This document shows positions 1 to 64,000 of a stretch of DNA of 64,000 nucleotides, piece by piece. Made by a program: the position numbers and the translations under genes. The stretch is taken from IMG/VR virus record IMGVR_UViG_3300036939_000039, positions 1 to 64,000 of that record. One strand, 5' to 3'. Under the pieces are notes generated by a model. It searched no databases. It was given only the letters and a program-made list of their open reading frames with translations, and was not told the DNA's origin. How positions within the stretch are numbered: the stretch's first letter is position 1; every line of letters begins with the position of its first letter. The stretch comes from a virus.

Positions 1-299
1 GCTACGATTTTTCAATTAACACACCTGATGTTTTGGCGATTAAATCTGCTGTTGCCGCAATATTGAAGTATCTGCTTTTTTCGGATGGATTGATTAATTC
101 TGTACAAGGCGGTAACACATCGACACCCGATAATCTGTCAGGAGGGTTACCCGTTGAGATTGATGTTGTTGATGACATCAAAGTCAAATATGCAAACGTG
201 ATCGATAGCGCAGCAGGCACTGGATTAATTAATAAAGGATTTGAAAATGCATTGATGTTTCTTTCTTCTTTTAGGAAACGACGGGTTTATGGTCATTAA
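1..299 (+). CDS. 3' end of a gene truncated by the window edge (hypothetical structural protein)
   Basis: Frame +3 is open from nt 3 to the TAA at 297-299 with no upstream stop, so the TTG at 33 in the ORF track is probably not the true start. It overlaps the next ATG (289) by 11 nt. Confidence 0.45.
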   Translation, partial: YDFSINTPDVLAIKSAVAAILKYLLFSDGLINSVQGGNTSTPDNLSGGLPVEIDVVDDIKVKYANVIDSAAGTGLINKGFENALMFLSSFRKRRVYGH

Positions 300-726
300 T
301 TCTATCCCTCGAATTGATACTTACGCTCTTTATTCTCGATTGACTAATGCAAGAGCAACAGGACGTATCAGGCTGATTGAATTTCCTGAAGTTGTCAATA
401 GAAACCCCTATGAAATTCCAATTCCGTCACGGCCTCAAGTAGTAATAGATGCTCCCTGTGCAGCTATTAAGTTATTGGATGCAGGCAAAGGAGGCGATCG
501 CTCTGCATCTGGTTATACAGAGTCCAAGATATATCGATGCATGATTAATCGCCTTCCTAATCCAGATTTACTCCGCATCGGATTGTTTGCTGTTGTCAAC
601 TGGCAAGAATCAATCATTAAGGGAGTATTGGACAGAATTGATCCAAAAGCCGTTAGTGAGCGTTTTCACTTGTTTGTTGATGCAGCGCAAAATGTCCCCT
701 TTGATCCAGTAAATCTAGGCGGGTAG
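289..726 (+). CDS. hypothetical protein, head-tail joining module by position
   Basis: 145-aa ORF overlapping the upstream stop, collinear with the tail genes. No motif recognised. Confidence 0.55.
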   Translation: MVINSIPRIDTYALYSRLTNARATGRIRLIEFPEVVNRNPYEIPIPSRPQVVIDAPCAAIKLLDAGKGGDRSASGYTESKIYRCMINRLPNPDLLRIGLFAVVNWQESIIKGVLDRIDPKAVSERFHLFVDAAQNVPFDPVNLGG

Positions 727-732
727 GCACCA

Positions 733-746
733 GTCTAATATTAGAC
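733..746. repeat. 14-bp palindrome GTCTAATATTAGAC (exact)
   Basis: Lies 7 nt after the stop at 726 and 16 nt upstream of the ATG at 763, with AAGGAG in between. Confidence 0.97.
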
Positions 747-762
747 AAATTAAGGAGTAACA

Positions 763-1119
763 ATGCAATTACCGATCAATATTTCAACCTTGAAGGGCAC
801 GGAAGTAAAGCGTACAACACTTGCGCTAGGAGAGCGATACACATTTGCCAATAGTGCTTCTACAGTGCTTGTGGTTGATCATCTTGATCCAGCTTCACCA
901 GAAGGCAATGCCCATATCAACTTCGTGACGCCCGCAAAAGCTTCTAGCAATTATGAAATAGAAGATCCTGTTGAGGCGATCGCTCCTGGTGAGACTAGGG
1001 TGTTTGGGGCACTTCCTTCTACAACTTTCAGTGGCACTGTTGAATTTACTGCATTGGGGACTGATGTGTCGGCTAATTTGGTGCAGGCTTATGTGTTGGA
1101 GGTAAGAACCTATGGTTAA
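763..1119 (+). CDS. hypothetical structural protein
   Basis: 118-aa ORF with a strong SD (AAGGAG) 8 nt upstream. Overlaps the next gene by 8 nt. Confidence 0.6.
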   Translation: MQLPINISTLKGTEVKRTTLALGERYTFANSASTVLVVDHLDPASPEGNAHINFVTPAKASSNYEIEDPVEAIAPGETRVFGALPSTTFSGTVEFTALGTDVSANLVQAYVLEVRTYG

Positions 1120-1501
1120 ACAGGGAGCACTCATTAATGGGCGATCGCTGAACAAATTCCTTAATTCACTAGCGCAAGATTACCAGAAAGCCTGCGCTAA
1201 GACTGTCCCTTTAATTCAAGAATTGACCCCTGTAGATACTAAGCGCCTATACAATTCAACGAGAGCCGAAACTGTTGTTTCATCAGGCAATATTGTCCAG
1301 TGTAACTTTGTTGCTGGTGGTGTTAGCTTACCGGGTGAATTGAGAGAACAGGGAATTGAGAGAAACGTGAATTATGCATATTGGGTAGAAATCAGGAACC
1401 CATATATTCGCCCAAATTTGCCTTCTATTGGCAGAGAGTTGATTGTTCAGTTGCAGCGCATTAGGGCGGCGCGTAAGGTTGGCAAGCAAGGTAATCTGTG
1501 A
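1112..1501 (+). CDS. HK97 gp10-like head-tail joining / neck protein
   Basis: PVDTKRLYNS resembles the PVDTGxLRxS motif of the HK97 gp10 family. Position upstream of the tail tube gene fits. Confidence 0.5.
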   Translation: MVKQGALINGRSLNKFLNSLAQDYQKACAKTVPLIQELTPVDTKRLYNSTRAETVVSSGNIVQCNFVAGGVSLPGELREQGIERNVNYAYWVEIRNPYIRPNLPSIGRELIVQLQRIRAARKVGKQGNL

Positions 1502-1947
1502 TGATTGGAACGCCTCCATCAACAGTTGAATTAAAACAGGTTTTGTGGTGCTGCCTGCGATCGCATCTTGGAGAGTTCATCGAACTCACAAACACTCATC
1601 CACGAACACTTGATGACATTCTCCTGAAGGGTGGGCGAATCGTTATTACTGAGATTGACAATCGAACAATTCAGCGTCAATTGACAACACAAGTTGCATC
1701 TTCCCCTGCGTTGCAGTTTGCGGCTTATCACCAAAATGAGGCGATCGCGGGTCAGTTAATGGAAGAGGTGGATTCAATTGTTAAGCTGAAATGTTGCTGC
1801 CTGCGGATGAACGGGCAACGGCTTGATCATGTGCAACGTCGGCAATGGATGCCTGTCCGTTTTGTTGATCAAGTAGCCCTTTATGTAAGTGCGTGTGTAT
1901 TTGAGTTTTTCTTACAAGCATGTATTAGCTGTTATCGAGAGGATTAA
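1498..1947 (+). CDS. putative tail completion / terminator protein (position only)
   Basis: 149-aa ORF. The likely start is the ATG at 1501, overlapping the upstream TGA. It lies directly before the putative tail tube gene. Confidence 0.35.
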   Translation: MMIGTPPSTVELKQVLWCCLRSHLGEFIELTNTHPRTLDDILLKGGRIVITEIDNRTIQRQLTTQVASSPALQFAAYHQNEAIAGQLMEEVDSIVKLKCCCLRMNGQRLDHVQRRQWMPVRFVDQVALYVSACVFEFFLQACISCYRED

Positions 1948-1950
1948 AAA

Positions 1951-2526
1951 ATGGCAAGAAATTTATTTACCGGGCCCGCGTATATTTATTTGCATTGGGG
2001 TACAGAACGAGAAATTGTTCTCACTCCGGATGACCAAATGGGCGCGGGAACTATTACGGATACCGAGGAATTTACCGAACAAATGACGCAGGCGTCTACA
2101 GCCCCTGCGGACAAGATTGTCTCTGGGTATCGTTGGCAGTTCTCTTTCAGTCTTGCTCGCGTTTGGGGTGGTGATTCGCTTGATATCATTGATTTGGTCT
2201 ATCATGGCGCACAACTACGGGTTGATCCGGAAGATGAATCCCGCAAGGCGTTGGGGTTCTATGATCGCGCTGGATGTCCAGTCGATAAATTTCCAATCTT
2301 GGTAAAAGCAGCAAGTTGTGATGGCCCGACACGGCATCCTGATTTATGGTGGTATTCTCCGTATGCTGGACTGTCAACTCAGGATGCTACGTTTACCTTT
2401 TCAAACACTGATCAGACGTCAATTGGGATTATGATTGACGCATTCCCACCCCCTCCAGAGTTGTCACTGCCTAAGATAATTAGAGGGGATTACACATTAT
2501 TTGGAGTAGGAGCACGCGATGATTAA
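1951..2526 (+). CDS. putative major tail (tube) protein
   Basis: 191-aa ORF immediately upstream of the two chaperone-position ORFs and the tape measure gene. Called by synteny only. Confidence 0.5.
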   Translation: MARNLFTGPAYIYLHWGTEREIVLTPDDQMGAGTITDTEEFTEQMTQASTAPADKIVSGYRWQFSFSLARVWGGDSLDIIDLVYHGAQLRVDPEDESRKALGFYDRAGCPVDKFPILVKAASCDGPTRHPDLWWYSPYAGLSTQDATFTFSNTDQTSIGIMIDAFPPPPELSLPKIIRGDYTLFGVGARDD

Positions 2527-3154
2527 GAAAGTACTGAATGGTGATGAGCTATTTGAGATTTGCTCTCGATTACAAGACCCGATCGCTGTCATCACAATCG
2601 GCGATCGCTCGTTCGATGTCTATGACACAAGTGTGTTAGGTAGTGCATCTCAAGAATTGCTGGCTAAATCACAGAGTAAACTGCAAGCATTCTTCGAGCC
2701 AATCATCAAGCTCAATCAAAGACAGGATGCAGGGGAGCGGGTAACCGATAAAGATTATGAGCAGAGCGCTTTAACTGTCTTGAAACAAGACAGAGAAATG
2801 CTAGATGCTAACATTGCCTACATTGCCGCACATATTGAGGTTGCCCCTAGTGAACTAGTTGAATTAGTGGAACAAAAGCTTGCTGTGTTTAAAGAACAAG
2901 TCAGTAAGTTGGTGATTGATGAAAGCGAGCAAATCAAGCGCGTGAATCTTCAGCGGATTACTTTTTATGCAAAGCTTTCTCTAATGATTAGGCAAGAAAT
3001 ACAGCGCGCTCAGGATGCAGTCACTACAGCGATCGCATCGTTAGAACCCCAGAAATCTATTGCACTATTGGCATCTAGTAGCGATTCTATTGCTGAGGTA
3101 CATACACTTAATAACGGGTTGCCTAGCAAAAAGAAGGATAAAATTGCTACTTAA
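2519..3154 (+). CDS. tail assembly chaperone-position protein 1
   Basis: Acidic 211-aa ORF between the tube and tape measure genes. Confidence 0.45.
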   Translation: MIKKVLNGDELFEICSRLQDPIAVITIGDRSFDVYDTSVLGSASQELLAKSQSKLQAFFEPIIKLNQRQDAGERVTDKDYEQSALTVLKQDREMLDANIAYIAAHIEVAPSELVELVEQKLAVFKEQVSKLVIDESEQIKRVNLQRITFYAKLSLMIRQEIQRAQDAVTTAIASLEPQKSIALLASSSDSIAEVHTLNNGLPSKKKDKIAT

Positions 3155-3156
3155 TA

Positions 3157-3903
3157 ATGAGGATTAGTGAGGAATTTTTAGAAAAAATAATATTCGATGA
3201 ACTCGAAAGCAGTGCTAGCTTTATATTGGGTTCCCATTGCTTTCAATTGTTTCATCCACTGGCACTCCCAAAACGCCATTATCTTAAGTTTCAGTTAGCG
3301 CAAGCTAAACTTGCCGATAATGGCTTTTCTTATGATACAGCGATCGCTTATATTGCTTCTGCCTGTAAAGAAGACACCTACCTACTAAGAAGCCTGATTG
3401 ACCAAAAACACGGAAATGATCGAGCTAAGCGCATTTGGGCAACTATGGTAACTAACTCGATCCGAGAAGCGATTAGCTCCTTTCCTGCTTTTTACGAACC
3501 TTCCAGCAAACCGGAATCTCAACGGACTTTAAGAAAAGGACAGGCAACGATTGAGGCAATAAAGCACTTCAGGGAGGTACTAGACGAGGCACTGCCTACT
3601 CTACTGAGGATGTATGGACTTTCACGGGCGATTGCTCTTGAGTTACCGTCGTGGGAATTTGATTTGTTAACTGAGCACGCATTGCGAACCCGTGCCAGAA
3701 GTTCATTAGATCACTTTCATATGTCTGCTATGGCATTTGGGGGGAAAGCCGATGACGTCAAACAAACAATCTCTAATTTACAGAAACAGGCTGGCTATAG
3801 TACCGACGATGCACCAAAGCGAGTAAGCCTACCGACCGAGGACGAACTAGCGATCGTTGCTCAAAAAGTACGAATGATGGATAGGCGGGGAATCCATTAC
3901 TAG
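3157..3903 (+). CDS. tail assembly chaperone-position protein 2
   Basis: 248-aa ORF starting 2 nt after the previous stop. It has its own ATG, and no canonical slippery heptamer was found. Confidence 0.4.
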   Translation: MRISEEFLEKIIFDELESSASFILGSHCFQLFHPLALPKRHYLKFQLAQAKLADNGFSYDTAIAYIASACKEDTYLLRSLIDQKHGNDRAKRIWATMVTNSIREAISSFPAFYEPSSKPESQRTLRKGQATIEAIKHFREVLDEALPTLLRMYGLSRAIALELPSWEFDLLTEHALRTRARSSLDHFHMSAMAFGGKADDVKQTISNLQKQAGYSTDDAPKRVSLPTEDELAIVAQKVRMMDRRGIHY

Positions 3904-3913
3904 AATTAGCGCT

Positions 3914-3927
3914 GTCTAATATTAGAC
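3914..3927. repeat. 14-bp palindrome (exact)
   Basis: Lies 10 nt after the stop at 3903 and 40 nt upstream of the tape measure GTG. Confidence 0.97.
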
Positions 3928-3967
3928 AAACAAGTATTATCTGAACGGGTAAATATGGAGTGTTACC

Positions 3968-6900
3968 GTGGATTATATTGCATCCATTGGAATTGGGACG
4001 GGCTTGGATCTTTCTGGGTTTTATGCAGGTTTAGAGCAAATCAAGAGAGTTAAGCTTCCAGTTGTCCATATTGTACCGACCGTCGATCATACAGCCTTAT
4101 ACAAACTCAATGAGCATATTGATGAAAAAATAGCGCATGTTGCACAAGCTAATGCTTACCTTAAAAGAAATCCAATAAAAGTATACGCTAATACTAGTGA
4201 GCTAATTAGATTAAAGGAAACAGTTGTTAGCGTCAATAATTGGATGGTATCTAATCCAATTAAAGTAAAAACCGTTGTACAAAAAATTGATGAAACTGCA
4301 CTACGATCGCAGATTGATGAATTATCTAGCAAACTGGAAGCATCGGTTAAAGTCAAGGCTACCGTAGATAAAACTGAGGCTCAGAAGCTCAACGTAGCTC
4401 TTGAGTCTGGAGTTAAAGAGGCATTCAAGGATTCGGCGGTTGTATTAAAAAATTCAATTGAAAAAGCCAATATTAAATCAACCAGCGATCGCGGGATAGT
4501 GGGTGGCGCAGTTGGTGCAATAACAGCTCCCCTGAAACAAGTTGCTTCCGGTGTTTTCACTTCCATAGGATTTCCGTTAGGGGAAAAAATAGGCATTGGA
4601 ATCACTAAAAATTTAGAGCGAAAACTAAATACTTCGTTCATTAAAGTTGGAGAAAAAATAGAAGATTATTCGTCTAGCAAGGTACAACGAGTTACTCAGG
4701 CAAGCTTAGGAACACTTGGTCTAACAACTGAGCAAATCAAGAATGACGCGATCGCCTTTGCTAAAGCATTTGATAAGGCAACAGATCCAGAGCCAATTGA
4801 AAAAGCCGCCAAAAAAGCAGAGACGTTATTAGTAGAATTACTAGAAAATATTTTTGTCTTTAAAGATGTAGGAAAAGCCAAAGAAGCGGCAAGGCGAGAG
4901 GCTCAGAATGTCGCAAAAGCGGCTAGTGAGTTGGCTCAAAATGAAGCCATTAGACCGTATGTAGGCGCGGGTCTAAAGATTGGGGCATATCCATTTAAGA
5001 TAAGGCGAAGTGTCAAAGCGCAAGATTTAGCGATGCAGGCTGAGAAGCTTGCTCAGAATATTGAAGTTGTGCCAGCGAGTAAAGTAGGGGATGCACCGAC
5101 AATCACGATCGCGATCGCGGGCAAAAATAATGTTCAGGGAGCCGGATCGGCGGTAATTGCCCCTGAATTCCAAGCGTTAATGGGCAAAAAAACGCATGTT
5201 GTGCCCGTCGCCAATCCTTACACAGATTCAGGATTAGCAGGTTTAGACGATTTTTTAGACGAACTCAAGAAAGCCGATAAAGGGTTGATGGGGAACCTCA
5301 ACAAATTCCTCACTAATCGCAATATTGACATCGGGAATTTAAGCAAGCATTTGACCGGGAAAACCACGTTTGCTCAGGCAATTTACGAGAAAGATAAGTC
5401 GGGTTCACTGCTTGGTTTGGAGCAAATGGCATATACAGGTGCTGTCAAGGGTTACAACCCGGATGCTCTGACCGCCGCTGCTTATGCGATCGCTTATCAA
5501 AAAGCATACCCTGGAAAAAAAATCAATGTAGTTGGGCACTCAGCTGGCGGGGAAGTTGCGGCAGGAGTTGCTGAAATTACTGCCAAAGCTGGAGTAACGG
5601 TTAATGCAGTGGGCTTAGGAACGCCCATGACAGGGCTTGTCTATGCTGGCAACGTAGGGAATCAGCAAGCCAATTACACCTCACTCATGGGCAAGAAGGA
5701 TTATGTCTACACCCAGATGTTTGAGGCTAACAAGTTGGATGCTGCTGATATCAAGTTATTGGTAGAAAAAGGGGTTGAGGCAGAGGCGCGTAAGACGTTA
5801 TTACAAGGCATTTTCAATCCTGCGTTAACGCCCATGACGCTTATACCGGGCGCGGGTAAGTCTCATGCATTGCCGATGTATTTGTCTAACCCTAGGATTC
5901 AGAAGGAAATGCAACAGCGTTTAACGGGAGCATTGCCGGATGAAATAGCCAAAGAATTTAAAGACCCCGAAACCTACAAGTTCATTCGCGATCGCGGTCT
6001 AAAAGCAGATATCCCCATTAAAGCAATTCAGTCACTAACTGGGGAAGAAATTAGTACGAGCGACCTCAAGCGAAGTTTACGTGATGTTGAGAAGCTGAGT
6101 GAAGATTTCCGGCAAAATACAGCCGAACTTCGAGGGGTGATGAAAGAAGATTTTGAGAATTATCTTCAGTTTTTGGGTAGTATCGAAGCTGCAATTAAAG
6201 ACACTATTGCCCAGGGTGAAGTATCATCTGAAAAAATTAAGTCTGCATTAGATTTAGGTGCTCAATATTATGAGCCTGTCCAGGCATTGCAACAACAGCT
6301 GACGCCTACCCTCAACGCAAATATAGATCGAGAGCGTGCGGCGAGAGCGCAAAAGCAAGCGCAAGAGGCACGAGCGATCGCTGAAGCCGAGGTACTTAGA
6401 AAGCAAAACACAACCAATTTGTACAGATACCCTGAAGTTCCCAGGGGAGCAATTTCTTTATTGCAAAATCAGTCAGCATCGACTCGTGAATTAATAGATT
6501 CCCGTAGAGATATCGACGAGTTAATCAAGCAAATTAAAGCAGACACTACACAATTAACTAATGTTACACAACAAGATATCGATAATTATTTAGATTATTT
6601 GGAAACGCTCAAGCAATCCATTAACTCGTTTATCAATGGAGAGCCATTAGGGCAGTTAGATAAGCTCATTAAGACAACTGACAAAACTTTCGCTCCTGTC
6701 AATTTACCTGTTAATATTCAGTCTTCGCAACCCGAATTAACAGCCATTTCACCCGTTAATCAAACTTCCTTGAAATCAACAGCCCAAAAGGCAACAGATG
6801 AAGCTTTACAGCGCAACGTTAAAGAAGTAATTAAGAAATCAGATATATTAATCAATCAAGTTGTTGGGGCAATTGGTCAACCGTTAATACAGGAAATATC

Positions 6901-9900
6901 GCGCCCTGATGCATCCTTGATTGACCAAATAAAGCAACGGACTGAGGCGTTAGCACAAAGCTCTTTAACGGCTAGTGATTTATCTAAGGGAGTACCTAAC
7001 ATCTCAGCTGCTTATGCTGATGTAGTCAAAGACTTACTACCTGGATTATCTCAAGAAATAGAACAAGCGATCGCCTCTCTTCCAGTCAATGAGCGTCTCA
7101 GTTCTGAGTTAGGTAATCAATTAGCTAATTTAAAATCACAAGTAATTAAGATTCAAAAACGTACAGAAGACTCCATCAAGCAAATTAATAAACCGCTAAC
7201 TCAGGCAATAGATGCTGGTGCTAGCGTCAAGAACCTGGGATTACAATTTAGCGAAAAAATTAAGTCAGCTAGAAAACTTTCAACACTTGATCCAATTGAG
7301 TCTCAAAAATTAGCCAATGAGGTTTTGACAGGCGCTAAGGAAGCAAGAAAGGCAATCGATGACTTGATGAAATCACTAGGTAGCAATGCTTCGCAGGAGC
7401 TAAAAGCGATCGCTAAGTCAGCTAGAACTAGAATTACGGTTGCTTCATCCTCTGCTGAATCTCTCGTTCAATCTCAGGAAGTTGGGTCTAATATTGGACA
7501 AGGCTTGAGTGAGGGAATGAGTCAATCAATTAACCAAGTCAAAGTTGCTGCTGAAGAATTGGCTAAATCTGCAATCGAGCAAGCAAAAGACACGCTAGAT
7601 ATACAAAGTCCGTCAAGGGTATTCCAGCGTATTGGTGAGTTTGTTGTAGAAGGATTTAGCCAAGGCATTCAGAAGGGACAGCAGGGGCTTGACTGGGCAA
7701 GAGAATTGATTACTAAGCCTAGCCAAGGGGCAATTGATAAGGTAATGCAAGTTAGAGAAGCGATCAATGAATTGATAAAAGCTAATCCCTTGCTGCGATC
7801 GCTGTCCAGTGGAATACGAGGAGTAGGCGTTGCATTACTTACATTGCAACTCATTCCAGTTTTAGGCAATATTGCAAATCAAGCTTACCAAACAGCAAAA
7901 GCTTTTGATAGTTTAGAGCGCTCAATTAGGTATAGTGCCGGATCTGAAAGTGAAGGCGCAAAAAACATTGCATACATCAGAAGCGAAGTAGAGCGACTCA
8001 ACGCACCATTGCAAGATGCGACAGAAAGCTTTAATGAGCTAGCTGGGGCATTGCAAGGCACTAAACTTCAGGGTAACACTCGTGAAATCTTCACGGCACT
8101 TAATGAGGCGGCATTAGTCAGGCAGTTGTCACCAGAGAAGCGCCGTCGCTTTGTTTATGGTGTGGCACAGGCAGCTGGCAAGCCTGTTTTGTCAAGCGAA
8201 GAGGTCAACCAGCAAATTGGTGAAGCATTGCCAGGTGCGGCGAATATTTTTGCTAGGGCGTATGGTGAATCACCTGAAACATTTAGGAAAAATCTGGTAA
8301 CGGGTCAATATTCAGGTGCTGAATCTGTTTTGAAATTTGCGCGTCAATTACGCGTTGAATTTGCGTCTGGAGTAGATGAGGCTACCAATTCAACTCAGGC
8401 ACTAGAAAATAGGTTAGGCAATACAAGAATTCAGCTAGAACGGATGCTAGGGAGCGCGGTAATGCCTCTAGTTAATACTGGATTGAAGGGATTAAATATT
8501 GCACTAGAGGCAGTTATTGCCAATGTAGACAAGATTACTTTAATCCTTGGTGCGTTGGCATTACAGCAGCTCCCAGCTGTCCTTGGGTTGATTCTAAAAA
8601 TTGCACAGGTTGCATTGCCTGCGCTTGCTGGTGGGTTTAATGTTGCAGCTGCCGCGATCGCTAAATTCTCTCTACAAACAGCTGCCTTGGCAGTAGCCCT
8701 CAAGGTAGTATCAGATACCTGGCAATCATTTCAAGGTTCTCAAAATCTAGATTCAGCAATTGAGAAAAACATCAAACAATTTAAGCGATTAGAGGATGCG
8801 GCTAGCGGGGTTGGGAAAGGCATTGTTAAGACGTCTAATGATTTAGATAAATTCCTCAATCGTAATATCCAACAAAAAGCACTTGATACATTCAATCCGA
8901 TCGCGTCAATTTTGGGTAATTACAATAAGTTGCAATCGATAATTCGATCACGCTCTAACTTAAAAGATATTCAAGAATTCAATAATCGAGTTAATGTTAC
9001 CCTTGGCAATTCTCAAGTTAAGCCTGATGATGCAGCGCGATCGCGACAGCTTAGTGCGTTAACCGCTGATCCGTTTTTGCCAAGCTATCAACGAGACATT
9101 TACAGCAAAGAAAAAGAGCAAATTGACACCAGAGTCCGCAATCAAAAGGAACTGGTGGATTCTTTGCTAGAAGCCGCCAATGCAGAGATTGAATCAATAG
9201 ATGAATTATGGGCAAAAAATCAGATTTCTCGGAAACAGGCAGATGTTTTAAAGTCTAATATTAGACAATCAATTCCTGCGCTGGAAGCTGCACAAAAAGA
9301 ACTCGAAAATTTTACTTCGGGACAAATCAGCTTAGTTAAGCTAATTCGTGACCAATTAACAAAAACTGCAACGGCTTATGCTGATGCTAATGCAGCGATC
9401 GCGAACAATACAGCGCGTTATCAAGTCGGTTTATCAACAGCCCAGCGCAATGGATTGACACCCGGTCAAGCACAGTATGGTCAGCAATTATTGCAACAGC
9501 GATCGCTAGAAGCACAAATCAATAATGCAAATACTGCGCTTAGTAAACTAAATAAGTATGTTGAAACGCCTGACAACGTACAGCTATTGTTTGAAAAAGG
9601 GATTAATCCTAGAACAGTAGGGGCTGAAGAACTCAATAGGCTTTCGGGTTTAGCTACGGGAGCTGAAGAGAAGTTGCTGTATGAGCGATTGACCAAGATG
9701 AGGGAAATAGAAGGGCAGCTGGGTCAGTTAGAGGTGCAGTTGAGTCAATCGCAAGCAGATGCTGCACAACAGCTTTATGAATTAGGTAAGTCCGTAGATG
9801 AGTATCTCAGGGGGATTACCAGGCAGACCCAGGAACTTCAGCTAACGATTGAGGCGAGTGAATCACAACTGGCGATCGCTGCTGAAAAGAATCGCTTGAT

Positions 9901-12900
9901 ATCTAAGTTGCAAGGATTTCAGTCTAATTTCTTCTCAGGATTTGTTGATTCGCTCATATCAGGACTGGACAGCATCCAGTCGGCACAACAGGCAGAGATA
10001 CAAAAGCGACAACAACTCTATCAAAACCAAATTCAAGCATCTGATTTGTTGCGTCAAGGGTCTGAGCTAACCCGTCAATTGCCAGATGGATTGCCTAGCA
10101 ATTTAGTCCCTAATTCAATATCTACAACGCCTATCCCAAGAATTCCTATCAGGCTTGACATTGACGCCGTAAATGCTGATGCAACGGTCAAGCAACTCAA
10201 GGCAGGATTGGAAAGCGCAGGAGTGACAACCAAAAATCTTAACGGCGCGATCGCTGATGTCAATACATCTTTGCAGCAGACACAGCTGCCTCCGCCCAAT
10301 CCCACGCCGTGGAATCAAGCGATTGACTTCCTAAAAGCAAAATGGAATGAGTTTGTAGAGTTCGTTAGGCAGCGGTTCCCTGACTTGTCTGCGGCTATTT
10401 CCAAGCCTTTTGCGGATGGTCAATTAAGTTTTGGCGCATTTAGTGCATCAATTGCTGGTGGTATTCCCGGTCTAATTGCGTTGTTTGCCGGATTAATTGG
10501 CACAAGTAAGCAATTCGAGGATGCATTAAAGAGCGGTTGGCAAGCATTCTTGAATGTTGTTGAACAAAGCAAAAATTTCCTGCTTAATATTTTCACTAAT
10601 CCTCGCGCTGCGTGGAATGACGCGATCGCTTCTCTTCAATCTAGCTGGAAATCTTTTGTAGCCTATGTTGACCAATCAGTTCCAGCTATTAGAAATATAA
10701 ATACTGAATTTAAGCGTATCAACGAAGTACTAAGAGAAAACATTGCCGCACAGATTGAAATAATAAAAAAGCAGCTTGAATCTATCCCTGGGATTCAATC
10801 TATTCGTGCAGAGTTATCACGAATGAATCAGGATTTAGGTCAAACAATTGCGTCATACTTGCAAATCATTGAAAAGCAACTTCAATCAATACCGGGCATA
10901 CAATCAATTCGCGCAGAATTAGCCCGGATGAATGAAGCCCTTAATCAGGCGATCGCGGCACACATTCAAATCATTGAAAAACAATTTGGCATCAATGATT
11001 TAACTGGGAAAATTAAAGCTAGTACTAAAGAGTTTGCAGCCATTGTAGGAGTTAACTTGCTCAAGGCATTTAATCCTGTCCTTGGGATTGTGACCGAAAT
11101 TGGCTTAAAGCTATCCAAGTATCCCAACTTAGTAGATGCAGCCAAAAAGCAAGTAACTAGCTTAGGAAATGAATTTAACAAGCTTGGCAATTCAGTTACA
11201 AGTCTAGGTGAAACACTAGTGGGTTCATTTGGTAAATCGATTGACACGATTAAGCAAAAAAGTAAGGAAGCGATCGCGTCAATCAAGGGTGACTCTGCTA
11301 ACTTTGAGCAATATGTACAAGAAGGGTTACTGAGTGCTGGTCAGGGGAGTGCAGCAACGCCACAAAAGCCAAAACAAAGATCAGCAACAAGTAGTACCAG
11401 TCTAATATTAGACTCAGGCGATGGAGGTAGCAGTGGCGGCGTTGTCAAAGGTAATGGACGAGTTACGATTGAATATCGAACGGGTTTAATCCCAGGACAA
11501 AACTATGGCGCACCTCGCCGGGGCGGGCGTCGCCACGCTGGACAAGATTTTGATATTAGTGGTAACCAAGAAGCTCAAAGTTTCTTGGGCGGTGTTGTCA
11601 CAAGGGTAGGTTTTGATCCAAGCTACAAGGGTTATGGGCACTACGTTGATATTTACAACAAAGCCTTAAATGTTGTTGAACGGATAGCCGAAGCGTCAAA
11701 GCTATTAGTTAAGCGGGGCGATACTGTTCAACCTGGTCAAGCGGTTGGCAAGGGTGAAACAAATACGGGTGTTATTCATTATGAAATCCATACTGATCAC
11801 CGTCGCGGTGTGGCGGATTTTGGGTTTCCTGGCACAACGAACCCAGTTAAATATCTTGAAAAATTAGGTTTAGTTCGACAGGTAGGAAATCGATTAAAAG
11901 TTACTGGTGGGTTAGCTCCATACGAGCAGCAGCTTAAAGGACAGATGCGACCCTCGGTATCTTCTACTGCTAATAGAAAAACGGAAGATCAAGGGATTAT
12001 CAGTGGAGGTGCTAATGCAATTGGGGCAGCGATCGCAAACTCACTCAGAAGCAATAGCAACGCGCCCACTAATCGAGCCATTCCAAGAGGGTTAACAGCA
12101 AAAGGGCAACGCTATGCTCAGTTGTTGAATGATCCGGAAATTCGAGCATTACTAGATATGATCGGGAGGGCTGAGGGTGCGGACTATAACTCGCTATATG
12201 GAGGTAGTAAGCTGTCGAGTTTAGCTCAACATCCCAATAGAGTAGTACGAAAACCGGGTTGGATTCCGTCAAGTGCAGCTGGTAAGTACCAATTCATGGA
12301 TTACACTTGGTTTGGACGGAGAAAACGGAGACCGGGCCCCGGAATTAGAGATATCACTGGGGTACCAGATTTTAGCCCTACTAGTCAGGACATTGCAGCG
12401 ATTGCCCTATTGGATGAAATAGGGGTTTTAGAAAAAGCAAAACAGGGAGATCTTCGTAGCATTTGGAAGCGACTTGGCGGAACGTGGGCAAGTCTTGAAG
12501 ATAATCCATATGAGCAGGGAACGCCCCAAGGTTTACGAAGTTCGGCTATCCCGTATTTTCAAAAACGACTTAATTATTATCGCCAACAAGGTAGAGGCTC
12601 TACTCCTGTGCGCCGTAGTGCGGTACTAGGGGTTAGCATGGTAAACCCCGAAGTAGTGGCAGAAGAGGCAGCAAAAGCAAGGCAAGCCGCACAAATTGCC
12701 CAACCTCCTAAAGCGCCCACTCCAAAACCAACTCCAGTCCCAGTATCAGTAGTATCTACCAAGCCAGTACCTGTTGTTGATACAGGCTTAAAACAGCGTG
12801 TTGTCAGTGGTCAAAGTCAAGTTATTCGTAACCGTGAAAGCCAAGATCAACTTGCCATCCAGCAAGAGCAACAAGCGCTTCAAGATTTGCAAACAAGGGG

Positions 12901-15193
12901 GGCGCAGGAGCAACGAAATCGAACAGAACAAACGCGCCAATCTCTCAATCAGCTTGTAGAGCAGTCCCTGGGTATTCAGCGAGAATTTAGAAATTTAGGG
13001 AGTGTAATTGGCGACCCTACCCCCTTGCGGGAATTTCAGCAGAATCTGACAGCAACTAGTGATACTTATTCAGACTTAAGACGGCGCTTGTTAGAGTTTC
13101 AGCGTCAGACTACAGCAGGGGTAGAACAGGCGCGCGCTACTGAAAAGGAGCTAACATCCCCCACCTATCAAGCACAGCCCGGTCAAGACGTCGCCAAAGA
13201 TATTGAAACAACCCGTAGAGCGATCGCGGTCGGTTCCAGAACACTTAAAGAAGCGGATACTATCATTGGTCAGATTGATGACCAAGAAAAGCGCCGTCAA
13301 GCATTTGAGAAAGAGCGGTTTGCAAGAGAGGAAAAGCTACGACGGTTGGCGGCTCGTGACATGATTACCCAAGAGGCGATCGCTCTCAAGCAAGAGCAAT
13401 TGAGGCGTGCCCAGCTTGCGCAACAGCGCAACCCCCGCGACTTCTCTCAAGGCGACCCGATCGCGTTACAGGCAGAAATTGAGTTAATGCAGCGCCTACT
13501 CCCTCTTGATCAAAAGCGTCGGCAATTACAAGAGGAATTAAGGTTAGAACGGATTAAGCCTCAAGAGTACAATGACGCGATCGCCCTCCTTAACCAGCAA
13601 GAGAAAGCCTTAACCGCAAACACAGAAGCCGCGCAAGCATTCGGTCGAGAGGAACGACAACTTCAGTTTAGAGAAGCTGATTTTGCATTTCTGCAACGTC
13701 GCAATCAAGCATCAGGACAGCTAACTCAGGCACAACAGCAGGCGGCTGAATTATTCCAGCAGTTCCGCCCATTTGATTTAAGCCAAGGTGACCCTGCGCT
13801 GTTGCGTTACCAGCAAACAGTGTTACAAGTCGAGCAGGAGCGTCAACAGGCAATATTAGAGCAGCAGCGCTTTCAGTTGACGAATCAAAACCGCTCTCAA
13901 GAAGACTTGAACGCAATCCTTGCAACTATCAATCAAGCGGCGGATCAACGATTAGAGAATGCCAGAGTTGAATTACAGCAAACACAGACCCGGTTTACTC
14001 AAGATAAACTTGACTTTGAATTACGACGCAAGCAACAGAATCAGCAAGCTGACCTGGCAACCCTACAGGCTAGGACAGGGTTGTTAAGTTCGGTCGGCAT
14101 TGAAGTTGATTCTCTATCCCGTCAAGCGCAAGAATTCAATGCAAGTATGCAATTCGATTCAGCGATCAGGGAGCTTGAGAAAGCGCGTGCATTGACGAAT
14201 CTTTCAGCTGAGGACTATGAACGGCAACGTCAAAGTCTAGAGCAAATACTATCTTTGCAACGACAACAAGCCGCGATCGCATCCCAGCAAGCACGCTTCA
14301 ACCGCAATGCAGAGATGCTCAATCTCAGAGCAGACGTACTGGCAGGGAATGGCGCGGATTTCTCAGCTACATTCATTAAACGCAATGTGGCGATCGCTCA
14401 GCAAAACATGACGTTCAAAACTCAGATGGAACAATTGAACCAATTGAGGGGGCAAATTCCAAATGATGAATTTGAGCGGATGCGTGATTACTTGATCCAG
14501 ATCAATCAACTCAAACTGGATCAAATTCGCCAACAGTTTGCTGACTTATCCCGCGAAGTAGAGCTGGCTGGCAGAGACGCAACAAAGAACTTCTTTAAGG
14601 GTTTTCTGATTGAAGGTAAAGGTGTTTTTGAATCCCTTAAGGACGCATTCAATCAGATGAAAGACCAGATTATTGGTCGATTGATTGACATTGGAGTTGA
14701 AAGCATATTCAAGGGTAAAAATACGGGTCAAGACACTGGTGGAGGATTACTAGGCAGTATTGTAGGCTCTGTCATTGGCGGTGGCAGCAATCCATTAGGA
14801 TTACTGACAGGTATCCTTGGTTTCTCTGAGGGTGGCGTTGTTCCTGGAACTGATAAAGGTAAAGATAGTGTCCCTGCGATGCTACGCCCCGGAGAGTTCG
14901 TTGTATCTCGCGACGGTGTAACAAACATGGGGACGGCATTCCTTGATTCTTTGAACTCAGGGGGAGCTATGCCGTCTTACCAGCAGCGTGAATACTCTAG
15001 TGGGGAACCCGTAGAAAGTAGTCGCAGTATCAGTATCCAGTATGAAAAGATAGGCGATCGCGAGTACATCACCCGTGAGCAGTTTGAGCAGGGCATTCAA
15101 TACGCCGCGCAAGAAGGGGCGCGAGGTGGTGCCAAAATAACCTCAAACTGGATGAGGAATTCGCCCAACGAAAGAAGGCGACATGGGCTGTAG
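3968..15193 (+). CDS. tail tape measure protein, 3741 aa, with embedded enzymatic domains
   Basis: - Giant ORF after the chaperone-position genes, with a GTG start and GGAG 8 nt upstream.
- Long coiled-coil and Q-rich stretches.
- C-terminal GGVVPGTDKGKDSVPAMLRPGEFVVSRDGV block, typical of tape measure proteins.
- Carries hydrolase-like, M23 and lambda-R-like domains. Confidence 0.9.
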   Translation: MDYIASIGIGTGLDLSGFYAGLEQIKRVKLPVVHIVPTVDHTALYKLNEHIDEKIAHVAQANAYLKRNPIKVYANTSELIRLKETVVSVNNWMVSNPIKVKTVVQKIDETALRSQIDELSSKLEASVKVKATVDKTEAQKLNVALESGVKEAFKDSAVVLKNSIEKANIKSTSDRGIVGGAVGAITAPLKQVASGVFTSIGFPLGEKIGIGITKNLERKLNTSFIKVGEKIEDYSSSKVQRVTQASLGTLGLTTEQIKNDAIAFAKAFDKATDPEPIEKAAKKAETLLVELLENIFVFKDVGKAKEAARREAQNVAKAASELAQNEAIRPYVGAGLKIGAYPFKIRRSVKAQDLAMQAEKLAQNIEVVPASKVGDAPTITIAIAGKNNVQGAGSAVIAPEFQALMGKKTHVVPVANPYTDSGLAGLDDFLDELKKADKGLMGNLNKFLTNRNIDIGNLSKHLTGKTTFAQAIYEKDKSGSLLGLEQMAYTGAVKGYNPDALTAAAYAIAYQKAYPGKKINVVGHSAGGEVAAGVAEITAKAGVTVNAVGLGTPMTGLVYAGNVGNQQANYTSLMGKKDYVYTQMFEANKLDAADIKLLVEKGVEAEARKTLLQGIFNPALTPMTLIPGAGKSHALPMYLSNPRIQKEMQQRLTGALPDEIAKEFKDPETYKFIRDRGLKADIPIKAIQSLTGEEISTSDLKRSLRDVEKLSEDFRQNTAELRGVMKEDFENYLQFLGSIEAAIKDTIAQGEVSSEKIKSALDLGAQYYEPVQALQQQLTPTLNANIDRERAARAQKQAQEARAIAEAEVLRKQNTTNLYRYPEVPRGAISLLQNQSASTRELIDSRRDIDELIKQIKADTTQLTNVTQQDIDNYLDYLETLKQSINSFINGEPLGQLDKLIKTTDKTFAPVNLPVNIQSSQPELTAISPVNQTSLKSTAQKATDEALQRNVKEVIKKSDILINQVVGAIGQPLIQEISRPDASLIDQIKQRTEALAQSSLTASDLSKGVPNISAAYADVVKDLLPGLSQEIEQAIASLPVNERLSSELGNQLANLKSQVIKIQKRTEDSIKQINKPLTQAIDAGASVKNLGLQFSEKIKSARKLSTLDPIESQKLANEVLTGAKEARKAIDDLMKSLGSNASQELKAIAKSARTRITVASSSAESLVQSQEVGSNIGQGLSEGMSQSINQVKVAAEELAKSAIEQAKDTLDIQSPSRVFQRIGEFVVEGFSQGIQKGQQGLDWARELITKPSQGAIDKVMQVREAINELIKANPLLRSLSSGIRGVGVALLTLQLIPVLGNIANQAYQTAKAFDSLERSIRYSAGSESEGAKNIAYIRSEVERLNAPLQDATESFNELAGALQGTKLQGNTREIFTALNEAALVRQLSPEKRRRFVYGVAQAAGKPVLSSEEVNQQIGEALPGAANIFARAYGESPETFRKNLVTGQYSGAESVLKFARQLRVEFASGVDEATNSTQALENRLGNTRIQLERMLGSAVMPLVNTGLKGLNIALEAVIANVDKITLILGALALQQLPAVLGLILKIAQVALPALAGGFNVAAAAIAKFSLQTAALAVALKVVSDTWQSFQGSQNLDSAIEKNIKQFKRLEDAASGVGKGIVKTSNDLDKFLNRNIQQKALDTFNPIASILGNYNKLQSIIRSRSNLKDIQEFNNRVNVTLGNSQVKPDDAARSRQLSALTADPFLPSYQRDIYSKEKEQIDTRVRNQKELVDSLLEAANAEIESIDELWAKNQISRKQADVLKSNIRQSIPALEAAQKELENFTSGQISLVKLIRDQLTKTATAYADANAAIANNTARYQVGLSTAQRNGLTPGQAQYGQQLLQQRSLEAQINNANTALSKLNKYVETPDNVQLLFEKGINPRTVGAEELNRLSGLATGAEEKLLYERLTKMREIEGQLGQLEVQLSQSQADAAQQLYELGKSVDEYLRGITRQTQELQLTIEASESQLAIAAEKNRLISKLQGFQSNFFSGFVDSLISGLDSIQSAQQAEIQKRQQLYQNQIQASDLLRQGSELTRQLPDGLPSNLVPNSISTTPIPRIPIRLDIDAVNADATVKQLKAGLESAGVTTKNLNGAIADVNTSLQQTQLPPPNPTPWNQAIDFLKAKWNEFVEFVRQRFPDLSAAISKPFADGQLSFGAFSASIAGGIPGLIALFAGLIGTSKQFEDALKSGWQAFLNVVEQSKNFLLNIFTNPRAAWNDAIASLQSSWKSFVAYVDQSVPAIRNINTEFKRINEVLRENIAAQIEIIKKQLESIPGIQSIRAELSRMNQDLGQTIASYLQIIEKQLQSIPGIQSIRAELARMNEALNQAIAAHIQIIEKQFGINDLTGKIKASTKEFAAIVGVNLLKAFNPVLGIVTEIGLKLSKYPNLVDAAKKQVTSLGNEFNKLGNSVTSLGETLVGSFGKSIDTIKQKSKEAIASIKGDSANFEQYVQEGLLSAGQGSAATPQKPKQRSATSSTSLILDSGDGGSSGGVVKGNGRVTIEYRTGLIPGQNYGAPRRGGRRHAGQDFDISGNQEAQSFLGGVVTRVGFDPSYKGYGHYVDIYNKALNVVERIAEASKLLVKRGDTVQPGQAVGKGETNTGVIHYEIHTDHRRGVADFGFPGTTNPVKYLEKLGLVRQVGNRLKVTGGLAPYEQQLKGQMRPSVSSTANRKTEDQGIISGGANAIGAAIANSLRSNSNAPTNRAIPRGLTAKGQRYAQLLNDPEIRALLDMIGRAEGADYNSLYGGSKLSSLAQHPNRVVRKPGWIPSSAAGKYQFMDYTWFGRRKRRPGPGIRDITGVPDFSPTSQDIAAIALLDEIGVLEKAKQGDLRSIWKRLGGTWASLEDNPYEQGTPQGLRSSAIPYFQKRLNYYRQQGRGSTPVRRSAVLGVSMVNPEVVAEEAAKARQAAQIAQPPKAPTPKPTPVPVSVVSTKPVPVVDTGLKQRVVSGQSQVIRNRESQDQLAIQQEQQALQDLQTRGAQEQRNRTEQTRQSLNQLVEQSLGIQREFRNLGSVIGDPTPLREFQQNLTATSDTYSDLRRRLLEFQRQTTAGVEQARATEKELTSPTYQAQPGQDVAKDIETTRRAIAVGSRTLKEADTIIGQIDDQEKRRQAFEKERFAREEKLRRLAARDMITQEAIALKQEQLRRAQLAQQRNPRDFSQGDPIALQAEIELMQRLLPLDQKRRQLQEELRLERIKPQEYNDAIALLNQQEKALTANTEAAQAFGREERQLQFREADFAFLQRRNQASGQLTQAQQQAAELFQQFRPFDLSQGDPALLRYQQTVLQVEQERQQAILEQQRFQLTNQNRSQEDLNAILATINQAADQRLENARVELQQTQTRFTQDKLDFELRRKQQNQQADLATLQARTGLLSSVGIEVDSLSRQAQEFNASMQFDSAIRELEKARALTNLSAEDYERQRQSLEQILSLQRQQAAIASQQARFNRNAEMLNLRADVLAGNGADFSATFIKRNVAIAQQNMTFKTQMEQLNQLRGQIPNDEFERMRDYLIQINQLKLDQIRQQFADLSREVELAGRDATKNFFKGFLIEGKGVFESLKDAFNQMKDQIIGRLIDIGVESIFKGKNTGQDTGGGLLGSIVGSVIGGGSNPLGLLTGILGFSEGGVVPGTDKGKDSVPAMLRPGEFVVSRDGVTNMGTAFLDSLNSGGAMPSYQQREYSSGEPVESSRSISIQYEKIGDREYITREQFEQGIQYAAQEGARGGAKITSNWMRNSPNERRRHGL
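5100..5900 (+). other. alpha/beta serine-hydrolase-like region inside the tape measure protein
   Basis: GHSAGG nucleophile-elbow motif (GxSxG) with the Ser codon at 5540-5542 (aa 525). Flanked by VVPVANPYTDSG and GAGKSHALP blocks. Motif-level evidence only. Confidence 0.4.
7486..7499. repeat. palindrome variant GTCTAATATTGGAC (1 mismatch)
   Basis: Inside the tape measure CDS, translated S-N-I-G. Confidence 0.9.
9253..9266. repeat. 14-bp palindrome (exact), intragenic
   Basis: Inside the tape measure CDS, translated S-N-I-R. Confidence 0.97.
10742..10990 (+). repeat. 105-nt (35-aa) tandem repeat, about 2.4 copies, inside the tape measure gene
   Basis: IAAQIEIIKKQLESIPGIQSIRAELSRMNQDLGQT, then IASYLQIIEKQLQSIPGIQSIRAELARMNEALNQA, then IAAHIQIIEKQFG. 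Units start at 10742, 10847 and 10952. Confidence 0.9.
11400..11413. repeat. 14-bp palindrome (exact), intragenic
   Basis: Inside the tape measure CDS, translated L-I-L-D. Lies immediately upstream of a Gly/Ser linker and the M23 domain. Confidence 0.97.
11470..11830 (+). other. peptidase M23 (LytM-type) domain of the tape measure protein
   Basis: HAGQDFD (HxxxD) and HYEIH (HxH) zinc-ligand motifs at the expected spacing. Confidence 0.8.
12100..12590 (+). other. lambda R-like lytic transglycosylase (GH104-type) domain of the tape measure protein
   Basis: Four blocks match lambda R as recalled:
- LLDMIGRAEG vs FLDMLAWSEG
- SSAAGKYQF vs STGAGRYQL
- DFSPTSQDIAAIALL vs DFSPKSQDAVALQQI
- TWASL vs IWASL. 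Confidence 0.8.
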
Positions 15194-15472
15194 TCAGTGT
15201 CTAATATTAGACTTCCGGCTAAACCGCATCCACCATAGCCAATACCTTAGTTTACGGATTGGATTACGGGCGATCGCGGCAATTTCACTATTGATAGAAT
15301 AAATGCCGTAAATTAGCTTCCCTATTGGGCTACACCAAAACTCCTTGATGTCTCGGCAATTCGTATACAACAGCTTGCTTCCATCCGGATGACTTTGTTT
15401 CCATGCTAAATAGGCGTCTTTCTCCGATAGTTGCAAGCTCCACGTAAAAGCGTCTAGATGTCTCCACCGCAT
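15194..15472 (-). CDS. hypothetical protein
   Basis: 92-aa ORF convergent with the tape measure gene, with abutting stops. The C-terminal SNIRH is encoded by the palindrome. Confidence 0.4.
   Translation of the reverse strand: MRWRHLDAFTWSLQLSEKDAYLAWKQSHPDGSKLLYTNCRDIKEFWCSPIGKLIYGIYSINSEIAAIARNPIRKLRYWLWWMRFSRKSNIRH
15199..15212. repeat. 14-bp palindrome (exact)
   Basis: Lies 5 nt after the tape measure stop, at a convergent junction. Confidence 0.97.
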
Positions 15473-15580
15473 AACATAAATAGTGCTGTTTCTATGAAAT
15501 TATATAGCTTTTTGAATACAATTCTTGCTGATAATTAGCGATAAAATTAAAAAGATTACCCTAGTCAATGAGAGCTAAAT

Positions 15581-15781
15581 ATGCCGATCGCTAAATCAGT
15601 GGGATTGCCCGAAGCTATCCCTTCCACGCCCCCCAACAATGCTTATGTATTGAGGGTTCAATATGAACTCAGTGTTGCCAATAGGACATCTACATACACC
15701 CCTGATAATCTAAAGTCGCCTCATGATCAGGCGCTTCTCGCAGGTCATAAGGCAGCATTACAGGCTTTGTTGCCAGCATAG
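15581..15781 (+). CDS. hypothetical small protein
   Basis: 66-aa ORF followed by a clear intrinsic terminator. Confidence 0.4.
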   Translation: MPIAKSVGLPEAIPSTPPNNAYVLRVQYELSVANRTSTYTPDNLKSPHDQALLAGHKAALQALLPA

Positions 15782-15804
15782 TTTGGATATCACTTACCTG
15801 GGTG

Positions 15805-15837
15805 AACGATGCAGAATTTTATTGCATCGTTTTTTTA
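15805..15837 (+). terminator. Rho-independent terminator
   Basis: 9-bp stem aacgatgca/tgcatcgtt followed by a T-run. Confidence 0.7.
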
Positions 15838-15941
15838 ATGAGCGATCGCCCCCCCCAAAAAAACTTTTAGTTTAATTTATGAATCTTCCGGATCTGAGCT
15901 AACACCCTCGTATAACTAATTGTACAGGTGGAGATTGATTT

Positions 15942-16274
15942 ATGCTTTCTTATTTTGTCTTTAGTTACGGAATAGGCGCGATCGCAACTTACTATTTGAT
16001 GCGTCAAGAGGCGATCAGGAGAAACCCAGCGCTTCTAGAAGCCGCATTCCCTGTTACAACTTCCCTGTGGGAAACAAGCCGGGTTGTTGGTCGCAAAGCA
16101 ATGATCGTAAAAATACAAGAGGCACTTAAAGACGCTGACGTCGAGGCTAGTCAAGAGGCTATTGAGCGAAAGCTTTTCCCCTACTTCGTGATCCTTATTG
16201 AGTTCTGCATCCCTATCTTTGCTTGGTGGTTTCTTCTAGGATTCACTCTTTTTAACTTTTTTAAGGTTAAATAA
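15942..16274 (+). CDS. putative membrane protein
   Basis: 110-aa ORF with GGAG upstream. Hydrophobic N- and C-terminal segments. Confidence 0.5.
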   Translation: MLSYFVFSYGIGAIATYYLMRQEAIRRNPALLEAAFPVTTSLWETSRVVGRKAMIVKIQEALKDADVEASQEAIERKLFPYFVILIEFCIPIFAWWFLLGFTLFNFFKVK

Positions 16275-16310
16275 GCCTTAAGGATTTTTTTTGAACTTTT
16301 CTGCATAATC

Positions 16311-16341
16311 AAGCGATGCAACATCATGTTGCATCGCTTTT
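16311..16341 (+). terminator. Rho-independent terminator
   Basis: 12-bp stem aagcgatgcaac/gttgcatcgctt, 5-nt loop and a TTTT run. Confidence 0.75.
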
Positions 16342-16346
16342 GTAGG

Positions 16347-16736
16347 TTAGTCTAATATTAGATTTCTCAGCATGAATAGATGATCGATCGCCCTTCGTAT
16401 CTCTTTGATCCGATAAGGTTTTGTGATAAAATAGTCCGCACCTAATTGCATCGCTAGCTGTTGGTTGACCATTCCTGCTTGCGCCGTTACATAAGCGAAA
16501 GGAAGATAAGCCTTTCGCGATCGCCTCAGTGTACGAACATGCGCTAGTATTTCCCACCCAGATACTTCATAAAGAACGACATCGCAAAGGATCAGATCAA
16601 AATGCTGATTACTGAGGACAGCGATCGCCTCATTTCCGTTACTCACTCCTAATGCGCTGTATCCTTCTAGCTCCAAGATTTCAATTAAGTTTTCTCTGCA
16701 TTCTTGCTGATCTTCAATGACTAGAATTTGTACCAT
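16347..16736 (-). CDS. single-domain response regulator (CheY-like receiver)
   Basis: Acidic pocket VIEDQ, phospho-acceptor context LILCDVVL, and conserved Lys in FITKP. 129 aa with no output domain. Confidence 0.85.
   Translation of the reverse strand: MVQILVIEDQQECRENLIEILELEGYSALGVSNGNEAIAVLSNQHFDLILCDVVLYEVSGWEILAHVRTLRRSRKAYLPFAYVTAQAGMVNQQLAMQLGADYFITKPYRIKEIRRAIDHLFMLRNLILD
16350..16363. repeat. palindrome variant GTCTAATATTAGAT (1 mismatch)
   Basis: Encodes the receiver C-terminus N-L-I-L-D, and the stop codon abuts it. Convergent junction. Confidence 0.9.
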
Positions 16737-16754
16737 TGGTACTGATTACTAACA

Positions 16755-16997
16755 TCAACTACGACGAAACATTAGTATGTTTCCCTGCTCGACATTTTCA
16801 TTTCTCTCTTCAACCAATGATAACAATCTAACTAAAGATTGCTCAATTCTTATTAGATGCTTGTCTTTTTGTTCTGGTGTCATGCGATCGCCATACTGCC
16901 TCAGTAATTCCACCGAGGATAGTGCAGGCGTAAGAGCATTGCGATAGTAATGGTTGTTTTGCTCAATTGCTGTTGACGGTTCGATTTGACGCAGCAT
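16755..16997 (-). CDS. free-standing DHp/HisKA-like protein (80 aa)
   Basis: NNHYYRNALTPALSSVELL matches the H-box (HELRTPLTSI..ELL). A second helix, KHLIRIEQSLVRLLSLVEE, follows. No ATPase domain. Lies 18 nt upstream of the receiver gene. Confidence 0.6.
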   Translation of the reverse strand: MLRQIEPSTAIEQNNHYYRNALTPALSSVELLRQYGDRMTPEQKDKHLIRIEQSLVRLLSLVEERNENVEQGNILMFRRS

Positions 16998-17052
16998 AGT
17001 CTTATTGCCCCTAGTCTATAATTAATATTAATCAATCGTAACTAAACGTACA

Positions 17053-18423
17053 GTGAAAACTCTCCGTCTAAGGGGCTACTTGAAAGAAAAACTATTGATG
17101 GGAGCGATCGCTTGCGCTGTTGTTGCCGCTGTAGCCAGTCCATTGCTTTTAATTACTCAAGGAAGTATTCACAATACATTGCAAACTATTGAAAAATTGC
17201 ACGTTGACACGATACATCTAGAACGCATTGTCACTGCATTTACTCAGTCGGATATTACCGCTAAAGAATATCTAATTAAAAGCGCACTAGGGAATCTAAG
17301 TGATCGTAGTTACTACATTACCACCTTTAACAAGAACCTGAATAGCGTAGATGTTTATACTAAAGAATTAATTAACAATCGCTACGTTAACAGGTTGGAT
17401 GTTTATGAATTGCAACAAATCAAACAAGAAAAAATTAAGGTATTTCAGGCTACTCTGCAAATTAGATTTTTGACTCAAACCAAAAACATTGCTTTACTCC
17501 TATCACGGGACAGGCAGTTAATTGCCAAGGTGGAACAGGAGGCGAACCAAATTCGTGCCTTAATTCGTCAAAAACAATACAGATCTATTCATTATTTAAA
17601 CTCGCTCTTGGCAAGGCGTCTAGCACTATCAGCCACGTTATCTGGCGCGATCGCCTCCACAGTCCTATTGATCGCATGGAGGAATAAGCAGTTACTCATC
17701 AAGCATCATGCGGATGCTTGCGAGATCAAGGTAATGCAAAATGCAAGAGCGGAACGAGCACGAGTAATAGGTGCGATCGCCCACGATTTACGCCTATGCC
17801 TTCAGCCTATATTAACAGCATCAGAGTTAATCCAACACTATGGTAATACTAGACCTGATCGACTAAAAACATGGGTTGCACAAATCCCAAAAGGCACTAA
17901 CAGGATTAAAGATTTAGCTAATGACTTAGTCCTAGTTTGTCAATCAGAAACCAATCAGATCCATCTAGACATCCAAGAAGTGGACTTACCTGAACTAATC
18001 AACACTATCGCATCTGAGTATAGCCAGTCTACCGAAATACATGAACTGATTGTTAGGGCTTTGGGAGAACAACAGATTATTAGAATTGATCCTGATTTTT
18101 GCGATCGCGCTATTCGCAACTTAATTAGTAATGCGATTAAATATTCCCCAAAGGGAGGAATGATTTATATTTTAGTTGATCTTCAAGCCTGGTCTGTTTC
18201 GGTAGGTGACAAAGGTATAGGAATTCCCGAAAATATAGGCAATACTGTTTTTGAAGCGTTTCAACGTGCTGACAATGTTGGAGCGGTTGAGGGAGTTGGA
18301 CTGGGTTTATCGGTTGTCAAGGCTTGCGCGATCGCTCATGGCGGTAGTGTTTCTGTAGCTAGCCCTGGTTCTATACAACAGATGCAATTCAATACAGTTT
18401 TTACTTTAAAGCTAAAACCCTAA
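17053..18423 (+). CDS. membrane sensor histidine kinase
   Basis: - Two predicted TM segments flanking a loop of about 170 aa.
- H-box AIAHDLRLCLQP, with the His codon at 17782-17784.
- N-box NLISNAIKYSP, G1 DKGIGIP and G2 GVGLGLS.
- An ATG at 17098 is an alternative start. Confidence 0.85.
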   Translation: MKTLRLRGYLKEKLLMGAIACAVVAAVASPLLLITQGSIHNTLQTIEKLHVDTIHLERIVTAFTQSDITAKEYLIKSALGNLSDRSYYITTFNKNLNSVDVYTKELINNRYVNRLDVYELQQIKQEKIKVFQATLQIRFLTQTKNIALLLSRDRQLIAKVEQEANQIRALIRQKQYRSIHYLNSLLARRLALSATLSGAIASTVLLIAWRNKQLLIKHHADACEIKVMQNARAERARVIGAIAHDLRLCLQPILTASELIQHYGNTRPDRLKTWVAQIPKGTNRIKDLANDLVLVCQSETNQIHLDIQEVDLPELINTIASEYSQSTEIHELIVRALGEQQIIRIDPDFCDRAIRNLISNAIKYSPKGGMIYILVDLQAWSVSVGDKGIGIPENIGNTVFEAFQRADNVGAVEGVGLGLSVVKACAIAHGGSVSVASPGSIQQMQFNTVFTLKLKP

Positions 18424-18430
18424 TAAACGA

Positions 18431-18444
18431 GTCTAATATTAGAC
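18431..18444. repeat. 14-bp palindrome (exact)
   Basis: Lies 7 nt after the kinase stop. Contains the GTC TAA that ends the convergent gene 18439..18945. Confidence 0.97.
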
Positions 18445-18945
18445 TTGGGCTTTATCTTCGAGCTTTACAAGGCGCTCCACCAACTGAAGGACTAGACTGG
18501 ACTCCGCTCTTAATGCAATTTCCCTCGCAGCTTGGGCGTCATTTCGTGCGGCTTGGGCGTCCGAGGTAGCGTTATAGGTCACCCCTCTGAGCGTCTCTAC
18601 TTCCAGCGCGATCACCTTCCTCAATGCCTCGACACGCTCACGCTCCTCCTCTAATTGTCGTATAGCATCAGCAACCATCTGCTTAAGGGCTTCTGTCTCT
18701 TCTAGGCGTAGCAATTGCTGATCAAAGCGCTCTAAATTTTTAACAACGCGATCGCCTATTTGAAATAGTGCAGGTACACCCCCGATCGCACCCAACACCA
18801 CCAAAATTAAACTCTGACTGTCTGCCGTTATTGGGGCTAACCCTAAAGCAACGGCAATGACAGCAACAATAATTAGCAAGATTAATGCTTTATTGCCTTT
18901 ACCCCTAAAAGAGAGTTTCATTTTCCGAAATTTGGGTTTTATCAT
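18439..18945 (-). CDS. membrane-anchored coiled-coil protein
   Basis: Two hydrophobic helices followed by a heptad-like acidic/Ala-rich region. Overlaps the FHA gene end. Confidence 0.5.
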   Translation of the reverse strand: MIKPKFRKMKLSFRGKGNKALILLIIVAVIAVALGLAPITADSQSLILVVLGAIGGVPALFQIGDRVVKNLERFDQQLLRLEETEALKQMVADAIRQLEEERERVEALRKVIALEVETLRGVTYNATSDAQAARNDAQAAREIALRAESSLVLQLVERLVKLEDKAQV

Positions 18946-19291
18946 TTTCGCAGATCATGTATTGGAACCATACATTACTATTAGATATTAAAAAAATATC
19001 CCCATCATTTAAGACAAAATTATCACCAATTTCTATGTAAGCATCAACCCCGATTTTTTTTCTAAACTTGTTTAGCGCGACAGGCGATCGCGCCATTGAA
19101 TGAATGGGATTGCCGTTGATGATACTGGTTTTAATTGCCCCTAGACGTCTACTGACATTAGGGGATTTAACTGAGATGTCGTTTGCCTCAACTTTCGTTG
19201 ATCGTCCAATCGTTAAAGTTTTAGGAAATTCAGGGAGAATAAATTCCTCCCTGTCAACCCCGTGATAGTTTACGATTAGCTTGTATGGCAC
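18905..19291 (-). CDS. FHA-domain protein
   Basis: TIGRSTKVEANDISVKSPNVSRRLGAIK and LNDGDIFLI fit the FHA pattern (GR..x..DI.l....VSR.Ha.i ... l.dGD.i). GTG start 7 nt from a palindrome copy. Confidence 0.55.
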   Translation of the reverse strand: MPYKLIVNYHGVDREEFILPEFPKTLTIGRSTKVEANDISVKSPNVSRRLGAIKTSIINGNPIHSMARSPVALNKFRKKIGVDAYIEIGDNFVLNDGDIFLISNSNVWFQYMICENDKTQISENETLF

Positions 19292-19298
19292 AATGTCA

Positions 19299-19312
19299 GT
19301 CTAATATTAGAT
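19299..19312. repeat. palindrome variant GTCTAATATTAGAT (1 mismatch)
   Basis: Lies between the stop of 19312..21081 (1-nt overlap) and the FHA gene start. Confidence 0.9.
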
Positions 19313-21081
19313 CAGATCGAAGCAGGTTCTACTAAGACTATATGTCCTTGCAACCTCATTTTCTGAGTAGAGCCGATACCTGATTCAAGATTGAAAACTC
19401 GCCCTGTTGCAGTAGTGTAATTATTCAATAAGGTTTGCCCTGCTTGAAATGTTACGGTAAAAGGGCTTGCAGTGCCAGCGATTGAGGCAATAACCAAGTT
19501 TCTACCTAGGCTATTGGTTGCCCCATCTTGCAGTAGTAAGCGATCGCCTACATTAAGCCCGGTTGTTGCAGTAACTTGAATTGAATTAGCACCAGCTGAG
19601 GCATTAGCAGCTAATGACAGTATGGTGCCCCTTGCTGTCTCGCGAACGCCATTAACTCGCGTAAAGTCAAGTGTAAATGGCGTCGCATCCGTGCGTGTAT
19701 CAACGGCTTTTGCCATATTAACGATCACAGAAGTAGTAAATTCTGGATCGAAGTCACCGTTGCCAATTCCGTGAGTAATCGTTACCTTTGTGGCATTAGC
19801 TAAACTCGCATAATAGCTGAATGGTGCTACCCGATTACCGCTAAACGAATTCAAGAATGCAGCATACTCAGGATAAAAAATTAAATCCCCCCACGCTGTA
19901 ATTAATACATTTTCTAGATTGATACAGCCAGAAAGATTTGGGAATCCCCCGATCGCCTTAAAGTTTGCTTGATAGAGCGATTGTGGATCATCCGCGAATC
20001 CTAGGCGAAGATTGGTTAAGTTTGTTAAGCCCGACAAATTAAAGTCGGCAGGCAACAGGAGGGGTGCCATGTCATATCCTGCGTCACCACCTGCACTTAC
20101 CTCTTCTTGTAATGCCTCAAAGCTGAGGCTTTGAATTGATACAGGTAAACGCAATTGCGATGTCAATAATATCTGGCGGCGTTCATCAATTTGTCCGTTT
20201 CCGTCTCTCGTATAGATTGCCCCTGTAACGAAAGTCAATTCTCTCAAGTTTGTGATTTGAGAGAAATCCGGAGGGGTGTAACGCTGTGGGGTTCGTGTAA
20301 GAATTGGCAAAATTAACTCACGAATTGCCGTTACTCCATCCGGCACTTCTAACCTGATCAGTCGGGTGTAATCTCGTAAATCAAGAGTTTTGCTGGGGTT
20401 GGTATCCTTGGATGTTGTCCCGTCCGGAAAATGCCAAGTAAAATCCTCTCCACCTGCCACGACTACAGCTAGCCTTGGCTGAATATTGCTGAAATTTAGA
20501 TATCCCTGAATAGGAATATAGACATTTTTGGCTAAGTCTAACGCAGGGGGGGCTTGTGTTACACCAGAAATTAACACATTAGTGATTCTTGCACCGTTGC
20601 GACCTGATAGCAAAATGAAATCTGCGACAGTTGGCAGTGGAGTTGCACTGACAGCTGAGTGCCTTAGCGTTGCCGTTGAACCACTAATTGTATAGAAATT
20701 AATGGTGTCTCCTGCACGCTCAATTCGCATTCTGATGCTTGGGGCATAATCAACTGTCGTATCAACAAATGCATTATTTGCAGACAGTTTTACAAAGATG
20801 CGATTAGTGTCCTGATGCGCTCTTACGCAAAATCCATACGCGATTAAATGCAATGCAGACATCGCACTTTTAACGGCATGAGGATAGACGGCATAAGTAA
20901 ACCCAGCCGCTGCACTTAATGCATCTGCTGTGTTTTGATTAAAGCCAAACTCAATATAGCCATTACCGACCAACTGTTGTAAGGTCGAATATCCTCTAGT
21001 GTTTGCAGCAAAACTGGAAGATACATCTTGTAAGAAAATCGTGTTAGCTGGGTTGCCTGTTCTAGTTGCGGTTAAGCTCAT
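19312..21081 (-). CDS. putative tail fibre / receptor-binding protein with lectin-like N-terminus and LRR-like centre
   Basis: 589 aa. The N-terminal 170 aa look like a concanavalin/LamG-type jelly roll. The central LxxLxLxxN-type repeats include ITNLRELTF, LTNLTNLRLG and CINLENVLI. Confidence 0.45.
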   Translation of the reverse strand: MSLTATRTGNPANTIFLQDVSSSFAANTRGYSTLQQLVGNGYIEFGFNQNTADALSAAAGFTYAVYPHAVKSAMSALHLIAYGFCVRAHQDTNRIFVKLSANNAFVDTTVDYAPSIRMRIERAGDTINFYTISGSTATLRHSAVSATPLPTVADFILLSGRNGARITNVLISGVTQAPPALDLAKNVYIPIQGYLNFSNIQPRLAVVVAGGEDFTWHFPDGTTSKDTNPSKTLDLRDYTRLIRLEVPDGVTAIRELILPILTRTPQRYTPPDFSQITNLRELTFVTGAIYTRDGNGQIDERRQILLTSQLRLPVSIQSLSFEALQEEVSAGGDAGYDMAPLLLPADFNLSGLTNLTNLRLGFADDPQSLYQANFKAIGGFPNLSGCINLENVLITAWGDLIFYPEYAAFLNSFSGNRVAPFSYYASLANATKVTITHGIGNGDFDPEFTTSVIVNMAKAVDTRTDATPFTLDFTRVNGVRETARGTILSLAANASAGANSIQVTATTGLNVGDRLLLQDGATNSLGRNLVIASIAGTASPFTVTFQAGQTLLNNYTTATGRVFNLESGIGSTQKMRLQGHIVLVEPASI

Positions 21082-22697
21082 TAGAAATCCTCAAAAAATA
21101 AGCTGACAATTGTATTAATCGTAGGGATAATGACCGGGGGTGCTCCGTTAGCATACTCAATGATCATTTCTTCTACGTTTGTTGCCAAGCCAGCTTGGGT
21201 TGCTGAACTGCTGTAACCAGGAACTAAGGGCTGGCAGACAAGGTATAGGCGTGATTGTGCCAATACTGCTAGAAAATCAGATGACCCTTCAATCTGAAAG
21301 GGGTTGTTAAATTGTGCCCCTAAAAACGATCGCACCCGACTAAATACGCTTCGCAAATCGTAGAGAGCATGACCTACAACGCTAAAACTTCCAATAACAA
21401 CTCCCCCACTAATTTCTGCATTGCAACTATACAAACCCAGGAAATAGTCCGAGTAGTAATTAGAGGTAATTAGCGACTTTTGTTGTGGGTCGGTGTCCGG
21501 ATTAAGAACCAGGGAAAGCTCGACAGGATATTGACTGTAAGCCGATAGTTGAACTGGGCAAATAATAGATGACATTGGACGATCGCCTATCAATGCTTTT
21601 GCTTCAATCAAAGCGATCGCTGTTTTGTCGACATCACGCCGCAACTCCCCCGATATCGAAAAAGACCCGTTAGCGCGAGGGGAATACCCATCCTGGCTAT
21701 CACCACTTAAGGTTACAGATACGCCATATTTGCACAACAATTGGTCAGTGGACGGAGCAACTAGCCCAATATTACTAAATGTAATGGGTAAACCTTCTTC
21801 CATCACAGCGCGCAAAAAGCTGGAGTCAGCCGATCCGATGGTTGCAAACTTAATCCATCGAAAGATACCCATATTAGCGGCATCTTCGCAGTAAACGTAG
21901 AAGTCCGCTATCCCTCCATCACTTGCAGAGATTTGAAAGCCCCACATAGTGACATTTGTTAAGCTGACAAACGCCTTGCTTGCCCCCGTTCCGTCTAGTG
22001 GATCAGCCCATTGCGATCGCGGCAAAACCTGATTCTTGACAACCCCTGCCTCTACGTAACGCCGCACAATCCTAAGCTTATCGCCCTGACCGTCTCCGAT
22101 CGACTCCATATAGTAACCTGTGTTACTACTAAATGCCCCCCACTGCTTGATAAAGCTATCGCCTTGACCAATTGCCTTAACGCCCATCGTGAACATTACA
22201 GGCGATCCAGGTGGCACACGAAAGCGCCTCTTACTAGCCAGAAGTGATTGACGTGTACCGTAAAAATTTGCTGGGTTCGCAGGTAGTAGTAACTCAATCC
22301 CAGATTGAGCAAAGTAAACCGTAGCGATGTCTGGGGTTGTTTCGTAGGAAACAATTAGATTCTCAATGTTTGTTGCGATACCAGGATGTATCGCAGGCAC
22401 CCTTTCAGTTAATGTTCCTGCTAGCGAATTTGAGACATCCCAGTCCTGTAAATCTAACCCATAGCGGTTGACGTCTGCGTAAAGTAGCTTCCGATTTTTG
22501 GTGTTGTTACTACCAAATTGATCAAAAAGAAGATCTTTGTTCTGAACAATTACTTCCTTAGTGGCAACTTTTCCGGAAATGTCTCCGGTTAGCGTAACCG
22601 GGTAACTCTCTTTTAAGGAATGAACACCTCTTTCATCAGGGCGATCGCCCAAGTTGGCAGGAAAATAACCTTTGCGAATTTCTACTATTTCAGTCAT
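21081..22697 (-). CDS. tail-associated structural protein (paralogue A)
   Basis: 538 aa, collinear blocks shared with 22767..24494. Stop and start are coupled (TAATG) with the next gene. Confidence 0.5.
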   Translation of the reverse strand: MTEIVEIRKGYFPANLGDRPDERGVHSLKESYPVTLTGDISGKVATKEVIVQNKDLLFDQFGSNNTKNRKLLYADVNRYGLDLQDWDVSNSLAGTLTERVPAIHPGIATNIENLIVSYETTPDIATVYFAQSGIELLLPANPANFYGTRQSLLASKRRFRVPPGSPVMFTMGVKAIGQGDSFIKQWGAFSSNTGYYMESIGDGQGDKLRIVRRYVEAGVVKNQVLPRSQWADPLDGTGASKAFVSLTNVTMWGFQISASDGGIADFYVYCEDAANMGIFRWIKFATIGSADSSFLRAVMEEGLPITFSNIGLVAPSTDQLLCKYGVSVTLSGDSQDGYSPRANGSFSISGELRRDVDKTAIALIEAKALIGDRPMSSIICPVQLSAYSQYPVELSLVLNPDTDPQQKSLITSNYYSDYFLGLYSCNAEISGGVVIGSFSVVGHALYDLRSVFSRVRSFLGAQFNNPFQIEGSSDFLAVLAQSRLYLVCQPLVPGYSSSATQAGLATNVEEMIIEYANGAPPVIIPTINTIVSLFFEDF

Positions 22698-22705
22698 TCT
22701 TGTTA

Positions 22706-22719
22706 GTCTAATATTAGAC
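22706..22719. repeat. 14-bp palindrome (exact)
   Basis: Lies 8 nt upstream of the ATG at 22697 (minus strand). Confidence 0.97.
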
Positions 22720-22766
22720 CGATACTTTCTGTCCTATGACGTGCACTTCAATGTTTCGTCCGCTAC

Positions 22767-24494
22767 TTACTGTTCACCCCATGTCAATGAGCAAGAAACG
22801 TTAGCAGATCCGGCAACTAATGTACGCGCAATAACTACCAAGACATCACCCGGATCTGTTGGAGCAACTTGTTCGGCACGTCCTAGTTGCTCCCTCTTTG
22901 GGCTAAATAAAGGCTGCAAATCGATAAACGCTGATCCGTTACCTGCACAGTAGTAAGCACCGAATAGTTTCCCAGCATTACTATCAGCAGGTCTCCCCCC
23001 TGCTCCTGCATAAGTCCCTGTAAACGCAGAAGTGGCGGCAACTACTTTTAAGTGTTCAGCATCACCCGTTAATGCGTACCAAGTTGCAACGTTAGGTGAA
23101 CCAGCACCCTGTAAACTTGTTGGGTTTTTCAGTAAGTACACCTCAACCGGAATACCCCCGCTAACCGCAATTGACAAAGACAAGGGGAATACTCGTGACT
23201 TTTGTGGGCGTCGCTGTGTGCTTACTGGAAGGTTGCGATTAAAAACAAATGATTTGACCGCGATCGCCAAAATAGGCTGATAAGCAGCGTTGGCAACGGC
23301 AACAATAGGCGATCCGTAGCTGCCGATGACCATTGGATCAGGATCACCTCCTGGTATCCAGCAGCTGACGCCGTAACGTCGCATGAATGCAGCTGAAGAC
23401 ACTGATTCAGCTAGGCGATCGCGCCGATGGGCTACTTGGAAGGTGATCGGTAGATTGGGCGATTCCATTGTGGGGACAGGCAAAGTATCCCCATGCCGTA
23501 TTTCATGAGCCTGTACCCACCGTGTTGACCCCAGTGATGGAGAGTTTTGATCGGGGCAGTAAACATGCCCGGAACCACCAGACGCACCATACCAGCTAAA
23601 CCGAGTCAGAAACATAATGATGTTGCTGACTTCTGAATTATTCAATCCTGAAACAGGTTGCAGTAAAGACAAGAAACGAGCCGAAGTTGCACGGGTTGAA
23701 ACGCCCGACGGATTGCCGTCATTAACCCGCCCAGTCAGCTTATCTCGATTAAATTGACTGTAATGAATAATTTCTTCAAAAGTGTCAACGTCAATCAACT
23801 TAGTGTCGGCTCCCGTTGCTCCCACTAGATAGGTTGGGCGAAACATTGATGAATCCCCCAGTGCCGCGCCATTCACGTGTTGCCCATCGCTTGGATCGAC
23901 TGAACCAACAACAGTCCCTGTCAACCCCTCCAGTGCCGTCCCTTCAATGGCGCTTGAACGCCTGAACATATAAAGATCAGATTCCCAGTGCCCAAGACCT
24001 GCATTCCAGCGAGTTAATAACCTCCACCCGTATCCATCACGCCGCGTAAAGTTCCCCCATTGGTACATGACAGCACTTGCCGCCGCGCCCTTATTGACTT
24101 GAATTGCATAGGAGGTGTCTATCTCCTTACCTGGCTGATATTGATAAGCGTACTTTGTCTGTTTAACAACAGCACTGTCATTTTGGCTTAACCGAAATTC
24201 CGCTGCTGAAATCTCTGGCACATAAGTTACCGTACCTTTGCCAGTATCGGTATCGATAAACCAAATATTTGGATCAATGCCTGTGCTCAGAACGTTCTGT
24301 AAATAGTAATATGGTTCCTGATTGACACTAAACCCAAACTGATCGGTTTGCAGTTCAGAGATGGGTTTATTGGTATCATAGACCGGGATCTGAGTTTGAT
24401 CGGGGGGCAAAACAACAGGAATACTTTCCTGCGCGATCGCTTGTCCTTTCTTGACAGGCTCGTTATAGGCAATTACAACAACTGGATCAACCAT
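22767..24494 (-). CDS. tail-associated structural protein (paralogue B)
   Basis: 575 aa. Shared blocks with paralogue A are DQFG, YQPGKE/RVPPGS, QWGNF/QWGAF, LPITF and RYGVS/KYGVS. Confidence 0.5.
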   Translation of the reverse strand: MVDPVVVIAYNEPVKKGQAIAQESIPVVLPPDQTQIPVYDTNKPISELQTDQFGFSVNQEPYYYLQNVLSTGIDPNIWFIDTDTGKGTVTYVPEISAAEFRLSQNDSAVVKQTKYAYQYQPGKEIDTSYAIQVNKGAAASAVMYQWGNFTRRDGYGWRLLTRWNAGLGHWESDLYMFRRSSAIEGTALEGLTGTVVGSVDPSDGQHVNGAALGDSSMFRPTYLVGATGADTKLIDVDTFEEIIHYSQFNRDKLTGRVNDGNPSGVSTRATSARFLSLLQPVSGLNNSEVSNIIMFLTRFSWYGASGGSGHVYCPDQNSPSLGSTRWVQAHEIRHGDTLPVPTMESPNLPITFQVAHRRDRLAESVSSAAFMRRYGVSCWIPGGDPDPMVIGSYGSPIVAVANAAYQPILAIAVKSFVFNRNLPVSTQRRPQKSRVFPLSLSIAVSGGIPVEVYLLKNPTSLQGAGSPNVATWYALTGDAEHLKVVAATSAFTGTYAGAGGRPADSNAGKLFGAYYCAGNGSAFIDLQPLFSPKREQLGRAEQVAPTDPGDVLVVIARTLVAGSANVSCSLTWGEQ

Positions 24495-24503
24495 TTTTGA
24501 GAA

Positions 24504-24517
24504 GTCTAATATTAGAC
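24504..24517. repeat. 14-bp palindrome (exact)
   Basis: Lies 9 nt upstream of the ATG at 24494 (minus strand). Confidence 0.97.
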
Positions 24518-24535
24518 TCGGTAAGTTTAAGTAAA

Positions 24536-25648
24536 TTAGATGAAGTCTGAAACATACCCATCAAAGTTAATATTCCCTTTCATGATTGGGATTTTTTCCC
24601 CATCCGCTAAACGGACGATTAGATCATAGGAATATTCCTTGAGATACAAGCCCCTGGTATCGTCAGCTGTAATACCAATCGTTAAGGTATTGAATGCGAC
24701 ACTTCCAAAGAAGGTGATCGCGCCTATTGGCAATTCCTCGATATCTACGGGAGTAACCGAAATCTCAACACTACCCTTGGGAGCTGTATCAGTGACATCA
24801 ACAGCGGTCAGGTATTCCCAGCCTTGATCGGTGCGACGGCTAAAATGTAAAGTTGTGCCTACGGGAATGGCAGCCGGAATAGCAGGTACAACTAGCTGAG
24901 TCATTCCCGCGAGTGAGGCATCAGTCAGGATAACAGGGAACGCATCAATATTAGCAATTGAGTTTGCCGCTATTTCTGCTGCCAGTGGTTGAACGGTAAG
25001 CGATCGCGCTGCCAGGGGCGCATCTTCGCTCAAGACAGCTACTAGTGTGTCGCTAGTTCCATCCGAGAAAACCAAAGTATCTCCCTTCAAGAATTTGCGC
25101 GGCAATGACTGCACTAGTATTGTTTCGGCACCTATTAATGCGGTAGATTCAACGGCAATAAAAGTAGGCGTAAAGCTAGGAAGGACAGTAAAGCTAGCCC
25201 AGCTTTTGTAACGAAAAAACACCCTTCCTTTAGAGACATCTCTGGTAGCCAGCCCTTCAACTAATACTGAAGTCGCTGTTACACTGAGAATCTTGAACAG
25301 ATTAATGCCAGACCCTTCGAGAGAGATGAAATCTCCTTCAGAAATTGGCAATGACGCCAATTTCTTGATGTCTCGATCAGCTTTGCATTCGTTGGAGCAA
25401 TCCAACTTTTCAAATTCAAGCTTGATGATTGAAGTACCAGCAACAGTTGACCCCAGTACATTTGTGATTTGCCGCACGTCTCCATTAGGCGGGCGGACTT
25501 CCATCGCAAAGCTTGCACCTCGAAAGTCGATGGGATAATCTGCGACCAATAAAGAAAAAGTAAAGTCAGCCCCTTTGTAGAAGCATAAATTTTGAACATG
25601 CGGCTTGAAAACAGGCTCAAAACATAAAGGTAATGATCGGGTTGCCAT
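24536..25648 (-). CDS. putative tail / baseplate structural protein
   Basis: 370 aa, beta-rich, in the fibre operon. Start and stop are coupled with the upstream gene. Confidence 0.4.
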   Translation of the reverse strand: MATRSLPLCFEPVFKPHVQNLCFYKGADFTFSLLVADYPIDFRGASFAMEVRPPNGDVRQITNVLGSTVAGTSIIKLEFEKLDCSNECKADRDIKKLASLPISEGDFISLEGSGINLFKILSVTATSVLVEGLATRDVSKGRVFFRYKSWASFTVLPSFTPTFIAVESTALIGAETILVQSLPRKFLKGDTLVFSDGTSDTLVAVLSEDAPLAARSLTVQPLAAEIAANSIANIDAFPVILTDASLAGMTQLVVPAIPAAIPVGTTLHFSRRTDQGWEYLTAVDVTDTAPKGSVEISVTPVDIEELPIGAITFFGSVAFNTLTIGITADDTRGLYLKEYSYDLIVRLADGEKIPIMKGNINFDGYVSDFI

Positions 25649-26208
25649 TATTTACTGATGGGTTTATTGATACGTTTAGCCATTTCTAGCAAGCGCTTTG
25701 TTTTTCGATCTAGTGGTGGACGTTGTTCTGTGACCTCCTCATGTCGCAATAATTCCTGAAACTCATCTTCCTCGATGATTACAAATTCTTCTTTTGCCCA
25801 GTAAGTAGGAAATGGATCTTTAGGGATTGGATCGGGCGGTGGAATTTGCTTTAGTCGTTCAACGTGGTTAGCGTCAAGAGGAAGGTTTTGAGGTGCTACT
25901 TGCGCGATCGCAGGTAATCTCTTAGGTGCTTTTCGCTCAAAAAGTGATCGCCACTCCAGTCTTTCTCCCTGAATCTTGAACTTGAATTCAGGTATTGTTC
26001 CTACCGGGCGATCGCTTAGTAATTGGGCGGTATAAATTCCTGGCTTGATTTCTGTCTCGATAAAATACCCATTAAAGACAGAAATTTCTATGGGTTCTGA
26101 TTGAGCATCATTAGCTATTAGCCGCAACCTTCCGGTTAGTGCGTCGTCATTGCATATTATTTGACCTGTCAGGATTGTCATGTAAAAATTTTCCTGCAAT
26201 AGTTTCAT
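25648..26208 (-). CDS. hypothetical structural protein with prealbumin-like N-terminal region
   Basis: First gene of the minus-strand fibre block. GQIICNDDALTGRL...IKPGIYTAQL resembles carboxypeptidase-regulatory-like folds. An alternative ATG lies at 26181. Confidence 0.4.
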   Translation of the reverse strand: MKLLQENFYMTILTGQIICNDDALTGRLRLIANDAQSEPIEISVFNGYFIETEIKPGIYTAQLLSDRPVGTIPEFKFKIQGERLEWRSLFERKAPKRLPAIAQVAPQNLPLDANHVERLKQIPPPDPIPKDPFPTYWAKEEFVIIEEDEFQELLRHEEVTEQRPPLDRKTKRLLEMAKRINKPISK

Positions 26209-26318
26209 ACTATATACCTTGCGGCTTTAACTGTCTTGAAAAACCTTAGTTAGCTATTTAAAACAATCACAAATCCTGATATCCTGGTTAAAATATCCTT
26301 CTTTAATATCAGTTAATT

Positions 26319-26603
26319 ATGTCAGCCATTATCTCTAAGCGTGAAAAGGAAATTAACGCAGCGATCGCGGCTGAGTTTCGAGTATTAAGAGCACGAAGAG
26401 GTTGGGGCAATAAAGCGATCGCGCAAATCTTTAAAAAACACGGGTTAGAGGTCAATGACTTGCAACGCATTCAAGCACTGGCAACGGGAAAACGGCGCTT
26501 GTATGGAGCAGAATTGATTATTTTATTGGCGTATGGGCTAAATGTTAGTGATATAGTGGCAGACGTCAAGAAAATCAACAGCAAAGATAATCTGCTGATG
26601 TGA
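26319..26603 (+). CDS. XRE/Cro-type helix-turn-helix regulator
   Basis: 94 aa. LRARRGWGNKAIAQIF...IQALATGKRRLYGAELIILLAYGLNVS fits the HTH_XRE layout. Divergent from the fibre operon. Confidence 0.55.
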   Translation: MSAIISKREKEINAAIAAEFRVLRARRGWGNKAIAQIFKKHGLEVNDLQRIQALATGKRRLYGAELIILLAYGLNVSDIVADVKKINSKDNLLM

Positions 26604-26607
26604 TTGA

Positions 26608-26621
26608 GTCTAATATTAGAC
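26608..26621. repeat. 14-bp palindrome (exact)
   Basis: Lies 4 nt after the XRE stop and 17 nt upstream of the J-like ATG, with AGGA in between. Confidence 0.97.
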
Positions 26622-26638
26622 AGCGCTAGGACAAAAAA

Positions 26639-29600
26639 ATGATAGATGAGCGATCGCTTCTTGTGCATTTAAGCGCATATCATGGAATTGAGTTAGAGCC
26701 AGGGGAACTGCGATCGCTGTTAGCCTATATTCAAGAAGTAGCGAAAACGGAACGAGATCATCGGCTAGAGCCAAATGAGGTACAGAATTTACCTGTCGCA
26801 GTCGCGGTTGTTGGAGGGGCGCTAGGCGGTTTTTTTGCCCCTGCACTAGGGGTAAGCACAATCGCTGGTATCCTGATTGGCGCTAGCCTGTTTTCAAAGC
26901 TATTTGATTTATTCAATAGACCAAAGCAGGAAGAGGAGCCTACACGAGCTTACGGATTTGATTCTGTTGTCAATCTAGTGCCACTGTCAGGCGCAATACC
27001 AATGATCTGGTGCAACAGAGAAATCAATCCAAATGGTGGGGTGCGTGCCAGTGGATTTTTAATTCATGCCAGGGTGGAAACGTTCAAGGGTTCGCAACGC
27101 TACTACGGATTACAGGCATTTGGCTATGGAAGAGTCGGAGAAATTGACGAGTCTGAGTTACTAATAGATGATCAACCCCTGGATAATTTCCTTGCTGGCG
27201 ATATTGAGCAATATGTGCGGTTAGGGACAGCAGATCAAACGATAATTAACGAGTTTCCATTTTATTCGCAAGCAATCAGCCCCAATGCAAATACTTCGTT
27301 AGGGGTGGATTTGCGAGGGGAGGCTAAGCGTATCAATTCGATCATCAATAACATTTCGGTCAACGGAAGTGTAACTAACGGGTATCTCGCCTCAGTAAAT
27401 CCTACTCGGTTTGTAAAAAATGCGGGGACGATTGCAACTTTTGTTAGCGAAGAACAGATTGCCCAAGATGACGGATGGGTGCAAGGACAAGTTTTATCAG
27501 GCGATCGCGTTATTCGGCTCGGAATGTCCATTAATAATGCATTCAGGTTTTACTTCCAGACTCTAGAAAATGGACATTATGTAATCATTGAAAATGACGT
27601 TATTGCCTTTACATCGGGCACGCCGCCAACACCTGCAACGTATGTAGTTAATGATGTTTTTCGGGTTGAATATCAATCAGGGACACTACTTTATCGTAAG
27701 AATGGAAATGTTGTTTTTACCTCTACGTTGCTACCTGCTTATCCTGCAAAGTTGCAATGCCAAATTATTGACGGTGCCATTAGTGCGTTTGATGTGCAAG
27801 TCTATGATTTGCGACTAGCTGATGTCACGATTGATGAGTTTGGCAATGTTGAGCCTGTGACGGGTTCAACTACGCTTAGTGTTGATGAGGATGACATAGA
27901 GAAGTTTACGCCAAGCGATCGCTATCGAGTTAACGGCGTAAACTTTTCTATTGTCGATAAGAACGAAAACATATTAACAGTTGATGTACCTATAACTGTT
28001 GGCGGCAACGATGAGATTTACGCTGTGTATACAGCAAAGTTTGAGAATACGCAGAACGTCAGCCAAGTTGATTTTAATTTCATCTTTAGCTTGTGGGGAA
28101 GAGATAAAGACGGAAAATTAAAAAGGCACGCGATCGCTTTTGATATTTATATAAAGCCCACTACTTCCACCGAGTTTATTCGCCTCTACCGAATATTTGT
28201 TGCAAACAAAAATCAAGGAGAAATACGGCGCGGCTTAAAAATCAAAAATTTACCATTCGGAAAATATCAATTTGAGTTTCGCTCACTTGAAAGAGTGTCT
28301 GGTGATTTACCTATTCTCCGGCTAGGCGACGGAGGGGCGCTCACGAGCACGCCGTCAGGCATCACTATTGGAGTCAACTCCATCATCCTTGAGACGGAGT
28401 ATGCAGAACCACCGGATGATGATGACGCCAATGATGATTTAGATTTTGATGACAAAGAGCAAGTTAGTAGCCAAAACGGGGCACCGGGTCGCATTACCTC
28501 TATCAATGAGATTACACTGCCGATTGATTTAGGTCACCCTCAAGTATCGCGCTACCCTAAGCTTTCATTGCTGGGGTTAAAGGCGATCGCCTCAGAGCGC
28601 CTACAGTCAACCCCAACCCCTAGCGCTCTCTTTCGTAAGGGTAGAATAGGATGGGCGTTACTTGCTGCTGGTGAGGCAGCTATCCCCTCCCTAGACAATC
28701 AATTGGTGAGCTTTGCTGAAGATTTTGTTGCTCTAGGAATACAACCGGGAAATAGAATCAGAAACCTTGACAAGAAAACTGATGAGGTGATTGCATCTGT
28801 CACTATGTCTGCATTGAGCACTATTGCAAGTATGCAATGGGAGAAAGGCGATCGCTATCTAATTTATGTGGAGGAATCACTGTGCTACTTTCCGGACGTT
28901 CTAGCGGATGCAGTGCGATCGCCCGATGGGGGATTACATGAACTAGTGGACGCCGATCAAGTAATTGATTATGTAAGCTTCTTAAAATCTAAGCGGTTCT
29001 GCAAAGCCAACAATTTCTACTGGGATGGAACCTTGGCAGAAACATCTAATATTGTTGACTGGGCTGAGAGGGAAGCACCCCTATCTTTATTATTTCCTTC
29101 CATTATTGACGGAAGATTAGCGCTAGTCCCTGAACAGTATGAACCCCCGATCGCAACCTTCAATGATGCTGCAATGGAATCCTATAGTGAAACCTTGCTG
29201 CAACCCAAGGAATACAATCAAGTTAATGTCCGGTACAAAGATGGCAGTGATACACGGTTTAAAGAGAAAACAGTGACCATTGCAACTATCGAAGCATTTA
29301 ACGGATTAGAGCCTATATACGAGGCACCTACAATCGATGCAATTAGCTCAGTTACTAACTTTGCCCAAGCGGAAAGAATAGGGCAGATTTTTTTGCAATC
29401 CTCTAGGTTTCAAGACAGAGGCATCAACTTCTCAACCGGATTGCAAGGCTTAGGTGCTAGACCAGGTAGCCTGATTGTCGCACTCTCTACAATTACTCAG
29501 ATTTATCTTGAAAAGTCTGGGTTTGTTGTTGCAGTACAACTTTATGATTCAGTGACGCGATCGCAAGTTATTAAACTGTCACAGCCAATTGAGATTGGGT

Positions 29601-29905
29601 TTGACAGCAGCTATACAGCTTCCGTTTATCATATTGATGGCACTAACAATCAATCAAATCTTCCAGTTAATACGGTTACAAAAAACGGTGAAGTCTGGCT
29701 GTTAATATCTGAATTGGATGATCCTATAATGCCTAATGGACAAAACAGAACGGGGGACTATATAGTCATCGGCAAAAACTCGCAACTCAGGAGGGTTTTT
29801 AGAATAGCTGGCATTGAGATTCAATCAGAATTTAAATGCTCTGTTGCTGCTACTCGCTGGGATGAGCGGATGCTAGGGAATGAGGGATTAGTGACGATTG
29901 TCTAA
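26639..29905 (+). CDS. lambda gpJ-like tail tip / host specificity protein
   Basis: 1088 aa with collinear blocks resembling lambda J as recalled:
- YPKLSLLGLKAIASERLQS vs YPNTALVGVQVDSEQFGS
- RIGQIFLQSSRFQDRGINFSTGLQGLGARPGSLI vs RAGLWLIKTELLETQTVDFSVGAEGLRHVPGDVI. Confidence 0.75.
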   Translation: MIDERSLLVHLSAYHGIELEPGELRSLLAYIQEVAKTERDHRLEPNEVQNLPVAVAVVGGALGGFFAPALGVSTIAGILIGASLFSKLFDLFNRPKQEEEPTRAYGFDSVVNLVPLSGAIPMIWCNREINPNGGVRASGFLIHARVETFKGSQRYYGLQAFGYGRVGEIDESELLIDDQPLDNFLAGDIEQYVRLGTADQTIINEFPFYSQAISPNANTSLGVDLRGEAKRINSIINNISVNGSVTNGYLASVNPTRFVKNAGTIATFVSEEQIAQDDGWVQGQVLSGDRVIRLGMSINNAFRFYFQTLENGHYVIIENDVIAFTSGTPPTPATYVVNDVFRVEYQSGTLLYRKNGNVVFTSTLLPAYPAKLQCQIIDGAISAFDVQVYDLRLADVTIDEFGNVEPVTGSTTLSVDEDDIEKFTPSDRYRVNGVNFSIVDKNENILTVDVPITVGGNDEIYAVYTAKFENTQNVSQVDFNFIFSLWGRDKDGKLKRHAIAFDIYIKPTTSTEFIRLYRIFVANKNQGEIRRGLKIKNLPFGKYQFEFRSLERVSGDLPILRLGDGGALTSTPSGITIGVNSIILETEYAEPPDDDDANDDLDFDDKEQVSSQNGAPGRITSINEITLPIDLGHPQVSRYPKLSLLGLKAIASERLQSTPTPSALFRKGRIGWALLAAGEAAIPSLDNQLVSFAEDFVALGIQPGNRIRNLDKKTDEVIASVTMSALSTIASMQWEKGDRYLIYVEESLCYFPDVLADAVRSPDGGLHELVDADQVIDYVSFLKSKRFCKANNFYWDGTLAETSNIVDWAEREAPLSLLFPSIIDGRLALVPEQYEPPIATFNDAAMESYSETLLQPKEYNQVNVRYKDGSDTRFKEKTVTIATIEAFNGLEPIYEAPTIDAISSVTNFAQAERIGQIFLQSSRFQDRGINFSTGLQGLGARPGSLIVALSTITQIYLEKSGFVVAVQLYDSVTRSQVIKLSQPIEIGFDSSYTASVYHIDGTNNQSNLPVNTVTKNGEVWLLISELDDPIMPNGQNRTGDYIVIGKNSQLRRVFRIAGIEIQSEFKCSVAATRWDERMLGNEGLVTIV

Positions 29906-29917
29906 TATTAGACAATC
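29896..29917. repeat. 22-bp perfect palindrome GATTGTCTAATATTAGACAATC (14-mer core at 29900-29913)
   Basis: Contains the stop codons of both convergent genes, J-like (+) and K-like (-). Confidence 0.97.
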
Positions 29918-30294
29918 ACCTCCACTGCATGTAGTCGCCAAATCCCGTGAATCTTGCTTTGCAATTGTTCCATAGGTAGCCATTGAGCACCCCTAGAATA
30001 CGACATAAACACAATGCCATTGTCTAGGATAGTGCCCAGCGCGATCGCCTTCCCTAGCCCCAATGCAACCAAATCTCCGTCCTTGGCATTGTTAACTCTG
30101 GCTGCGTAAAACTCTAGCATTTGTATTACAAAATCATCAGGTAATGTCACCTCATCGTACCTTTGATACAACCATCCTAGATTAGGCAATGCAGAAAAAT
30201 TACATTGCTGTCTAACCCAATAAGCTAAGCTGAAACAATCCCAGATTTCCCATTGATAGGGGCTAGCTGGAAGCTGGAAGTTAAGTGTATTCAT
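29908..30294 (-). CDS. NlpC/P60-like tail protein (lambda gpK-like C-terminal half)
   Basis: WDCFSLAYWV (catalytic Cys context) and DGDLVALG. ATGA overlap with the L-like gene. Confidence 0.5.
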   Translation of the reverse strand: MNTLNFQLPASPYQWEIWDCFSLAYWVRQQCNFSALPNLGWLYQRYDEVTLPDDFVIQMLEFYAARVNNAKDGDLVALGLGKAIALGTILDNGIVFMSYSRGAQWLPMEQLQSKIHGIWRLHAVEVIV

Positions 30295-30818
30295 GATAGT
30301 TGCAAAGCCGATGAACTTCTGGGAACTTGCACTAGACCCGGTAAATCAGGGTTGCCGTTACCTGTACCAGTGCGCCAATGTACGGAAGGGATAGAACCCC
30401 TACCCGTAATGCTTAATGGTGACTGCATGTTGATTCTGATCGATGCTCCATCATACTGAATTGGATCGTCAGATAGCTGGAATCGCCAGACTTGAGGGAT
30501 GTCACTAGCCAGGTAAGGCAAATAGACGAGATTGACGTTAAGAAGCGATCGCCTCAGCCCGTCGTTGTCCTCTATGAATTGCCTGTACGTTTTATCATTT
30601 GGTAACTCTAGCGTTGCATTGCTAGAATTCGGCTCTAAACTTCGTGGTGGAGGGGTGAACTCTCCCATGGCAAGGTAATTGTATATCTTGCCGTCCCCGT
30701 CCCATTCAATGGGTTCAACACTAAAGTTTTGATGCAGAAAAATTAGACCATTCTGTAATTGCAATCTTGCTAATAATCCAATCCGAACTGATGCTAAATC
30801 ATAAGATTGAATTGTCAA
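30291..30818 (-). CDS. lambda gpL-like minor tail protein
   Basis: IFLHQNFSVEPIEWDGDGKIYNYLAMGEF...SSNATLELPN parallels the gpL stretch YFFCNEQ..GEPVTWQGRQYQPYPIQGSGFE...TRPTLTVSN. Confidence 0.55.
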   Translation of the reverse strand: MTIQSYDLASVRIGLLARLQLQNGLIFLHQNFSVEPIEWDGDGKIYNYLAMGEFTPPPRSLEPNSSNATLELPNDKTYRQFIEDNDGLRRSLLNVNLVYLPYLASDIPQVWRFQLSDDPIQYDGASIRINMQSPLSITGRGSIPSVHWRTGTGNGNPDLPGLVQVPRSSSALQLS

Positions 30819-31264
30819 GCGATCGCTCCTTTTAACTCAACATTTACATTATAAATACCACACCCTTTCAGCACCATAATTAATTCTCCATCTACAACGA
30901 TCTCCCTGTCTTGTTGACTGACAACTACCTCCATCGATAAAGATTCTTGATTGAATCGCCAGTATGCATTACTGGTATTTGCAATTCTTTTAACTATTTC
31001 ATCGGGATGATAGAAAATGCTATTTGGCAACAGAAAAGCGTCACCATACATGCCCCCTACTAAATCCCAAAAATACCAAATCGCCCTCAAGTTATCGGGT
31101 TGAATTGCCTGGTACTCTAGTGTCATCATTTGCCCTATGGGCAAGAATTGAAACCTTACATTCTGGGTGTTTCCATCTCTAAATTCAGAGCGTGAACCCT
31201 TGTATGATGCTGTCATAATAGGGCTGATTTTATTGGGCTTAGGAGTGGACGGATAGACTAACAT
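30815..31264 (-). CDS. lambda gpM-like minor tail protein
   Basis: SEFRDGNTQ vs gpM RFGDGYSQ, and AIWYFWDLVGGMYGDAFLLP vs LESFLEEHGGWKSFLWTP. First gene of an M-L-K operon. Confidence 0.55.
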   Translation of the reverse strand: MLVYPSTPKPNKISPIMTASYKGSRSEFRDGNTQNVRFQFLPIGQMMTLEYQAIQPDNLRAIWYFWDLVGGMYGDAFLLPNSIFYHPDEIVKRIANTSNAYWRFNQESLSMEVVVSQQDREIVVDGELIMVLKGCGIYNVNVELKGAIA

Positions 31265-31271
31265 TTATAAT

Positions 31272-31285
31272 GTCTAATATTGGAC
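31272..31285. repeat. palindrome variant GTCTAATATTGGAC (1 mismatch)
   Basis: The only notable element in the 36-nt divergent gap. Lies 7 nt from the M-like ATG and 15 nt from the ATG at 31301. Confidence 0.9.
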
Positions 31286-31300
31286 TTTCACGTTAATTCT

Positions 31301-32728
31301 ATGAGATCGCCTATTGCGCCGCAACCCGGTAGACCACGAGTTATTGACCAGCTATGGAAAACACTTAATCAATTTCGTAAATCAATTATCCAAGGATATA
31401 AACGACCGATCGCGCATTTTTATAGCCCAGTGAGCTTAGATAGGGAATTGGACAGCGATCGCAACTATGACCAAGAAATTTATGGTTGGGTCATTCGAGA
31501 TCCGGAGCGCAACATTCCGGTTGTTGAAATGGTAGAGCGATCGCCTGAAGTGAGACTATGCCTAGGTCGCATTCAAGACGCCTTATGGGGTTCTCATGAG
31601 GGAGAAAACGGGTTTACAGTAAGCGATACTTTGGATGACGAGGAGACGCCAATAGATCCAGAAGTCTATGAAATCTTGATGAATGTGCAAGAAGTTTTGG
31701 TGGGGCGATCGCGCCTCAAGCCAGTAACACGCGAAATGATTGCCTATGGTGATTGCTTTATGTCTGTCTCGATCAACCCCAGAACATCGCAGATTGAGGC
31801 AATCACTGAATTACCGACGTTTGAAATGTTCAGAGTTGAAGATAGGCAAGGCAGACTTTTAGGGTTTCAGCAAAGATGGTCAACGAGCGATACTCGGAAC
31901 GCCGTGTCCTTTCATCCGCTTACCTGCATTCATTGGCGCTATGCACGGCAGTGGGGGAATATTTATGGGACGCCAATGTTTAGCGCTGCATTGAACGATT
32001 GGCATCGACTTTGCCAAGCTGATGAGGATTTAGCCAAGGGGGCTAACGCCGTGGGAGTCAACCCCTTGATTCATCAACTGCCAGATGTTTATACCGACGA
32101 AGAGGTGGCAGCCTATAAGCGCGCTATAGAGGAGCAACAGGCTAGGGGTGTGGTCAATGCCTACTACCCCCCTGCGGATGTCATCATCCAACCTGCCTAT
32201 AGTACAACGCCTAACATTGACGGATTAATTCAATATTTCAAGCTAAGGAGCGATCGCATTCTAGATCAGTCTTCCGTCCCTTCCTACCTTTCAGGACGTG
32301 AGATATCGGGCGCTAAGGAGATAGGAGAGCAACCTGCAATGGCTTTTGCACGGCTCATCAATTCAATCCGCAATGACTTTACAGGACTAGGACAACCTGG
32401 TTACGATTCTGGATTACGGCATTTATTCAATCTGGCATTGGCGCTCGCGGATATTCCCAAGGAGAAATGGCTATATAGAATCATTTTTCCCCCTGCCTAT
32501 GTATCTGTATATCAGTCTACTAACGGGTTATCAGTCGAAGCTGACAAAAAAGGAATTGATGATATTTCGGCAATCAATTACAAATCGAATCATCAAGTCA
32601 ATGCTAATCCTAATCACTGGGTTGGCTGTTACCTTCCAGAAAATCTAACTGATCTGGACAGCCCCGATTGGGGTAGCGTTCCAAAGCAGGTTAGAGAAAG
32701 ACTAGTGGAAAGCTTAGCCAAGCCTTGA
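31301..32728 (+). CDS. portal-like protein (tentative)
   Basis: 475 aa. MIAYGDCFMSV and GNIYGTPMFSAALNDW resemble portal-family blocks. The ORF-track TTG at 31280 lies inside the palindrome, so ATG 31301 is preferred. Confidence 0.4.
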   Translation: MRSPIAPQPGRPRVIDQLWKTLNQFRKSIIQGYKRPIAHFYSPVSLDRELDSDRNYDQEIYGWVIRDPERNIPVVEMVERSPEVRLCLGRIQDALWGSHEGENGFTVSDTLDDEETPIDPEVYEILMNVQEVLVGRSRLKPVTREMIAYGDCFMSVSINPRTSQIEAITELPTFEMFRVEDRQGRLLGFQQRWSTSDTRNAVSFHPLTCIHWRYARQWGNIYGTPMFSAALNDWHRLCQADEDLAKGANAVGVNPLIHQLPDVYTDEEVAAYKRAIEEQQARGVVNAYYPPADVIIQPAYSTTPNIDGLIQYFKLRSDRILDQSSVPSYLSGREISGAKEIGEQPAMAFARLINSIRNDFTGLGQPGYDSGLRHLFNLALALADIPKEKWLYRIIFPPAYVSVYQSTNGLSVEADKKGIDDISAINYKSNHQVNANPNHWVGCYLPENLTDLDSPDWGSVPKQVRERLVESLAKP

Positions 32729-32736
32729 CGTCCAGT

Positions 32737-32750
32737 GTCTAATATTAGAC
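32737..32750. repeat. 14-bp palindrome (exact)
   Basis: Lies 8 nt after the stop at 32728 and 8 nt upstream of a TTGACT -35 box. Confidence 0.97.
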
Positions 32751-32758
32751 ATCAAGCC

Positions 32759-32787
32759 TTGACTTATAGGTGTTAGGGGGCTATGGT
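32759..32787 (+). promoter_or_regulatory. sigma70-type promoter
   Basis: TTGACT (32759-32764), 17-nt spacer containing GGTGTTAG, then TATGGT (32782-32787). Confidence 0.5.
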
Positions 32788-32818
32788 AAATACAGTCCTA
32801 AGTAAGTTGTAGGCAAAT

Positions 32819-33157
32819 ATGTCCACGAATTGGATCGACGTAAGCGAACAATTACCATTAAGAGAAAACGAAGTATGCTATCTAGTGGCATACCTTAATC
32901 CTTTTTTTGGAAAGCTTACCCTTGAAATTACACTAGCAAGTTTTGACAGTCCAAATGATTATGAAAATCCTGAAGATGCGGAGGGGTGGAAGGATTGCTG
33001 CACGGGCAAAAAGATACTTGTAACTCATTGGCAGAAATTACCTAATCTGCCTCACAGCGAATTTGACGGAATCGATCAACTAAAGTTTAAAAATCAATTT
33101 GGCACTATTCGCCCAAAACTAGGATGTGTGACCAGGGTTGACACCCCCGCGATTTAA
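32819..33157 (+). CDS. DUF551-like protein
   Basis: WIDVSEQLP ... VTHWQKLPNLP matches the typical DUF551 pattern (WI.v.d.lP ... vthWmplP). Confidence 0.5.
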   Translation: MSTNWIDVSEQLPLRENEVCYLVAYLNPFFGKLTLEITLASFDSPNDYENPEDAEGWKDCCTGKKILVTHWQKLPNLPHSEFDGIDQLKFKNQFGTIRPKLGCVTRVDTPAI

Positions 33158-33180
33158 AATACGCAGGATCTACTTCTATC

Positions 33181-33218
33181 ATTGTAACCCCACATCCTTT
33201 TGGGCGTGGGGTTACAAT
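33181..33218 (+). terminator. 13-bp perfect hairpin, possible terminator
   Basis: attgtaaccccac / gtggggttacaat with a 12-nt loop. Only a weak U-tract. Confidence 0.45.
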
Positions 33219-33235
33219 ATTTCTATAGTAGTCCA

Positions 33236-33249
33236 GTCTAATATTAGAC
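33236..33249. repeat. 14-bp palindrome (exact)
   Basis: Part of a roughly 50-bp unit repeated from 32731 (palindrome plus promoter). Confidence 0.97.
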
Positions 33250-33257
33250 ATCAAGTC

Positions 33258-33287
33258 TTGACTTGTGGGTGTTAGGTAAGCTATGCT
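33258..33287 (+). promoter_or_regulatory. sigma70-type promoter
   Basis: TTGACT, 18-nt spacer containing GGTGTTAG, then TATGCT. Confidence 0.45.
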
Positions 33288-33336
33288 GAATGCAGCCTTA
33301 ATTGAATCATCGTTAATCTTAGGGACGTTCAGAAGC

Positions 33337-34155
33337 ATGAGTAAATTTATTTCTCGAAAAACCCTAGAAATCTCTCACTCTAAAACGTATGAAATGAAAG
33401 AAAGACTCAAGGAATTAGGGTGTGAGTGGGATTCAATTGCAAAAGCATGGATTGCCCCAAGCCTTGAAGTGAAAGAGCTGTGCTATCAATTATTAGAAGA
33501 GGCTGAAGATACCACTATCAAACGACCTTTTTTTGGACAGTGTGGGTGGGATAATGCCCCCACTGATTGGAGTGAAGTAATAGGTGAACCAGCTCCCCCG
33601 CTCAAACAAGAAAAGTCTATTGCCTATAGCCCAGGCTATAGTGATGCACAAAAAATCTGTGGAGAAGAAAACGCTAGGCGCTATTGGCATCCATCAATTC
33701 CAAGTGAAGCCGCTAGTTTATTAGCTAGTGGAGAGAATAAGGAAAATGCAATTTACCAAAGACTAGAGGAAGAAGGCTGGACGTCTCGCCAAATATCTCT
33801 CTTGCTAGACGTTGTTAATCATTTTCGCCAACATCCCCCGATTCCAGCGTTAGATGAAGTAACAGGCAACCCGCCCATCCTAAGTACAACAAGCGTTGAT
33901 CCAATTGAAATGAATGGCTCAATCGGAGTAATTTGTGATGGCAACAAAAGCCCTATTGCTTTTACTGTCACGTTCCCTTACTCCAACCAAATGGTAAATC
34001 GCATTAAATGGCTTCCTGGTCGAAAGTGGAATCCCGCAAGAAAGCGATGGGAAGTTCCAATTGATTCAAAATACGGGCATGAAGATACCTTAGCAATGTT
34101 CCCTCATTTCCAGCGCAGTCCAAAAGCTCAGGAGTTGGAGAAATCAAAACCGTGA
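33337..34155 (+). CDS. hypothetical DNA-associated protein
   Basis: ATG 33337 is preferred because the ORF-track start at 33283 overlaps the -10 box. KERLKELGCEWDSIAKAWIAP and RIKWLPGRKWNPARKRWEVP resemble KxLGxxWDxxxKxW-type motifs. Confidence 0.4.
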   Translation: MSKFISRKTLEISHSKTYEMKERLKELGCEWDSIAKAWIAPSLEVKELCYQLLEEAEDTTIKRPFFGQCGWDNAPTDWSEVIGEPAPPLKQEKSIAYSPGYSDAQKICGEENARRYWHPSIPSEAASLLASGENKENAIYQRLEEEGWTSRQISLLLDVVNHFRQHPPIPALDEVTGNPPILSTTSVDPIEMNGSIGVICDGNKSPIAFTVTFPYSNQMVNRIKWLPGRKWNPARKRWEVPIDSKYGHEDTLAMFPHFQRSPKAQELEKSKP

Positions 34156-34176
34156 ATTAATTGCATTACATAAACG

Positions 34177-34209
34177 AACCCCGACTTATGCGTGTAAGTC
34201 GGGGTTTTT
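34177..34209 (+). terminator. Rho-independent terminator
   Basis: aaccccgactta / taagtcggggtt stem, 6-nt loop, TTTTT. Confidence 0.8.
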
Positions 34210-34243
34210 GTATCTCTCTGTTAACAGGTTGAATTTTTGATGC

Positions 34244-34279
34244 TTCCTGGGAGAAAAAACCCCTGTATTTACCACTATA
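34244..34279 (-). terminator. Rho-independent terminator for the methyltransferase operon
   Basis: cccctgtattta / taaatacagggg stem preceded by an A-run on the plus strand, which reads as a U-tract on the minus strand. Confidence 0.75.
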
Positions 34280-34348
34280 AATACAGGGGCGCATGACGCA
34301 TTGTGTTGGGAAAAATTTTAAATTTATAGGTAGATACTAACCCAATTA

Positions 34349-35323
34349 TTATACACTAACTTTGCTAGAAATAGGTAAAAGCAGTTGTTTCACTAACTTA
34401 GGAGGGACGCAATAACCCAAGCCTTGCCCAACGTGCCGACCCGGTAACTGGTAGCTATCAGGAAACGAGCATAAACGCGCGATCGCTCGGATAGGAAGTG
34501 ACCATATCCCTCTATCGTTAACTACATTTATGATTTCTTTCCTTGCCGCATTCTTCCCATCGGTAAAACTGCTCCGAGTAAGCGTCCAGCATGGCTCATT
34601 GTGTCGTCTTACGCAGGTATTGATTCCAGTACGCTGAATTAGTACACCTTTACTTAAATCGTAGCTAGAATCAAGCGATCGCACTAATGCAGCGCGCTGT
34701 TCTTTGGTTAACGTAGCGGAAGGGATTAACTCAATTCCCGCGATCGCTTCCTTCCACCCCACCTGACGCTTTGCTGGTAGAGGAAATTCCCACTTCCCTT
34801 GCTTTGACGCTAACAGAAATAAGCGCTCTCTATTTTGGGCAATTCCATAGTCAGCAGCGTCAAGAATTGCTGTTGAAATAGTGTAATTGGCTTTGTTAAG
34901 CGCTTTAACTATTATGTCTAGGCTTCTAGTTTGTTGATAGCCAGTCACTTGTTCTAAGAAAAAGTACGGCGCGTTACAACGGGCGATCGCCTTAGCGGTG
35001 TCTGCTGCCATCTGCGTATCGGCTAAAGTCTCTTGAATCACTCCGTTATTGCGAAACGCCGCCAAAGCACTAAAACTTGCACATACGGGCGATGCCTGCA
35101 AAATATCGCAACCTGGCAGCAAGTCTGCAACCTTCCCTACGGAATTCAAATAGAAATCCGCGTCAGGAAAATTTGCATTTGAGACTTCCTGACATGTTTG
35201 CGAATATACTTGATTTTCTATATCAAACTCAACAGAGGCAGCTACTTCTATACCTGCCATTCTCATCCCACATGATACTCCACCGATGCCCGAGAATAAT
35301 GTAATCCCAGTTAGTTGTGCCAT
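34349..35323 (-). CDS. DNA (cytosine-5) methyltransferase
   Basis: Motif I LFSGIGG, Cys motif SPVCASFS, motif VIII QNRERLF, C-terminal GYCVPP. AGGAG SD. Confidence 0.85.
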   Translation of the reverse strand: MAQLTGITLFSGIGGVSCGMRMAGIEVAASVEFDIENQVYSQTCQEVSNANFPDADFYLNSVGKVADLLPGCDILQASPVCASFSALAAFRNNGVIQETLADTQMAADTAKAIARCNAPYFFLEQVTGYQQTRSLDIIVKALNKANYTISTAILDAADYGIAQNRERLFLLASKQGKWEFPLPAKRQVGWKEAIAGIELIPSATLTKEQRAALVRSLDSSYDLSKGVLIQRTGINTCVRRHNEPCWTLTRSSFTDGKNAARKEIINVVNDRGIWSLPIRAIARLCSFPDSYQLPGRHVGQGLGYCVPPKLVKQLLLPISSKVSV

Positions 35324-35339
35324 TTTAACTCCTGCTATT

Positions 35340-35353
35340 GTCTAATATTGGAC
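35340..35353. repeat. palindrome variant GTCTAATATTGGAC (1 mismatch)
   Basis: Lies between the helicase stop (35361) and the methyltransferase ATG, 16 nt away with AGGAG in between. Confidence 0.9.
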
Positions 35354-35360
35354 AAATTAA

Positions 35361-36785
35361 CTAACTAAAAACCCCTGGTAGCGTTAACTGGATATTGCCC
35401 TTAGGCAGTTTTGCTGCAACATGTTTCTTTTTTTCCTTCCACGCGGCATTGACCACACCCGACCTAAGCGCTTCTGGCAATGCTGCGTCTGCGACCCAAT
35501 GATCTGGAGGGTAATAGCTATACTGAGCAAAAAACTCTTCTATGCACCCATCCAAGCCATGTTTAAAATCACGCAGCAACATTGAGTGGAATGCCGCGAT
35601 CGCCCGTGCTTCACTGTCATTGCGGACTAGGCGTTCCAACTCACCAGGGAACTCATATTTAGTCCCTTCAATAGTAAAAGGTTCTTCACAGTTTTTACAG
35701 GTTTTACGACTAAGATGATTTGATGCAAAGCAATACTCACATTCTTTTTCAGGAAAATCACCCTCGCCGTTTGGCTCTACTAAATCGAAGTCTTCTCTAG
35801 TAATTATTGTCTCCTCAAACCTTCCAAACTTTTTGACTACGCCAACACAATCAATTACTTTAAAGTGCGTTTTACCGGGTGCGATTCTTGCGCCGCGTCC
35901 AATCCTCTGCATCACTCCTGACTTGCTCTCACTGCGATTTGCAAGTATCACGCAAGTCGCATCAGGAATGTCGCACCCCTCCGCTAATTTATTGCACGAA
36001 ACTAAAACTCGAATAGTTCCTGACCGAAATTCGTCAAAAATTGAATCAACCGTCTTTGCAGACGTTTTAGAAGTTACACTAGCTGCGGAAATACCTTGAT
36101 CTAAAAAGTAAGCTGCGACAGCATTGCTAGCTGCGATTGATCCTGTGAAGATAAAGGTCTTTTCTCCGGGGCTAATAGTATCCCACTTTTCAAAAATAAA
36201 CTCAGGGGAAGCGTCTAGCTTCCCCTTTCGCTTAGGACGGAAATAGACAGGGGCTGCAAGATAACCGCGCTCAATCAAATCGTTAGATGGTGGCGCAAAT
36301 ACAGGACTGTGAAAAATATCTAAAAGCGATCGCTTTCCTCCTAGCTGCCAGGGAGTCGCAGTGACTCCTATTTTGCGCTTAGCGTGCCTTAGAGGCTCCT
36401 CTAGGCTTTTAGCGAATGCCGTTATGTGGCATTCGTCAACACAGTATAAAGTGACACGATTAACCAGCCAATCAAGCGATCGCGTCTTTGATCCGAGTGA
36501 CTGGTAAGAAACAATCTGAACTTGCGCTGATCTGTTTTCCTGCTCTCCACCTAAAATATACCCACACGTTAATCCCCACTTTTTCAACGTAACTTCTGTC
36601 TGCCTCGCGAGGTTGTCGCGGGGGACGATAAACGCAACATACCCTCCTCTCATCACTTCCCGCCATGACAGTGCAGCTGCCATCATAGTCTTACCGCTTC
36701 CGGTGCCCGAAACAAGACAAGCGCTATCTAATTGATCCAGAATGTTGACACACTCTAGTTGGAAGTCTCTTAAATTAATCATCAT
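35361..36785 (-). CDS. superfamily 2 DEAD/DEAH-box helicase with C-terminal zinc ribbon
   Basis: GTGSGKT (Walker A), DECH, TATP, QRIGRGAR, and CEYC...CKNC. Confidence 0.85.
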   Translation of the reverse strand: MMINLRDFQLECVNILDQLDSACLVSGTGSGKTMMAAALSWREVMRGGYVAFIVPRDNLARQTEVTLKKWGLTCGYILGGEQENRSAQVQIVSYQSLGSKTRSLDWLVNRVTLYCVDECHITAFAKSLEEPLRHAKRKIGVTATPWQLGGKRSLLDIFHSPVFAPPSNDLIERGYLAAPVYFRPKRKGKLDASPEFIFEKWDTISPGEKTFIFTGSIAASNAVAAYFLDQGISAASVTSKTSAKTVDSIFDEFRSGTIRVLVSCNKLAEGCDIPDATCVILANRSESKSGVMQRIGRGARIAPGKTHFKVIDCVGVVKKFGRFEETIITREDFDLVEPNGEGDFPEKECEYCFASNHLSRKTCKNCEEPFTIEGTKYEFPGELERLVRNDSEARAIAAFHSMLLRDFKHGLDGCIEEFFAQYSYYPPDHWVADAALPEALRSGVVNAAWKEKKKHVAAKLPKGNIQLTLPGVFS

Positions 36786-36803
36786 TGTGCTTCTTGAAAT
36801 GAA

Positions 36804-37193
36804 TCAATACCTGATATTCAATGCAGCAGGATTTATCAATGCGATCGCCATAATCTCGGTTAACATTCTGTTAATTGCAACAGATATATTGCTATTAATA
36901 GAATCTGCGAAATTCTCCAAACATTCACAATCTTTTGGGTCAAGATACACTTGCAATTTCTTGACCGATTTAGCAGATGAAAAATCAATTCCATGCTTTT
37001 CAATATGCTCCTTTGCCTGCAAAATTACCTCCGGTTTTTGTTTTTGAATCAAGCGATACTGTGCAATAAGCCTAGCTACTACACTAGATTCACTTCTAGC
37101 ATCCCCTTTCAAGCTCTCTATTAGCTTCGCTGCCTGCGGACGGAGATAAAGGGCATATTTATATTTATTTCCGTCTCTGATTTTAAGACCCAC
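36804..37193 (-). CDS. hypothetical protein with two ribbon-helix-helix-like segments
   Basis: KYALYLRPQAAKLIESL and KLQVYLDPKDCECLENFA each look like a beta-strand plus helix of an RHH fold. GTG start. Confidence 0.35.
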   Translation of the reverse strand: MGLKIRDGNKYKYALYLRPQAAKLIESLKGDARSESSVVARLIAQYRLIQKQKPEVILQAKEHIEKHGIDFSSAKSVKKLQVYLDPKDCECLENFADSINSNISVAINRMLTEIMAIALINPAALNIRY

Positions 37194-37219
37194 GATTAGC
37201 TAGCCTAGCAACTATCTTC

Positions 37220-37732
37220 CTATTCTAGGTGTCTAACACCTCCTGCGTCTACGGGGGAATCAGTCTTATATTGGACTGCTCGGTAACTAATACCAGCTAC
37301 AACAGTACCTACTACTAGGCCTGTTACCAGGCATGAATAAGCGATCGCCCTAACAGGTAATTTGTTTAAAACTGTCCCAGCTGCGTGGCGTTCATAGTGC
37401 CAATTCACGATTGGCATTTCCCAGATCCAAAAATCAAACCACTCCCCATGTCTTCGCCTAGAAACAAATAGTTCATGTAACTCAGCTTCTGTTTTCCTAG
37501 AATCTTTCACCTGAATATAACGAACTCCTATTATCGGACAGGGAGCTTGTTCACTATTTAATTCTTTCAGTCTGCGTTCTGGGTTGTTACTCAACCCAAT
37601 CTTTCTGCGTTTCAAAACGAACGAAAAAATGCCGTGAAAACCTTTCGCCTCAACAAGATAGACAAATTGCCCATCCTTGTCATCGCGACTCATATATTCG
37701 GGTATATGCTCATACTCTGGCGGCGTAGTCAT
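37220..37732 (-). CDS. T5orf172 (GIY-YIG-related) domain protein with C-terminal TM segment
   Basis: VYLVEA...RKIGLSNNPERRLKELNS...AELHELF...HGEWFDF fits the T5orf172 pattern. Confidence 0.55.
   Translation of the reverse strand: MTTPPEYEHIPEYMSRDDKDGQFVYLVEAKGFHGIFSFVLKRRKIGLSNNPERRLKELNSEQAPCPIIGVRYIQVKDSRKTEAELHELFVSRRRHGEWFDFWIWEMPIVNWHYERHAAGTVLNKLPVRAIAYSCLVTGLVVGTVVAGISYRAVQYKTDSPVDAGGVRHLE
37263..37276. repeat. degenerate palindrome GTCTTATATTGGAC (2 mismatches)
   Basis: Lies inside the 3' end of 37220..37732, 22 nt from a GGTGTTAGAC motif (37233-37240, minus sense) that faces gene 36804..37193. Confidence 0.7.
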
Positions 37733-37740
37733 GTTTTTTA

Positions 37741-39435
37741 TTACTCCTCATTATTTTCCAACTCAGTGGATTCGACCTTAAGAATGTCAAGGATTCGCTT
37801 AACGCGCTGCCCAAGGGATTCACACATCAACGAATCGTAAGAGCTAGATGCACGCCCCTCTCGCACACCGTAAACGTGCCAAAGTAACCCCTCTCTGGTA
37901 GTTACATTTGGCTGATCTCCGTCCGTAGCAAGTGCCCTCCAGAAAAAGAACCATTTGCAGGTTACCAGCTCCAATTCGGTTATTTGCTGTGTTCTTGGTT
38001 TTGGTAAAATCGACGGCTTAAATGCCATCATCTCAGCCACTTGCTGTTGATAGTTCAGTTGCTGGGCAACACCTCTTCTGATTTCCGGTTCTATATCCTT
38101 AAATGTTTCGCCGACCCTCATTTGCTCAATTTCAGGTACTTGCTGAGTGTAAAACTGATCCATGCGATGCAAGTCAACATTAGGCGATCGCCCATTAATT
38201 CTTGTATGAACACTTACCATTGTTAGCCGCCATGCCCGTGCATAGCCATTCGGTTCCAGGACAGGTATTTCTTTTAGTCCAAACTTGTCAATCATCCATA
38301 TCAGTAAACCTTTAAGTGCCGATTCGGTTTTCTTGCCGACAACCCACGGCATAAAGTTAAGTACAAATCGCCCATCAGGAAGAATATCAGAGTTGCAGTA
38401 ATCGCAGGGAATTCCCTGCTCTTTTAACCACAGCAGAACCTTATCCGAGCGATCGCCCCACTCCGTGCCGTCTTGTCCAGACAACTTAATATCCCTGCTT
38501 TCTGCTATTTGCTCACGCAGCATTTGAATTGTTGCCTTTAATGCCTCGATCTCTCGAATTTTTTCATCCATCTCTTGGCAGTGAGGCACTAGCCAATTCT
38601 CATAATTTTGTTCAGCCTCCTTTCTTAAGCTTGCTTTTATTTGCTCTAGCTCCACAATTAACTGATCTCTGCTTTCAACAAATTGTGCAGCCAAAGCCTC
38701 CTCTGCCTCTTCTAATTCTTTTGCATCCGCTGCACGCTTAACTTCTCTTTCTTTCTCCCAGGCATCCCGAAGTTTTTTGACTTCGCTCTCGATCTCTTTT
38801 ATTTTGGTCGATCTTATCTCTTCTAACTCCTCTTCTAGAAGGTCTAACTCTTCTTTTAATTCGTCTTTTAGTTGCTCTGATTCAATTGCAATTTGTTGTA
38901 GCTTCAAGGCGCGATCGCCCTCAAGTTGCTCAATCTGCTGGCGCAATACTTCTGATTCTTTGTTTAGCTTAGATACCTCAAGTTCCCGCGTCTGTCTCAA
39001 CTCATCCCTGAATATGTTTTCTTCGCGCTCTAACTCGCGCAGAAACTTATCTTGCTCACGCGCTAATTCTGCCTTTAATTCTTCTCTTGCTAGACTTAAC
39101 TCTCCCTCAATAATTCGTTTTTTTGAAGCAATTTCTGCCTCTGTTGCCGCTAATGAAACTAGACTTGCGTCCAGTTCTTTATATTTTGCCTCTAGTAAAA
39201 TCTCCTTTTGATTCAACTCAGCTTCTCTGTCTAGCTTCCTTAAAGCATCCCTATGCCGCGATTCCTTGATGTCAATCGCCTGTAATGCACAAAGCCCGCT
39301 CCCTGACAATCCTACGATTAACTTAGTTGCATTCGGCAAAGGGCTTAACAATACCCCTATGCCAGCAACAGCGAACACGAGTGCCATTAATCGTTCACGC
39401 TCTTTACCTTTGGTTCTTTCTTCTTTTTTTGTCAT
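37741..39435 (-). CDS. membrane-anchored long coiled-coil protein with conserved C-terminal domain
   Basis: N-terminal TM, about 250 aa of E/K/L-rich heptads. The C-terminal 70 aa are paralogous to the C-terminus of 41555..42409. Confidence 0.5.
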   Translation of the reverse strand: MTKKEERTKGKERERLMALVFAVAGIGVLLSPLPNATKLIVGLSGSGLCALQAIDIKESRHRDALRKLDREAELNQKEILLEAKYKELDASLVSLAATEAEIASKKRIIEGELSLAREELKAELAREQDKFLRELEREENIFRDELRQTRELEVSKLNKESEVLRQQIEQLEGDRALKLQQIAIESEQLKDELKEELDLLEEELEEIRSTKIKEIESEVKKLRDAWEKEREVKRAADAKELEEAEEALAAQFVESRDQLIVELEQIKASLRKEAEQNYENWLVPHCQEMDEKIREIEALKATIQMLREQIAESRDIKLSGQDGTEWGDRSDKVLLWLKEQGIPCDYCNSDILPDGRFVLNFMPWVVGKKTESALKGLLIWMIDKFGLKEIPVLEPNGYARAWRLTMVSVHTRINGRSPNVDLHRMDQFYTQQVPEIEQMRVGETFKDIEPEIRRGVAQQLNYQQQVAEMMAFKPSILPKPRTQQITELELVTCKWFFFWRALATDGDQPNVTTREGLLWHVYGVREGRASSSYDSLMCESLGQRVKRILDILKVESTELENNEE

Positions 39436-39487
39436 TTCCCATCTCTCTTAGTTGTGATGGCTAGGTCGCCAATAACAACCTAGCCTT

Positions 39488-39501
39488 GTCTAATATTAGA
39501 C
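39488..39501. repeat. 14-bp palindrome (exact)
   Basis: Abuts the stop of the small ORF 39502..39660. Confidence 0.97.
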
Positions 39502-39660
39502 TTATAGTTCAACCACCCTGAAGACTAAAGTCACAGCGATCGCGCTTAGAATAACTCCTGCTACCAGGGAAGGCATGACCAGCTGTAGCAATGAATGCAG
39601 GGTCAATGCAATGAGTAGCCCACTAAGTAACAAGAACACTGTGTAGATGTCACACTTCAT
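39502..39660 (-). CDS. small two-TM membrane protein (52 aa, not in the ORF track)
   Basis: Sequence MKCDIYTVFLLLSGLLIALTLHSLLQLVMPSLVAGVILSAIAVTLVFRVVEL. Its ATG overlaps the TGA of 39657..40475 (ATGA). Confidence 0.45.
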   Translation of the reverse strand: MKCDIYTVFLLLSGLLIALTLHSLLQLVMPSLVAGVILSAIAVTLVFRVVEL

Positions 39661-40475
39661 TGATTTCTCTCCTTTGCTTTAACTTTTGCCATTATGCGAT
39701 CGGCTGCCGTCAACTGATTTGCCGTCTTGTATGTTTGCACATCTAAGCGGGATTGCGCACCCTTGCGAATAACAGCACGAATTCTTGCGTCAATGTCATT
39801 GATCTGAGACTTGTGATTGATGCGGTCTGCCTTATCCTCCTGATCTAATCGGTTCCAGTCACTCCGATATCGAATATCCTGAGTACGGGTGATATTAGAC
39901 TGTTGTCGCTTGTCGCCTTGGTAAGCTGCCTCATCACGAGCATCGGCAACTTTCTCGCTCTCTGTTTGTAGCTCAAAAGCGGCTTTTAGCCCAGACAATG
40001 CTGTTAAAGCTTTTTCCTTTTGAACCTGGATACCCTTGCGCTCAACGAGGGTCTTTTCAATTTCGACTCCCATCGCGTTCATCACACGAGATAGCTGATG
40101 CTTGATTGCATCTGCCTCTACTGCATCAAGCGCTCCATACTTAGTCTGCAATTGATCGACGGTTAAATCACCGCTCATCAATCCCATCATTTCCTGTTCG
40201 ACCAACTCAACGCGATCGCTTGTGACCGCCGTGAATTTTGCAACCAAACCGGATGCTTGTTCTAACAACTTAAAGGCATCTTGCTTTTGAGGGTGCTGTT
40301 CATCCATTAACTCGGCAGATATAGGCTGAGCTTGCCGTGGGACAACGCTTAAGCCTCCTGCAACTTCATTAGATACATTCAATGATTGTGCTGCACTTGC
40401 CTCGGTTGTCGGGGCACTGGAATCTGAGGAATCAAGCTTGTGTATTTTTTGAAACGCTGCTTTTGCTCTTGGCAT
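39657..40475 (-). CDS. hypothetical protein
   Basis: 272-aa ORF with no motif recognised. Confidence 0.5.
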   Translation of the reverse strand: MPRAKAAFQKIHKLDSSDSSAPTTEASAAQSLNVSNEVAGGLSVVPRQAQPISAELMDEQHPQKQDAFKLLEQASGLVAKFTAVTSDRVELVEQEMMGLMSGDLTVDQLQTKYGALDAVEADAIKHQLSRVMNAMGVEIEKTLVERKGIQVQKEKALTALSGLKAAFELQTESEKVADARDEAAYQGDKRQQSNITRTQDIRYRSDWNRLDQEDKADRINHKSQINDIDARIRAVIRKGAQSRLDVQTYKTANQLTAADRIMAKVKAKERNQ

Positions 40476-40477
40476 AC

Positions 40478-40514
40478 TGGTATTAGATTGGTATTAGATG
40501 GTGAACTAATACCA
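40478..40514. promoter_or_regulatory. three TCTAATACCA-type half-sites (two direct, one inverted)
   Basis: TGGTATTAGAT at 40478 and 40489, CTAATACCA at 40506. Lies immediately upstream of the ATG at 40475 (minus strand). Confidence 0.5.
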
Positions 40515-40594
40515 TGATAGCCCTCTCAGCACGTTGTATGCACCCCTTTTTCATAAGACTTAGTAATTGATTGGCTGTAACCGGGGCGATCGCG

Positions 40595-40912
40595 CTAATC
40601 AATTAATCGCTGTATTTCCTTGAAATAATCTATTCCGCAGTAAGTCAGTATGCCCGATAAGCGAACATGCACCTGATCCGCATACACGTCTACTTTTTGG
40701 ACTTCAGACGGCTCTACCTTGCGTCCCTCAATAACCGAGAAGACTTTTGCTACTACTACCTTTATACTCGTGACTGTTTTTGAAACAAATCTAGCACCCA
40801 ACCCACGAACAACTACAAGCCAGCAATTCGCCCATTCTTCGGCGCTCTTGATTTGCGCTGGGTTAATTTTCAGATGCTTGGCTAAACGTCTAATTTTTAC
40901 TGAGTAACTCAT
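40595..40912 (-). CDS. hypothetical protein (N-terminus paralogous to 51920..52417)
   Basis: Shared block: EEWANCWLVVVRGLGARFVS vs QRWSNVWFVVIAGKGARFVS. Confidence 0.5.
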   Translation of the reverse strand: MSYSVKIRRLAKHLKINPAQIKSAEEWANCWLVVVRGLGARFVSKTVTSIKVVVAKVFSVIEGRKVEPSEVQKVDVYADQVHVRLSGILTYCGIDYFKEIQRLID

Positions 40913-40942
40913 CTCATTCAGTTGTACGCAACCTCATATACT

Positions 40943-40969
40943 ATATCTAACACCTTAGCTAATTGTCAA
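40943..40969 (-). promoter_or_regulatory. promoter with GGTGTTAGATA motif
   Basis: Minus-strand reading is TTGACA (40969-40964), 14 nt, then TAGATA preceded by TGT (extended -10-like). Confidence 0.45.
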
Positions 40970-40973
40970 GCCT

Positions 40974-40987
40974 GTCTAATATTAGAC
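40974..40987. repeat. 14-bp palindrome (exact)
   Basis: Sits between the terminator 40991-41021 and the -35 box, 4 nt from the latter. Confidence 0.97.
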
Positions 40988-40990
40988 ACC

Positions 40991-41021
40991 AAAAAACAGC
41001 CCCAACTATCTTGAGGGCTGT
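40991..41021 (-). terminator. Rho-independent terminator
   Basis: acagccc/gggctgt stem. The A6 run on the plus strand reads as a U-tract on the minus strand. Confidence 0.65.
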
Positions 41022-41063
41022 CAACACCAGGTAAATGCAGTTTAGCTAAAATTGTTTTTTTGA

Positions 41064-41429
41064 TTAGTCAACGCAAGAAACGTTCAACGAAGCCGCGATC
41101 GCCTGAACTATAGCACCGTTATCACTTCGAGCCGATTTGGTCAACGTTCCTTTGTCTAACATTGACTGGATTCCCTGCCAATCAAGTGAATTTTCCAGGA
41201 TTCTTGCAAGCTTAGCAGCATCGGTTAAACCTTGCGCTACTTCACAGACTAAATAGCCAGTTGGAATATGCGATATGCGCCAATACTCAAAAGTGTCTTT
41301 ATGTCCACATCTATTATTGCCACTAATTAAAAGCGGGGTGCGGTGAATTGCTAAATATCCAGTCCTATAACAGCGCACAATTACCCGCTCATTGTTTGCA
41401 TACCGTAAGCTAATTGTCCCTAGTGCCAT
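41064..41429 (-). CDS. hypothetical protein
   Basis: 121-aa ORF. Confidence 0.5.
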   Translation of the reverse strand: MALGTISLRYANNERVIVRCYRTGYLAIHRTPLLISGNNRCGHKDTFEYWRISHIPTGYLVCEVAQGLTDAAKLARILENSLDWQGIQSMLDKGTLTKSARSDNGAIVQAIAASLNVSCVD

Positions 41430-41502
41430 AAAACAAAAATCTCGCTTTTGTACTCAACTTTCTTAAGTATATCTGACACCCTGATAAGCTGTCAATCCCT
41501 GG

Positions 41503-41516
41503 GTCTAATATTAGAC
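41503..41516. repeat. 14-bp palindrome (exact)
   Basis: In minus sense it is followed by TTGACA (7 nt away) and GGGTGTCAGATA. Confidence 0.97.
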
Positions 41517-41554
41517 AATTGTCCACAAGCGTAGATAGCACCCTAATTATTTTG

Positions 41555-42409
41555 TCAATCTTTTCTCGTAGACTGCGCGATCGCAGAAATTAAACGCTTG
41601 ACTCTTGTCCCCAGGTTTTCCGCGATCGCGGGTCGGTAAACCGACGATGCGCGCCCTTCCTCGACTCCGTATAAATGCCGAAGTAACAATTTCCTCGTTT
41701 TAATATTTGCTTCGCCTGTTGCAGCTTCACGCCAATAATAAAACCATGCACAAGAAAGCAATTCCGGTGGAGTAAGTTGACGAGACTGAGGTATTGGCAA
41801 AGGGACAGGAGGTCTAAAATTCAGCATATCTATCTGTTTAGAAGGAAGCAACTGAGAATCTTCCACAGCAATATTTGATGTAATCCCCGTGGAATACTTG
41901 ATCGCCAAGGAACCAGGATGCCGCTGTAATTGCACGGCTTGTGAATAAATGCTTGCCAGTTGTGCATCTAAATCTGTAGAGCCATCAACGGAATGCTTTA
42001 GCAAGCGCCGCGCAAATAGCCTTAATTCCTCAGACAATTCATGATCGCCAGATTCTTTTCTCATTCTCGATTCTTCACTTAATCGCTCAGCTAGCGATAA
42101 TGTTCGAGCAGAAATGCCTTTAACTTCGTTACCTTGGTTCGTGGCATGAATGTTAACGATGTGTTGACATAACTGAATCATCTCGGCAATTAATTTTCGA
42201 GTTCTCTCTTGCTGTTGAGCTAACTCGTTTTGGTGCAGGCAAATAGCATCTAGGCGCTCAAGGATTACGTCCAGCTTTTGCTCGGAATTCATGATGTTAA
42301 TCGGTGATGGTACTGTGCTGTAACTCATTCTAACACCCATCAACAAAGAGAGAAGAGTAGCACATACTACAAAAGGAAGCAAATAGCAGGCTTCATTCCG
42401 GTCAAACAA
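41555..42409 (-). CDS. hypothetical protein with conserved C-terminal domain (start uncertain)
   Basis: The C-terminal LSCAWFYYWREA...LYGVEEGRASSVY...LGTRVKRL is paralogous to 37741..39435. A GGGTGTTAGAAT motif at 42327-42338 suggests the true start is the ATG at 42292. Confidence 0.5.
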   Translation of the reverse strand: MFDRNEACYLLPFVVCATLLSLLMGVRMSYSTVPSPINIMNSEQKLDVILERLDAICLHQNELAQQQERTRKLIAEMIQLCQHIVNIHATNQGNEVKGISARTLSLAERLSEESRMRKESGDHELSEELRLFARRLLKHSVDGSTDLDAQLASIYSQAVQLQRHPGSLAIKYSTGITSNIAVEDSQLLPSKQIDMLNFRPPVPLPIPQSRQLTPPELLSCAWFYYWREAATGEANIKTRKLLLRHLYGVEEGRASSVYRPAIAENLGTRVKRLISAIAQSTRKD

Positions 42410-42635
42410 ATGACGCCTGAAACCCTTACTGGAAGGGGGAAGTCGAAAGGATTTGAAAACCTTAATTTTGCGTCGGAAGTCCTGAAATCCTCTTCCCGTA
42501 AAGGCTGTAGCAATGGAAAATTACTCAAAATTGTAACAATTCTTTACAAAGCTAACCGATCAAAATCTTCCCTGCCATTAATGCCGCATTTTATGTCTTC
42601 CTGGCGCACTTTACGTGACTTACTCTGACGTGCGT

Positions 42636-42722
42636 GAAACCCGCATGGTTGCAGGATTTCGCATTTTGACGATATCTCATCACAAAACGCTAAAACCCGC
42701 ATGGTTAAAGCATTTCGCTTTT
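42636..42722. repeat. two direct repeats of about 31 bp (AAACCCGCATGGTT..ATTTCGC.TTT)
   Basis: Copies at 42636-42667 and 42692-42722, in a 450-nt stretch without a convincing ORF. Confidence 0.8.
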
Positions 42723-42860
42723 CATGTCGGGTTCATTTCGCGAAATCAGTGACTTGCTCACCACAAGATACACTGATTTATGTCAATAAGATCCTTCCAG
42801 CGATCGCCTAACTTCCGCGATACTTCCTTGAATTCTGTAGTACGGCTTGAAGTATGAGTG

Positions 42861-43328
42861 TTAGTTGCGGCTATGCTCCGGGCAGTCACAACACGGTAAA
42901 TTCGGGTTGACAGCGCACTTTAAATATGCATTGCCCGAAAAAAACCTACAGTCAGTCTTCACATGGCTCCACAATATGCCTTGGCGCGATCGCAATAGCC
43001 CTATAATCTGCACTTCCGTTAATTCTTCACGCCAAAACAAATCAAGTTCCTCACTGGTCAGGTATTGCCTCCACTCAAGACCAAACCGTAGGGCAAGCTC
43101 AGTTGATTGCAGTTGATGCCGCTGTATTGTCTCTAGCCTTTTGCGAATCCTGTACAATTCAATGCAGTTGTCAACCAAATAAGACGTCAATATGCAGCTA
43201 GTAAGAGAAAAGACAAATAATTGCCAGGGTGCTTTTACTTGATCTGTACCAAGAGCAAAACACAACTGGAGTAAAGTGATAGCGATCGCTGTGTACTCTT
43301 CCTTAAATAATCTTGCTACTTTTTTCAT
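42861..43328 (-). CDS. putative membrane protein
   Basis: 155 aa with two hydrophobic helices. GGAG SD. Confidence 0.5.
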   Translation of the reverse strand: MKKVARLFKEEYTAIAITLLQLCFALGTDQVKAPWQLFVFSLTSCILTSYLVDNCIELYRIRKRLETIQRHQLQSTELALRFGLEWRQYLTSEELDLFWREELTEVQIIGLLRSRQGILWSHVKTDCRFFSGNAYLKCAVNPNLPCCDCPEHSRN

Positions 43329-43341
43329 CGTTTGTTCTCCA

Positions 43342-43355
43342 GTCTAATATTAGAC
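43342..43355. repeat. 14-bp palindrome (exact)
   Basis: Lies 5 nt after the stop at 43361 and 13 nt upstream of the ATG at 43328, with GGAG in between. Confidence 0.97.
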
Positions 43356-43360
43356 AATAT

Positions 43361-43906
43361 CTACAACCCACCAAACAGATATTTCGTAGGCATATCATCA
43401 GGCAATGCACAGATCCGTGCAAAGATTATGTCATTGTCTCTGATGTATTTAAGCCATTGATCGGCAACGTGACGTCCATTTTGTTCGCCAATACTTAGAT
43501 AGGCATTGACAAATTCGTCGGCATGAAAATCCAGTAAGCTCTTGATTCTTCTGTATTTTGGGGCATTAAGATCAAAATCTGGACGCAAAACCATAAAGAC
43601 CTTTGCGTTTCGCTTACACAGGTAGAGAGGTATCCCTGTCCTGTAAAGTGCCTCTACCAGGACTTCTGTGCGAATTTCTAAATCGATGTCGTTTTTTGCT
43701 CTAGATATTTCAGAGCGATCGCTGATGAGTTTTTTGACTTTAGCGGCGATCGCGGCAAAGGTTGGGAAAAGCATACTGTCTGACTCCGAATAGCTAGCAA
43801 CAAGTAAAAAGCAAAGGAGATCACGTTCAATTTTGGCGACCTCTTTTACCTCTAATTGCAAGCTAGCCAAACTAGTGGATTTTTTTAGTTTAGCTAGCTG
43901 CGACAA
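43361..43906 (-). CDS. hypothetical protein
   Basis: 181-aa ORF. Confidence 0.5.
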   Translation of the reverse strand: MSQLAKLKKSTSLASLQLEVKEVAKIERDLLCFLLVASYSESDSMLFPTFAAIAAKVKKLISDRSEISRAKNDIDLEIRTEVLVEALYRTGIPLYLCKRNAKVFMVLRPDFDLNAPKYRRIKSLLDFHADEFVNAYLSIGEQNGRHVADQWLKYIRDNDIIFARICALPDDMPTKYLFGGL

Positions 43907-43911
43907 GGGGT

Positions 43912-44679
43912 TTAGCCCTGCTGTTTTTTCTTTGCTGCTAGCCTCTGAAAAGGGTCTAGCGATTCATCCTCGGCGGTATTTTGGTTTAATCGTTGCTCGG
44001 CTTTCTGCTGTTCCTGAATTTCCAGTTGTCCAAGAATAGCATCGATGTCTATCCCCAATGCTTTAGCTAATTCAACTGGATGGTTAGCTGTTGAAGTTCC
44101 TTGTTCAACCAGCAGATCTTCGCGATCGCTTAGTTCTTTTTCCCTTCGCTGAATTTCCTGTAACTCAGCCGCAATTTGCCCTGTCTCGCGTGCAGCAAGC
44201 AATTCTTTCTGTCGCTGCGATCTCTGAAAGCCTTCCAAAAAAGCGATTTGACATTCGCGGTCATGAAGTGCCTGATCAAACTTCTTGATAATACTTTGGC
44301 TGAGTCCAGTTGCAGCCGCAACGTCTTTAATTTCTGTCAACTTCAGCTTCTGGTGAATTTGGATTTCACCGCCACCTAATTGCTCTTTTGGTGCATTGAC
44401 AGACTCTGTTGGACTAGACGCCTCATTCTCTTTCTCTGCCTCTATTTCCTTCCCAGCAGACAAAGCAGGCGTTACGTCAGCTGGATTGCTTCTAGCTTTA
44501 ATAGCCGCCACAGCCAACCGTGCATTTCGGGCGATCGCTTCAGAGACAATAGAGTCCTCCTTTGCGTTTTTAATGCCCATCTTCGATAAAAGAGGGATAA
44601 GGTCATTGATGTCTATCAATAACTCTTCTGCCAATAATTGAGCCGTTAATGTCTCTGTTTTGCCGTTCTTGCTAGTCAT
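43912..44679 (-). CDS. hypothetical protein
   Basis: ATG 44679 is preferred (AAGGA SD, ATGA overlap with the upstream gene). The longer ORF-track start would read through the palindrome. Confidence 0.5.
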   Translation of the reverse strand: MTSKNGKTETLTAQLLAEELLIDINDLIPLLSKMGIKNAKEDSIVSEAIARNARLAVAAIKARSNPADVTPALSAGKEIEAEKENEASSPTESVNAPKEQLGGGEIQIHQKLKLTEIKDVAAATGLSQSIIKKFDQALHDRECQIAFLEGFQRSQRQKELLAARETGQIAAELQEIQRREKELSDREDLLVEQGTSTANHPVELAKALGIDIDAILGQLEIQEQQKAEQRLNQNTAEDESLDPFQRLAAKKKQQG

Positions 44680-44936
44680 GATTTTTTCCTTGGTGATTTT
44701 TTCCGGGTTGTAGACTGTGGTTGATACTTGAGAGTGTCTAATATTAGACTTGGTGCTGTCCATCGCCTATACGCATCGCAGTCAATATTGCTGCATTTAT
44801 AGGCATCTAGGCCAGGGATGGCGATCGCTTTGGTGCATAACCTGCACTTTCCGTAAGGAAAACGTTTTCCCATGTCTTCTTCTTGGTCAATAATTTCTAG
44901 TAGAGTTAACGGTGAATCTCTGGTCATTGACGGCAC
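44676..44936 (-). CDS. small zinc-ribbon protein
   Basis: CRLC...CSNIDC. Reads through the palindrome copy at 44736 as S-L-I-L-D. Confidence 0.4.
   Translation of the reverse strand: MPSMTRDSPLTLLEIIDQEEDMGKRFPYGKCRLCTKAIAIPGLDAYKCSNIDCDAYRRWTAPSLILDTLKYQPQSTTRKKSPRKKS
44736..44749. repeat. 14-bp palindrome (exact)
   Basis: Lies within the 3' part of 44676..44936. Confidence 0.97.
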
Positions 44937-44954
44937 ATCTCACTTTTAGTTGTG

Positions 44955-45320
44955 TTAATTTTCGGAAAAATCAAGAGGGTGGGGATGCTCGACGCGGTAA
45001 CATTCCAAGGCAAAATCGACGTCATTCCAAATGTTGATTAAATCAGAGAACTCTTTGAGTAATTCAATTTGACGCCGCTGAAGAATGCGATTATCGATGC
45101 CGTTCAAGCACGTGATTTGTTGATATTCGTAGCAGTTCTGAAACAACAAATTCCTGTACCGCATTACAGTGCGATCGCTTTTACCCAAAAATCTGCAAAT
45201 CCACTTGATTCTTGCAGTTCGTGGGATGTCAATCGCGTTAGAGCAAGCATCAAAAAAATACTCTTGACGTTCCTTGGCTGATTCAGACGGCGTTAGACGT
45301 CTTACCTGTAGCTGTTGCAT
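44955..45320 (-). CDS. putative HTH DNA-binding protein
   Basis: ATG 45320 is preferred (GAGG SD). GKSDRTVMRYRNLL is HTH-like. The ORF-track extension covers a promoter region. Confidence 0.45.
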   Translation of the reverse strand: MQQLQVRRLTPSESAKERQEYFFDACSNAIDIPRTARIKWICRFLGKSDRTVMRYRNLLFQNCYEYQQITCLNGIDNRILQRRQIELLKEFSDLINIWNDVDFALECYRVEHPHPLDFSEN

Positions 45321-45338
45321 CCTCGACCTCTCTCTTCC

Positions 45339-45474
45339 ATATCTAACACTATAGGGGTGTGTACAACGTGCTGGCAACCCCATAGTGTTAGATATAAACA
45401 AATTAGATTGATTAAGGCAAAATACATAAAACAACCTGTGTACACGTTGCAGGCACCCCCATAAATGATAAAGT
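45339..45474. promoter_or_regulatory. divergent promoter region with back-to-back TAGTGTTAGATAT elements
   Basis: - Inverted copies of ATAGTGTTAGATAT at 45339-45357 and 45377-45395.
- Direct repeat GTGTACA..CCCCATA at 45359 and 45438.
- Second plus-strand promoter: TTGCAG (45447), 16 nt, TAAAGT (45469). Confidence 0.5.
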
Positions 45475-45503
45475 AAAAGCTTCAAGACTAAAAAGGGCTA
45501 AAA

Positions 45504-45797
45504 ATGACAGACAAAAGGCAGACTTACAAAGTGAACCTGTACATTCCGGGCTTTCACTATTTATTAGCAAGAGCGCTTGCCGCAAAAAACCAAGAACCAG
45601 TAGGCGCACTACTCAAGCGCTTAATCCTTCCCCAGATTGAAGAAGCGGCGTCTAGTAGTTTTCGGGCGTCTAACGCACTTTTTAGCGCGATCGCTAAAAA
45701 TGAAATTTCAGAGGATCTCGCAGCTGAATTAATGCTGCATTTACGGGCAAACGGAGAAGTTGTCGAAGAAAGCGACGCACCACGAGAAGAGGTATAA
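45504..45797 (+). CDS. ribbon-helix-helix (Arc/CopG-like) protein
   Basis: N-terminal KRQTYKVNLYIPGFHYLLARALAAKNQEPVGALLKRLI fits the beta-alpha-alpha RHH layout. Confidence 0.5.
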   Translation: MTDKRQTYKVNLYIPGFHYLLARALAAKNQEPVGALLKRLILPQIEEAASSSFRASNALFSAIAKNEISEDLAAELMLHLRANGEVVEESDAPREEV

Positions 45798-45844
45798 TAA
45801 AGGATTGCTGCGCGTACAGGCGTACCAAACGAATCTTACACTAC

Positions 45845-45881
45845 AAAACCGTTTAGCTACCCTAGCGCTAAACGGTTTTTT
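45845..45881. terminator. bidirectional Rho-independent terminator
   Basis: 13-bp stem aaaaccgtttagc / gctaaacggtttt with an A-run upstream and a T-run downstream. Confidence 0.8.
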
Positions 45882-45890
45882 CTTTGACTT

Positions 45891-45904
45891 GTCAAATATT
45901 AGAC
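45891..45904. repeat. palindrome variant GTCAAATATTAGAC (1 mismatch)
   Basis: Lies directly after the terminator, between convergent genes. Confidence 0.9.
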
Positions 45905-45949
45905 AGGCACTACAAACCGTAAGGGATTGATTCTCCTGTGGTTTGTAGA

Positions 45950-46339
45950 TTAATACTCAAGTCCAATTCCGTAGCCTTCGCAATACGGACTATCTTCAGT
46001 GAATTCAGTAATTTTGGGTTGGCGCGTCACCCCATGGCGTAATCCTAAATCAAACTGTGACCTATCTAATTCGTCTGTCCAGTCATTATGCTTATTGCTC
46101 AAAGCCTGTAAAAGTACCTTCCAGCGTCCACTTCCTCGGTTATCCTCATCACCGCCAAAGTCATTACAATTAGTTGCTTCAATTGCCTCAACGCAATCCA
46201 GAGTAGCAGTCCAATGAGCTTTTACTGTCTGCTCGTCTTTTAAGCAATAAAGGCGATCGCGCCCTAGCCCCCGATCTTCAGCAAAAGGGCAATTACTGCA
46301 CACAACGTTAAAGTCAATAAGCTGCGCTTTGGTTGACAT
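45950..46339 (-). CDS. hypothetical Cys-rich protein
   Basis: 129-aa ORF. Confidence 0.5.
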   Translation of the reverse strand: MSTKAQLIDFNVVCSNCPFAEDRGLGRDRLYCLKDEQTVKAHWTATLDCVEAIEATNCNDFGGDEDNRGSGRWKVLLQALSNKHNDWTDELDRSQFDLGLRHGVTRQPKITEFTEDSPYCEGYGIGLEY

Positions 46340-46373
46340 TTGCCTTTAACTCAATTACGAATCTTACCTCTAA

Positions 46374-46403
46374 ATACTAACACCCTTTTTACTGACTTGG
46401 CAA
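46374..46403 (-). promoter_or_regulatory. promoter with GGGTGTTAGTAT motif
   Basis: Minus-strand reading is TTGCCA, 18 nt, TAGTAT preceded by TGT. Confidence 0.45.
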
Positions 46404-46420
46404 TATAGCATAGGCGATTT

Positions 46421-46434
46421 GTCTAATATTGGAC
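46421..46434. repeat. palindrome variant GTCTAATATTGGAC (1 mismatch)
   Basis: Lies 17 nt upstream (minus sense) of the -35 box of the 46339 gene. Confidence 0.9.
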
Positions 46435-46495
46435 AAAAGAAAAACCGTACCAGCAAGGCACGGTTAGCAAGGAGTTAGTTGTTGGGTAAGTAGCG

Positions 46496-47065
46496 CTAAA
46501 ACAAGGATTCTCCAAGGGAGGAAAACCCCTTGCGCTTGATAGATACTCCAGGAGATACAGATCCTGGTAACTGCTTATCCTCGGTTAACGGGTGCTTTAA
46601 CTTTTGGTTGTATGATTTGCATAACCGATAAAAGTCTTTACACTTCCACGTCAAATCATCAGCGCCCAATTCTCCTAATCGGGAAAACCCTCCCAGTTGC
46701 TGCAAAGCATATCGTTGAGAATCCGTCAACATTTGATTAAGTACTGCTGCGCGAAATGCAGTATGATCTTTGTCTTGTGAATTAGAGATCGCGGCTGCCT
46801 CCAGGATTGACTTCCACGCATCCTGAAGCGCGATGTCTTCCAGCGCGACAGGGTCGCCCTTAAGCAATCCCACAAACTCATCAATAGCTGGGACGCGATC
46901 GCGCTGCCTCATGCAAAGTGTGACAGTCTGCAAGAATTCCTCGTCCGTCAAGTTTTGGTTGCACACGGAGAACCACACCGAGATTGCTGTTTCATTAGCA
47001 GGTTTGCCGTAGTATTCCAGTAACTCTTTCAAAACCTTAGTGAATTGCTCAATGTCGCGAATCAT
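46496..47065 (-). CDS. hypothetical protein, possibly SPP1 G39P-like helicase loader
   Basis: LLEYYGKPANETAISVWFSVCNQNLTDEEF...VPAIDEF resembles the G39P-type pattern (Yp....et...W...l.d.....fpP.i.ei). Weak. Confidence 0.3.
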   Translation of the reverse strand: MIRDIEQFTKVLKELLEYYGKPANETAISVWFSVCNQNLTDEEFLQTVTLCMRQRDRVPAIDEFVGLLKGDPVALEDIALQDAWKSILEAAAISNSQDKDHTAFRAAVLNQMLTDSQRYALQQLGGFSRLGELGADDLTWKCKDFYRLCKSYNQKLKHPLTEDKQLPGSVSPGVSIKRKGFSSLGESLF

Positions 47066-47104
47066 GGTACACTCCTTCTACGGTGATGGAATTATTTGAC
47101 ACAA

Positions 47105-47150
47105 AGCGATCGCTTACCTTGAATCAGGAGACTATAAGGGGCGATCGCTT
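47105..47150. repeat. 45-bp intergenic repeat, copy 1
   Basis: AGCGATCGCTTACCTTGAATCAGGAGACTATAAGGGGCGATCGCTT, a hairpin-capable unit bounded by HIP1 sites. Confidence 0.85.
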
Positions 47151-47155
47151 ATTCT

Positions 47156-47491
47156 TTAGCTAGCCCTGGTCTTAGTGCGGTGCTCTCGCTGCTTATTCCG
47201 TAGGTAAGTTTTGCGATCGCCTTTCCCCAATAGCTTGTCTTCATCCCACACCTCATAATGAAGCGCTTCTATGGCTTCCTTGATAGCTTGGGTTGGCTCC
47301 ATACCCTCGTTATCGATCTTAGCCTGTGCTAGTGTCTCTACTACTAGGATGCGGGTTAGATGGGGAGCGCCCCAACATGTGCGCAGTTGTGGATCAGTAG
47401 TGACGTTGAAGCGATCGCGCCAATACTTGACAGGGTGTCCGGTCAATAGGACAGATAGTAAATCGGTACATTGTACATTGTTGATACTCAT
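47156..47491 (-). CDS. hypothetical protein
   Basis: 111-aa ORF with a 4-nt overlap with the upstream gene. Confidence 0.5.
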   Translation of the reverse strand: MSINNVQCTDLLSVLLTGHPVKYWRDRFNVTTDPQLRTCWGAPHLTRILVVETLAQAKIDNEGMEPTQAIKEAIEALHYEVWDEDKLLGKGDRKTYLRNKQREHRTKTRAS

Positions 47492-48303
47492 TTTTTAAAA
47501 CCCAGTGAAGTTTTAATGAATTGAAGGCAAGAAAGAGGGTACCATTCGCCAATAACGGCTTTATTCTTGTTTTGAGCGTGAAAAGATTGTTCTTCCTGCA
47601 ATGTTCCTTTTTTGACTCCAATAAGCTCTAAGCGGCTTGGACTAGCAGATTGAAGGTTAGCTAATCGGCTTTCGGGATTCTGAGAGAAGCCGACTTTAAT
47701 GGCAGATGCTGACTTAATTAAATAGATATACCCAATGTTTTTGTTGCTTTGAGTTTGATTAATTCCAGGGAAGCTATCTACAGAAGTGGGTTTAGCTTGT
47801 ACTTGCTCTAGTCCAAAATATTTACGACCAAAAGCAAGATTCCAACAATAGGTCAGCACACTCCCGCCACAGTTCTCAGGCATGAACCTTTCTATAGCCT
47901 CACAATCAACATCTTCCATTATTCCCATTCGTAAAGCACAAGTTGCCATAGATAACACAGAAGGAGAAGAAAGATTTTCCCATTCGCCATAAATAATTCG
48001 GTCTTCGTCCCCTGGCTCCCATTCGCTAACGCCTTTCAAACAAAGGTCTTCTGGTATTTCAAAAGACCGAACTTGCACAATACCTTGGCGATTAACCTGC
48101 GCGTTACGGCTATCTACATAAAAAGAACTAAAATTAGGGGAAACCAAAGGATTAAGCTGAATTAAGTGAACTGGAGAATCCAGTAAATTTAATTGACCCC
48201 CGATCGCAGGATGATCTTGACCAAAAAAGACAGGCTCTATAAGAAGATTGAAGTTTTGAAATTTAGCCCACCTTAAATCAACTGTTGAATTTTGTGCTTT
48301 CAT
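47488..48303 (-). CDS. protein with C-terminal T5orf172 (GIY-YIG-related) domain
   Basis: GYIYLIKSASAIKVGFSQNPESRLANLQSASP...EEQSFHAQ...IGEWYPL. Confidence 0.5.
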   Translation of the reverse strand: MKAQNSTVDLRWAKFQNFNLLIEPVFFGQDHPAIGGQLNLLDSPVHLIQLNPLVSPNFSSFYVDSRNAQVNRQGIVQVRSFEIPEDLCLKGVSEWEPGDEDRIIYGEWENLSSPSVLSMATCALRMGIMEDVDCEAIERFMPENCGGSVLTYCWNLAFGRKYFGLEQVQAKPTSVDSFPGINQTQSNKNIGYIYLIKSASAIKVGFSQNPESRLANLQSASPSRLELIGVKKGTLQEEQSFHAQNKNKAVIGEWYPLSCLQFIKTSLGFKK

Positions 48304-48412
48304 GGAATTAACCTTCTGTACGGTTTATCAGGTGAGGGCGTCCTAAACTTCCTCACCTGATTTAATTTATCTCGAATAGTGTTGATCGTCAACACTTCAT
48401 TGAAATCTCGTA

Positions 48413-48454
48413 AGCGATCGCTTGCCTTGAATCAGGAGCCTATAAGGAGCGATC
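48413..48454. repeat. 45-bp intergenic repeat, copy 2
   Basis: AGCGATCGCTTGCCTTGAATCAGGAGCCTATAAGGAGCGATC, about 90 percent identical to copy 1. Confidence 0.85.
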
Positions 48455-48486
48455 TAGTTTCATCGATTCTGAGGTTTGTTTGCAGC

Positions 48487-48762
48487 TTATGGTTCGATTG
48501 AGTGAGGAACAAAAAGAGGATATTTGTATTTTTTATACCAATAAATCATCCCATCGCAACTTTTGCCAATTTCTGGTACTGAATCAGATCCAACAAATCC
48601 GAGGCGACAACTCCAAATTCGCCCAGTAGGTTCTCCGCCGTTTAAGGAGTCCTCTGTATATTCTTCTATGTCAACGTGCGTACTTATTGATCTATCGGTG
48701 TAATCTGTCCAGGTATCTAGTAGGACACCCCACACCCAAAACGCTAAATCTTGCTTGCTCAT
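48487..48762 (-). CDS. hypothetical protein
   Basis: 91-aa ORF. Confidence 0.45.
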   Translation of the reverse strand: MSKQDLAFWVWGVLLDTWTDYTDRSISTHVDIEEYTEDSLNGGEPTGRIWSCRLGFVGSDSVPEIGKSCDGMIYWYKKYKYPLFVPHSIEP

Positions 48763-48945
48763 GCCTCTTCCTTTATAGTGATGGAACTAATTTGATACAG
48801 GGTGATCGCTTGGTCTTTGGTAATGGCGAGAGAATGCTCGTCATCCTTCGAGCGATAGCGAAGCAAAAATACAAAGCACAAGTCACCTATAATATCAGTG
48901 GTTAAGCTACCATACAAAGGTTCTCCTTTGACACTCAGAGCAACC

Positions 48946-48987
48946 TACCTCCTGCGGTTCGGAAAGCTATTGCCGCAGGAGGTATTT
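48946..48987 (+). terminator. strong hairpin / orphan terminator
   Basis: 12-bp stem tacctcctgcgg / ccgcaggaggta, 15-nt loop, then TTTC. No upstream CDS on this strand. Confidence 0.5.
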
Positions 48988-49032
48988 CATGTATTATAAG
49001 TAGAATGCCCGATAGGTATAGAGTCTTAGGAC

Positions 49033-49064
49033 GCGGTGAAAGGAGATGCTTCACCGCTCTTTCT
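49033..49064 (+). terminator. hairpin / orphan terminator
   Basis: gcggtgaa / ttcaccgc stem followed by TCTTTCT. Confidence 0.4.
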
Positions 49065-49203
49065 ATCGATACAGCGTATACTGTCTTACCATGCTCCTAA
49101 GCGATCGCCCAGAGTAAAGCGATCGCCTATTTTTTCTGTCTCCCATGGAATTCTAGGTTCTATAGGTAATATACGATTTTTGCTGTTGTGCTAAAATCAG
49201 CGG

Positions 49204-49217
49204 ATCTAATATTAGAC
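49204..49217. repeat. palindrome variant ATCTAATATTAGAC (1 mismatch)
   Basis: Lies 5 nt upstream of the remnant ATG. Same variant and same spacing as at 50437. Confidence 0.9.
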
Positions 49218-49222
49218 AAATC

Positions 49223-49387
49223 ATGGACACGTTGGGCAGTTGTCCTCAACTTAATCGTCTATTGGCAACACTAAGTGGACACATCAGCATCAATGCGATA
49301 GCAAAGCGAGAAGATCGAAGCGCGGATCGCCCACCATCAAAATCTTGTCATGTAGTAGTTTCAGGCTTGACGAGTGCGGTAAAATAG
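49223..49387 (+). pseudogene. truncated duplicate of the endolysin gene 5' end
   Basis: MDTLGSCPQLNRLLATLSGHISINAIA matches MSTLDICPQLNRLLTTLSGHISINAIA of 50456..51256 and then diverges. Upstream DNA 49166-49222 also matches 50398-50455. Confidence 0.7.
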
Positions 49388-49424
49388 GACATCAGGAACA
49401 TGAACATGCACGTAAGAAAGCAAT

Positions 49425-49460
49425 AAAAAAGCGGATCACTGGCAAGGCGATCCGCTTTTT
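49425..49460. terminator. bidirectional Rho-independent terminator
   Basis: gcggatc / gatccgc stem with A6 upstream and T5 downstream. Confidence 0.7.
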
Positions 49461-49475
49461 ACTATTCGTCCATTA

Positions 49476-49489
49476 GTCGAATATCAGAC
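49476..49489. repeat. degenerate palindrome GTCGAATATCAGAC (2 mismatches)
   Basis: Lies between the terminator and the stop of 49505..50248. Confidence 0.6.
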
Positions 49490-49504
49490 TAACTCCGTCA
49501 GGAT

Positions 49505-50248
49505 TCATCTGACGCGAGTTGTGTGCACCTTAACATCCAGAAACTCCTTAATTGCCTCATCTAGTTGTGGGCACTGGAGATACAGATTAATCTCTCGTTG
49601 AGTGCCATTGCAAAGTCGCTTCTCTAGCTTGCGGGTTAAGTCGTACTGCTTAACCCATTTCCCCAGTTGACTACGATGCTTGGTAACCAAACTGACGGGG
49701 TAACCAAGTTGTTCGGCTCTTTCTGCAACGCCTAGCCAAGTCTCAGTAGGAGATAAAGCAGGTTGTCCAAGTCCCAAGATATCGCACACCAAGTCTTGGG
49801 CAGATTGCAAGAAGCGTGGATTCTTGATGTCTATGCCAAAAAACTCCAAAGATTCTTTGAGTTGTACGGCTTTATCAACGCGATCGCAAGAAGTTAATGC
49901 TGGTGTTACCGTAGGCGCTGCATCCTCGACTTTGATTTTATAGCCTGCGATCTGGTAGAGGTAGAGACGGCAACCTGCGTTTAACATCTGTGTTGCCAGC
50001 CCAGGGCTATCTTTCACGATCCACTGAGAGATCAGAGTTTCTGGTATTAATGCAACGGTTCGCAATCCTTGCACTGTCTGGATTTCAGCGTTTTTTATGC
50101 CTTCTTTTGCAACGGTTCCTAAACGACGAGAGATCACTGATTTATCCTTTCCACTCATCCGAGCATAGCCAGAAACGGTTGCAAAAGCTTCGCCCGTTTG
50201 AGTATTGATTGCCAGCTCGATGCCATCTTGCTTGAAAACTGTTAACAT
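49505..50248 (-). CDS. KilA/antirepressor-like DNA-binding protein (tentative)
   Basis: 247 aa. N-terminal FATVSGYARMSGKDKSVISRRL is HTH-like. The C-terminal WLGVAERAEQLGYPVSLVTKHRSQLGKWV resembles KilAC-type regions. Confidence 0.35.
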   Translation of the reverse strand: MLTVFKQDGIELAINTQTGEAFATVSGYARMSGKDKSVISRRLGTVAKEGIKNAEIQTVQGLRTVALIPETLISQWIVKDSPGLATQMLNAGCRLYLYQIAGYKIKVEDAAPTVTPALTSCDRVDKAVQLKESLEFFGIDIKNPRFLQSAQDLVCDILGLGQPALSPTETWLGVAERAEQLGYPVSLVTKHRSQLGKWVKQYDLTRKLEKRLCNGTQREINLYLQCPQLDEAIKEFLDVKVHTTRVR

Positions 50249-50436
50249 GGTGTTACTTGAATTTAATTGAGTAGTAAGCCGCCTTTCCCTAGTAGTTGAG
50301 GCGGCTTTATCTATATTAGCTGGTCTAATACCCGACTTGCAATAGCGATAGGCAGGCGATCGCTTATTCTTTTTTTTGTCTGTTTTAAATCCTGATGGTT
50401 AATATACGATTTTTGTTGTTGTGATAAAATCGACAG

Positions 50437-50450
50437 ATCTAATATTAGAC
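50437..50450. repeat. palindrome variant ATCTAATATTAGAC (1 mismatch)
   Basis: Lies 5 nt upstream of the endolysin ATG. Confidence 0.9.
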
Positions 50451-50455
50451 AAATC

Positions 50456-51256
50456 ATGAGTACATTAGACATTTGCCCTCAGCTTAATCGTTTACTGACA
50501 ACGCTGAGTGGGCATATTAGCATCAATGCGATCGCCCCTGCAACGCTCACAGAAATCCAGCGAATACTGAGCAACGTAAAAACATCTGAGTACCCAAATG
50601 GCTACTATACCGGAGAAATTGACGGGATACCAGGAAGGCAGACCGCGATCGCTTTTGCAAAATTCAAGGAAGATCATTGGTTGCAATACCCAGACATCTT
50701 GGGTCGCTCCACCGTCCTTGCATTGCTGGAGGTGGCGAAAGGGGTGCATCCTGTAACCGAGCAGGTACAGGGTTTAAATCAAACACCTTTGTCTAGCGAA
50801 ATAATTGGAACCCGTACAGGAGCGTCAATGCGGTTACCTGATAATAGGCTCGTGTTTGCCAATGAGCTTATTACCCCTGGTTCTTATCTCACTTGGGGCG
50901 AATTCACTAAAAACTGCACCCGACCCCTAGAGGAAAAGTACCAGATTGCCAACGCGATCGCCTATGCCAAGACATTTGCATGGGTTCGCGACAAATGGGG
51001 TTCTCCTATTGGGATGACGTCTGGATTCAGACCCCCTGCGATTAACCGCGCCGTGGGCGGAGTTAGCGGTTCTCAGCATCCCTATGCCAATGCAGGCGAT
51101 ATCTTCCCTATAGCGAGTAGTATTTATGAGTTGCTAGCAGTTATCAAGGTGTCGCCCTTCACGGCGATCGGGCTAGGTATGTGCAAGGGGTTTATTCATA
51201 CCGATATCAGAAAAGGAAATTCTAACAGCAAAATTGTTTTTTCTTACGGATGCTGA
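50456..51256 (+). CDS. endolysin: PG_binding_1-like domain plus peptidase M15-type domain
   Basis: YYTGEIDGIPGRQTAIAFAKFK (peptidoglycan-binding repeat). SGFRPPAINRAVGGVSGSQHPYANAGD and FIHTD are M15 zinc-ligand motifs. Confidence 0.8.
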   Translation: MSTLDICPQLNRLLTTLSGHISINAIAPATLTEIQRILSNVKTSEYPNGYYTGEIDGIPGRQTAIAFAKFKEDHWLQYPDILGRSTVLALLEVAKGVHPVTEQVQGLNQTPLSSEIIGTRTGASMRLPDNRLVFANELITPGSYLTWGEFTKNCTRPLEEKYQIANAIAYAKTFAWVRDKWGSPIGMTSGFRPPAINRAVGGVSGSQHPYANAGDIFPIASSIYELLAVIKVSPFTAIGLGMCKGFIHTDIRKGNSNSKIVFSYGC

Positions 51257-51295
51257 GTCATAATATAGTTGTCAGGAACATACACAAAGCAACAA

Positions 51296-51318
51296 AGCAG
51301 GTAACAATACCTGCTTTT
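51296..51318 (+). terminator. Rho-independent terminator
   Basis: agcaggta / tacctgct stem, 4-nt loop, TTTT. Confidence 0.75.
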
Positions 51319-51456
51319 ACTATTTGTGATATTGTTGGAATAGATGCACAGGTTGCCGCCACAATGCAAGAAAATCGCTCGGATTGAGGCGGCATTTATG
51401 AAAATCAATTACCACCCTGTTTCGTGCGATCGCTTTATCTGTCAGGCGATCGCATT

Positions 51457-51672
51457 TTATTTTTGATTGCGCTCTTTAATTTTCCGTCGAAGATAAGAAG
51501 CGATTTTTGCATTAGAAGGGATATTTTGACGCTTTCTGGAGTAGACAGAATTTTGACGTTTTACTTCTACCCAATCTAATCCAAGCTGGTGACTAATACA
51601 GCATAAATCCTCAAGAAAAAATTGCTGCCACTTACACCAAGGCATTTGGCTCAATTGCTTCAAATCGTACAT
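51457..51672 (-). CDS. hypothetical small basic protein
   Basis: 71-aa ORF with an AAGGA SD. Confidence 0.45.
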   Translation of the reverse strand: MYDLKQLSQMPWCKWQQFFLEDLCCISHQLGLDWVEVKRQNSVYSRKRQNIPSNAKIASYLRRKIKERNQK

Positions 51673-51705
51673 TTTTGTGAGTCCTTTTTAGGGTTAGCCT
51701 ACTTT

Positions 51706-51719
51706 GTCTAATATTAGAC
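51706..51719. repeat. 14-bp palindrome (exact)
   Basis: Lies 33 nt upstream of the ATG at 51672 (minus strand). Confidence 0.97.
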
Positions 51720-51919
51720 TGATGCGATCGCTTTGTAATTACCGCAGATAACTTGATGCTTTTGCATTTGGTTTAATCGAACACCCCGAAGCATCAGTTC
51801 ATATTCCACTAGCTGGACATTGCCGGAGGCGATCGCTTTTTTTCAATGAGAGCTTTTGCTGTAGGAGAGCATAGAGTATCAAGGATAAACAAGGCGTCCT
51901 ACAGCGAACCGAACCTAGG

Positions 51920-52417
51920 TTAAGACACAATTACATCGCGATTTTTGTTGAGCCATGCAGGAACATCGCCTGACACAGTCACGCCAGATACGGCGATCGC
52001 TGCAACTAAAGTCGCCATTGACGAAGCATCAAAATGTCTTTCAAGAGCGATCGCCATTTCTCCATCAATACGAGCAGTCCGAATAGAATAAGTAATCCCA
52101 TAGGCAATTTCTCTAAATGAATATGGAAAAATTTCTCCTTTGTAACTAGCAAGCCGATAAACTTCCTTAAGCAACCAATTAGCAGTTTGAGTCTTTTTAA
52201 GACGAGATTTTATCTTGAGTGCTTTTTTAATTGCTAGGGCAACTTCTTTTGCGCTAGACGGCTTGATAATTGCGTTTAAGCTAACAAAGCGAGCACCTTT
52301 GCCAGCAATGACAACAAACCAGACATTAGACCAGCGCTGAATCTTCTTAATTGCACCCGTCGAGACTTTAAAAAAAGCAGCAAACTGAGAGGTGAGGGAA
52401 GGAACGAAAGCTGTCAT
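51920..52417 (-). CDS. hypothetical protein (N-terminus paralogous to 40595..40912)
   Basis: 165-aa ORF. See the shared block under 40595..40912. Confidence 0.5.
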   Translation of the reverse strand: MTAFVPSLTSQFAAFFKVSTGAIKKIQRWSNVWFVVIAGKGARFVSLNAIIKPSSAKEVALAIKKALKIKSRLKKTQTANWLLKEVYRLASYKGEIFPYSFREIAYGITYSIRTARIDGEMAIALERHFDASSMATLVAAIAVSGVTVSGDVPAWLNKNRDVIVS

Positions 52418-52447
52418 AAAGCGAAGCGAAGGTTGGTTGATATGTCT

Positions 52448-52476
52448 AATCTAACACCCTCTTACTAAGCTGTCAA
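52448..52476 (-). promoter_or_regulatory. promoter with GGGTGTTAGATTAGAC motif
   Basis: Minus-strand reading is TTGACA (52476-52471), 17 nt, TAGATT. The -10 region runs directly into a palindrome half-site, ATTAGAC. Confidence 0.55.
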
Positions 52477-52508
52477 TATTTGCGATAACAAAACGCAGAT
52501 TACATCCA

Positions 52509-52522
52509 GTCTAATATTGGAC
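52509..52522. repeat. palindrome variant GTCTAATATTGGAC (1 mismatch)
   Basis: Lies 32 nt from the -35 box and 47 nt after the Rep stop. Confidence 0.9.
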
Positions 52523-52569
52523 AGCGATCGCAACATCGATTGACTTTTAGAAAGAAATCCCAGATAATA

Positions 52570-53988
52570 CTAGGCTTCTTTTGTGGCTACCTCTTCAGCC
52601 TTAGATTTAGCACGCTTTAAAATCGCTTGAATCTCTGGCTTAAGTTTTGTGGGGTCTAATGGTTTGCGCTCTATGTTCACTTCTTGGGGGTCAGGTGCAG
52701 CTACAGGAGGTGTTAGGGGGGTTATTGGTATATTTGCTTGTTTGGTGAAATTCGTGAGGCTTACAGGGGTTTTAAACTTAGAGGCGTTTTGTGCAGCTTG
52801 CTGTGCCATGAGCTTGATAGCGATCGCGCTATCCGCACTGGATGCATTCTTGCTAAGTCCCTGACGAATGAAATCAGCCTTAGCTACGTCTTCATTCTTT
52901 AGCCACTCTTCCCACTGCTGGACAGCTATACAAAGCCCCTGCCACTTGGTTGCATCCCTCTCAAAACTCCTGACTGTATTGAATGCAGCGTCTATCTTCC
53001 CTGAGTCCTTCCACTTGGTCAGTGCGTAATGCTTTAAAAACCCTGGGTCAATGTCGTTAGGACTAGAACAGAGGATCAGGCTACTCTTCCGATACTTGGC
53101 GACTATCGAACCCATGACGCGATCGGCTAGCGCCTTGAGTTCATCTTCAGTTGTATATCCCAAACTAGCGCCAGAGTCCAATAAGTCCTCTAGTTCATCT
53201 ATTCGCTTTGCACTTACAAGTAGTTTGACTTTCCCGGTTTTGTTATCACGCGGCGCGGCGCTTGTTGATTCGCTACCAGATTTTGGTTCTTGGGTCGAGT
53301 CTTTTATTTCTTTATCAACGAAGGGATAAACATTATCTACTTCTGCTGGCTGTTCAAAAATTTCTTCAACAAAGACATCCGCTTTTTTGTGTGTGTCGCT
53401 TTCCATACATTGGATTTCCTTAGAAATTGGATTTCCTTCTATATGGATTTCCTTAATATGGGGTAGTGAGTCACTACTACCCTGGTAGTCATTCACTACT
53501 ACCCCTGGTAGTGAGTCACTACTACCCTGGTAGTCATTCACTACTACCCCCCCTGGTAGTCGCTCACTACCACCCCTTTCTTTCTTAGTAAAACGGTTGC
53601 CGTTGAAAGTCCCTTTTTTACGGGATAATTCGGGTTTTGCCGTAGGGGTGGTAAACCAGTCAGAGTAGTCAGTGAGTATATAGAGGTTGCTGCTGGCTGA
53701 GCCGTTATCTCTGTATTGCGGTTGCTTGATGACCATGTTCCAGGCAGTAAGTTCCTTAATTGCCGCGATCGCCTTTTGCCTTAGAGATTCGGTCGAAGAT
53801 TCTGGATAGGAACCCCGAAAACATTGTTCTCCCATTGTTCGGTAAGAAGGAAATGCTGATGCCCCCTTACCTGTCCGTCTAATTAAGTGGCAGTAAACCC
53901 GAAAGGCTTCCAGTGTTAAGGTTAGGTCATCCAGGTGACTATCAAAATACGTTTGACCTCTACGCTGGTCTAGCAATGTGTCTGTCAT
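52570..53988 (-). CDS. replication initiator-like protein (N-terminal winged-HTH, internal iterons)
   Basis: AFRVYCHLIRRTGKG...PSYRTMGEQC...AIKELTAWNMVIK...NLYILTD fits the phage Rep/HTH_36-type pattern. A tandem 14-aa repeat is encoded by DNA iterons. Confidence 0.55.
   Translation of the reverse strand: MTDTLLDQRRGQTYFDSHLDDLTLTLEAFRVYCHLIRRTGKGASAFPSYRTMGEQCFRGSYPESSTESLRQKAIAAIKELTAWNMVIKQPQYRDNGSASSNLYILTDYSDWFTTPTAKPELSRKKGTFNGNRFTKKERGGSERLPGGVVVNDYQGSSDSLPGVVVNDYQGSSDSLPHIKEIHIEGNPISKEIQCMESDTHKKADVFVEEIFEQPAEVDNVYPFVDKEIKDSTQEPKSGSESTSAAPRDNKTGKVKLLVSAKRIDELEDLLDSGASLGYTTEDELKALADRVMGSIVAKYRKSSLILCSSPNDIDPGFLKHYALTKWKDSGKIDAAFNTVRSFERDATKWQGLCIAVQQWEEWLKNEDVAKADFIRQGLSKNASSADSAIAIKLMAQQAAQNASKFKTPVSLTNFTKQANIPITPLTPPVAAPDPQEVNIERKPLDPTKLKPEIQAILKRAKSKAEEVATKEA
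53411..53454. repeat. three direct TGGATTTCCTT repeats (period 16-17 nt)
   Basis: Copies at 53411, 53428 and 53444, inside the Rep-like gene. Confidence 0.9.
53462..53576. repeat. five iterons of 22-26 nt (GGTAGTGAGTCACTACTACCC-type)
   Basis: Units start at 53462, 53484, 53507, 53529 and 53555. Each contains the small inverted repeat GTAGTG..CACTAC. Confidence 0.9.
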
Positions 53989-54033
53989 GGCAGTATGATG
54001 GTAGAGAGTGATTAGTTTGAGCTTTCTTTTTTT

Positions 54034-54073
54034 AAAGCGCCGCCCCCAAGTGACAAGAAGGGCGGCGCTTTTT
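54034..54073 (+). terminator. GC-rich hairpin terminator just outside the Rep start
   Basis: 12-bp stem aaagcgccgccc / gggcggcgcttt plus TTTTT. Confidence 0.65.
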
Positions 54074-54646
54074 CAATGGTACTGTATTTCCCTGAATTCC
54101 TAGGCAACAAACAAATAGATACTTCCCTGGTAAGCATTCGTGTTATACTCCCTTTACTTACTTAACTTTTGTGTGCGGTTTTCCGGTTTTGGGGACTTTG
54201 CATAAGACATAGCCCACTCTATAAGGACAATAGAGGGGCTATTTTGTTGGGTCAATCCCTTGCTGTTACTTAGCTATAGCGATCGCCTTTGATGTGATAG
54301 TATTGAATTGAATCTCATTAGTTGTGTTTGGCGCGTCCTTCGTTGGTTCGAGGCGCGTTTTTTATTGGATAATTTTTGTCTACTATTTTTGAGTAGCTTA
54401 AATTTCTGAGGCGATCGCTTTAAAAAAGACGATTGTCGCCTCAACGGCTTTTACGAAATTTTATCGCATCTAGCCTCTCGCTAGTATTGCCTATCTGATT
54501 AATTGCTCCTAAGATGGCTTCGCCTCCCGTAGGGCTAACGTCTAAGTCCTAGCATCTCGCTAGCATTTTTTTAGGTTATCGTACTTTTTCTTTGTTGTCA
54601 ATATATGGTTGATGGCAAGGAGCGATCGCTTAAATGTCGCGAGGAT

Positions 54647-54660
54647 GTCCAATATTGGAC
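54647..54660. repeat. symmetric double variant GTCCAATATTGGAC
   Basis: Still a perfect palindrome. Lies 8 nt upstream of GGTGTTAGATA (54669-54679). Confidence 0.85.
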
Positions 54661-54750
54661 AAATTCTTGGTGTTAGATATTGACGCTGGACGGTGTATTT
54701 GCCATTATAGTCGTAAAGCAAGCTATTTCCTTCACCGATTGTTTACGATA

Positions 54751-55146
54751 ATGCCTAAGCCCAGTAACCTTAATAACCTTTTGCTCCGACTGCAAGGATC
54801 TCGATTTGGAATAATCTATGACGTGGACGGCGAGCCTTGGATGCGAGCAAACCTAGTTTGCCGTTTCCTGGGCAAAAACAGTTGGCAGTCAGTCATGCAT
54901 TTTTGCAAGCCAAGCCAATATAAATATATTCAGGCTGGCAGAGGTAAGCCAACTCTTTACCTAAATGAATCAGGGTTCTATAGACTTCTTTTAATGTCAA
55001 AGACTCCGGTGGGATTTGAGGTACTGGACTGGGTAACAGAAGAGGTAATCCCAAGAATTAGGACAAAAGGAGTATTCATTGTCCCTGGTACTTCACCTAA
55101 GGCAATTGTCGATGAATGCGAGCACGTAGATTCCTTGGCTCACTAA
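54751..55146 (+). CDS. Bro-N domain protein (antirepressor family)
   Basis: DVDGEPWMRANLVCRFLG...LYLNESGFYRLLLMSKTPVGFEVLDWVTEEVIPRIRTKG fits Bro-N. ATG 54751 is preferred because the ORF-track start overlaps the palindrome and promoter. Confidence 0.7.
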   Translation: MPKPSNLNNLLLRLQGSRFGIIYDVDGEPWMRANLVCRFLGKNSWQSVMHFCKPSQYKYIQAGRGKPTLYLNESGFYRLLLMSKTPVGFEVLDWVTEEVIPRIRTKGVFIVPGTSPKAIVDECEHVDSLAH

Positions 55147-55167
55147 GTATATAGTTGCGCTTAGTTC

Positions 55168-55199
55168 AAACCCCTTGTCTAATATTAGACGAGGGGTTT
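55168..55199. repeat. exact 14-mer (55177-55190) embedded in a 32-nt hairpin
   Basis: AAACCCCTTGTCTAATATTAGACGAGGGGTTT with 15 of 16 arm positions pairing, followed by a T. Could terminate the Bro-N gene. Confidence 0.9.
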
Positions 55200-55334
55200 T
55201 AGGTCGCACTCTTACCTTAACTTAATTCAAAGGCATTAGAACTGCATTTGAGCAAGTGCTAGATACGCTGTAAAAGCTTGTGCATGTGCGGTAGGTATTA
55301 AAAGTCAATAGTTAACCCCTTTTTGGCGCTAGGA

Positions 55335-55571
55335 TTAAGGTTTAGATTGATTATTCTCTAGATTAATCGTTTCAATATTCTCGGACGTTATGTGCTCTGA
55401 TTTGACATAATTTTCCTGTTTAGCAAGTCCTCCACCGATTCCGATCAGCGTCAGACCTATATTGGTTCCCCCTTGGCGATCGCCTATCGCGTTTCCCAGT
55501 AGCCATGCCGTTAACCCCAACACAATAATGACGATTGGAGCAATTAAATTATTACCTTGTTTGGTGTGCAT
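55335..55571 (-). CDS. small two-TM membrane protein
   Basis: 78 aa, with IAPIVIIVLGLTAWLLGNAI and IGLTLIGIGGGLA. Confidence 0.45.
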   Translation of the reverse strand: MHTKQGNNLIAPIVIIVLGLTAWLLGNAIGDRQGGTNIGLTLIGIGGGLAKQENYVKSEHITSENIETINLENNQSKP

Positions 55572-55654
55572 TTTGTTGTATAAGGTGTTAGTTTAGTAAA
55601 GAAGTGAGGCAGGATAGCGCCGCCTCACAGTTTTGCACAATAAGGACTCTTTCA

Positions 55655-56020
55655 ATGCTACACCATGTACTGAGTGAACTACGCAAGGAATCTTTGGAGC
55701 AGATTGATGAGCTAAACGCCCGCATTCAAAGTTTAGATAGTAAACGCCAAGAGATCAGTGAGAATATTGCGATGATTGAGCAGTCTCGCTCCGAATGCCT
55801 TGATCGCCAACTAAAGCTGGAAGCAGCGATCGCTTCTCTGGAAGCAAACATTGACTCACTCGTTGATGTCGTATATGAAATTCAAAAGTTTAAGGGGTTT
55901 TACCTTGAAGCCCCTAACTTTGAAATTCCATTAAAAAAGCTTGTGTATGCCGCGCTTACGTGGGCAGACACAAAAGAAGAGTTTTTCGCAGTGTTGTCAC
56001 CGTGCGATGAGGAGCCATAA
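55655..56020 (+). CDS. coiled-coil protein
   Basis: ATG 55655 has an AAGGA SD. The ORF-track GTG at 55604 lies in a hairpin. The N-terminus is similar to 56141..56938. Confidence 0.5.
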   Translation: MLHHVLSELRKESLEQIDELNARIQSLDSKRQEISENIAMIEQSRSECLDRQLKLEAAIASLEANIDSLVDVVYEIQKFKGFYLEAPNFEIPLKKLVYAALTWADTKEEFFAVLSPCDEEP

Positions 56021-56030
56021 ACGATTGGTA

Positions 56031-56044
56031 GTCTAATATTAGAC
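56031..56044. repeat. 14-bp palindrome (exact)
   Basis: Lies 10 nt after the stop at 56020 and 5 nt upstream of TTGACA. Confidence 0.97.
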
Positions 56045-56049
56045 TTTCA

Positions 56050-56078
56050 TTGACAGAGCCTAGGCAGGGTGTTAGATT
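56050..56078 (+). promoter_or_regulatory. promoter with GGGTGTTAGATT motif
   Basis: TTGACA, 17 nt, TAGATT preceded by TGT. Confidence 0.6.
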
Positions 56079-56140
56079 AAGTAAAGGTAACGGGGGAAGT
56101 AAAGCCCCCGTTACGTACAAACATCGCCGAGGAAATAAAA

Positions 56141-56938
56141 ATGTTAACTCAATATCTTAAGTCGTTGTTAGAGCATGAGCAAAAAGCTGATGAGCGATTA
56201 TCTGCATTGCTAGAACAACGATGTGCGTTAGACGAGGAAATTGGGCTAACGAGAGCAGAGTGTCTTGATGTAAAGTGCAAGATCGAAAAATTCAAGAATG
56301 GCTGTGAGGATTTAGAGAAAGCGATCGCGCTGGCGGCTAAGGGGTTGCAACTCATTAATGAAGCGAATGGCGTTGCGACTCAAGATTTTTCGATAAAAGA
56401 AAGGTTCTGGGATTTAATCAAAGAAGCAATATTCTGTGATCCTCAGCCTGTACCAAATGCTGTTGTACCTGAGGGCGAATTTCCCGCTCCCTTGATTGAC
56501 AATAGTAGCCAGTCTAATATTGGACTGTCTACGGATACTGTCACTCCAGCTACTCCTTCTGATATTGCCGCAGATGAAATAGAAACAAGATTAGCTGAAG
56601 ACATAGTCGTTGTTGATAAAGGCATGGAATTAGCGACACAGGAGAGTGAAGTTAGTGTCCTTGAAAACTGCCCCAGCAAGGTAGAGGACGATCAAGCACA
56701 ATCTCCAGCAGGATCGCAGCCTTTATCACGAAGGGTTAGGACGAGAGCCAGTCATTTGCTAGGGTTTCGCGATCGCGTGCTGAGTAAAGCTGACATCAAG
56801 CGTATGCTTGTCAATTACAATATGGTCTCCTTTATGGAAGCGGTAAATCTAGAGCGATCGGGAGCCGATTTTTATATCGCTCTTGACAAGTGCTTGGACA
56901 AAATAGAGCAAAAACAAAAAGCAGGTAACGTCGTGTAG
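56141..56938 (+). CDS. hypothetical protein with coiled-coil N-terminus
   Basis: 265 aa with a GAGGA SD. Confidence 0.55.
   Translation: MLTQYLKSLLEHEQKADERLSALLEQRCALDEEIGLTRAECLDVKCKIEKFKNGCEDLEKAIALAAKGLQLINEANGVATQDFSIKERFWDLIKEAIFCDPQPVPNAVVPEGEFPAPLIDNSSQSNIGLSTDTVTPATPSDIAADEIETRLAEDIVVVDKGMELATQESEVSVLENCPSKVEDDQAQSPAGSQPLSRRVRTRASHLLGFRDRVLSKADIKRMLVNYNMVSFMEAVNLERSGADFYIALDKCLDKIEQKQKAGNVV
56512..56525. repeat. palindrome variant GTCTAATATTGGAC (1 mismatch), intragenic
   Basis: Read as S-N-I-G inside 56141..56938. Confidence 0.9.
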
Positions 56939-57001
56939 TTTTCTGCTTACTGGTTTGAAGCAGGGTGCTTTTCTTGAGTCACAAAAAATTACGAGGTATT
57001 A

Positions 57002-58012
57002 ATGATGATGCAATTTCCTTCCACTCCAAACCTTACTGCTGCACTGGCGATCGCTAAGTTATCGTTTGAGCCAATTATCGCCGACAGTAGCGCGGACTAC
57101 TCGACCAAGGCTGGTGGTCGGATTCGTTACGATTGGGCTGAATTAGATGACATTATTCCAGCCATTACTCCGGCGTTGTCTAATAATGGACTAACAATGG
57201 TTAGCCAAAATATTTATGTGGGCGACCCTTCCCTAGTTGGTGGCTCAGGTCGATTATATCTAGTCACGCGCTTACTGCATGTGTCAGGTGAAAGTCTCGA
57301 ATCGTACTACCCTTTGCCCCTTCCAGGGGATGATCCGAAATCGTTTGGGATTGCTTCAAAGTACGCACGCAGGTATAACACGCTAGCGCTTCTGGAGTTA
57401 AGCATTCTTGATGATGAAGAGTCAAAAAAGCAGCGTCGGCAAAAAATCGTAGGTGAAATCCAAAAAGATCTAACAGCACGACAATCAGGACGATCTGGCA
57501 GTGTAGGCAAGCAAAAAGTGCAGTCACCTACTTCATCCGAATCACTCTTGCCTGCATTGGCAGGTACATCAAAGAAAACTCAAGAGAAAGCTGTACCAAT
57601 GCCTCACCAGGAAGCCAAGTCAGCGCCTCAGTATTTACATCCTAAGCAAAATGCAGATATCAGGAAGCTGCGCGATCGCCTTGGCATTGATTCAGATTTT
57701 GTTTTAGGTAAAACTAATAATGTGCATCCAGGTAATCTTACTATCGAAGATTATCAAGCACTGGCAAAAGACATCGCTGTACACTGGGCAATCACTTCCA
57801 AGAAATTCGGTGATCGTAATGTTGCCCTAAATGATCTGGATGGGGCGTTACTTACTTTGCATGATTCGCAAAGGATGCCATTTATTGATGCCGTACATGG
57901 CTGGATTGATTCTCTTGAGGATGATTCCCCTGGGACAGCAGAAGATCTGCGCAAGGCTGAAGGGGATCGGTTAGCGCAAGCCATCAAGGATCGAGGTGTT
58001 CCAATAATCTAG
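57002..58012 (+). CDS. ERF-family single-strand annealing protein
   Basis: YDWAELDDIIPAITPALSNNGL ... LLHVSGES ... FGIASKYARRYNTLALL follows the ERF pattern (Y.y..l..v...v.p.L...Gl ... H.SGe ... G...TYarRY). Confidence 0.7.
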   Translation: MMMQFPSTPNLTAALAIAKLSFEPIIADSSADYSTKAGGRIRYDWAELDDIIPAITPALSNNGLTMVSQNIYVGDPSLVGGSGRLYLVTRLLHVSGESLESYYPLPLPGDDPKSFGIASKYARRYNTLALLELSILDDEESKKQRRQKIVGEIQKDLTARQSGRSGSVGKQKVQSPTSSESLLPALAGTSKKTQEKAVPMPHQEAKSAPQYLHPKQNADIRKLRDRLGIDSDFVLGKTNNVHPGNLTIEDYQALAKDIAVHWAITSKKFGDRNVALNDLDGALLTLHDSQRMPFIDAVHGWIDSLEDDSPGTAEDLRKAEGDRLAQAIKDRGVPII

Positions 58013-58050
58013 ATCAGCTTTTCTCAGCCTCAAGATTCCCGCAAATAAAT

Positions 58051-58080
58051 TTGACACCCTCCTAAAAAGGGTGTTAAATT
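58051..58080 (+). promoter_or_regulatory. promoter with GGGTGTTAAATT motif
   Basis: TTGACA, 18 nt, TAAATT. The spacer is itself a 7-bp inverted repeat, ACACCCT..AGGGTGT. Confidence 0.5.
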
Positions 58081-58097
58081 TAAGGAGTGAAGCAAAA

Positions 58098-58111
58098 GTC
58101 TAATATTAGAC
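58098..58111. repeat. 14-bp palindrome (exact)
   Basis: Here it lies downstream of the promoter, in the predicted 5' UTR of 58157..60229. Confidence 0.97.
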
Positions 58112-58156
58112 AAAGCTCATCAGCTAATACCACTAGATAAACCCAGGAATTAAACC

Positions 58157-60229
58157 ATGCCTGCAAAATCCAAGTCAGAACAAGTTAATAGCAAGCCTGC
58201 AAAAGCAAAACAATCCACAAAAGTCAAAGCAACTGACAAAAGCATTGCCTCTAACGAAGAGATGGCAATCCCAGTGGAAGTAATTCAGTCACTGGTGTCT
58301 GAGCAAGAAATGTCTGATTCAGAAATAGCCGCCAACCTTTCTAATGCGCTTGAGGCGTTTGATGTGCTACCAGAGGCAGATCAACAAAAAGAAATAGACA
58401 GAGTAAAGAACGAGAGCAAGTCTGGTAATACGGAAGAAGATCAGATTGTTGAGCTACCAATTGGTGATTACAAGATAATCATTTCAGGGAATTCAACTGA
58501 AGCGATCGCTAAAATCATTCGTGAAGACGATCTGATTTTTGAGGAAACGTATAATGCAGTTGAGTTGCCCCCTGTGGTAGGCAATACTAAGCGACTTACT
58601 GCTTTTGAGGCGGCTCATTTAAATGCGATCGCTGCCTATCACGAGGCAGTTTCAACAGCAGATGGACTTGTCGATATTAATGCGTTAGTTGAGCATCCGT
58701 ATAATTCCCTAATCTATGGTGACAACGAGCCTATCGATGATTTGGTTAACGTTTTACGGGAAGAGGATGGTCAAGTATTTCGTGTTGAAATTAACTCAAA
58801 AGGTCAGTTACTTGCTGGCAACCGTCGTATCAGGGCGGCGCGGTGTGTTAATCAAGAATTGATTGAGCAAGGAAAACTGCCGAAGTTTGAGTTTATTTCG
58901 TCTGAAGTGGTGAATTTTGCTTCGCCTGAAGCTGAATTTAAACACATGATCCTGCATAATAAGGTTCGGACAAAAACCAAAAAGCAGCTAGACGCTGAAA
59001 TAAAAAACCTAATTGCTTTGTCTACATGTCCATCAATCCCAGTTGACGCAAAGCTTACGTCATCGGAGATGATTGATCGCTTGCGTCAGGTGCTGGGACG
59101 TCAAGACGGCAAGATAGTATCTCGCGAAACGGCTTTTAAAGTCAAGCGAGTACATGATGCAACTGATACATATGAAGATGAAACCCTTAAAAGTGAAATT
59201 CGTTCATATGCTAACGAAGTGCCTGCAAAAGCAGCGGAGCTGGTTAAGCTAGAACCTCCAAAAGCAATTGATATTCCCAAGGAAGCCTATCAGGCAAAGG
59301 TGCTTGAACGAGTTCGAGCCAATCCAGCCGAATCTGTTAAACGCGCTTCAGAGGCGATCGCTTCTGAAATCATCAGTGATAAACTAGCTTCTACCACGGT
59401 GTCTGACGGCGATACAGCCACAACGTTGGCGCAGCTAATTCAGGCGGCAAAAGACGCAGGGGATATTCCTGGCGACAACAGAAAAACACCGGAAGAGTAT
59501 GCGGCGTTAGCACTCGATTGCATGGGTGTAATCGATCTGGATTCATTCGCGATGCTTACCGATCCGGGCTACATTCCAGCAAGAAATCGGTATACTATCT
59601 TAGACAATGCTTTTACACAAGAGCACTGTGGGAACGTGTTCGCTAATCCTCCCTACTCTAAATCAAGCGAAGCGATCGCCTTGCTTGATGGACAAATATG
59701 TGCAGGAAATGTTAAGAAGCTGTTTCTAATACTTCCCGTGTCGGTTCAGTCTGGAAAATCCTACCAAAAGCTTTTGAAAGATCACAATCCTGTTATCTTG
59801 AAACCCAATAAAAGGCTGTCATTTGAGCCGGGAGAGCTACTTTTAGCCGAAAATCCTAACGCAAAAGGAGACGGAAACAGAGAGCCATCAGTTATTGTGT
59901 TCTGGAGTGCTAACTCGGATGACTATCAGACCTTCCATGACGCAGCTTATTTGCTAGGTTGGGTAGGACGCGCTTTCTCCCTCTTTAATCCCTTCCAGTT
60001 ACCAGCAGTCCTTAATAAGATTACTTGGCACGAGGGGGATGATCACGGTAAGTTTTCTGCTACTGTTTTTGGGGTTGCAGTTCAAGTACTGGCTGAAGAA
60101 GGCGGAGGATTTAGCATCAAACTGAATAATCATCATGATAAAACCCTGACACTTCCAAACGAACAAGTGGCAAAGCGACTGGCAATTATGGGCGCGATCG
60201 CCTTACTAGATCCCGGCTCTACTTTCTAG
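58157..60229 (+). CDS. ParB-like nuclease domain fused to N6-adenine DNA methyltransferase
   Basis: QLLAGNRRIRAAR (ParB/Srx-type GxRR motif) in the N-terminal half. NVFANPPYS (NPPY motif IV) in the C-terminal half. Confidence 0.7.
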   Translation: MPAKSKSEQVNSKPAKAKQSTKVKATDKSIASNEEMAIPVEVIQSLVSEQEMSDSEIAANLSNALEAFDVLPEADQQKEIDRVKNESKSGNTEEDQIVELPIGDYKIIISGNSTEAIAKIIREDDLIFEETYNAVELPPVVGNTKRLTAFEAAHLNAIAAYHEAVSTADGLVDINALVEHPYNSLIYGDNEPIDDLVNVLREEDGQVFRVEINSKGQLLAGNRRIRAARCVNQELIEQGKLPKFEFISSEVVNFASPEAEFKHMILHNKVRTKTKKQLDAEIKNLIALSTCPSIPVDAKLTSSEMIDRLRQVLGRQDGKIVSRETAFKVKRVHDATDTYEDETLKSEIRSYANEVPAKAAELVKLEPPKAIDIPKEAYQAKVLERVRANPAESVKRASEAIASEIISDKLASTTVSDGDTATTLAQLIQAAKDAGDIPGDNRKTPEEYAALALDCMGVIDLDSFAMLTDPGYIPARNRYTILDNAFTQEHCGNVFANPPYSKSSEAIALLDGQICAGNVKKLFLILPVSVQSGKSYQKLLKDHNPVILKPNKRLSFEPGELLLAENPNAKGDGNREPSVIVFWSANSDDYQTFHDAAYLLGWVGRAFSLFNPFQLPAVLNKITWHEGDDHGKFSATVFGVAVQVLAEEGGGFSIKLNNHHDKTLTLPNEQVAKRLAIMGAIALLDPGSTF

Positions 60230-60250
60230 GCTTTTGCTCTCTTCATGAAT

Positions 60251-60282
60251 AATTAGCCAGTCTAATATTAGACTGGCTAATT
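60251..60282. repeat. 32-bp perfect palindrome around the exact 14-mer (60260-60273)
   Basis: AATTAGCCAGTCTAATATTAGACTGGCTAATT. Confidence 0.97.
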
Positions 60283-60334
60283 TGGTTTTAGGGTGTTACA
60301 CTGATATGTGTACAGATTCAATTTAGCTACAAGC

Positions 60335-61372
60335 ATGGTACGCGACAGCAGTGTTTCACGTGATCGGCGCAATTTCTGGAATTCGATTGGCAAGCCAGTC
60401 GATCCCACCAATCCATTGGCATCAATAGACTTGGACTGGGAGCCACTATCAATCCCTCTTACTTATGAGATTGGCGAAACACGACGAATTAGCCAACAGT
60501 TCCGTATTTTGGTTAATAGCAAAACAGGCAAAGATATTGCTCCTTGTTCTGACAACTGGACGCCATTAGGTAATCGGCAATTCTACGATACTGCGACGCG
60601 ATCGCTTGCCGAGCTTGGATCTAGTGTTTCTAGGGGTGGATATCTTCACGGCTCAAAATCTAGCTTAAGAATGGGCGATCGCTGCGTATTTCTGGTTTCA
60701 GATGAGATTCCTGAACTAGGATTTTCGCTATACAACGATGACGTAGATGAGGCGCATAGCTCAAGAATCGTATTCTATAATCATCATGCGCCAGGTTCGG
60801 GCATGGGGATAAAGATTATAGTTGTGCGAAAAATATGTACGAATGGGCTGGTGCGCACTGGGGTTAAAAATGGGCTGAATCTAGCTCACACTAGTAAGGG
60901 TGTTGAGGCGTATCGTACGGCAGATAAGCAGCTTCAGCAGTACAAGGAAATGATTGCAGCTGAACGGCAAAAGCTAGAGGCATTGGCGCGAGTGAAAGTT
61001 AGCGAAGCGGATGCTTTGTCACATTTTGTTGATTTTGTTGGAGACAAGAAAAAGGCACTGGCTGAGCAACCTGTCTCTGTGCGTACAATGCAATCGATAT
61101 ACAATGGTGAAGCTGCCCATGTAATGGAAGATCTGGGGATTGATTTATCCTTGAACGATTACACTAATGGTACTGCCTATGGGGTTGCGCAGTCGGTAAC
61201 TGCGTACTATAGTCATTTTCGAGGAGGCTACACAAGCGCCGAAAGTGCGATTAAAAGCCGTGTCTTTACAGATGCCGCCTCAGCTGTTGACTCAGCATTA
61301 AATAGCCTTGCTAGGGCATACTTACCTAAGCAGAAACAGAAAGGAGCGGTTATCCAGCCCGTGGGGTTTTAA
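60335..61372 (+). CDS. DUF932-like phage/plasmid protein
   Basis: DLDWEP...RILVNSKTGKDIAPCSDNWTPLGNRQFYD...VVRKICTNGLV resembles the DUF932 (TIGR03299-type) layout. ATG 60335 preferred. Confidence 0.5.
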   Translation: MVRDSSVSRDRRNFWNSIGKPVDPTNPLASIDLDWEPLSIPLTYEIGETRRISQQFRILVNSKTGKDIAPCSDNWTPLGNRQFYDTATRSLAELGSSVSRGGYLHGSKSSLRMGDRCVFLVSDEIPELGFSLYNDDVDEAHSSRIVFYNHHAPGSGMGIKIIVVRKICTNGLVRTGVKNGLNLAHTSKGVEAYRTADKQLQQYKEMIAAERQKLEALARVKVSEADALSHFVDFVGDKKKALAEQPVSVRTMQSIYNGEAAHVMEDLGIDLSLNDYTNGTAYGVAQSVTAYYSHFRGGYTSAESAIKSRVFTDAASAVDSALNSLARAYLPKQKQKGAVIQPVGF

Positions 61373-61385
61373 AATCGTGACTCAA

Positions 61386-61399
61386 GTCTTATATTAGAC
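61386..61399. repeat. palindrome variant GTCTTATATTAGAC (1 mismatch)
   Basis: Lies 13 nt after the stop at 61372. Confidence 0.9.
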
Positions 61400-61478
61400 A
61401 AGGAAAAGGCTGTCACCATTATTCTCCTTTCATCCTCTCGTGATTTATGCTAGACAAAGATGCGAGAGGATTTTTATT

Positions 61479-61991
61479 ATGAAAACTAAAAAATATACAC
61501 AGGATTATGACGCGATCGCGTACCGGGCGATCGCTCTTGGAGGTACAGATAAGGCTGCATGGGAATCACTAGGAGTTATAGAAAAAACATTCTACAACTG
61601 GATGGGCAAGCATACTAGTTTTCGGGTAGCGGTTGAGGCGGCGCGAGAATTTCATCAGGCTTGCGCTCCGGATGCGCTAAGACTAGCTCTGCTGAGTCAT
61701 ATTGTAGAAACACTCAAGAATAAAGGAGAAGTAATTACAACTCAAACCAGAACAGTGCAGCGAACAGTTCAACGGGATGGAAGGAATCAAGTAATATTTG
61801 TTGCTGAGGTCGAGACTTCAACGGAGGTTTCGGAAGTTAGAGGCATTCCTCGATGGATTGCTGACAAGGTAATGGCTAATGCACCAGCATTGGGCGAAGC
61901 GATCGCTAAGGTCATCGGAGCGGGTTATGATGTCGCAGAACCGGGTGATTCTGAGTATTTGCTTCCACCAGTAAATGCCAATAGAAACTGA
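61479..61991 (+). CDS. terS: terminase small subunit (putative)
   Basis: HTH-like GGTDKAAWESLGVIEKTFYNWMGKHTSFRVAVEAA. GAGAGGA SD. The stop overlaps the terL ATG. Confidence 0.55.
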   Translation: MKTKKYTQDYDAIAYRAIALGGTDKAAWESLGVIEKTFYNWMGKHTSFRVAVEAAREFHQACAPDALRLALLSHIVETLKNKGEVITTQTRTVQRTVQRDGRNQVIFVAEVETSTEVSEVRGIPRWIADKVMANAPALGEAIAKVIGAGYDVAEPGDSEYLLPPVNANRN

Positions 61992-63598
61992 TGCAATCAT
62001 TAAATGCACGGCATGCATTGCAGTTCGGAGCTGACATTGTTACCCCTAAGATGCGATCGCGGATCAAGTTCAGGGGCGCAAAGTTTACCGACTACGCCTA
62101 TCGCCCCGTCGAGTTTGCATATGAGGTGCTAGGGATTAAATATTTAACTAACGACGCAAAAAGAATATTGCAAAGTATTTGTGACAATAAGGTTACAAAT
62201 GTTCAGGCATCGCATGGCATCGGCAAATCACATTTAGCGGGAGCAATTTTAATCCCTTATTGGGTGTTCGCGATGCAAGGGCTTTGTATTACTACGGCAC
62301 CAACGGAAAGACAGGTCAAGCAAATTTTATGGTCAGAGGCGCGTAAGTCTTATGGTGCGAACAAAGGTAAATTAGGTGGACGCGCTGGGGAGCTTTTTAT
62401 CAATCTGAGCGAAGAGGCGCGGGCGTTTGGCTTTACAGCACGGTCAACTGATAGCAATGGATTCCAGGGGGTACATGCCGATCGCTTATTATTGATCGAG
62501 GATGAAGCGTGTGGCATCAGCCAAGATATTGATGAGGGTGCTGAATCATGCCTTGTGGGAAGCAACAACCGGATGCTACGCATCGGCAATCCCTTGGCGG
62601 ATGGCACTCCCTTCGCAAAAGCCTGCAAGCGATCGCACATTAAAATTCCAGCATGGCAGCATCCTAATGTTGCTTGGGCTTATAGGATAGAGGCAGATGG
62701 AATTCATCGCATTAAAGAAGAATTGCGCCCCTACTTGTTTGATAAGGACGGGAACATATTAGATAGGGAGCGATGGGGACAACCCGCGATCGCTGCAATG
62801 CAAGCTTACCTTAAAGCTGTTGGGGCAATTGAAATCAAAGGGGCAATTTCTGTTGAGTGGATTGAAGAAAAGCGGGAAAAATATCACGAGAATTCAGCGT
62901 TTTGGGAATCTCGGATAGAGGCGCGGTTCCCTCTGGATGCTGGTCAGTCTATTATCCCGCGTCGCTATTTTTTAATGGCGCGTGTCGCCTTTGATTCTGT
63001 CGATGTCAAGCAGTGGGGTCAAAAATTATCAAATCACCCTCCACGCTATGGACTAGATGTTGGTGACGGAGGCGATCCGCATGCGATCGCTCGTTGGCAA
63101 GGCTCTGTTTTGTGGTCGGTTCGTTCTCAGGCAACTTTAGGGGATGAACTGGATTCAGGACGCGCAGCGGCGCTAGTAACCAGCGAGATTAAGTCGTTTG
63201 GAAATGGCGCGATCGCTGTAGATAATGTAGGCGTAGGTGCTGGTGCGTTAGACAGCCTCAAGCGCCAGCAATTAATAGCTAAGGGCTTTCGCTGGGGAAG
63301 TGCCCCCCATGATGCTGATCGCTTCGCTAATCTCAAGGCAGAGCAGTTTTGGTTATTACGAGAAGCTCTAGAAAAAAGTGAACTCGCGATCGCTCCCCTT
63401 GGGGAATACGAGGATGAATTAATGGAGGATTGGGCAAATACTTATTATGAAGAATTGCCTAATGGGAAAATAAAGATTGAGGATAAACGTATAACACGTA
63501 AACGTTTAGGCAGGAGTCCTAATCTTGGTGATGCCGTTGTCTATGCCTATCATTCCAAGAGTGGTCAACCTCGCGCTCCCATGACGTCCACTTATTAA
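61991..63598 (+). CDS. terL: terminase large subunit
   Basis: Walker A SHGIGKSH and Walker B LLLIEDEA. C-terminal nuclease-like half with DVGDGGD. Confidence 0.85.
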   Translation: MQSLNARHALQFGADIVTPKMRSRIKFRGAKFTDYAYRPVEFAYEVLGIKYLTNDAKRILQSICDNKVTNVQASHGIGKSHLAGAILIPYWVFAMQGLCITTAPTERQVKQILWSEARKSYGANKGKLGGRAGELFINLSEEARAFGFTARSTDSNGFQGVHADRLLLIEDEACGISQDIDEGAESCLVGSNNRMLRIGNPLADGTPFAKACKRSHIKIPAWQHPNVAWAYRIEADGIHRIKEELRPYLFDKDGNILDRERWGQPAIAAMQAYLKAVGAIEIKGAISVEWIEEKREKYHENSAFWESRIEARFPLDAGQSIIPRRYFLMARVAFDSVDVKQWGQKLSNHPPRYGLDVGDGGDPHAIARWQGSVLWSVRSQATLGDELDSGRAAALVTSEIKSFGNGAIAVDNVGVGAGALDSLKRQQLIAKGFRWGSAPHDADRFANLKAEQFWLLREALEKSELAIAPLGEYEDELMEDWANTYYEELPNGKIKIEDKRITRKRLGRSPNLGDAVVYAYHSKSGQPRAPMTSTY

Positions 63599-63603
63599 CA
63601 GCA

Positions 63604-63617
63604 GTCTAATATTAGAC
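63604..63617. repeat. 14-bp palindrome (exact)
   Basis: Lies 5 nt after the terL stop. A left half-site, GTCTAATATTT, follows at 63636. Confidence 0.97.
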
Positions 63618-63771
63618 TTACTCATCATCACCTAAGTCTAATATTTGCAGGAACGGATATATTACTAGTAATACCAGCAGTATTGCTGCAAGAGAAGTAA
63701 TAAGTAACATCATTAACTTAATTGGATTGATATATTACTTTTCATTAAGAAGTTTGTATAACAGGATAAAG

Positions 63772-64000
63772 ATGAAAATAGGTAAATTTGTTAAGTGGGA
63801 TAGCCCAGTAGGGAATGCTTGGGGAAGAATCGAAAGAATTGATTCGGGGGCTGTTAGTGTTCGTGTATGGCGATCGCGTAAAGAGAGCGATGCCATAGTG
63901 TATTTACCGATTGATTATGTAGAGGAAGATGATAGTTATGAGGCAGAAATCGCCTCCCTTTACCCTCGGATGCCATCTGATGAAGAATTTGAATTGATCA
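63772..64000 (+). CDS. 5' part of a gene running off the window (hypothetical)
   Basis: ATG with AGGA 6 nt upstream. Open to the window end (MKIGKFVKWDSPVGNAWGRIERID...). Confidence 0.45.
   Translation, partial: MKIGKFVKWDSPVGNAWGRIERIDSGAVSVRVWRSRKESDAIVYLPIDYVEEDDSYEAEIASLYPRMPSDEEFELI

What the first reader, a model, noticed from the sequence alone, without database searches (positions are those of the whole stretch)
733..63617. A 14-bp perfect palindrome, GTCTAATATTAGAC, marks almost every gene-cassette boundary (23 exact, 15 near-exact copies)
**Copies (start coordinates)**
- Exact: 733, 3914, 9253, 11400, 15199, 18431, 22706, 24504, 26608, 29900, 32737, 33236, 39488, 40974, 41503, 43342, 44736, 51706, 55177, 56031, 58098, 60260, 63604.
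- One mismatch: 7486, 16350, 19299, 31272, 35340, 45891, 46421, 49204, 50437, 52509, 56512, 61386.
- Two mismatches: 37263, 49476, 54647.

**Why this is not chance**
- A given 14-mer is expected about 64000/4^14 = 0.0002 times in this window.
- About 30 copies sit in the short gaps between genes.
- They occur in both strand blocks and at co-directional, convergent and divergent junctions alike. Because the site is its own reverse complement, it is orientation-neutral.
- The same substitution (GTCTAATATTGGAC) recurs six times. Copy 54647 carries it on both halves (GTCCAATATTGGAC). This looks like selection on a dimer-binding site rather than random decay.

**Competing readings**
1. Operator or roadblock sites for one phage repressor. 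This would be analogous to the multi-copy stoperators of cluster A mycobacteriophages, but symmetric.
2. A symmetric promoter core. The central TAATAT reads as a -10-like hexamer on both strands. Copies at 733, 19299, 22706, 24504, 26608, 31272, 35340, 43342, 49204 and 50437 lie 5-17 nt upstream of a start codon.
3. Recombination hot spots that delimit exchangeable cassettes, as proposed for PeSL elements in T4-type phages.
4. An RNA-level processing signal.

Sequence alone does not discriminate between these.
Basis: partly seen in the sequence, partly recalled or inferred. Interest (0 to 1): 0.9.

Follow-up and report, generated by a model that had tools for sequence, protein, structure and literature searches.

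The report
Genome-wide 14-bp palindrome punctuating a cyanophage
A cyanobacterial virus carries about 40 strongly conserved copies of one 14-letter DNA palindrome, mostly in the gaps between its genes; it is most likely a docking site for a paired DNA-binding protein, and an unrelated virus family uses the identical sequence.

Summary
**Observation: confirmed.** GTCTAATATTAGAC occurs 23 times exactly and 16 times with 1-2 mismatches in the window (0.2 expected). One more copy lies in the 3.5 kb of the 67.6-kb genome outside the window.

**What was measured**
- **Site width:** the site is really 16 bp, W-GTCTAATATTAGAC-W.
- **Conservation:** against a ~90%-identical relative, motif columns differ at 4 of 434 positions, versus ~10% background. 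The three copies inside the 11-kb tape-measure gene are identical.
- **Placement:** copies sit in about two-thirds of real intergenic gaps, often just after stop codons.
- **Spacing:** more even than random, with no gap above 3.8 kb.
- **Relation to promoters and terminators:** separate sigma-70-like promoters and intrinsic terminators lie beside the copies at variable distances.

**Best reading (0.45):** an array of sites for a homodimeric DNA-binding protein that silences or insulates cassettes. It resembles stoperators and, most closely, the unexplained 17-bp dyad repeats of Cluster O mycobacteriophages. Cassette gain and loss at the sites looks like a by-product.

**Not resolved:** no binding protein was identified.

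**New finding:** an unrelated podophage family uses the identical 14-mer in front of its early genes and shares no detectable protein with this phage. A relative of that family uses a different palindrome at equivalent positions.

**Less likely:** promoter-core and RNA-hairpin readings.

The parts
733..746 (.). exact copy; co-directional gap, 6 nt after the stop at 726 and 16 nt before the ATG at 763 (a ribosome-binding site lies between)
   Evidence: identical in relative
3914..3927 (.). exact copy; 10 nt after the stop at 3903 and 40 nt before the tape-measure gene start at 3968
   Evidence: the relative has two copies 28 bp apart here
7486..7499 (.). GTCTAATATTGGAC inside the tape-measure gene, read in a stop-free frame (S-N-I-G)
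   Evidence: identical in relative while flanks differ 8/60
9253..9266 (.). exact copy inside the tape-measure gene (S-N-I-R)
11400..11413 (.). exact copy inside the tape-measure gene, in the other stop-free frame (L-I-L-D)
   Evidence: identical in relative while flanks differ 15/60
15199..15212 (.). exact copy, 5 nt after the tape-measure stop codon (15193)
16350..16363 (.). GTCTAATATTAGAT at a convergent junction; follows the terminator hairpin of 15942..16274(+) and encodes the last residues (LILD) of the receiver-domain gene 16347..16736(-)
18431..18444 (.). exact copy at a convergent junction; 7 nt after the histidine-kinase stop and overlapping the stop of 18439..18945(-)
19299..19312 (.). 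GTCTAATATTAGAT; 7 nt upstream of the start at 19291(-) and abutting the stop of 19312..21081(-)
22706..22719 (.). exact copy; 8 nt upstream of the ATG at 22697(-) and 47 nt after the stop of 22767..24494(-)
24504..24517 (.). exact copy; 9 nt upstream of the ATG at 24494(-) and 18 nt after the stop of 24536..25648(-)
26608..26621 (.). exact copy; 4 nt after the stop of 26319..26603(+) and 17 nt before the ATG at 26639 (tail protein)
   Evidence: relative has GTCCAATATTAGAC
29900..29913 (.). exact copy at a convergent junction; its two TAA triplets are the stop codons of 26639..29905(+) and 29908..30294(-)
   Evidence: relative has ATCTAATATTAGAT
31272..31285 (.). GTCTAATATTGGAC in a 36-nt divergent gap; ATG 31264(-) is 7 nt away and ATG 31301(+) is 15 nt away
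32737..32750 (.). exact copy; 8 nt after the stop at 32728 and 8 nt upstream of the -35 TTGACT of the promoter for 32819..33157
   Evidence: window-only cassette starts 59 bp downstream
33236..33249 (.). exact copy; a duplicate motif+promoter unit in front of 33283..34155; this cassette is absent from the relative
35340..35353 (.). GTCTAATATTGGAC; 16 nt upstream of the ATG at 35323 (C5 methyltransferase, -) and 7 nt after the helicase stop
37263..37276 (.). GTCTTATATTGGAC inside the 3' part of 37220..37732(-); its two mismatches remove both stop codons of the frame in which the gene reads it (V-Q-Y-K)
   Evidence: identical in relative
39488..39501 (.). exact copy; abuts the stop of 39502..39660(-) and lies 52 nt upstream of the ATG at 39435(-)
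40974..40987 (.). exact copy between the terminator of 41064..41429(-) and, 4 nt on, the TTGACA-18-TATAGT promoter of 40595..40912(-)
   Evidence: edge of a cassette indel
41503..41516 (.). exact copy 7 nt from the TTGACA-18-TATACT promoter of 41064..41429(-); with 40974 it brackets a one-gene cassette that the relative lacks
43342..43355 (.). exact copy; 13 nt upstream of the ATG at 43328(-) and 5 nt after the stop of 43361..43906(-)
44736..44749 (.). exact copy in the annotated 5' end of 43912..44763(-); it would be upstream of the gene if the start is an internal ATG
45891..45904 (.). GTCAAATATTAGAC at a convergent junction, after the terminator of 45504..45797(+); the relative has a 493-bp insertion 3 bp away
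46421..46434 (.). GTCTAATATTGGAC between the terminator of 46496..47065(-) and the promoter of 45950..46339(-); homology with the relative stops exactly at its edge
49204..49217 (.). ATCTAATATTAGAC just downstream of a TGcTAAAAT extended -10 and 5 nt before the ATG at 49223; a homology block with the relative starts exactly here
49476..49489 (.). GTCGAATATCAGAC at a convergent junction after the terminator at 49426-49460; identical in the relative
50437..50450 (.). ATCTAATATTAGAC; a duplicate of the 49204 unit, 5 nt before the ATG at 50456 (M15 peptidase, endolysin-like)
51706..51719 (.). exact copy 33 nt upstream of the ATG at 51672(-)
52509..52522 (.). GTCTAATATTGGAC; 47 nt after the stop of 52570..53988(-) and 33 nt upstream of the TTGACA-17-TAGATT promoter of 51920..52417(-); a homology block boundary lies 6 bp away
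54647..54660 (.). GTCCAATATTGGAC (changed symmetrically on both halves) upstream of the probable start of the Bro-N gene, followed by a GGTGTTAGAT promoter element
55177..55190 (.). exact copy at a convergent junction, at the centre of a longer hairpin (-21.7 kcal/mol) followed by a T run; terminator-like in this one context
56031..56044 (.). exact copy; 10 nt after the stop at 56020 and 5 nt upstream of a TTGACA-17-TAGATT promoter
56512..56525 (.). GTCTAATATTGGAC inside 56141..56938(+) (S-N-I-G); the relative lacks this gene
57178..57191 (.). GTCTAATAATGGAC inside the ERF recombinase gene; NOT conserved in the relative (6/14 differ), so probably a chance or decayed match and not a functional copy
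58098..58111 (.). exact copy 17 nt downstream of the -10 of promoter 58051-58080 (so in the 5' leader) and 45 nt before the ATG at 58157 (methyltransferase)
60260..60273 (.). exact copy at the centre of a 32-bp perfect palindrome (60251-60282), between the stop at 60229 and the start at 60308
61386..61399 (.). GTCTTATATTAGAC; 13 nt after the stop at 61372 and 40 nt before the small-terminase start at 61440
63604..63617 (.). exact copy 5 nt after the stop codon of the large terminase

Best explanation
**What it is.** The repeat is a DNA-level recognition site, 16 bp wide (W-GTCTAATATTAGAC-W). It is most likely read by a two-fold-symmetric (homodimeric) sequence-specific DNA-binding protein. About 40 copies are spread over the 67.6-kb genome of a siphovirus of a HIP1-rich, probably filamentous, cyanobacterium.

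**Where the copies sit.**
- Usually one per intergenic gap, wherever genes do not abut.
- Often directly after, or overlapping, a stop codon.
- In the 11-kb tape-measure gene, written into the two reading frames that carry no stop codon.
- As a result, no stretch longer than 3.8 kb lacks a site.

**Proposed function.** The bound protein acts genome-wide as a silencer or insulator. It sits between cassettes, next to their promoters or across their 5' leaders, and blocks or dampens transcription. This would work like the stoperator array of Cluster A mycobacteriophages, but symmetric. The timing could be a carrier or lysogenic state, or a temporal switch.

**Side effect.** The identical sites, in the early region together with a ~50-bp promoter beside them, provide short homologies at which cassettes are gained and lost.

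**Shown:** copy number, symmetry, purifying selection, placement, even spacing, breakpoints at sites, and use of the same 14-mer by an unrelated phage family.

**Inferred:** that a protein binds, that it is dimeric, and that its effect is silencing or insulation. The binder is not identified and could be encoded by the host.
For: **Non-random and selected**
- 39 matches against 0.2 expected.
- Against the ~90%-identical relative, motif columns differ at 4/308 and 0/126 positions (the latter excludes the pseudo-copy 57178). Background is 9.7% and 11.8%, in coding and intergenic DNA alike.
- The three intragenic tape-measure copies are identical in the relative, although their flanks differ by up to 25%.

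**Symmetry points to a protein on duplex DNA**
- Both half-sites are equally conserved, and the central AATATT is invariant.
- Conservation stops abruptly after one flanking A/T.
- The flanking bases are complementary in only 18 of 39 copies, which is chance level. There is therefore no selection for a longer stem.
- In the second lineage, only the central two bases vary (GTCTAAnnTTAGAC). This is typical of a dimer that does not contact the centre.

**Not itself a promoter or terminator**
- In the early region the order is gene, terminator, motif, then a TTGACA-17/18-TAxxxT promoter.
- The motif lies 4 to 33 nt upstream of the -35, or downstream of the -10 (58098, 49204, 50437).
- Convergent junctions carry it in 6 of 8 cases; divergent junctions in only 3 of 8.

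**A density requirement**
- The coefficient of variation of spacing is 0.57, against 0.96 for random placement (P~1e-4).
- The largest gap is 3.8 kb, against 7.2 kb expected (P~5e-4).
- Planktothrix phage Pag-Yong1 likewise has 5 copies of its own palindrome inside its 8.3-kb gene.

**Sequence differs between related phages**
- TerL-65% and TerL-49% relatives of the window carry GACCGGAG(N)CTCCGGTC at gene ends instead.
- Pag-Yong1 carries GGTTCAGSCTGAACC 32 times, whereas its relatives L065 and L035 carry the window's motif.
- This is the pattern expected for a site that co-varies with a specific binder.

**Other support**
- A closely similar 16-mer occurs as a tandem, operator-like cluster in an unrelated metagenome contig.
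- Closest precedent: for the >30 17-bp dyad repeats of Cluster O mycobacteriophages, the authors also predict binding by a dimeric protein (PMC4351075).
Against: - **No binder found.** The small HTH and RHH candidates have no family assignment. The XRE-like ORF has no homologue in 5.8 billion proteins. ParB_N is only E=0.1.
- **No shared protein.** The podophage lineage with the identical 14-mer shares no detectable protein with the window across its whole early region. A common phage-encoded binder is therefore unsupported. The alternatives are a host factor, convergence, or homology too remote to detect.
- **Temperate lifestyle not shown.** No integrase was found, and evidence for a repressor switch is only suggestive. 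Roadblocks inside the essential tape-measure gene would have to be lifted for lytic growth.
- **RNA or translation role not excluded.** Many copies lie 5-17 nt before a start codon or on a stop codon, which would also fit such a role.
- **No experimental data.** No transcript or binding data exist for this uncultured phage.
Confidence: 0.45

Rival explanations
1. Recombination linker. The palindrome, together with the neighbouring promoter in the early region, exists mainly as a short shared homology at which gene cassettes are exchanged, duplicated or deleted. The phage's own ERF-type annealing protein could catalyse this. The model parallels the promoter-stem-loop (PeSL) cassettes proposed for T4-type phages and the classical 'linker' model of phage mosaicism.
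For: **Breakpoints against the 90%-identical relative that coincide with a motif**
- The one-gene cassette 41064-41429 is bracketed by two motif+promoter repeats and is absent from the relative.
- Homology ends at 45907, 3 bp from a motif.
- Homology ends at 46434 and starts at 49204, both 0 bp from a motif.
- Homology starts at 52503, 6 bp from a motif.
- Homology ends at L289:4078, 5 bp from a motif in the relative.
- Two further window-only cassettes (32809-34255 and 56120-57005) begin right after a motif+promoter unit.

**Other points**
- An ERF recombinase is encoded at 57002-58012.
- Copies often abut stop codons, as expected for cassette ends.
Against: - Other breakpoints are not at motifs (30252, 30817, 34255, 51471, 54018, 57005).
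- If breakpoints simply fall in intergenic DNA, the excess at motif edges is modest: about 6-7 seen against about 4 expected.
- A linker does not need a palindrome, an invariant centre or a sharp 16-bp edge.
- A linker does not explain the conserved copies inside the tape-measure gene, the copies in tight structural operons, or the even spacing.
- In Cluster O phages the analogous repeats are rarely at indels (PMC4351075).
Confidence: 0.15
2. Architectural or segregation array. The sites load a ParB/Noc/KorB-like or nucleoid-type protein that organises, partitions or compacts the phage DNA (for example an episomal prophage), rather than controlling transcription.
For: - Spacing is even and there are intragenic copies in the longest gene.
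- The site is a 14-16-bp palindrome like parS, the KorB operator or Noc-binding sites (recalled knowledge).
- The 690-aa protein 58157-60229 has a GNRRIRAA-type ParB-like stretch (visible in the translation).
- A replication-initiator-like protein is encoded and no integrase was found, which would fit a plasmid-like prophage.
- HIP1 density matches that of a host genome, suggesting long residence in cells.
- Cluster O phages with the analogous repeats also encode ParB-like-domain proteins.
Against: - ParB_N reaches only E=0.1 (13 bits, below the cut-off). The rest of that protein is a Dam-type methyltransferase, a common phage fusion not known to read a parS.
- No ParA was found.
- The podophage lineage with the same motif confines it to about 17 kb of early genes. 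That looks regulatory rather than architectural.
Confidence: 0.15
3. Symmetric promoter core. The central TAATATTA offers a -10-like hexamer (TAATAT) on both strands, so each copy would be a -35-independent, bidirectional promoter giving very short leaders.
For: - TAATAT fits TAnnnT on both strands.
- Ten copies lie 5-17 nt upstream of a start codon, including both sides of the 36-nt divergent gap at 31272.
- Bidirectional promoters built on symmetric -10 elements have been described in bacteria (recalled, not checked here).
Against: - Divergent gaps are the least occupied (3 of 8). Convergent gaps, which need no promoter, are occupied in 6 of 8 cases.
- No -35 or TG extension accompanies the motif.
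- The strictly conserved GTC/GAC arms are not explained by -10 recognition.
- Strong sigma-70-like promoters exist separately next to many copies, at variable distance.
- Three conserved copies lie inside one gene.
- In Pag-Yong1 the equivalent element is GC-rich and cannot be a -10.
Confidence: 0.1
4. RNA-level signal. In the transcripts the element acts as a small hairpin or sequence tag: a processing site, an mRNA-end stabiliser or a translational operator. The centre AU|AUU resembles an RNase E-type site. Because the element is a palindrome, it reads the same in transcripts from either strand.
For: - Copies sit directly after stop codons and shortly before start codons.
- In the podophage lineage they lie 11-24 nt before the ATG of successive co-directional genes.
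- The RNA can form a 5-bp stem (-4.4 kcal/mol, z=-6). At 55177 and 60260 the flanks extend it to about -20 kcal/mol.
- The palindromes of Pag-Yong1 and of L003 would make stable hairpins (-13.7 and -10.1 kcal/mol).
Against: - The 'loop' (ATAT) is as invariant as the stem.
- Flanks are not selected to extend pairing: 18 of 39 are complementary.
- The common A-to-G variant is a G-U wobble on one strand and a C-A mismatch on the other. It occurs in sense transcripts of both kinds (7486 and 56512 versus 35340, 46421 and 52509).
- A strand-specific RNA signal has no need to be a perfect palindrome.
- No Rfam family matches.
Confidence: 0.1

Closest known systems
17-bp dyad-symmetry repeats of Cluster O mycobacteriophages (Corndog group), TGTTCGGNNNCCGAACA (PMC4351075, read)
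   Same: - More than 30 near-invariant copies with dyad symmetry, spread over a ~70-kb siphovirus genome.
- Many copies are intergenic, some lie near gene starts and some inside genes.
- No orientation relative to transcription.
- No integrase.
- A ParB-like-domain protein is encoded.
- The authors predict a dimeric DNA-binding protein and leave the function unknown.
   Different: - Unrelated sequence and host; no homology between the phages was shown.
- Here the centre is conserved as well (0-bp spacer against 3 variable bp).
- A smaller share of copies is intragenic (about 15-20% against about one third).
- Several indels do end at the sites, whereas the Cluster O paper reports few or none.
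- The identical site is shared with an unrelated phage family.
Stoperators of Cluster A mycobacteriophages (L5 gp71 repressor sites)
   Same: - Tens of copies of a 13-14-bp site across early and late regions.
- Copies lie mostly in short gaps next to start or stop codons, and a few lie inside genes.
- The proposed action is genome-wide silencing by blocking transcription.
   Different: - Stoperators are asymmetric and co-oriented with transcription (stated). This site is a perfect palindrome.
- No homologue of the L5 repressor was identified.
- A temperate lifestyle is not shown here.
Conserved inverted repeats (CIRs) bound by the phiC31 repressor
   Same: - A 17-bp inverted repeat at well over a dozen loci, largely intergenic.
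- The sites are bound by one phage repressor.
   Different: - Fewer sites, a different sequence, and an actinophage with a known repressor gene.
- No counterpart gene was recognised here.
PeSL (promoter-early stem-loop) cassettes of T4-type phages
   Same: - In the early region, a repeated unit (motif plus sigma-70-like promoter, often preceded by a terminator) flanks single small genes.
- Those genes are present or absent between close relatives.
   Different: - The conserved core is a 14-bp palindrome rather than a promoter plus stem-loop.
- The same core also occurs in structural operons, at convergent junctions and inside a gene, where there is no promoter.
ParB-family site arrays: KorB operators of RK2 (12 x 13-bp palindrome) and Noc-binding sites (about 70 x 14-bp palindrome) (recalled knowledge)
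   Same: - Many dispersed copies of a 13-16-bp perfect palindrome read by a dimer.
- KorB combines global repression with partition.
   Different: - The ParB-like stretch in 58157-60229 is below Pfam threshold (E=0.1) and is fused to a methyltransferase.
- No ParA is encoded.
- The site is unrelated to parS, the KorB operator or the Noc-binding site.
Start-associated sequences (SAS/ESAS) of Cluster K mycobacteriophages (PMC3203893, listed; contrasted)
   Same: A conserved short repeat close to the translation starts of a subset of genes.
   Different: - SAS is asymmetric, contains the ribosome-binding site and is tied to starts.
- Here the distance to the start ranges from 5 to more than 90 nt, and convergent junctions also carry the site.

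Membership tests
Stoperator array (Cluster A mycobacteriophages) | Twenty or more copies of one 13-14-bp site spread over the whole genome, mostly in short intergenic gaps | tested here: met
   40 copies in 67.6 kb, about three quarters of them at gene boundaries
Stoperator array (Cluster A mycobacteriophages) | Site is asymmetric and co-oriented with the direction of transcription | tested here: not met
   The site is a perfect palindrome, and the flanking W shows no orientation with respect to genes
Stoperator array (Cluster A mycobacteriophages) | Bound by the phage immunity repressor of a temperate phage | not testable with these tools
   No binder was identified. No integrase was found. 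Only an anti-repressor-like Bro-N protein and a divergent HTH/RHH gene pair hint at a switch.
Cluster O-type dyad-symmetric genome-wide repeats | More than 30 near-invariant copies of a short sequence with dyad symmetry throughout a siphovirus genome, not tied to promoters | tested here: met
   definition taken from PMC4351075
Cluster O-type dyad-symmetric genome-wide repeats | The specific sequence TGTTCGGNNNCCGAACA, or homology to Cluster O phages | tested here: not met
   The sequence is different. No megablast match to any GenBank phage. The resemblance is by analogy only.
ParB/KorB/Noc site array | A ParB-family protein with an N-terminal domain and a site-reading HTH is encoded | tested here: inconclusive
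   ParB_N E=0.1, 13 bits against a cut-off of 26. No PDB sequence match. The rest of the protein is a Dam methyltransferase.
ParB/KorB/Noc site array | A ParA-type partner ATPase is present | tested here: not met
   Not seen among about 56 ORFs scanned against Pfam, nor in the precomputed Pfam list
PeSL-like mobile regulatory cassette | A repeated promoter-containing unit flanks small genes that differ between close relatives | tested here: met
   This holds for about 8 early-region copies (32737, 33236, 40974, 41503, 46421, 52509, 56031, 54647), with cassette indels at 41064-41429, 32809-34255 and 56120-57005
PeSL-like mobile regulatory cassette | All copies of the repeat contain the promoter and stem-loop | tested here: not met
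   Most copies have no adjacent promoter: those in structural operons, at convergent junctions and inside genes
Intrinsic terminator | A G+C-rich hairpin followed by a U run | tested here: not met
   The motif alone folds at -4.4 kcal/mol with no T run. Only 55177 is embedded in a terminator-like hairpin. Separate terminators lie next to several copies.
Sigma-70-type promoter | A -35 and -10 pair, or an extended -10, at a fixed distance from the transcribed gene | tested here: not met
   No conserved -35 or TG. Junction statistics and the variable offsets argue against it. Transcription starts were not measured.
Integron attC / cassette array | A tyrosine recombinase (IntI) and 57-141-bp imperfect palindromes with R/L boxes | tested here: not met
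   No integrase or recombinase domain other than ERF was found. The site is only 14-16 bp.
REP elements with RAYT transposase | 20-40-bp imperfect palindromes with a GTAG/CGTC tag and a cognate Y1 transposase | tested here: not met
   The site is a 14-bp perfect palindrome with no tag, and no transposase was detected

The most novel reading that the evidence does not exclude
The palindrome may be the cis half of a portable 'genome punctuation' system.

**Basis.** The identical 14-mer is used at high density by two phage lineages that share no detectable protein:
- this cyanobacterial siphovirus, and
- a podophage family related to HTVC023P, MinM2 and Pag-Yong1.

**Possible trans factors.** The factor would be either:
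- a host-encoded dimeric DNA-binding protein conserved among the hosts (for example a CRP/NtcA-like or other global regulator that reads GTC-N8-GAC) and co-opted independently by unrelated phages, or
- a tiny or fast-evolving binder that moves horizontally between phages.

**Consequences.** In either case the array both insulates cassettes and serves as the natural junction for swapping them. That would be direct sequence evidence for the old 'linker' model of modular phage evolution. Sister phages that carry different private palindromes at the same junctions would then be different 'dialects' of one mechanism.
Probability: 0.2. Interest if true: 0.85.

Novelty: new variant of a known kind. 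Interest (0 to 1): 0.62.

Why it matters
Genome-wide arrays of one short site are known in a few actinophage groups. For the symmetric kind (Cluster O), nobody knows what they do.

**What this case adds**
- A clear example in a cyanophage.
- Quantitative evidence that every copy, including those inside a gene, is under strong selection.
- Evidence that spacing is regulated.
- Evidence that cassette gain and loss happens at the sites.
- Two unrelated phage families use the identical 14-mer, while their own relatives use other palindromes at the same junctions.

**What follows**
- These palindromes may be a general and overlooked layer of phage genome organisation.
- There is now a concrete handle for finding the trans factor: look for the protein, from phage or host, that tracks the motif across lineages.
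- If the factor is a silencer or insulator, it would be a compact, orthogonal control element for engineering cyanobacteria and their phages.

Tried and rejected
**Searches that found nothing**
- Megablast of 23-24-kb pieces of the window against GenBank phages and PLSDB plasmids gave no match.
- Full-text searches for the 14-mer and the 12-mer core found no paper.
- Searches for cyanophage palindromes, for Pag-Yong1 and for HTVC023P palindromes gave nothing relevant.
- The window has no Rfam family and no tRNA.

**Attempts to identify the binder**
- Pfam and PHROGs scans of about 56 ORFs assigned no family to the small HTH or RHH candidates.
- The XRE-like ORF 26319-26603 has no homologue other than itself.
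- The 690-aa protein has no PDB sequence match.
- I walked the 65.6-kb podophage contig from 65.5 kb down to 32 kb, covering its whole early region. phmmer and tblastn found no protein shared with the window. A shared phage-encoded binder was therefore not supported.

**Collection scans for more motif-bearing lineages**
- The GTCTAATATTAGAT variant in viral contigs gave only single chance hits.
- The 17-mer GTCTAATATTAGACAAA in metagenome contigs gave mostly chance hits in AT-rich contigs, plus more members of the same podophage family.

**Ideas considered and dropped**
- N4-type hairpin promoters: the giant ORF is a tape-measure protein, not a virion RNA polymerase.
- NtcA box: that site needs GTA/TAC, whereas here C and G are invariant at those positions.
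- A target of the phage methyltransferases: no evidence, and they more plausibly act on GATC/CGATCG within HIP1.
- Integron-like attC sites and REP/RAYT elements: see the membership test.
- Concerted evolution or gene conversion alone: the flanks are not homogenised.

**Not possible**
The host is unknown, and a 14-mer scan of 596 Gb would be swamped by chance hits.
It found only a 49%-identical relative in a Leptolyngbyaceae MAG.

Full report
**1.

A search for GTCTAATATTAGAC with up to two mismatches gives 39 matches in the window. Of these, 23 are exact, 12 have one mismatch and 4 have two. Dinucleotide-preserving shuffles give 0.20 on average and never more than 2.

Aligning the 78 half-sites shows that the base just outside the 14-mer is A or T in 71 of 78 cases. 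Nothing further out is conserved. The unit is therefore W-GTCTAATATTAGAC-W.

Isolated half-sites are only mildly in excess: 14 against about 8 expected.

**2. What the window is**

- It contains 151 copies of the cyanobacterial HIP1 octamer GCGATCGC, and G+C is 0.44.
- It encodes a 3741-aa tape-measure protein with an M23 peptidase domain, tail and virion proteins, and large and small terminase.
- It also encodes an ERF recombinase, a helicase, C5 and Dam-type methyltransferases, an M15 peptidase, a Bro-N anti-repressor-like protein and a replication-initiator-like protein.
- Unusually, it carries a histidine kinase plus a receiver-domain protein.
- No integrase was seen.

An exact-protein look-up places the window in a 67,622-bp contig of the metagenome assembly GCA_034691105.1. 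The 3.5 kb not in the window holds one more exact copy, giving 40 per genome.

The nearest named relative of the terminase (49% identity) lies in a Leptolyngbyaceae cyanobacterium MAG. The element is an uncultured siphovirus-type cyanophage. There is no near match among GenBank phages or plasmids.

**3. Where the copies sit**

| Junction type | With motif |
|---|---|
| Co-directional, gap of 20 nt or more | 21 of 29 |
| Convergent | 6 of 8 |
| Divergent | 3 of 8 |
| Abutting or overlapping genes | 0 of 18 |

- In co-directional gaps the copy tends to lie nearer the upstream stop codon (typically 5-15 nt) than the downstream start.
- At 29900 the two TAA triplets of the palindrome are the stop codons of both convergent genes.
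- Three copies lie inside the 11.2-kb tape-measure gene, read in the two frames of the palindrome that have no stop codon.
- At 37263 the two mismatches are exactly those that remove the stops from the third frame.

Spacing around the genome is more even than random. The coefficient of variation is 0.57 against 0.96 (P about 1e-4). The largest gap is 3.8 kb against 7.2 kb expected (P about 5e-4). Without its internal copies, the tape-measure gene would leave an 11-kb hole.

**4. Selection**

IMG/VR holds a 67,430-bp contig about 90% identical to the window. I recovered 60.7 kb of it, containing 37 copies.

- In aligned regions the motif columns differ at 4 of 308 positions, and at 0 of 126 once 57178 is set aside.
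- The background is 9.7% and 11.8%, the same in coding and intergenic DNA.
- The three tape-measure copies are identical, although their flanks differ at 4 to 15 of 60 positions.
- 57178 is not conserved (6 of 14 positions differ) and is best regarded as a chance or decayed match.

**5. DNA or RNA, protein or structure**

- The two halves and the central AATATT are equally conserved.
- Conservation ends abruptly.
- The flanking A/T bases are complementary in only 18 of 39 copies, which is chance level. Nothing selects for a longer stem.
- As RNA the motif folds into a 5-bp stem with a 4-nt loop at only -4.4 kcal/mol. Only at 55177 and 60260 do the flanks extend it to about -20 kcal/mol.
- The common variant GTCTAATATTGGAC would keep a G-U pair in the RNA of one strand and give a C-A mismatch in the other. 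It occurs in genes of both orientations.

These features fit a homodimeric protein reading duplex DNA. They do not fit a hairpin.

**6. Not itself a promoter or a terminator**

The early region (39-58 kb) has a family of good sigma-70-like promoters, TTGACA-17/18-TAxxxT. They often carry a shared GGTGTTAGAT element. Intrinsic terminators are also present.

- The usual order is gene, terminator, palindrome, promoter, gene. Examples are 40974, 41503, 46421 and 56031.
- The palindrome lies 4, 5, 7, 8, 17 or 33 nt upstream of the -35.
- At 49204, 50437 and 58098 it lies downstream of the -10.
- There is therefore no fixed register.
- The low occupancy of divergent gaps and the high occupancy of convergent gaps is the opposite of what a promoter element would show.

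**7. Cassette borders**

Comparison with the 90% relative shows many indels and replacements in the early region.

- The one-gene cassette 41064-41429 is bracketed by two motif+promoter repeats and is missing from the relative.
- Homology stops or starts at 45907, 46434, 49204 and 52503, and at position 4078 of locus L289 in the relative. All of these are within 0-6 bp of a motif edge.
- Two window-only cassettes (32809-34255 and 56120-57005) begin right after a motif+promoter unit.
- Other breakpoints are not at motifs: 30252, 30817, 34255, 51471, 54018 and 57005.

Measured against the whole genome, the enrichment is large. Measured against intergenic DNA alone it is modest, roughly 6-7 seen for 4 expected. 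I read this as recombination using the repeated sites, with their promoters, as short homologies. That is a real effect on genome evolution, but probably not the reason the sites are kept.

**8. The same 14-mer in an unrelated phage family**

Besides the relative and about a hundred single chance hits, it found five contigs with dense copies: L065, L035, L094, L098 and L105.

- These contigs have G+C of 0.49-0.53 and essentially no HIP1.
- L065 has 14 copies in 13.8 kb, L035 has 11 in 12.4 kb and L098 has 6 in 1.2 kb.
- They belong to one podophage family. Its terminase is 37-43% identical to those of Pelagibacter phage HTVC023P, Synechococcus phage MinM2 and Planktothrix phage Pag-Yong1.
- RTCTAATATTAGAY lies 11-24 nt before the ATG of successive co-directional early genes, often on the stop codon of the previous gene.
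- It also lies within a few coding sequences and in the regulatory region next to an HTH gene.
- It is absent from the replication and terminase/portal parts sampled.
- Orthologous junctions keep the motif between members that are only about 70% identical.
- In L035 only the two central bases vary.

I walked the 65.6-kb contig through its entire early region. No protein resembled any window protein.

**9. Private palindromes in sister phages**

- Pag-Yong1, of the same podophage family, has no copy of the window's motif. It has 32 copies of GGTTCAGSCTGAACC (0.07 expected).
- Those copies sit 3 nt after stop codons and about 20 nt before the next ATG. Five degenerate copies lie inside its 8.3-kb gene.
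- Relatives of the window with 65% and 49% identical terminases lack the AT-rich motif. They carry GACCGGAG(N)CTCCGGTC at gene ends, 3-4 copies per 20 kb.

Punctuation by a palindrome is thus recurrent in both lineages, and the sequence is interchangeable. This is the pattern expected for a site that co-varies with a specific binder. It also argues against a -10-type promoter.

**10. Comparison with what is known**

The closest described case is the 17-bp dyad repeat TGTTCGGNNNCCGAACA of Cluster O mycobacteriophages.

- It has more than 30 invariant copies throughout ~70-kb siphovirus genomes.
- About one third of the copies lie inside genes.
- It is not oriented with transcription, and those phages have no integrase.
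- A ParB-like-domain protein is present.
- The authors predict dimeric DNA-binding proteins and call the function unknown (PMC4351075).

Other comparators:
- Stoperators of Cluster A phages share the number and placement, but are asymmetric and oriented. The defining orientation feature is therefore not met here.
- PeSL cassettes of T4-type phages match the early-region units, but not the copies that have no promoter.
- ParB/KorB/Noc arrays match the site geometry. However, the ParB-like stretch of the 690-aa methyltransferase reaches only E=0.1, and no ParA is present.

**11. Verdict**

- The finding is real and under strong selection.
- The most likely mechanism is an array of binding sites for a dimeric DNA-binding protein that silences or insulates cassettes genome-wide. 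I put this at about 0.45 overall. The protein-site part alone I rate at about 0.65, and the silencing role alone at about 0.3.
- Recombination at the sites is a side effect.
- An architectural role, a primary recombination role, a bidirectional promoter and an RNA signal remain possible, at about 0.1-0.15 each.
- The binder is unknown.
- The two lineages with the identical site share no detectable protein. That leaves a host-encoded factor, a very small or fast-evolving portable binder, or convergence.
- I classify the finding as a new variant of a known but functionally unresolved kind of phage feature.

Noticed in passing
window 1-64000: The cyanobacterial HIP1 octamer GCGATCGC occurs 151 times, about one per 424 bp, which is as dense as in HIP1-rich host genomes. 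This suggests long co-residence with such a host. The podophage lineage with the same 14-mer has almost none.
   Followed up: partly
window 16347-18423: The phage carries a divergent pair made of a histidine kinase (17053-18423, HATPase_c/HisKA) and a stand-alone receiver-domain protein (16347-16736). That is a two-component system inside the structural region.
   Followed up: no
window 3968-15193: This is a single 3741-aa tape-measure ORF with TMP_3 and M23 peptidase domains and a weak alpha/beta-hydrolase hit. The internal motif copies at 7486 and 9253 are in the same frame, so recombination between them would give an in-frame 589-aa deletion.
   Followed up: no
window 32769, 33268, 40954, 41480, 46384, 52458, 54669, 56068, 60292 and others: A second conserved element, GGTGTTAGAT, lies in the spacer and -10 region of the early sigma-70-like promoters, at a variable register to the -35. 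It shares TTAGA(C/T) with the palindrome's half-site. It may be the operator of a second regulator.
   Followed up: partly
window 45339-45395: An inverted pair, ATATCTAACACT ... AGTGTTAGATAT, lies between the divergent HTH-like gene (44955-45485, -) and the RHH-like gene (45504-45797, +). It looks like a small genetic switch. No copy of the 14-bp palindrome lies between these two genes.
   Followed up: no
window 49160-49300 and 50393-50535: A unit of extended -10 promoter, palindrome and the first ~25 codons of the M15 peptidase gene is duplicated. The first copy heads only a 54-codon ORF (49223-49387).
   Followed up: no
window 7486, 31272, 35340, 46421, 52509, 56512: All six single A-to-G variants read GTCTAATATTGGAC on the + strand and none reads GTCCAATATTAGAC, whatever the direction of the local genes. 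The split is 6:0 (two-sided P about 0.03). This hints at a polarity tied to the genome rather than to transcription. It is unexplained.
   Followed up: partly
L122 (Planktothrix phage Pag-Yong1, OL906435.1) 1-50000: There are 32 copies of a private palindrome, GGTTCAGSCTGAACC. The extra flank GGA(T/G/C) lies on the same absolute strand in 21 of 32 copies, in genes of both directions. G+C is 0.68, which is odd for a phage said to infect Planktothrix.
   Followed up: partly
L002, L003 (IMG/VR) and L288 (Leptolyngbyaceae MAG JBHJJI010000175.1): More distant relatives of the window (terminase 65% and 49% identical) carry a different, G+C-rich palindrome, GACCGGAG(N)CTCCGGTC, after the terminase gene and at other gene ends. 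It is conserved across that deeper divergence.
   Followed up: partly
L307 5990-6075 (= L356, metagenome contig Ga0307417_10003635): In a bacterial-looking contig, four tandem operator-like sites TGTCTAnTATTAGACA (one exact) lie upstream of a 368-aa gene, next to a hybrid sensor kinase. So a DNA-binding specificity close to the phage motif may exist in cellular genomes.
   Followed up: no
L098 715-1260 (also L094, L105): In the podophage family, the region between the HTH gene and the late genes holds 3-4 motif copies and runs of GTTACAT repeats that resemble iterons or RpaB-type HLR1 boxes. It also holds a ~100-bp palindrome centred on one motif copy. This is probably an origin or a main regulatory region.
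   Followed up: no
window 40595-40912 and 51920-52417; 37220-37732 and 47488-48303: There are two pairs of paralogues: two small proteins sharing an N-terminal '...W.NCW.VV.G.GARFVS' domain, each behind a motif+promoter unit, and two T5orf172/MUG113-domain proteins.
   Followed up: no
relative contig IMGVR_UViG_3300035686_000004, 57609 and 57637 (upstream of the tape-measure gene): The relative has two exact copies 28 bp apart where the window has one (3914). The replication-initiator-like gene 52570-53988 is only 75% identical over part of its length and is otherwise replaced.
   Followed up: partly

Follow-up and report, generated by a model that had tools for sequence, protein, structure and literature searches.

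We analysed a stretch of 64,000 nucleotides (the window) from an uncultured siphovirus-like cyanophage whose circular-mapping genome measures about 67.6 kb. The initial annotation had proposed that the tail module is a collinear gene array broken by two nested inversions, the four endpoints of which are copies of a short palindrome. The genes and features concerned are the following:

3968..15193, plus strand: tape measure protein (TMP) gene, 3741 aa; phrog_2335, E 5e-33
15199..15212: palindrome, exact, 6 nt past the TMP stop; proposed outer-left endpoint
15213..19291, mixed strands: accessory island, with palindrome copies 16350, 18431 and 19299
16347-16736, minus strand: receiver-domain protein in the accessory island; Pfam Response_reg
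17053-18423, plus strand: histidine-kinase-like protein in the accessory island; Pfam HATPase_c
19312..26208, minus strand: fibre or baseplate-like block of five genes (589, 538, 575, 370 and 186 aa)
26319..26603, plus strand: 94-aa ORF, divergent from the fibre block and moving with it in relatives
26608..26621: palindrome, exact, 18 nt upstream of the J start; proposed inner-left endpoint
26639..29905, plus strand: J-like central tail fibre / tip attachment protein gene, 1088 aa; phrog_31, Mic1 gp29+gp28
29900..29913: palindrome, exact, holding the J and K stop codons; proposed inner-right endpoint
29908..30294, minus strand: K-like NlpC/P60-type gene, 128 aa
30291..30818, minus strand: L-like tail tip / hub gene, 175 aa
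30815..31264, minus strand: M-like gene, 149 aa, in the distal-tail position
31272..31285: palindrome variant GTCTAATATTGGAC, one mismatch; proposed outer-right endpoint
31301..32728, plus strand: gene of 475/482 aa, divergent from M; weak phrog_9232 match only

The ORF coordinates agree with the annotated strand layout, in which TMP is on the plus strand, the fibre block on the minus strand, J on the plus strand and K, L and M on the minus strand. The TMP gene encodes an embedded metallopeptidase domain (phrog_28672 at residues 2717-2909) and, in our motif map, contains three in-frame palindrome copies (7486, 9253 and 11400). Proteins of the fibre block match the virion structural protein family phrog_1645 (E 1.8e-23 and 1.5e-13) and, weakly, an LtfC-like domain, and gaps between its genes hold palindrome copies at 22706 and 24504. 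The K-, L- and M-like ORFs overlap one another across 29908-31264 on the minus strand. The 475/482-aa gene has two candidate starts, TTG 31280 or ATG 31301; from the M start (31264) to the latter is 36 nt, as annotated, and the palindrome variant at 31272 sits in this divergent gap, right after a TATAAT hexamer (31266-31271). Relatives keep the gene divergent from M, with an extra 535-aa ORF between the two in contig L005.

Profile and fold comparisons uphold the assignments of J, L and M, and more weakly that of K. The J-like protein matches phrog_31, the central tail fibre J family (E 6.6e-16), and aligns with gp29+gp28 of the Microcystis phage Mic1 over 92% of its length at 29% identity (E 1e-93). 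In hhalign comparisons the match of the L-like profile to Mic1 gp31 ("tail L") has 99.4% probability (E 1.9e-21) and that of the M-like protein to Mic1 gp32 has 93.9% probability (E 1.5e-7), and in Foldseek searches the AlphaFold model of the L-like protein matches both a phage T1 tail-tip protein (9l9p_J, 4e-6) and lambda gpL (8iyk_L, 8.4e-6). For the K-like protein the hhalign match to the Mic1 gp30 NlpC/P60 protein reaches 77.7% probability (E 1.9e-5), a DCF(S/G)L motif is found in both, and the domain matches are to DUF6950 (E 5e-4) and NlpC/P60 (E 0.24). No gpI homologue was recognised in the tail module.

The closest known counterpart is the lambda-like tail-tip module (gpH-gpM-gpL-gpK-gpI-gpJ; Mic1 gp35-gp28), homologues of whose J, L, M and (weakly) K lie here near a giant TMP gene. 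As in that module, M, L and K are contiguous, overlapping and in canonical relative order. In contrast, J and M-L-K are here on different strands, with J converging on K, and an 11-kb island and a TMP-antisense fibre block part M-L-K-J from TMP. The Mic1 order is collinear (TMP, M, L, K, J, then downstream tail genes), as are two distant L-homologue loci, one of them within a cyanobacterial chromosome. The order in the window does depart from this collinear arrangement, as had been claimed; Mic1 and the two distant loci are the few outgroups on which the polarity of the J flip rests.

The palindrome, GTCTAATATTAGAC, is a 14-bp, uninterrupted, perfect and AT-rich sequence that occurs exactly at 15199, 26608 and 29900, with GTCTAATATTGGAC at 31272, at the positions originally annotated. 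Allowing up to two mismatches, 39 copies are found in the 64 kb (0.20 expected), of which 35 have at most one mismatch and 23 are exact; nine lie in the stretch 15199-31285 alone. Although 88% of the window is coding, only five of the 35 copies fall deep within ORFs. Copies occur at 29 of the 57 gene junctions (28 of the 42 whose gap is 10 nt or more) and, since that is so, copies at the four proposed endpoints are unremarkable (P about 0.06 to 0.2); for four random junctions all to carry one, P is 0.06. Because most gene boundaries have copies, any rearrangement that preserves genes would end near them, and the four endpoints are uninformative. The motif itself is far beyond chance, but its presence at those junctions is not, and it cannot be taken as evidence of rearrangement in the way first suggested. 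Nor do the tight junctions mark recombination joints. The J and K stop codons do share one palindrome, both lying within 29900-29913, but GTC TAA is read on both of its strands (J stop 29903-29905, K stop 29908-29910), and this TAA in one frame on both strands, by which the palindrome can adjoin a stop codon or provide it, accounts for the very tight J/K junction.

Comparison with relatives separates the gene order from the palindrome. Three relatives (50-80% amino-acid identity) have no copies with up to two mismatches in the roughly 110 kb fetched, and no other iterated palindrome besides the cyanobacterial octamer HIP1, which is abundant in the phage (151 copies). One of these, a 107-kb contig of which the palindrome search covered about 64 kb (copies being possible in the remainder), carries TMP on the plus strand, J on the plus strand, K/L/M on the minus strand, the 482-aa gene on the plus strand and the fibres on the minus strand. 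On two further contigs, L101/L105 and L103, the fibre block is antisense to TMP and the tail genes, J and K/L/M not being found within the fetched parts. In its essential part, then, the J(+)/K-L-M(−) arrangement with its strand pattern is shared by relatives that lack the palindrome, and the J flip is therefore older than the spread of the palindrome. In relatives the fibre block stays together with the kinase, receiver and 94-aa genes, and the whole unit lies upstream of the head-tail genes; judged from these gene orders, the block differs between lineages by translocation of this unit and not by inversion.

Closer to the window, a relative with 92% nucleotide identity is collinear with it in every fetched piece, with about 35 shared copies, and an NCBI metagenome contig and a Logan contig have the same order as the window. 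No inversion isomer was seen in any assembly or contig of the lineage that we examined, although consensus assemblies could hide minority isomers. The initial annotation had also called for a recombinase search, but no site-specific one was found: no gene has a Pfam match to an integrase, resolvase or invertase, and there is only an ERF single-strand annealing protein.

The palindrome is itself restricted to a narrow lineage and strongly conserved there. In IMG/VR a single contig, that of the 92%-identity relative, has multiple copies. Between it and the window 31 of 35 orthologous copies are identical, and divergence is about 1% within the 14-mers as against about 10% in their flanks. The changed copies include that at 26608, which is GTCCAATATTAGAC in the relative, and that at 29900, which is there the symmetric variant ATCTAATATTAGAT; a second symmetric double variant, GTCCAATATTGGAC, lies at 54647 of the window, and a stem-pairing model predicts such variants too. 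On these comparisons, the palindrome is a constrained, lineage-specific intergenic repeat held near-invariant by selection or homogenisation.

Among described elements it most resembles the dyad repeats of Cluster O mycobacteriophages, in which a 17-bp dyad-symmetric sequence, 5'-TGTTCGGNNNCCGAACA, occurs in 34 copies in Corndog (PMC4351075). In both cases a siphovirus genome of about 70 kb carries more than 30 copies of a short palindrome, whose sequence and positions do not vary among close relatives and which are absent from other phages and host genomes, with occasional indels between copies and a suspected dimeric binding protein. The palindrome studied here differs in being 14 bp, uninterrupted, perfect and AT-rich with stop codons on both strands, in being intergenic in about 30 of 35 copies (14 of 34 for the Cluster O repeat), and in a different host phylum and zero sequence similarity. 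Dispersed repressor operators, such as the "stoperators" of Cluster A mycobacteriophages, the conserved inverted repeats of Streptomyces phage phiC31 and the C1 operators of P1, likewise comprise tens of short sites genome-wide, mostly between genes, conserved among relatives and in some cases overlapping promoters. Unlike the symmetric palindrome, stoperators and C1 operators are asymmetric, with an orientation that follows transcription; nor did we find signs of lysogeny here, such as a repressor or an integrase. The Gin (Mu G), Cin (P1 C) and Hin family of inversion systems shares with this locus a tail-fibre-related gene between inverted copies of a short sequence, but those systems use a serine invertase, which is absent here, and one pair of ~26-bp sites in place of ~40 perfect 14-bp palindromes; they swap alternative C-terminal exons where here the whole J gene would flip, and every assembly and relative has J in the one, fixed orientation. 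REP elements and HIP1 are also highly iterated short palindromes, and REPs lie outside genes, preferentially at their 3' ends. A REP, however, is an imperfect palindrome 20-40 bp long, has GTAG or CGTC as its head and is mobilised by a RAYT transposase (absent here), and HIP1 is an octamer found mostly within genes.

Several copies are placed as operators might be. Those at 49204 and 50437 follow TAAAAT at a distance of 7 nt, and those at 32737 and 33236 precede TTGACT-N17/18-TATGNT by 9 nt; with the copy at 31272, their placement appears operator-like, while across all copies position varies relative to starts, stops and promoter-like hexamers. We infer that the palindrome is a putative binding site for a dimeric DNA-binding protein, probably acting throughout the genome to punctuate transcription, much as an operator or "stoperator" does. 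In a few cases the copy would also serve as the tip of a terminator hairpin.

An improbable alternative is that the palindrome is mainly a hotspot of recombination or gene flux, as annealing homology for an ERF-type protein or as a nuclease target, promoting insertion, deletion and translocation of cassettes; it may then have helped lineage-specific changes such as the arrival of the fibre block beside J, but not the old J flip. That copies can participate in recombination follows from an indel separating the two close lineages, which has a copy at each edge: a DUF551 gene segment (~32751-33235) lies between two copies in the window, and the close relative has one copy and no such gene. Similarly, a 289-aa gene flanked by copies in contig L098 is sited elsewhere in palindrome-free relatives, a copy marks the breakpoint between the 94-aa ORF and J, the phage encodes two T5orf172 (GIY-YIG-like) proteins besides ERF, and indels between such repeats have been published (PMC4351075). 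However, the repeat flanking the DUF551 segment is about 55 nt, comprising a promoter-like unit as well as the palindrome, and two other differences between close lineages, an extra 151-aa ORF between K and L and a 220 bp indel between L and M, have no copy at their edges. With copies at half of the junctions such coincidences are expected, and a passive hotspot would not need the strong constraint observed on all 14 positions.

Slightly less probable still is action as a nucleic-acid structure: in RNA, a hairpin for 3'-end formation or processing, or in DNA, a cruciform or hairpin that acts at the ends of genes as terminator or insulator. Many copies do lie 4-13 nt past a stop codon or overlap one. 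Perfect copies occur at three of five convergent junctions and none of five divergent ones, which also fits a 3'-end or terminator-related role, and at the sole convergent junction that lacks a copy there are classic bidirectional terminators instead. At 55177 and 60260 the palindrome forms the tip of a hairpin (-20 to -22 kcal/mol), in one case with a U-tract after it, and the two double variants are symmetric. Yet the folding energy of the core is only -2.9 kcal/mol, an extended stem or T-tract is missing from most copies, and several lie upstream of starts, by promoter-like hexamers. Single-base variants show no G-U bias on the transcribed (sense) strand (about three for, six against), and a stand-alone RNA hairpin is disfavoured.

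That the copies at 15199/31272 and 26608/29900 were crossover sites for two nested inversions, possibly still reversible, we regard as very improbable and already largely refuted by the relatives, for all that the geometry restores TMP-M-L-K-J-fibres as in Mic1, that all four junctions have a copy, that the J/K joint lies inside one and that exchange between comparable repeats is reported to have produced indels in Cluster O mycobacteriophages (PMC4351075): about half of all junctions have copies, palindrome-free relatives have the same J/K-L-M configuration and strand pattern, the fibre block shifted by translocation, collinearity extends over some 35 shared copies at 8-10% divergence, a site-specific recombinase is not encoded, and ~40 non-directional active sites would delete or scramble the genome.

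Taken together, the scrambled tail-gene order is real, but the 14-base palindrome, present at about half of all gene boundaries, is therefore no marker of inversion joints. Two nested inversions formally restore a Mic1-like order but are unsupported as exchange at palindromes. An ancestor of the clade would have rearranged a Mic1-like collinear order, leaving J converging on K and the fibre genes antisense to the TMP gene. We consider it likely that the non-collinear tail module is old, fixed and inherited, and that the palindrome is a separate, later, lineage-specific repeat and putative dimeric-protein site. On this reading, the tail architecture of this phage is a matter of inheritance and not of switching.

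The tail genes of the window are laid out on both strands.

Tail module of the window, with the basis of each identification
3968-15193, + strand: tape measure protein (TMP), 3741 aa; identified by phrog_2335 (E 5e-33) and containing an internal metallopeptidase domain
between TMP and the fibre block: mixed-strand island, from the ORF map
19312-26208, - strand: fibre block of five ORFs, from the ORF map
26639-29905, + strand: J-like, 1088 aa; phrog_31 'central tail fiber J' (E 6.6e-16); also PF24801, weakly
29908-30294, - strand: K-like; profile match to gp30 of Microcystis phage Mic1 and weak Pfam matches
30291-30818, - strand: L-like; profile match to Mic1 gp31, fold match to lambda gpL and the T1 tail tip
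30815-31264, - strand: M-like; profile match to Mic1 gp32

This ORF map reproduces the gene order and strands described in the initial annotation. Between TMP and J lie the island and the antisense fibre genes, about 11 kb in all; the K-, L- and M-like ORFs overlap one another and are followed by plus-strand genes, and a collinear single-strand order directly behind TMP is absent. Such an order is found in Mic1, the sole GenBank phage relative of the J-like ORF, where TMP (gp35) is followed by gp34, gp33, gp32, gp31 ('tail L'), gp30 (an NlpC/P60 endopeptidase), gp29/28 and gp27-25. The J-like protein aligns with gp29 plus gp28 at 29% identity over 92% of its length (E 1e-93). None of the three small proteins encoded on the minus strand had a useful match in single-sequence searches, and when every ORF of the window was compared directly with Mic1 by tblastn, matches were confined to J, the C-terminus of TMP and a methylase, so profiles were needed. 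An exhaustive profile search collected 24 remote homologues of the L-like protein, and their profile matched Mic1 gp31 in hhalign with 99.4% probability (E 1.9e-21); its AlphaFold model (pLDDT 75) has as top Foldseek matches the T1 tail tip (9l9p_J, E 4e-6) and lambda gpL (8iyk_L, E 8.4e-6, TM 0.59), and also matches the T5 hub protein. The M-like profile matched gp32, which stands in the M position of Mic1 (93.9% probability, E 1.5e-7), with no direct match to lambda gpM; its structure model, at pLDDT 35, was unusable for a fold search. The K-like profile matched gp30 (77.7% probability, E 1.9e-5) and the two share a Cys motif, the Pfam matches of this protein to DUF6950 (E 5e-4) and NlpC/P60 (E 0.24) both falling under the gathering score. 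The proposed J and L identities are therefore strongly supported, that of M moderately and that of K weakly.

Several observations on individual tail genes accompany this assignment. The very large TMP, whose 3741 aa imply a very long tail, carries its internal metallo-endopeptidase domain at about residues 2711-2909, and its homologue in a more distant 107-kb relative is 3073 aa long. The K-like protein shares just 74% identity with the orthologue in a close relative (piece L004 of its contig, 13270-14124), against 94-97% for its neighbours, and in that relative K and L are separated by an additional ORF of 151 aa; the K-like region is a local mosaic or hypervariable patch within the tail tip. 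Adjoining the fibre block, at 16347-18423, are a stand-alone 129-aa receiver-domain protein (Response_reg) and a 456-aa histidine-kinase-like protein (HATPase_c), a pair whose linkage to the fibre genes is kept at about 40% identity in the 107-kb relative (piece L104, 17018-19060). A 482-aa gene was considered both as the missing gp34 homologue, for which BLASTP was empty, and as the portal, for which the phrog match was weak (E 5e-5); the 623-aa gene adjoining the terminase is the likelier portal candidate.

The initial annotation had attributed the disrupted order to two nested inversions between copies of a palindrome, GTCTAATATTAGAC. This sequence is indeed exact at three of the four proposed endpoints (15199, 26608 and 29900) and present at 31272 as the variant GTCTAATATTGGAC. 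Because either strand of the palindrome gives GTC TAA in one frame, the copy at 29900-29913 holds the stops of both convergent genes, J and K, as had been noted, and the M-like start (31264) is, as also noted, 36 nt from the ATG at 31301 chosen by gene callers. The two-inversion path does formally restore the canonical order. What failed is its mechanism: the palindromes are not joints, no recombinase was found and part of the rearrangement is a translocation.

The four endpoint copies are nothing special among those of the genome. Rather than a single pair of inverted sites, the whole window holds 39 matches at up to two mismatches, against 0.20 expected from shuffles; 23 are exact and 35 have at most one mismatch, spread over 733-63617, and the interval 15199-31285 alone holds nine. 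Although the window is 88% coding, about 30 of the 35 are intergenic or overlap gene ends. A copy is present at 29 of 57 gene junctions, and at 28 of 42 where the gap is at least 10 nt; the probability that four arbitrary junctions all carry one is 0.06, or about 0.2 when only junctions with a real gap are counted.

Comparison with relatives bears directly on the age of the arrangement. The exact J protein of the window also occurs, with identical neighbours, on a 67,622-bp NCBI metagenome contig and a Logan contig, which show a circularly mapping genome of about 67.6 kb, some 3.6 kb of it missing from the window; since the order is the same in the NCBI, Logan and IMG/VR contigs, we rejected an assembly artefact or chimera. 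The close relative (IMG/VR contig 3300035686_000004, about 92% nucleotide identity) has orthologous palindromes and is collinear with the window in all fetched pieces, without inversion across about 35 shared copies at 8-10% nucleotide divergence. Three further contigs, 3300018719_000003 (107 kb), 3300041964_000077 and 3300049933_000097, are related at 50-80% protein identity, and about 110 kb from the three contained no copy at up to two mismatches and no iterated palindrome save HIP1. The 107-kb relative nevertheless shares the strand pattern, with TMP on J's strand, J on +, K, L and M on -, the 482-aa gene on + and the fibre genes on the strand opposite to J, and has extra genes at the junctions. 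The initial annotation had itself named a scrambled order shared by relatives without the palindrome as an outcome that would refute its model, and in its essentials this is what the relatives show; it argues against the palindromes as inversion joints.

Other evidence agrees with this. No Resolvase, Recombinase or Phage_integrase match was found on the called genes of the 67.6-kb genome, nor any integrase, resolvase or invertase in precomputed and fresh Pfam scans of all genes. Among assembled sequences, the opposite orientation was seen in none of the window, the two assemblies of the same phage, the close relative and the 107-kb relative. Some 40 non-directional recombinogenic sites would be expected to yield frequent deletions and inversions, and across the shared sites no inversion was seen.

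Part of the difference from the canonical order is of another kind. The fibre block belongs to a conserved unit of receiver (-), 80-aa gene (-), kinase (+), further genes, fibres of 589, 538, 575, 370 and 186 aa (-) and a 94-aa gene (+), which keeps its internal orientation. In all three palindrome-free relatives this unit lies upstream of the 623-aa and head-tail genes and not between TMP and J, and the lineages thus differ by block translocation, not inversion. Besides Mic1, three distant L-homologues were looked up; at two of these loci, one of them in a cyanobacterial chromosome, L and a large J-like ORF are co-stranded, as in Mic1. On the simplest reading, the collinear order would be ancestral, J would have been inverted relative to M-L-K in the ancestor of the whole clade, and the palindrome would have spread later, in the sub-lineage of the window only. 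The rearrangement is old and fixed, in part a translocation, and the palindromes are not its inversion joints. A distant L-homologue in a 9.9-Mb chromosome record (AP018178.1, 654147-670656, locus L110) has as neighbours a co-stranded ORF of 935 aa and several Thy1 genes, and the locus is probably a prophage or remnant akin to this phage group.

What the palindrome does is a separate matter. Between the window and the close relative, 31 of 35 orthologous copies are identical, and divergence is about 1% inside the 14-mers and about 10% in their flanks. Across the copies of the window, the flanks are unconserved except for a preference for W at the single base on each side. Some copies adjoin promoter-like sequences: those at 31272 (after TATAAT) and at 49204 and 50437 (after TAAAAT) lie just downstream of -10-like hexamers, and those at 32737 and 33236 just upstream of a -35-like hexamer. 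A unit of roughly 60 nt, repeated at 49180-49245 and 50412-50478, comprises TAAAAT, the variant ATCTAATATTAGAC and then AAATCATG, and stands directly before the M15 peptidase gene (50456) in one case and before an unannotated ATG at 49223 in the other; by its sequence it looks like a duplicated promoter/operator/start unit. We regard the palindrome as a putative protein-binding punctuation or operator element, a role to which, among the functions such an element might have, we give somewhat less than an even chance. Pfam scans offer three candidate DNA-binding proteins:

Candidate DNA-binding proteins (Pfam)
54634-55146: Bro-N
52570-53988: HTH_36
43912-44763: IF2_N-like, 283 aa

A structural or terminator role is one alternative. 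Perfect copies lie at three of five convergent junctions and at none of five divergent ones. Classic bidirectional terminators are found at the one convergent junction that lacks a copy, and terminator-like hairpins of -20 to -22 kcal/mol have the copies at 55177 and 60260 as their tips; a search for palindrome-free orthologues of these two sites returned only the close relative. The hairpin of the palindrome core itself reaches only -2.9 kcal/mol. An absence of G-U bias among the single-base variants on the transcribed strand speaks against a role confined to RNA. At the copy-less convergent junction, 34176-34290, two strong intrinsic terminators face each other.

The other alternative, a recombination hotspot, draws on one indel bounded by copies: a segment with a DUF551 gene (112 aa) lies between 32737 and 33236, flanked by a repeat unit of about 55 nt (palindrome, ATCAAG, TTGACT-N17/18-TATGNT; 32737-32790 and 33236-33290), and the close relative has a single unit (L004, 16788-16845) and lacks the gene, a difference that, judged from the sequences, is an insertion or deletion between repeat copies. 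Two further indels in that relative, the 151-aa ORF between K and L and a stretch of 220 bp lying between L and M, are not bordered by copies. A strand-switch marker can be set aside, as a copy is present at 6 of 10 strand-switch and 23 of 47 co-directional junctions, without meaningful enrichment.

Copies were gained in two ways. Within the TMP gene, one copy took the place of about 17 nt at unchanged length (KSNIRQ in the window, KKDAQS in a relative), and 5' of the TMP start a gain was accompanied by 30-50 nt of added intergenic DNA. The TMP reading frame passes through three copies, translated as SNIG, SNIR and LILD. The commonest variant, GTCTAATATTGGAC, occurs seven times (7486, 31272, 35340, 37263, 46421, 52509 and 56512) and always on the + strand, its reverse complement GTCCAATATTAGAC being absent from the window irrespective of gene direction, a strand bias; in the close relative GTCCAATATTAGAC does occur, at the orthologue of the 26608 copy. 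A bolder proposal, which we consider improbable, is that the palindrome is a young, actively propagating, phage-wide regulatory or insulating code with a dedicated reader protein, having colonised about two-thirds of intergenic gaps after the split from the palindrome-free relatives through intragenic patch replacement and 30-50 nt intergenic insertions. If true, it would be a phage counterpart of iterated palindromes of the HIP1 or REP type, with a spread mechanism open to study.

A 16-mer scan of IMG/VR found multiple copies only in the close relative, our literature search found the 14-mer in no paper, and a scan of genome contigs returned, among the matches listed, scattered single chance matches and one unrelated MAG contig with tandem copies, on which ground we rejected a host-derived repeat. 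That GC-rich contig (JBHHXT010000383.1, L155 3616-3690) carries TGTCTAATATTAGACA twice and a degenerate third copy at 24-nt spacing, adjoining an ORF that by eye looks integrase-like. A 30-bp perfect palindrome with the same core in the cyanobacterium Plectonema radiosum NIES-515 (L180, 1111-1140) is 93% identical to window positions 60252-60281.

The closest published analogue is a 17-bp dyad repeat of Cluster O mycobacteriophages, present in 34 copies at conserved positions and absent elsewhere, with occasional insertions or deletions between copies, for which its authors suspected a dimeric binding protein and doubted a simple transcriptional role (PMC4351075). The window likewise has more than 30 near-invariant, short, dyad-symmetric copies throughout the genome, at positions kept in the close relative. 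It differs from REP/RAYT systems, whose repeats are imperfect, 20-40 bp long and headed by GTAG or CGTC, in being a perfect 14-bp palindrome with only W flanks conserved, and Pfam scans of the genes gave no Y1_Tnp match that would indicate a RAYT. The palindrome family is a new example of a known, still unexplained feature of phage genomes.

The same Pfam scans identified an ERF single-strand annealing protein (PF04404), Dam-type and C5 methylases, a DEAD-box helicase, Bro-N, HTH_36, M15 peptidase and two T5orf172 proteins; integrase, repressor and partition genes were not recognised. The two T5orf172/MUG113 (GIY-YIG-like) genes, Bro-N and the ERF recombinase lie at 37220-37732, 47488-48303, 54634-55146 and 57002-58012. 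The HIP1 octamer GCGATCGC occurs 151 times in the window, or 2.36 per kb, a two- to threefold enrichment over the palindrome-free relatives (0.8-1.15 per kb), which on composition points to a HIP1-rich cyanobacterial host.

Taken together, the tail genes of the window undergo no programmable or palindrome-driven inversion, and the region is not a candidate host-range switch. Their rearrangement is an ordinary though clear case of modular reshuffling among related phages, with the gene identities now tied to the structurally studied Mic1 as well as to lambda and T1. Of greater interest is a by-product, a strongly constrained, lineage-specific and mostly intergenic palindrome of 14 bp that recurs at about 40 sites in a cyanophage genome of about 68 kb. 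Palindrome-free relatives at 50-80% protein identity and a palindrome-bearing one at 92% nucleotide identity form a natural before/after comparison that bears on how dyad repeats spread and what reads them.
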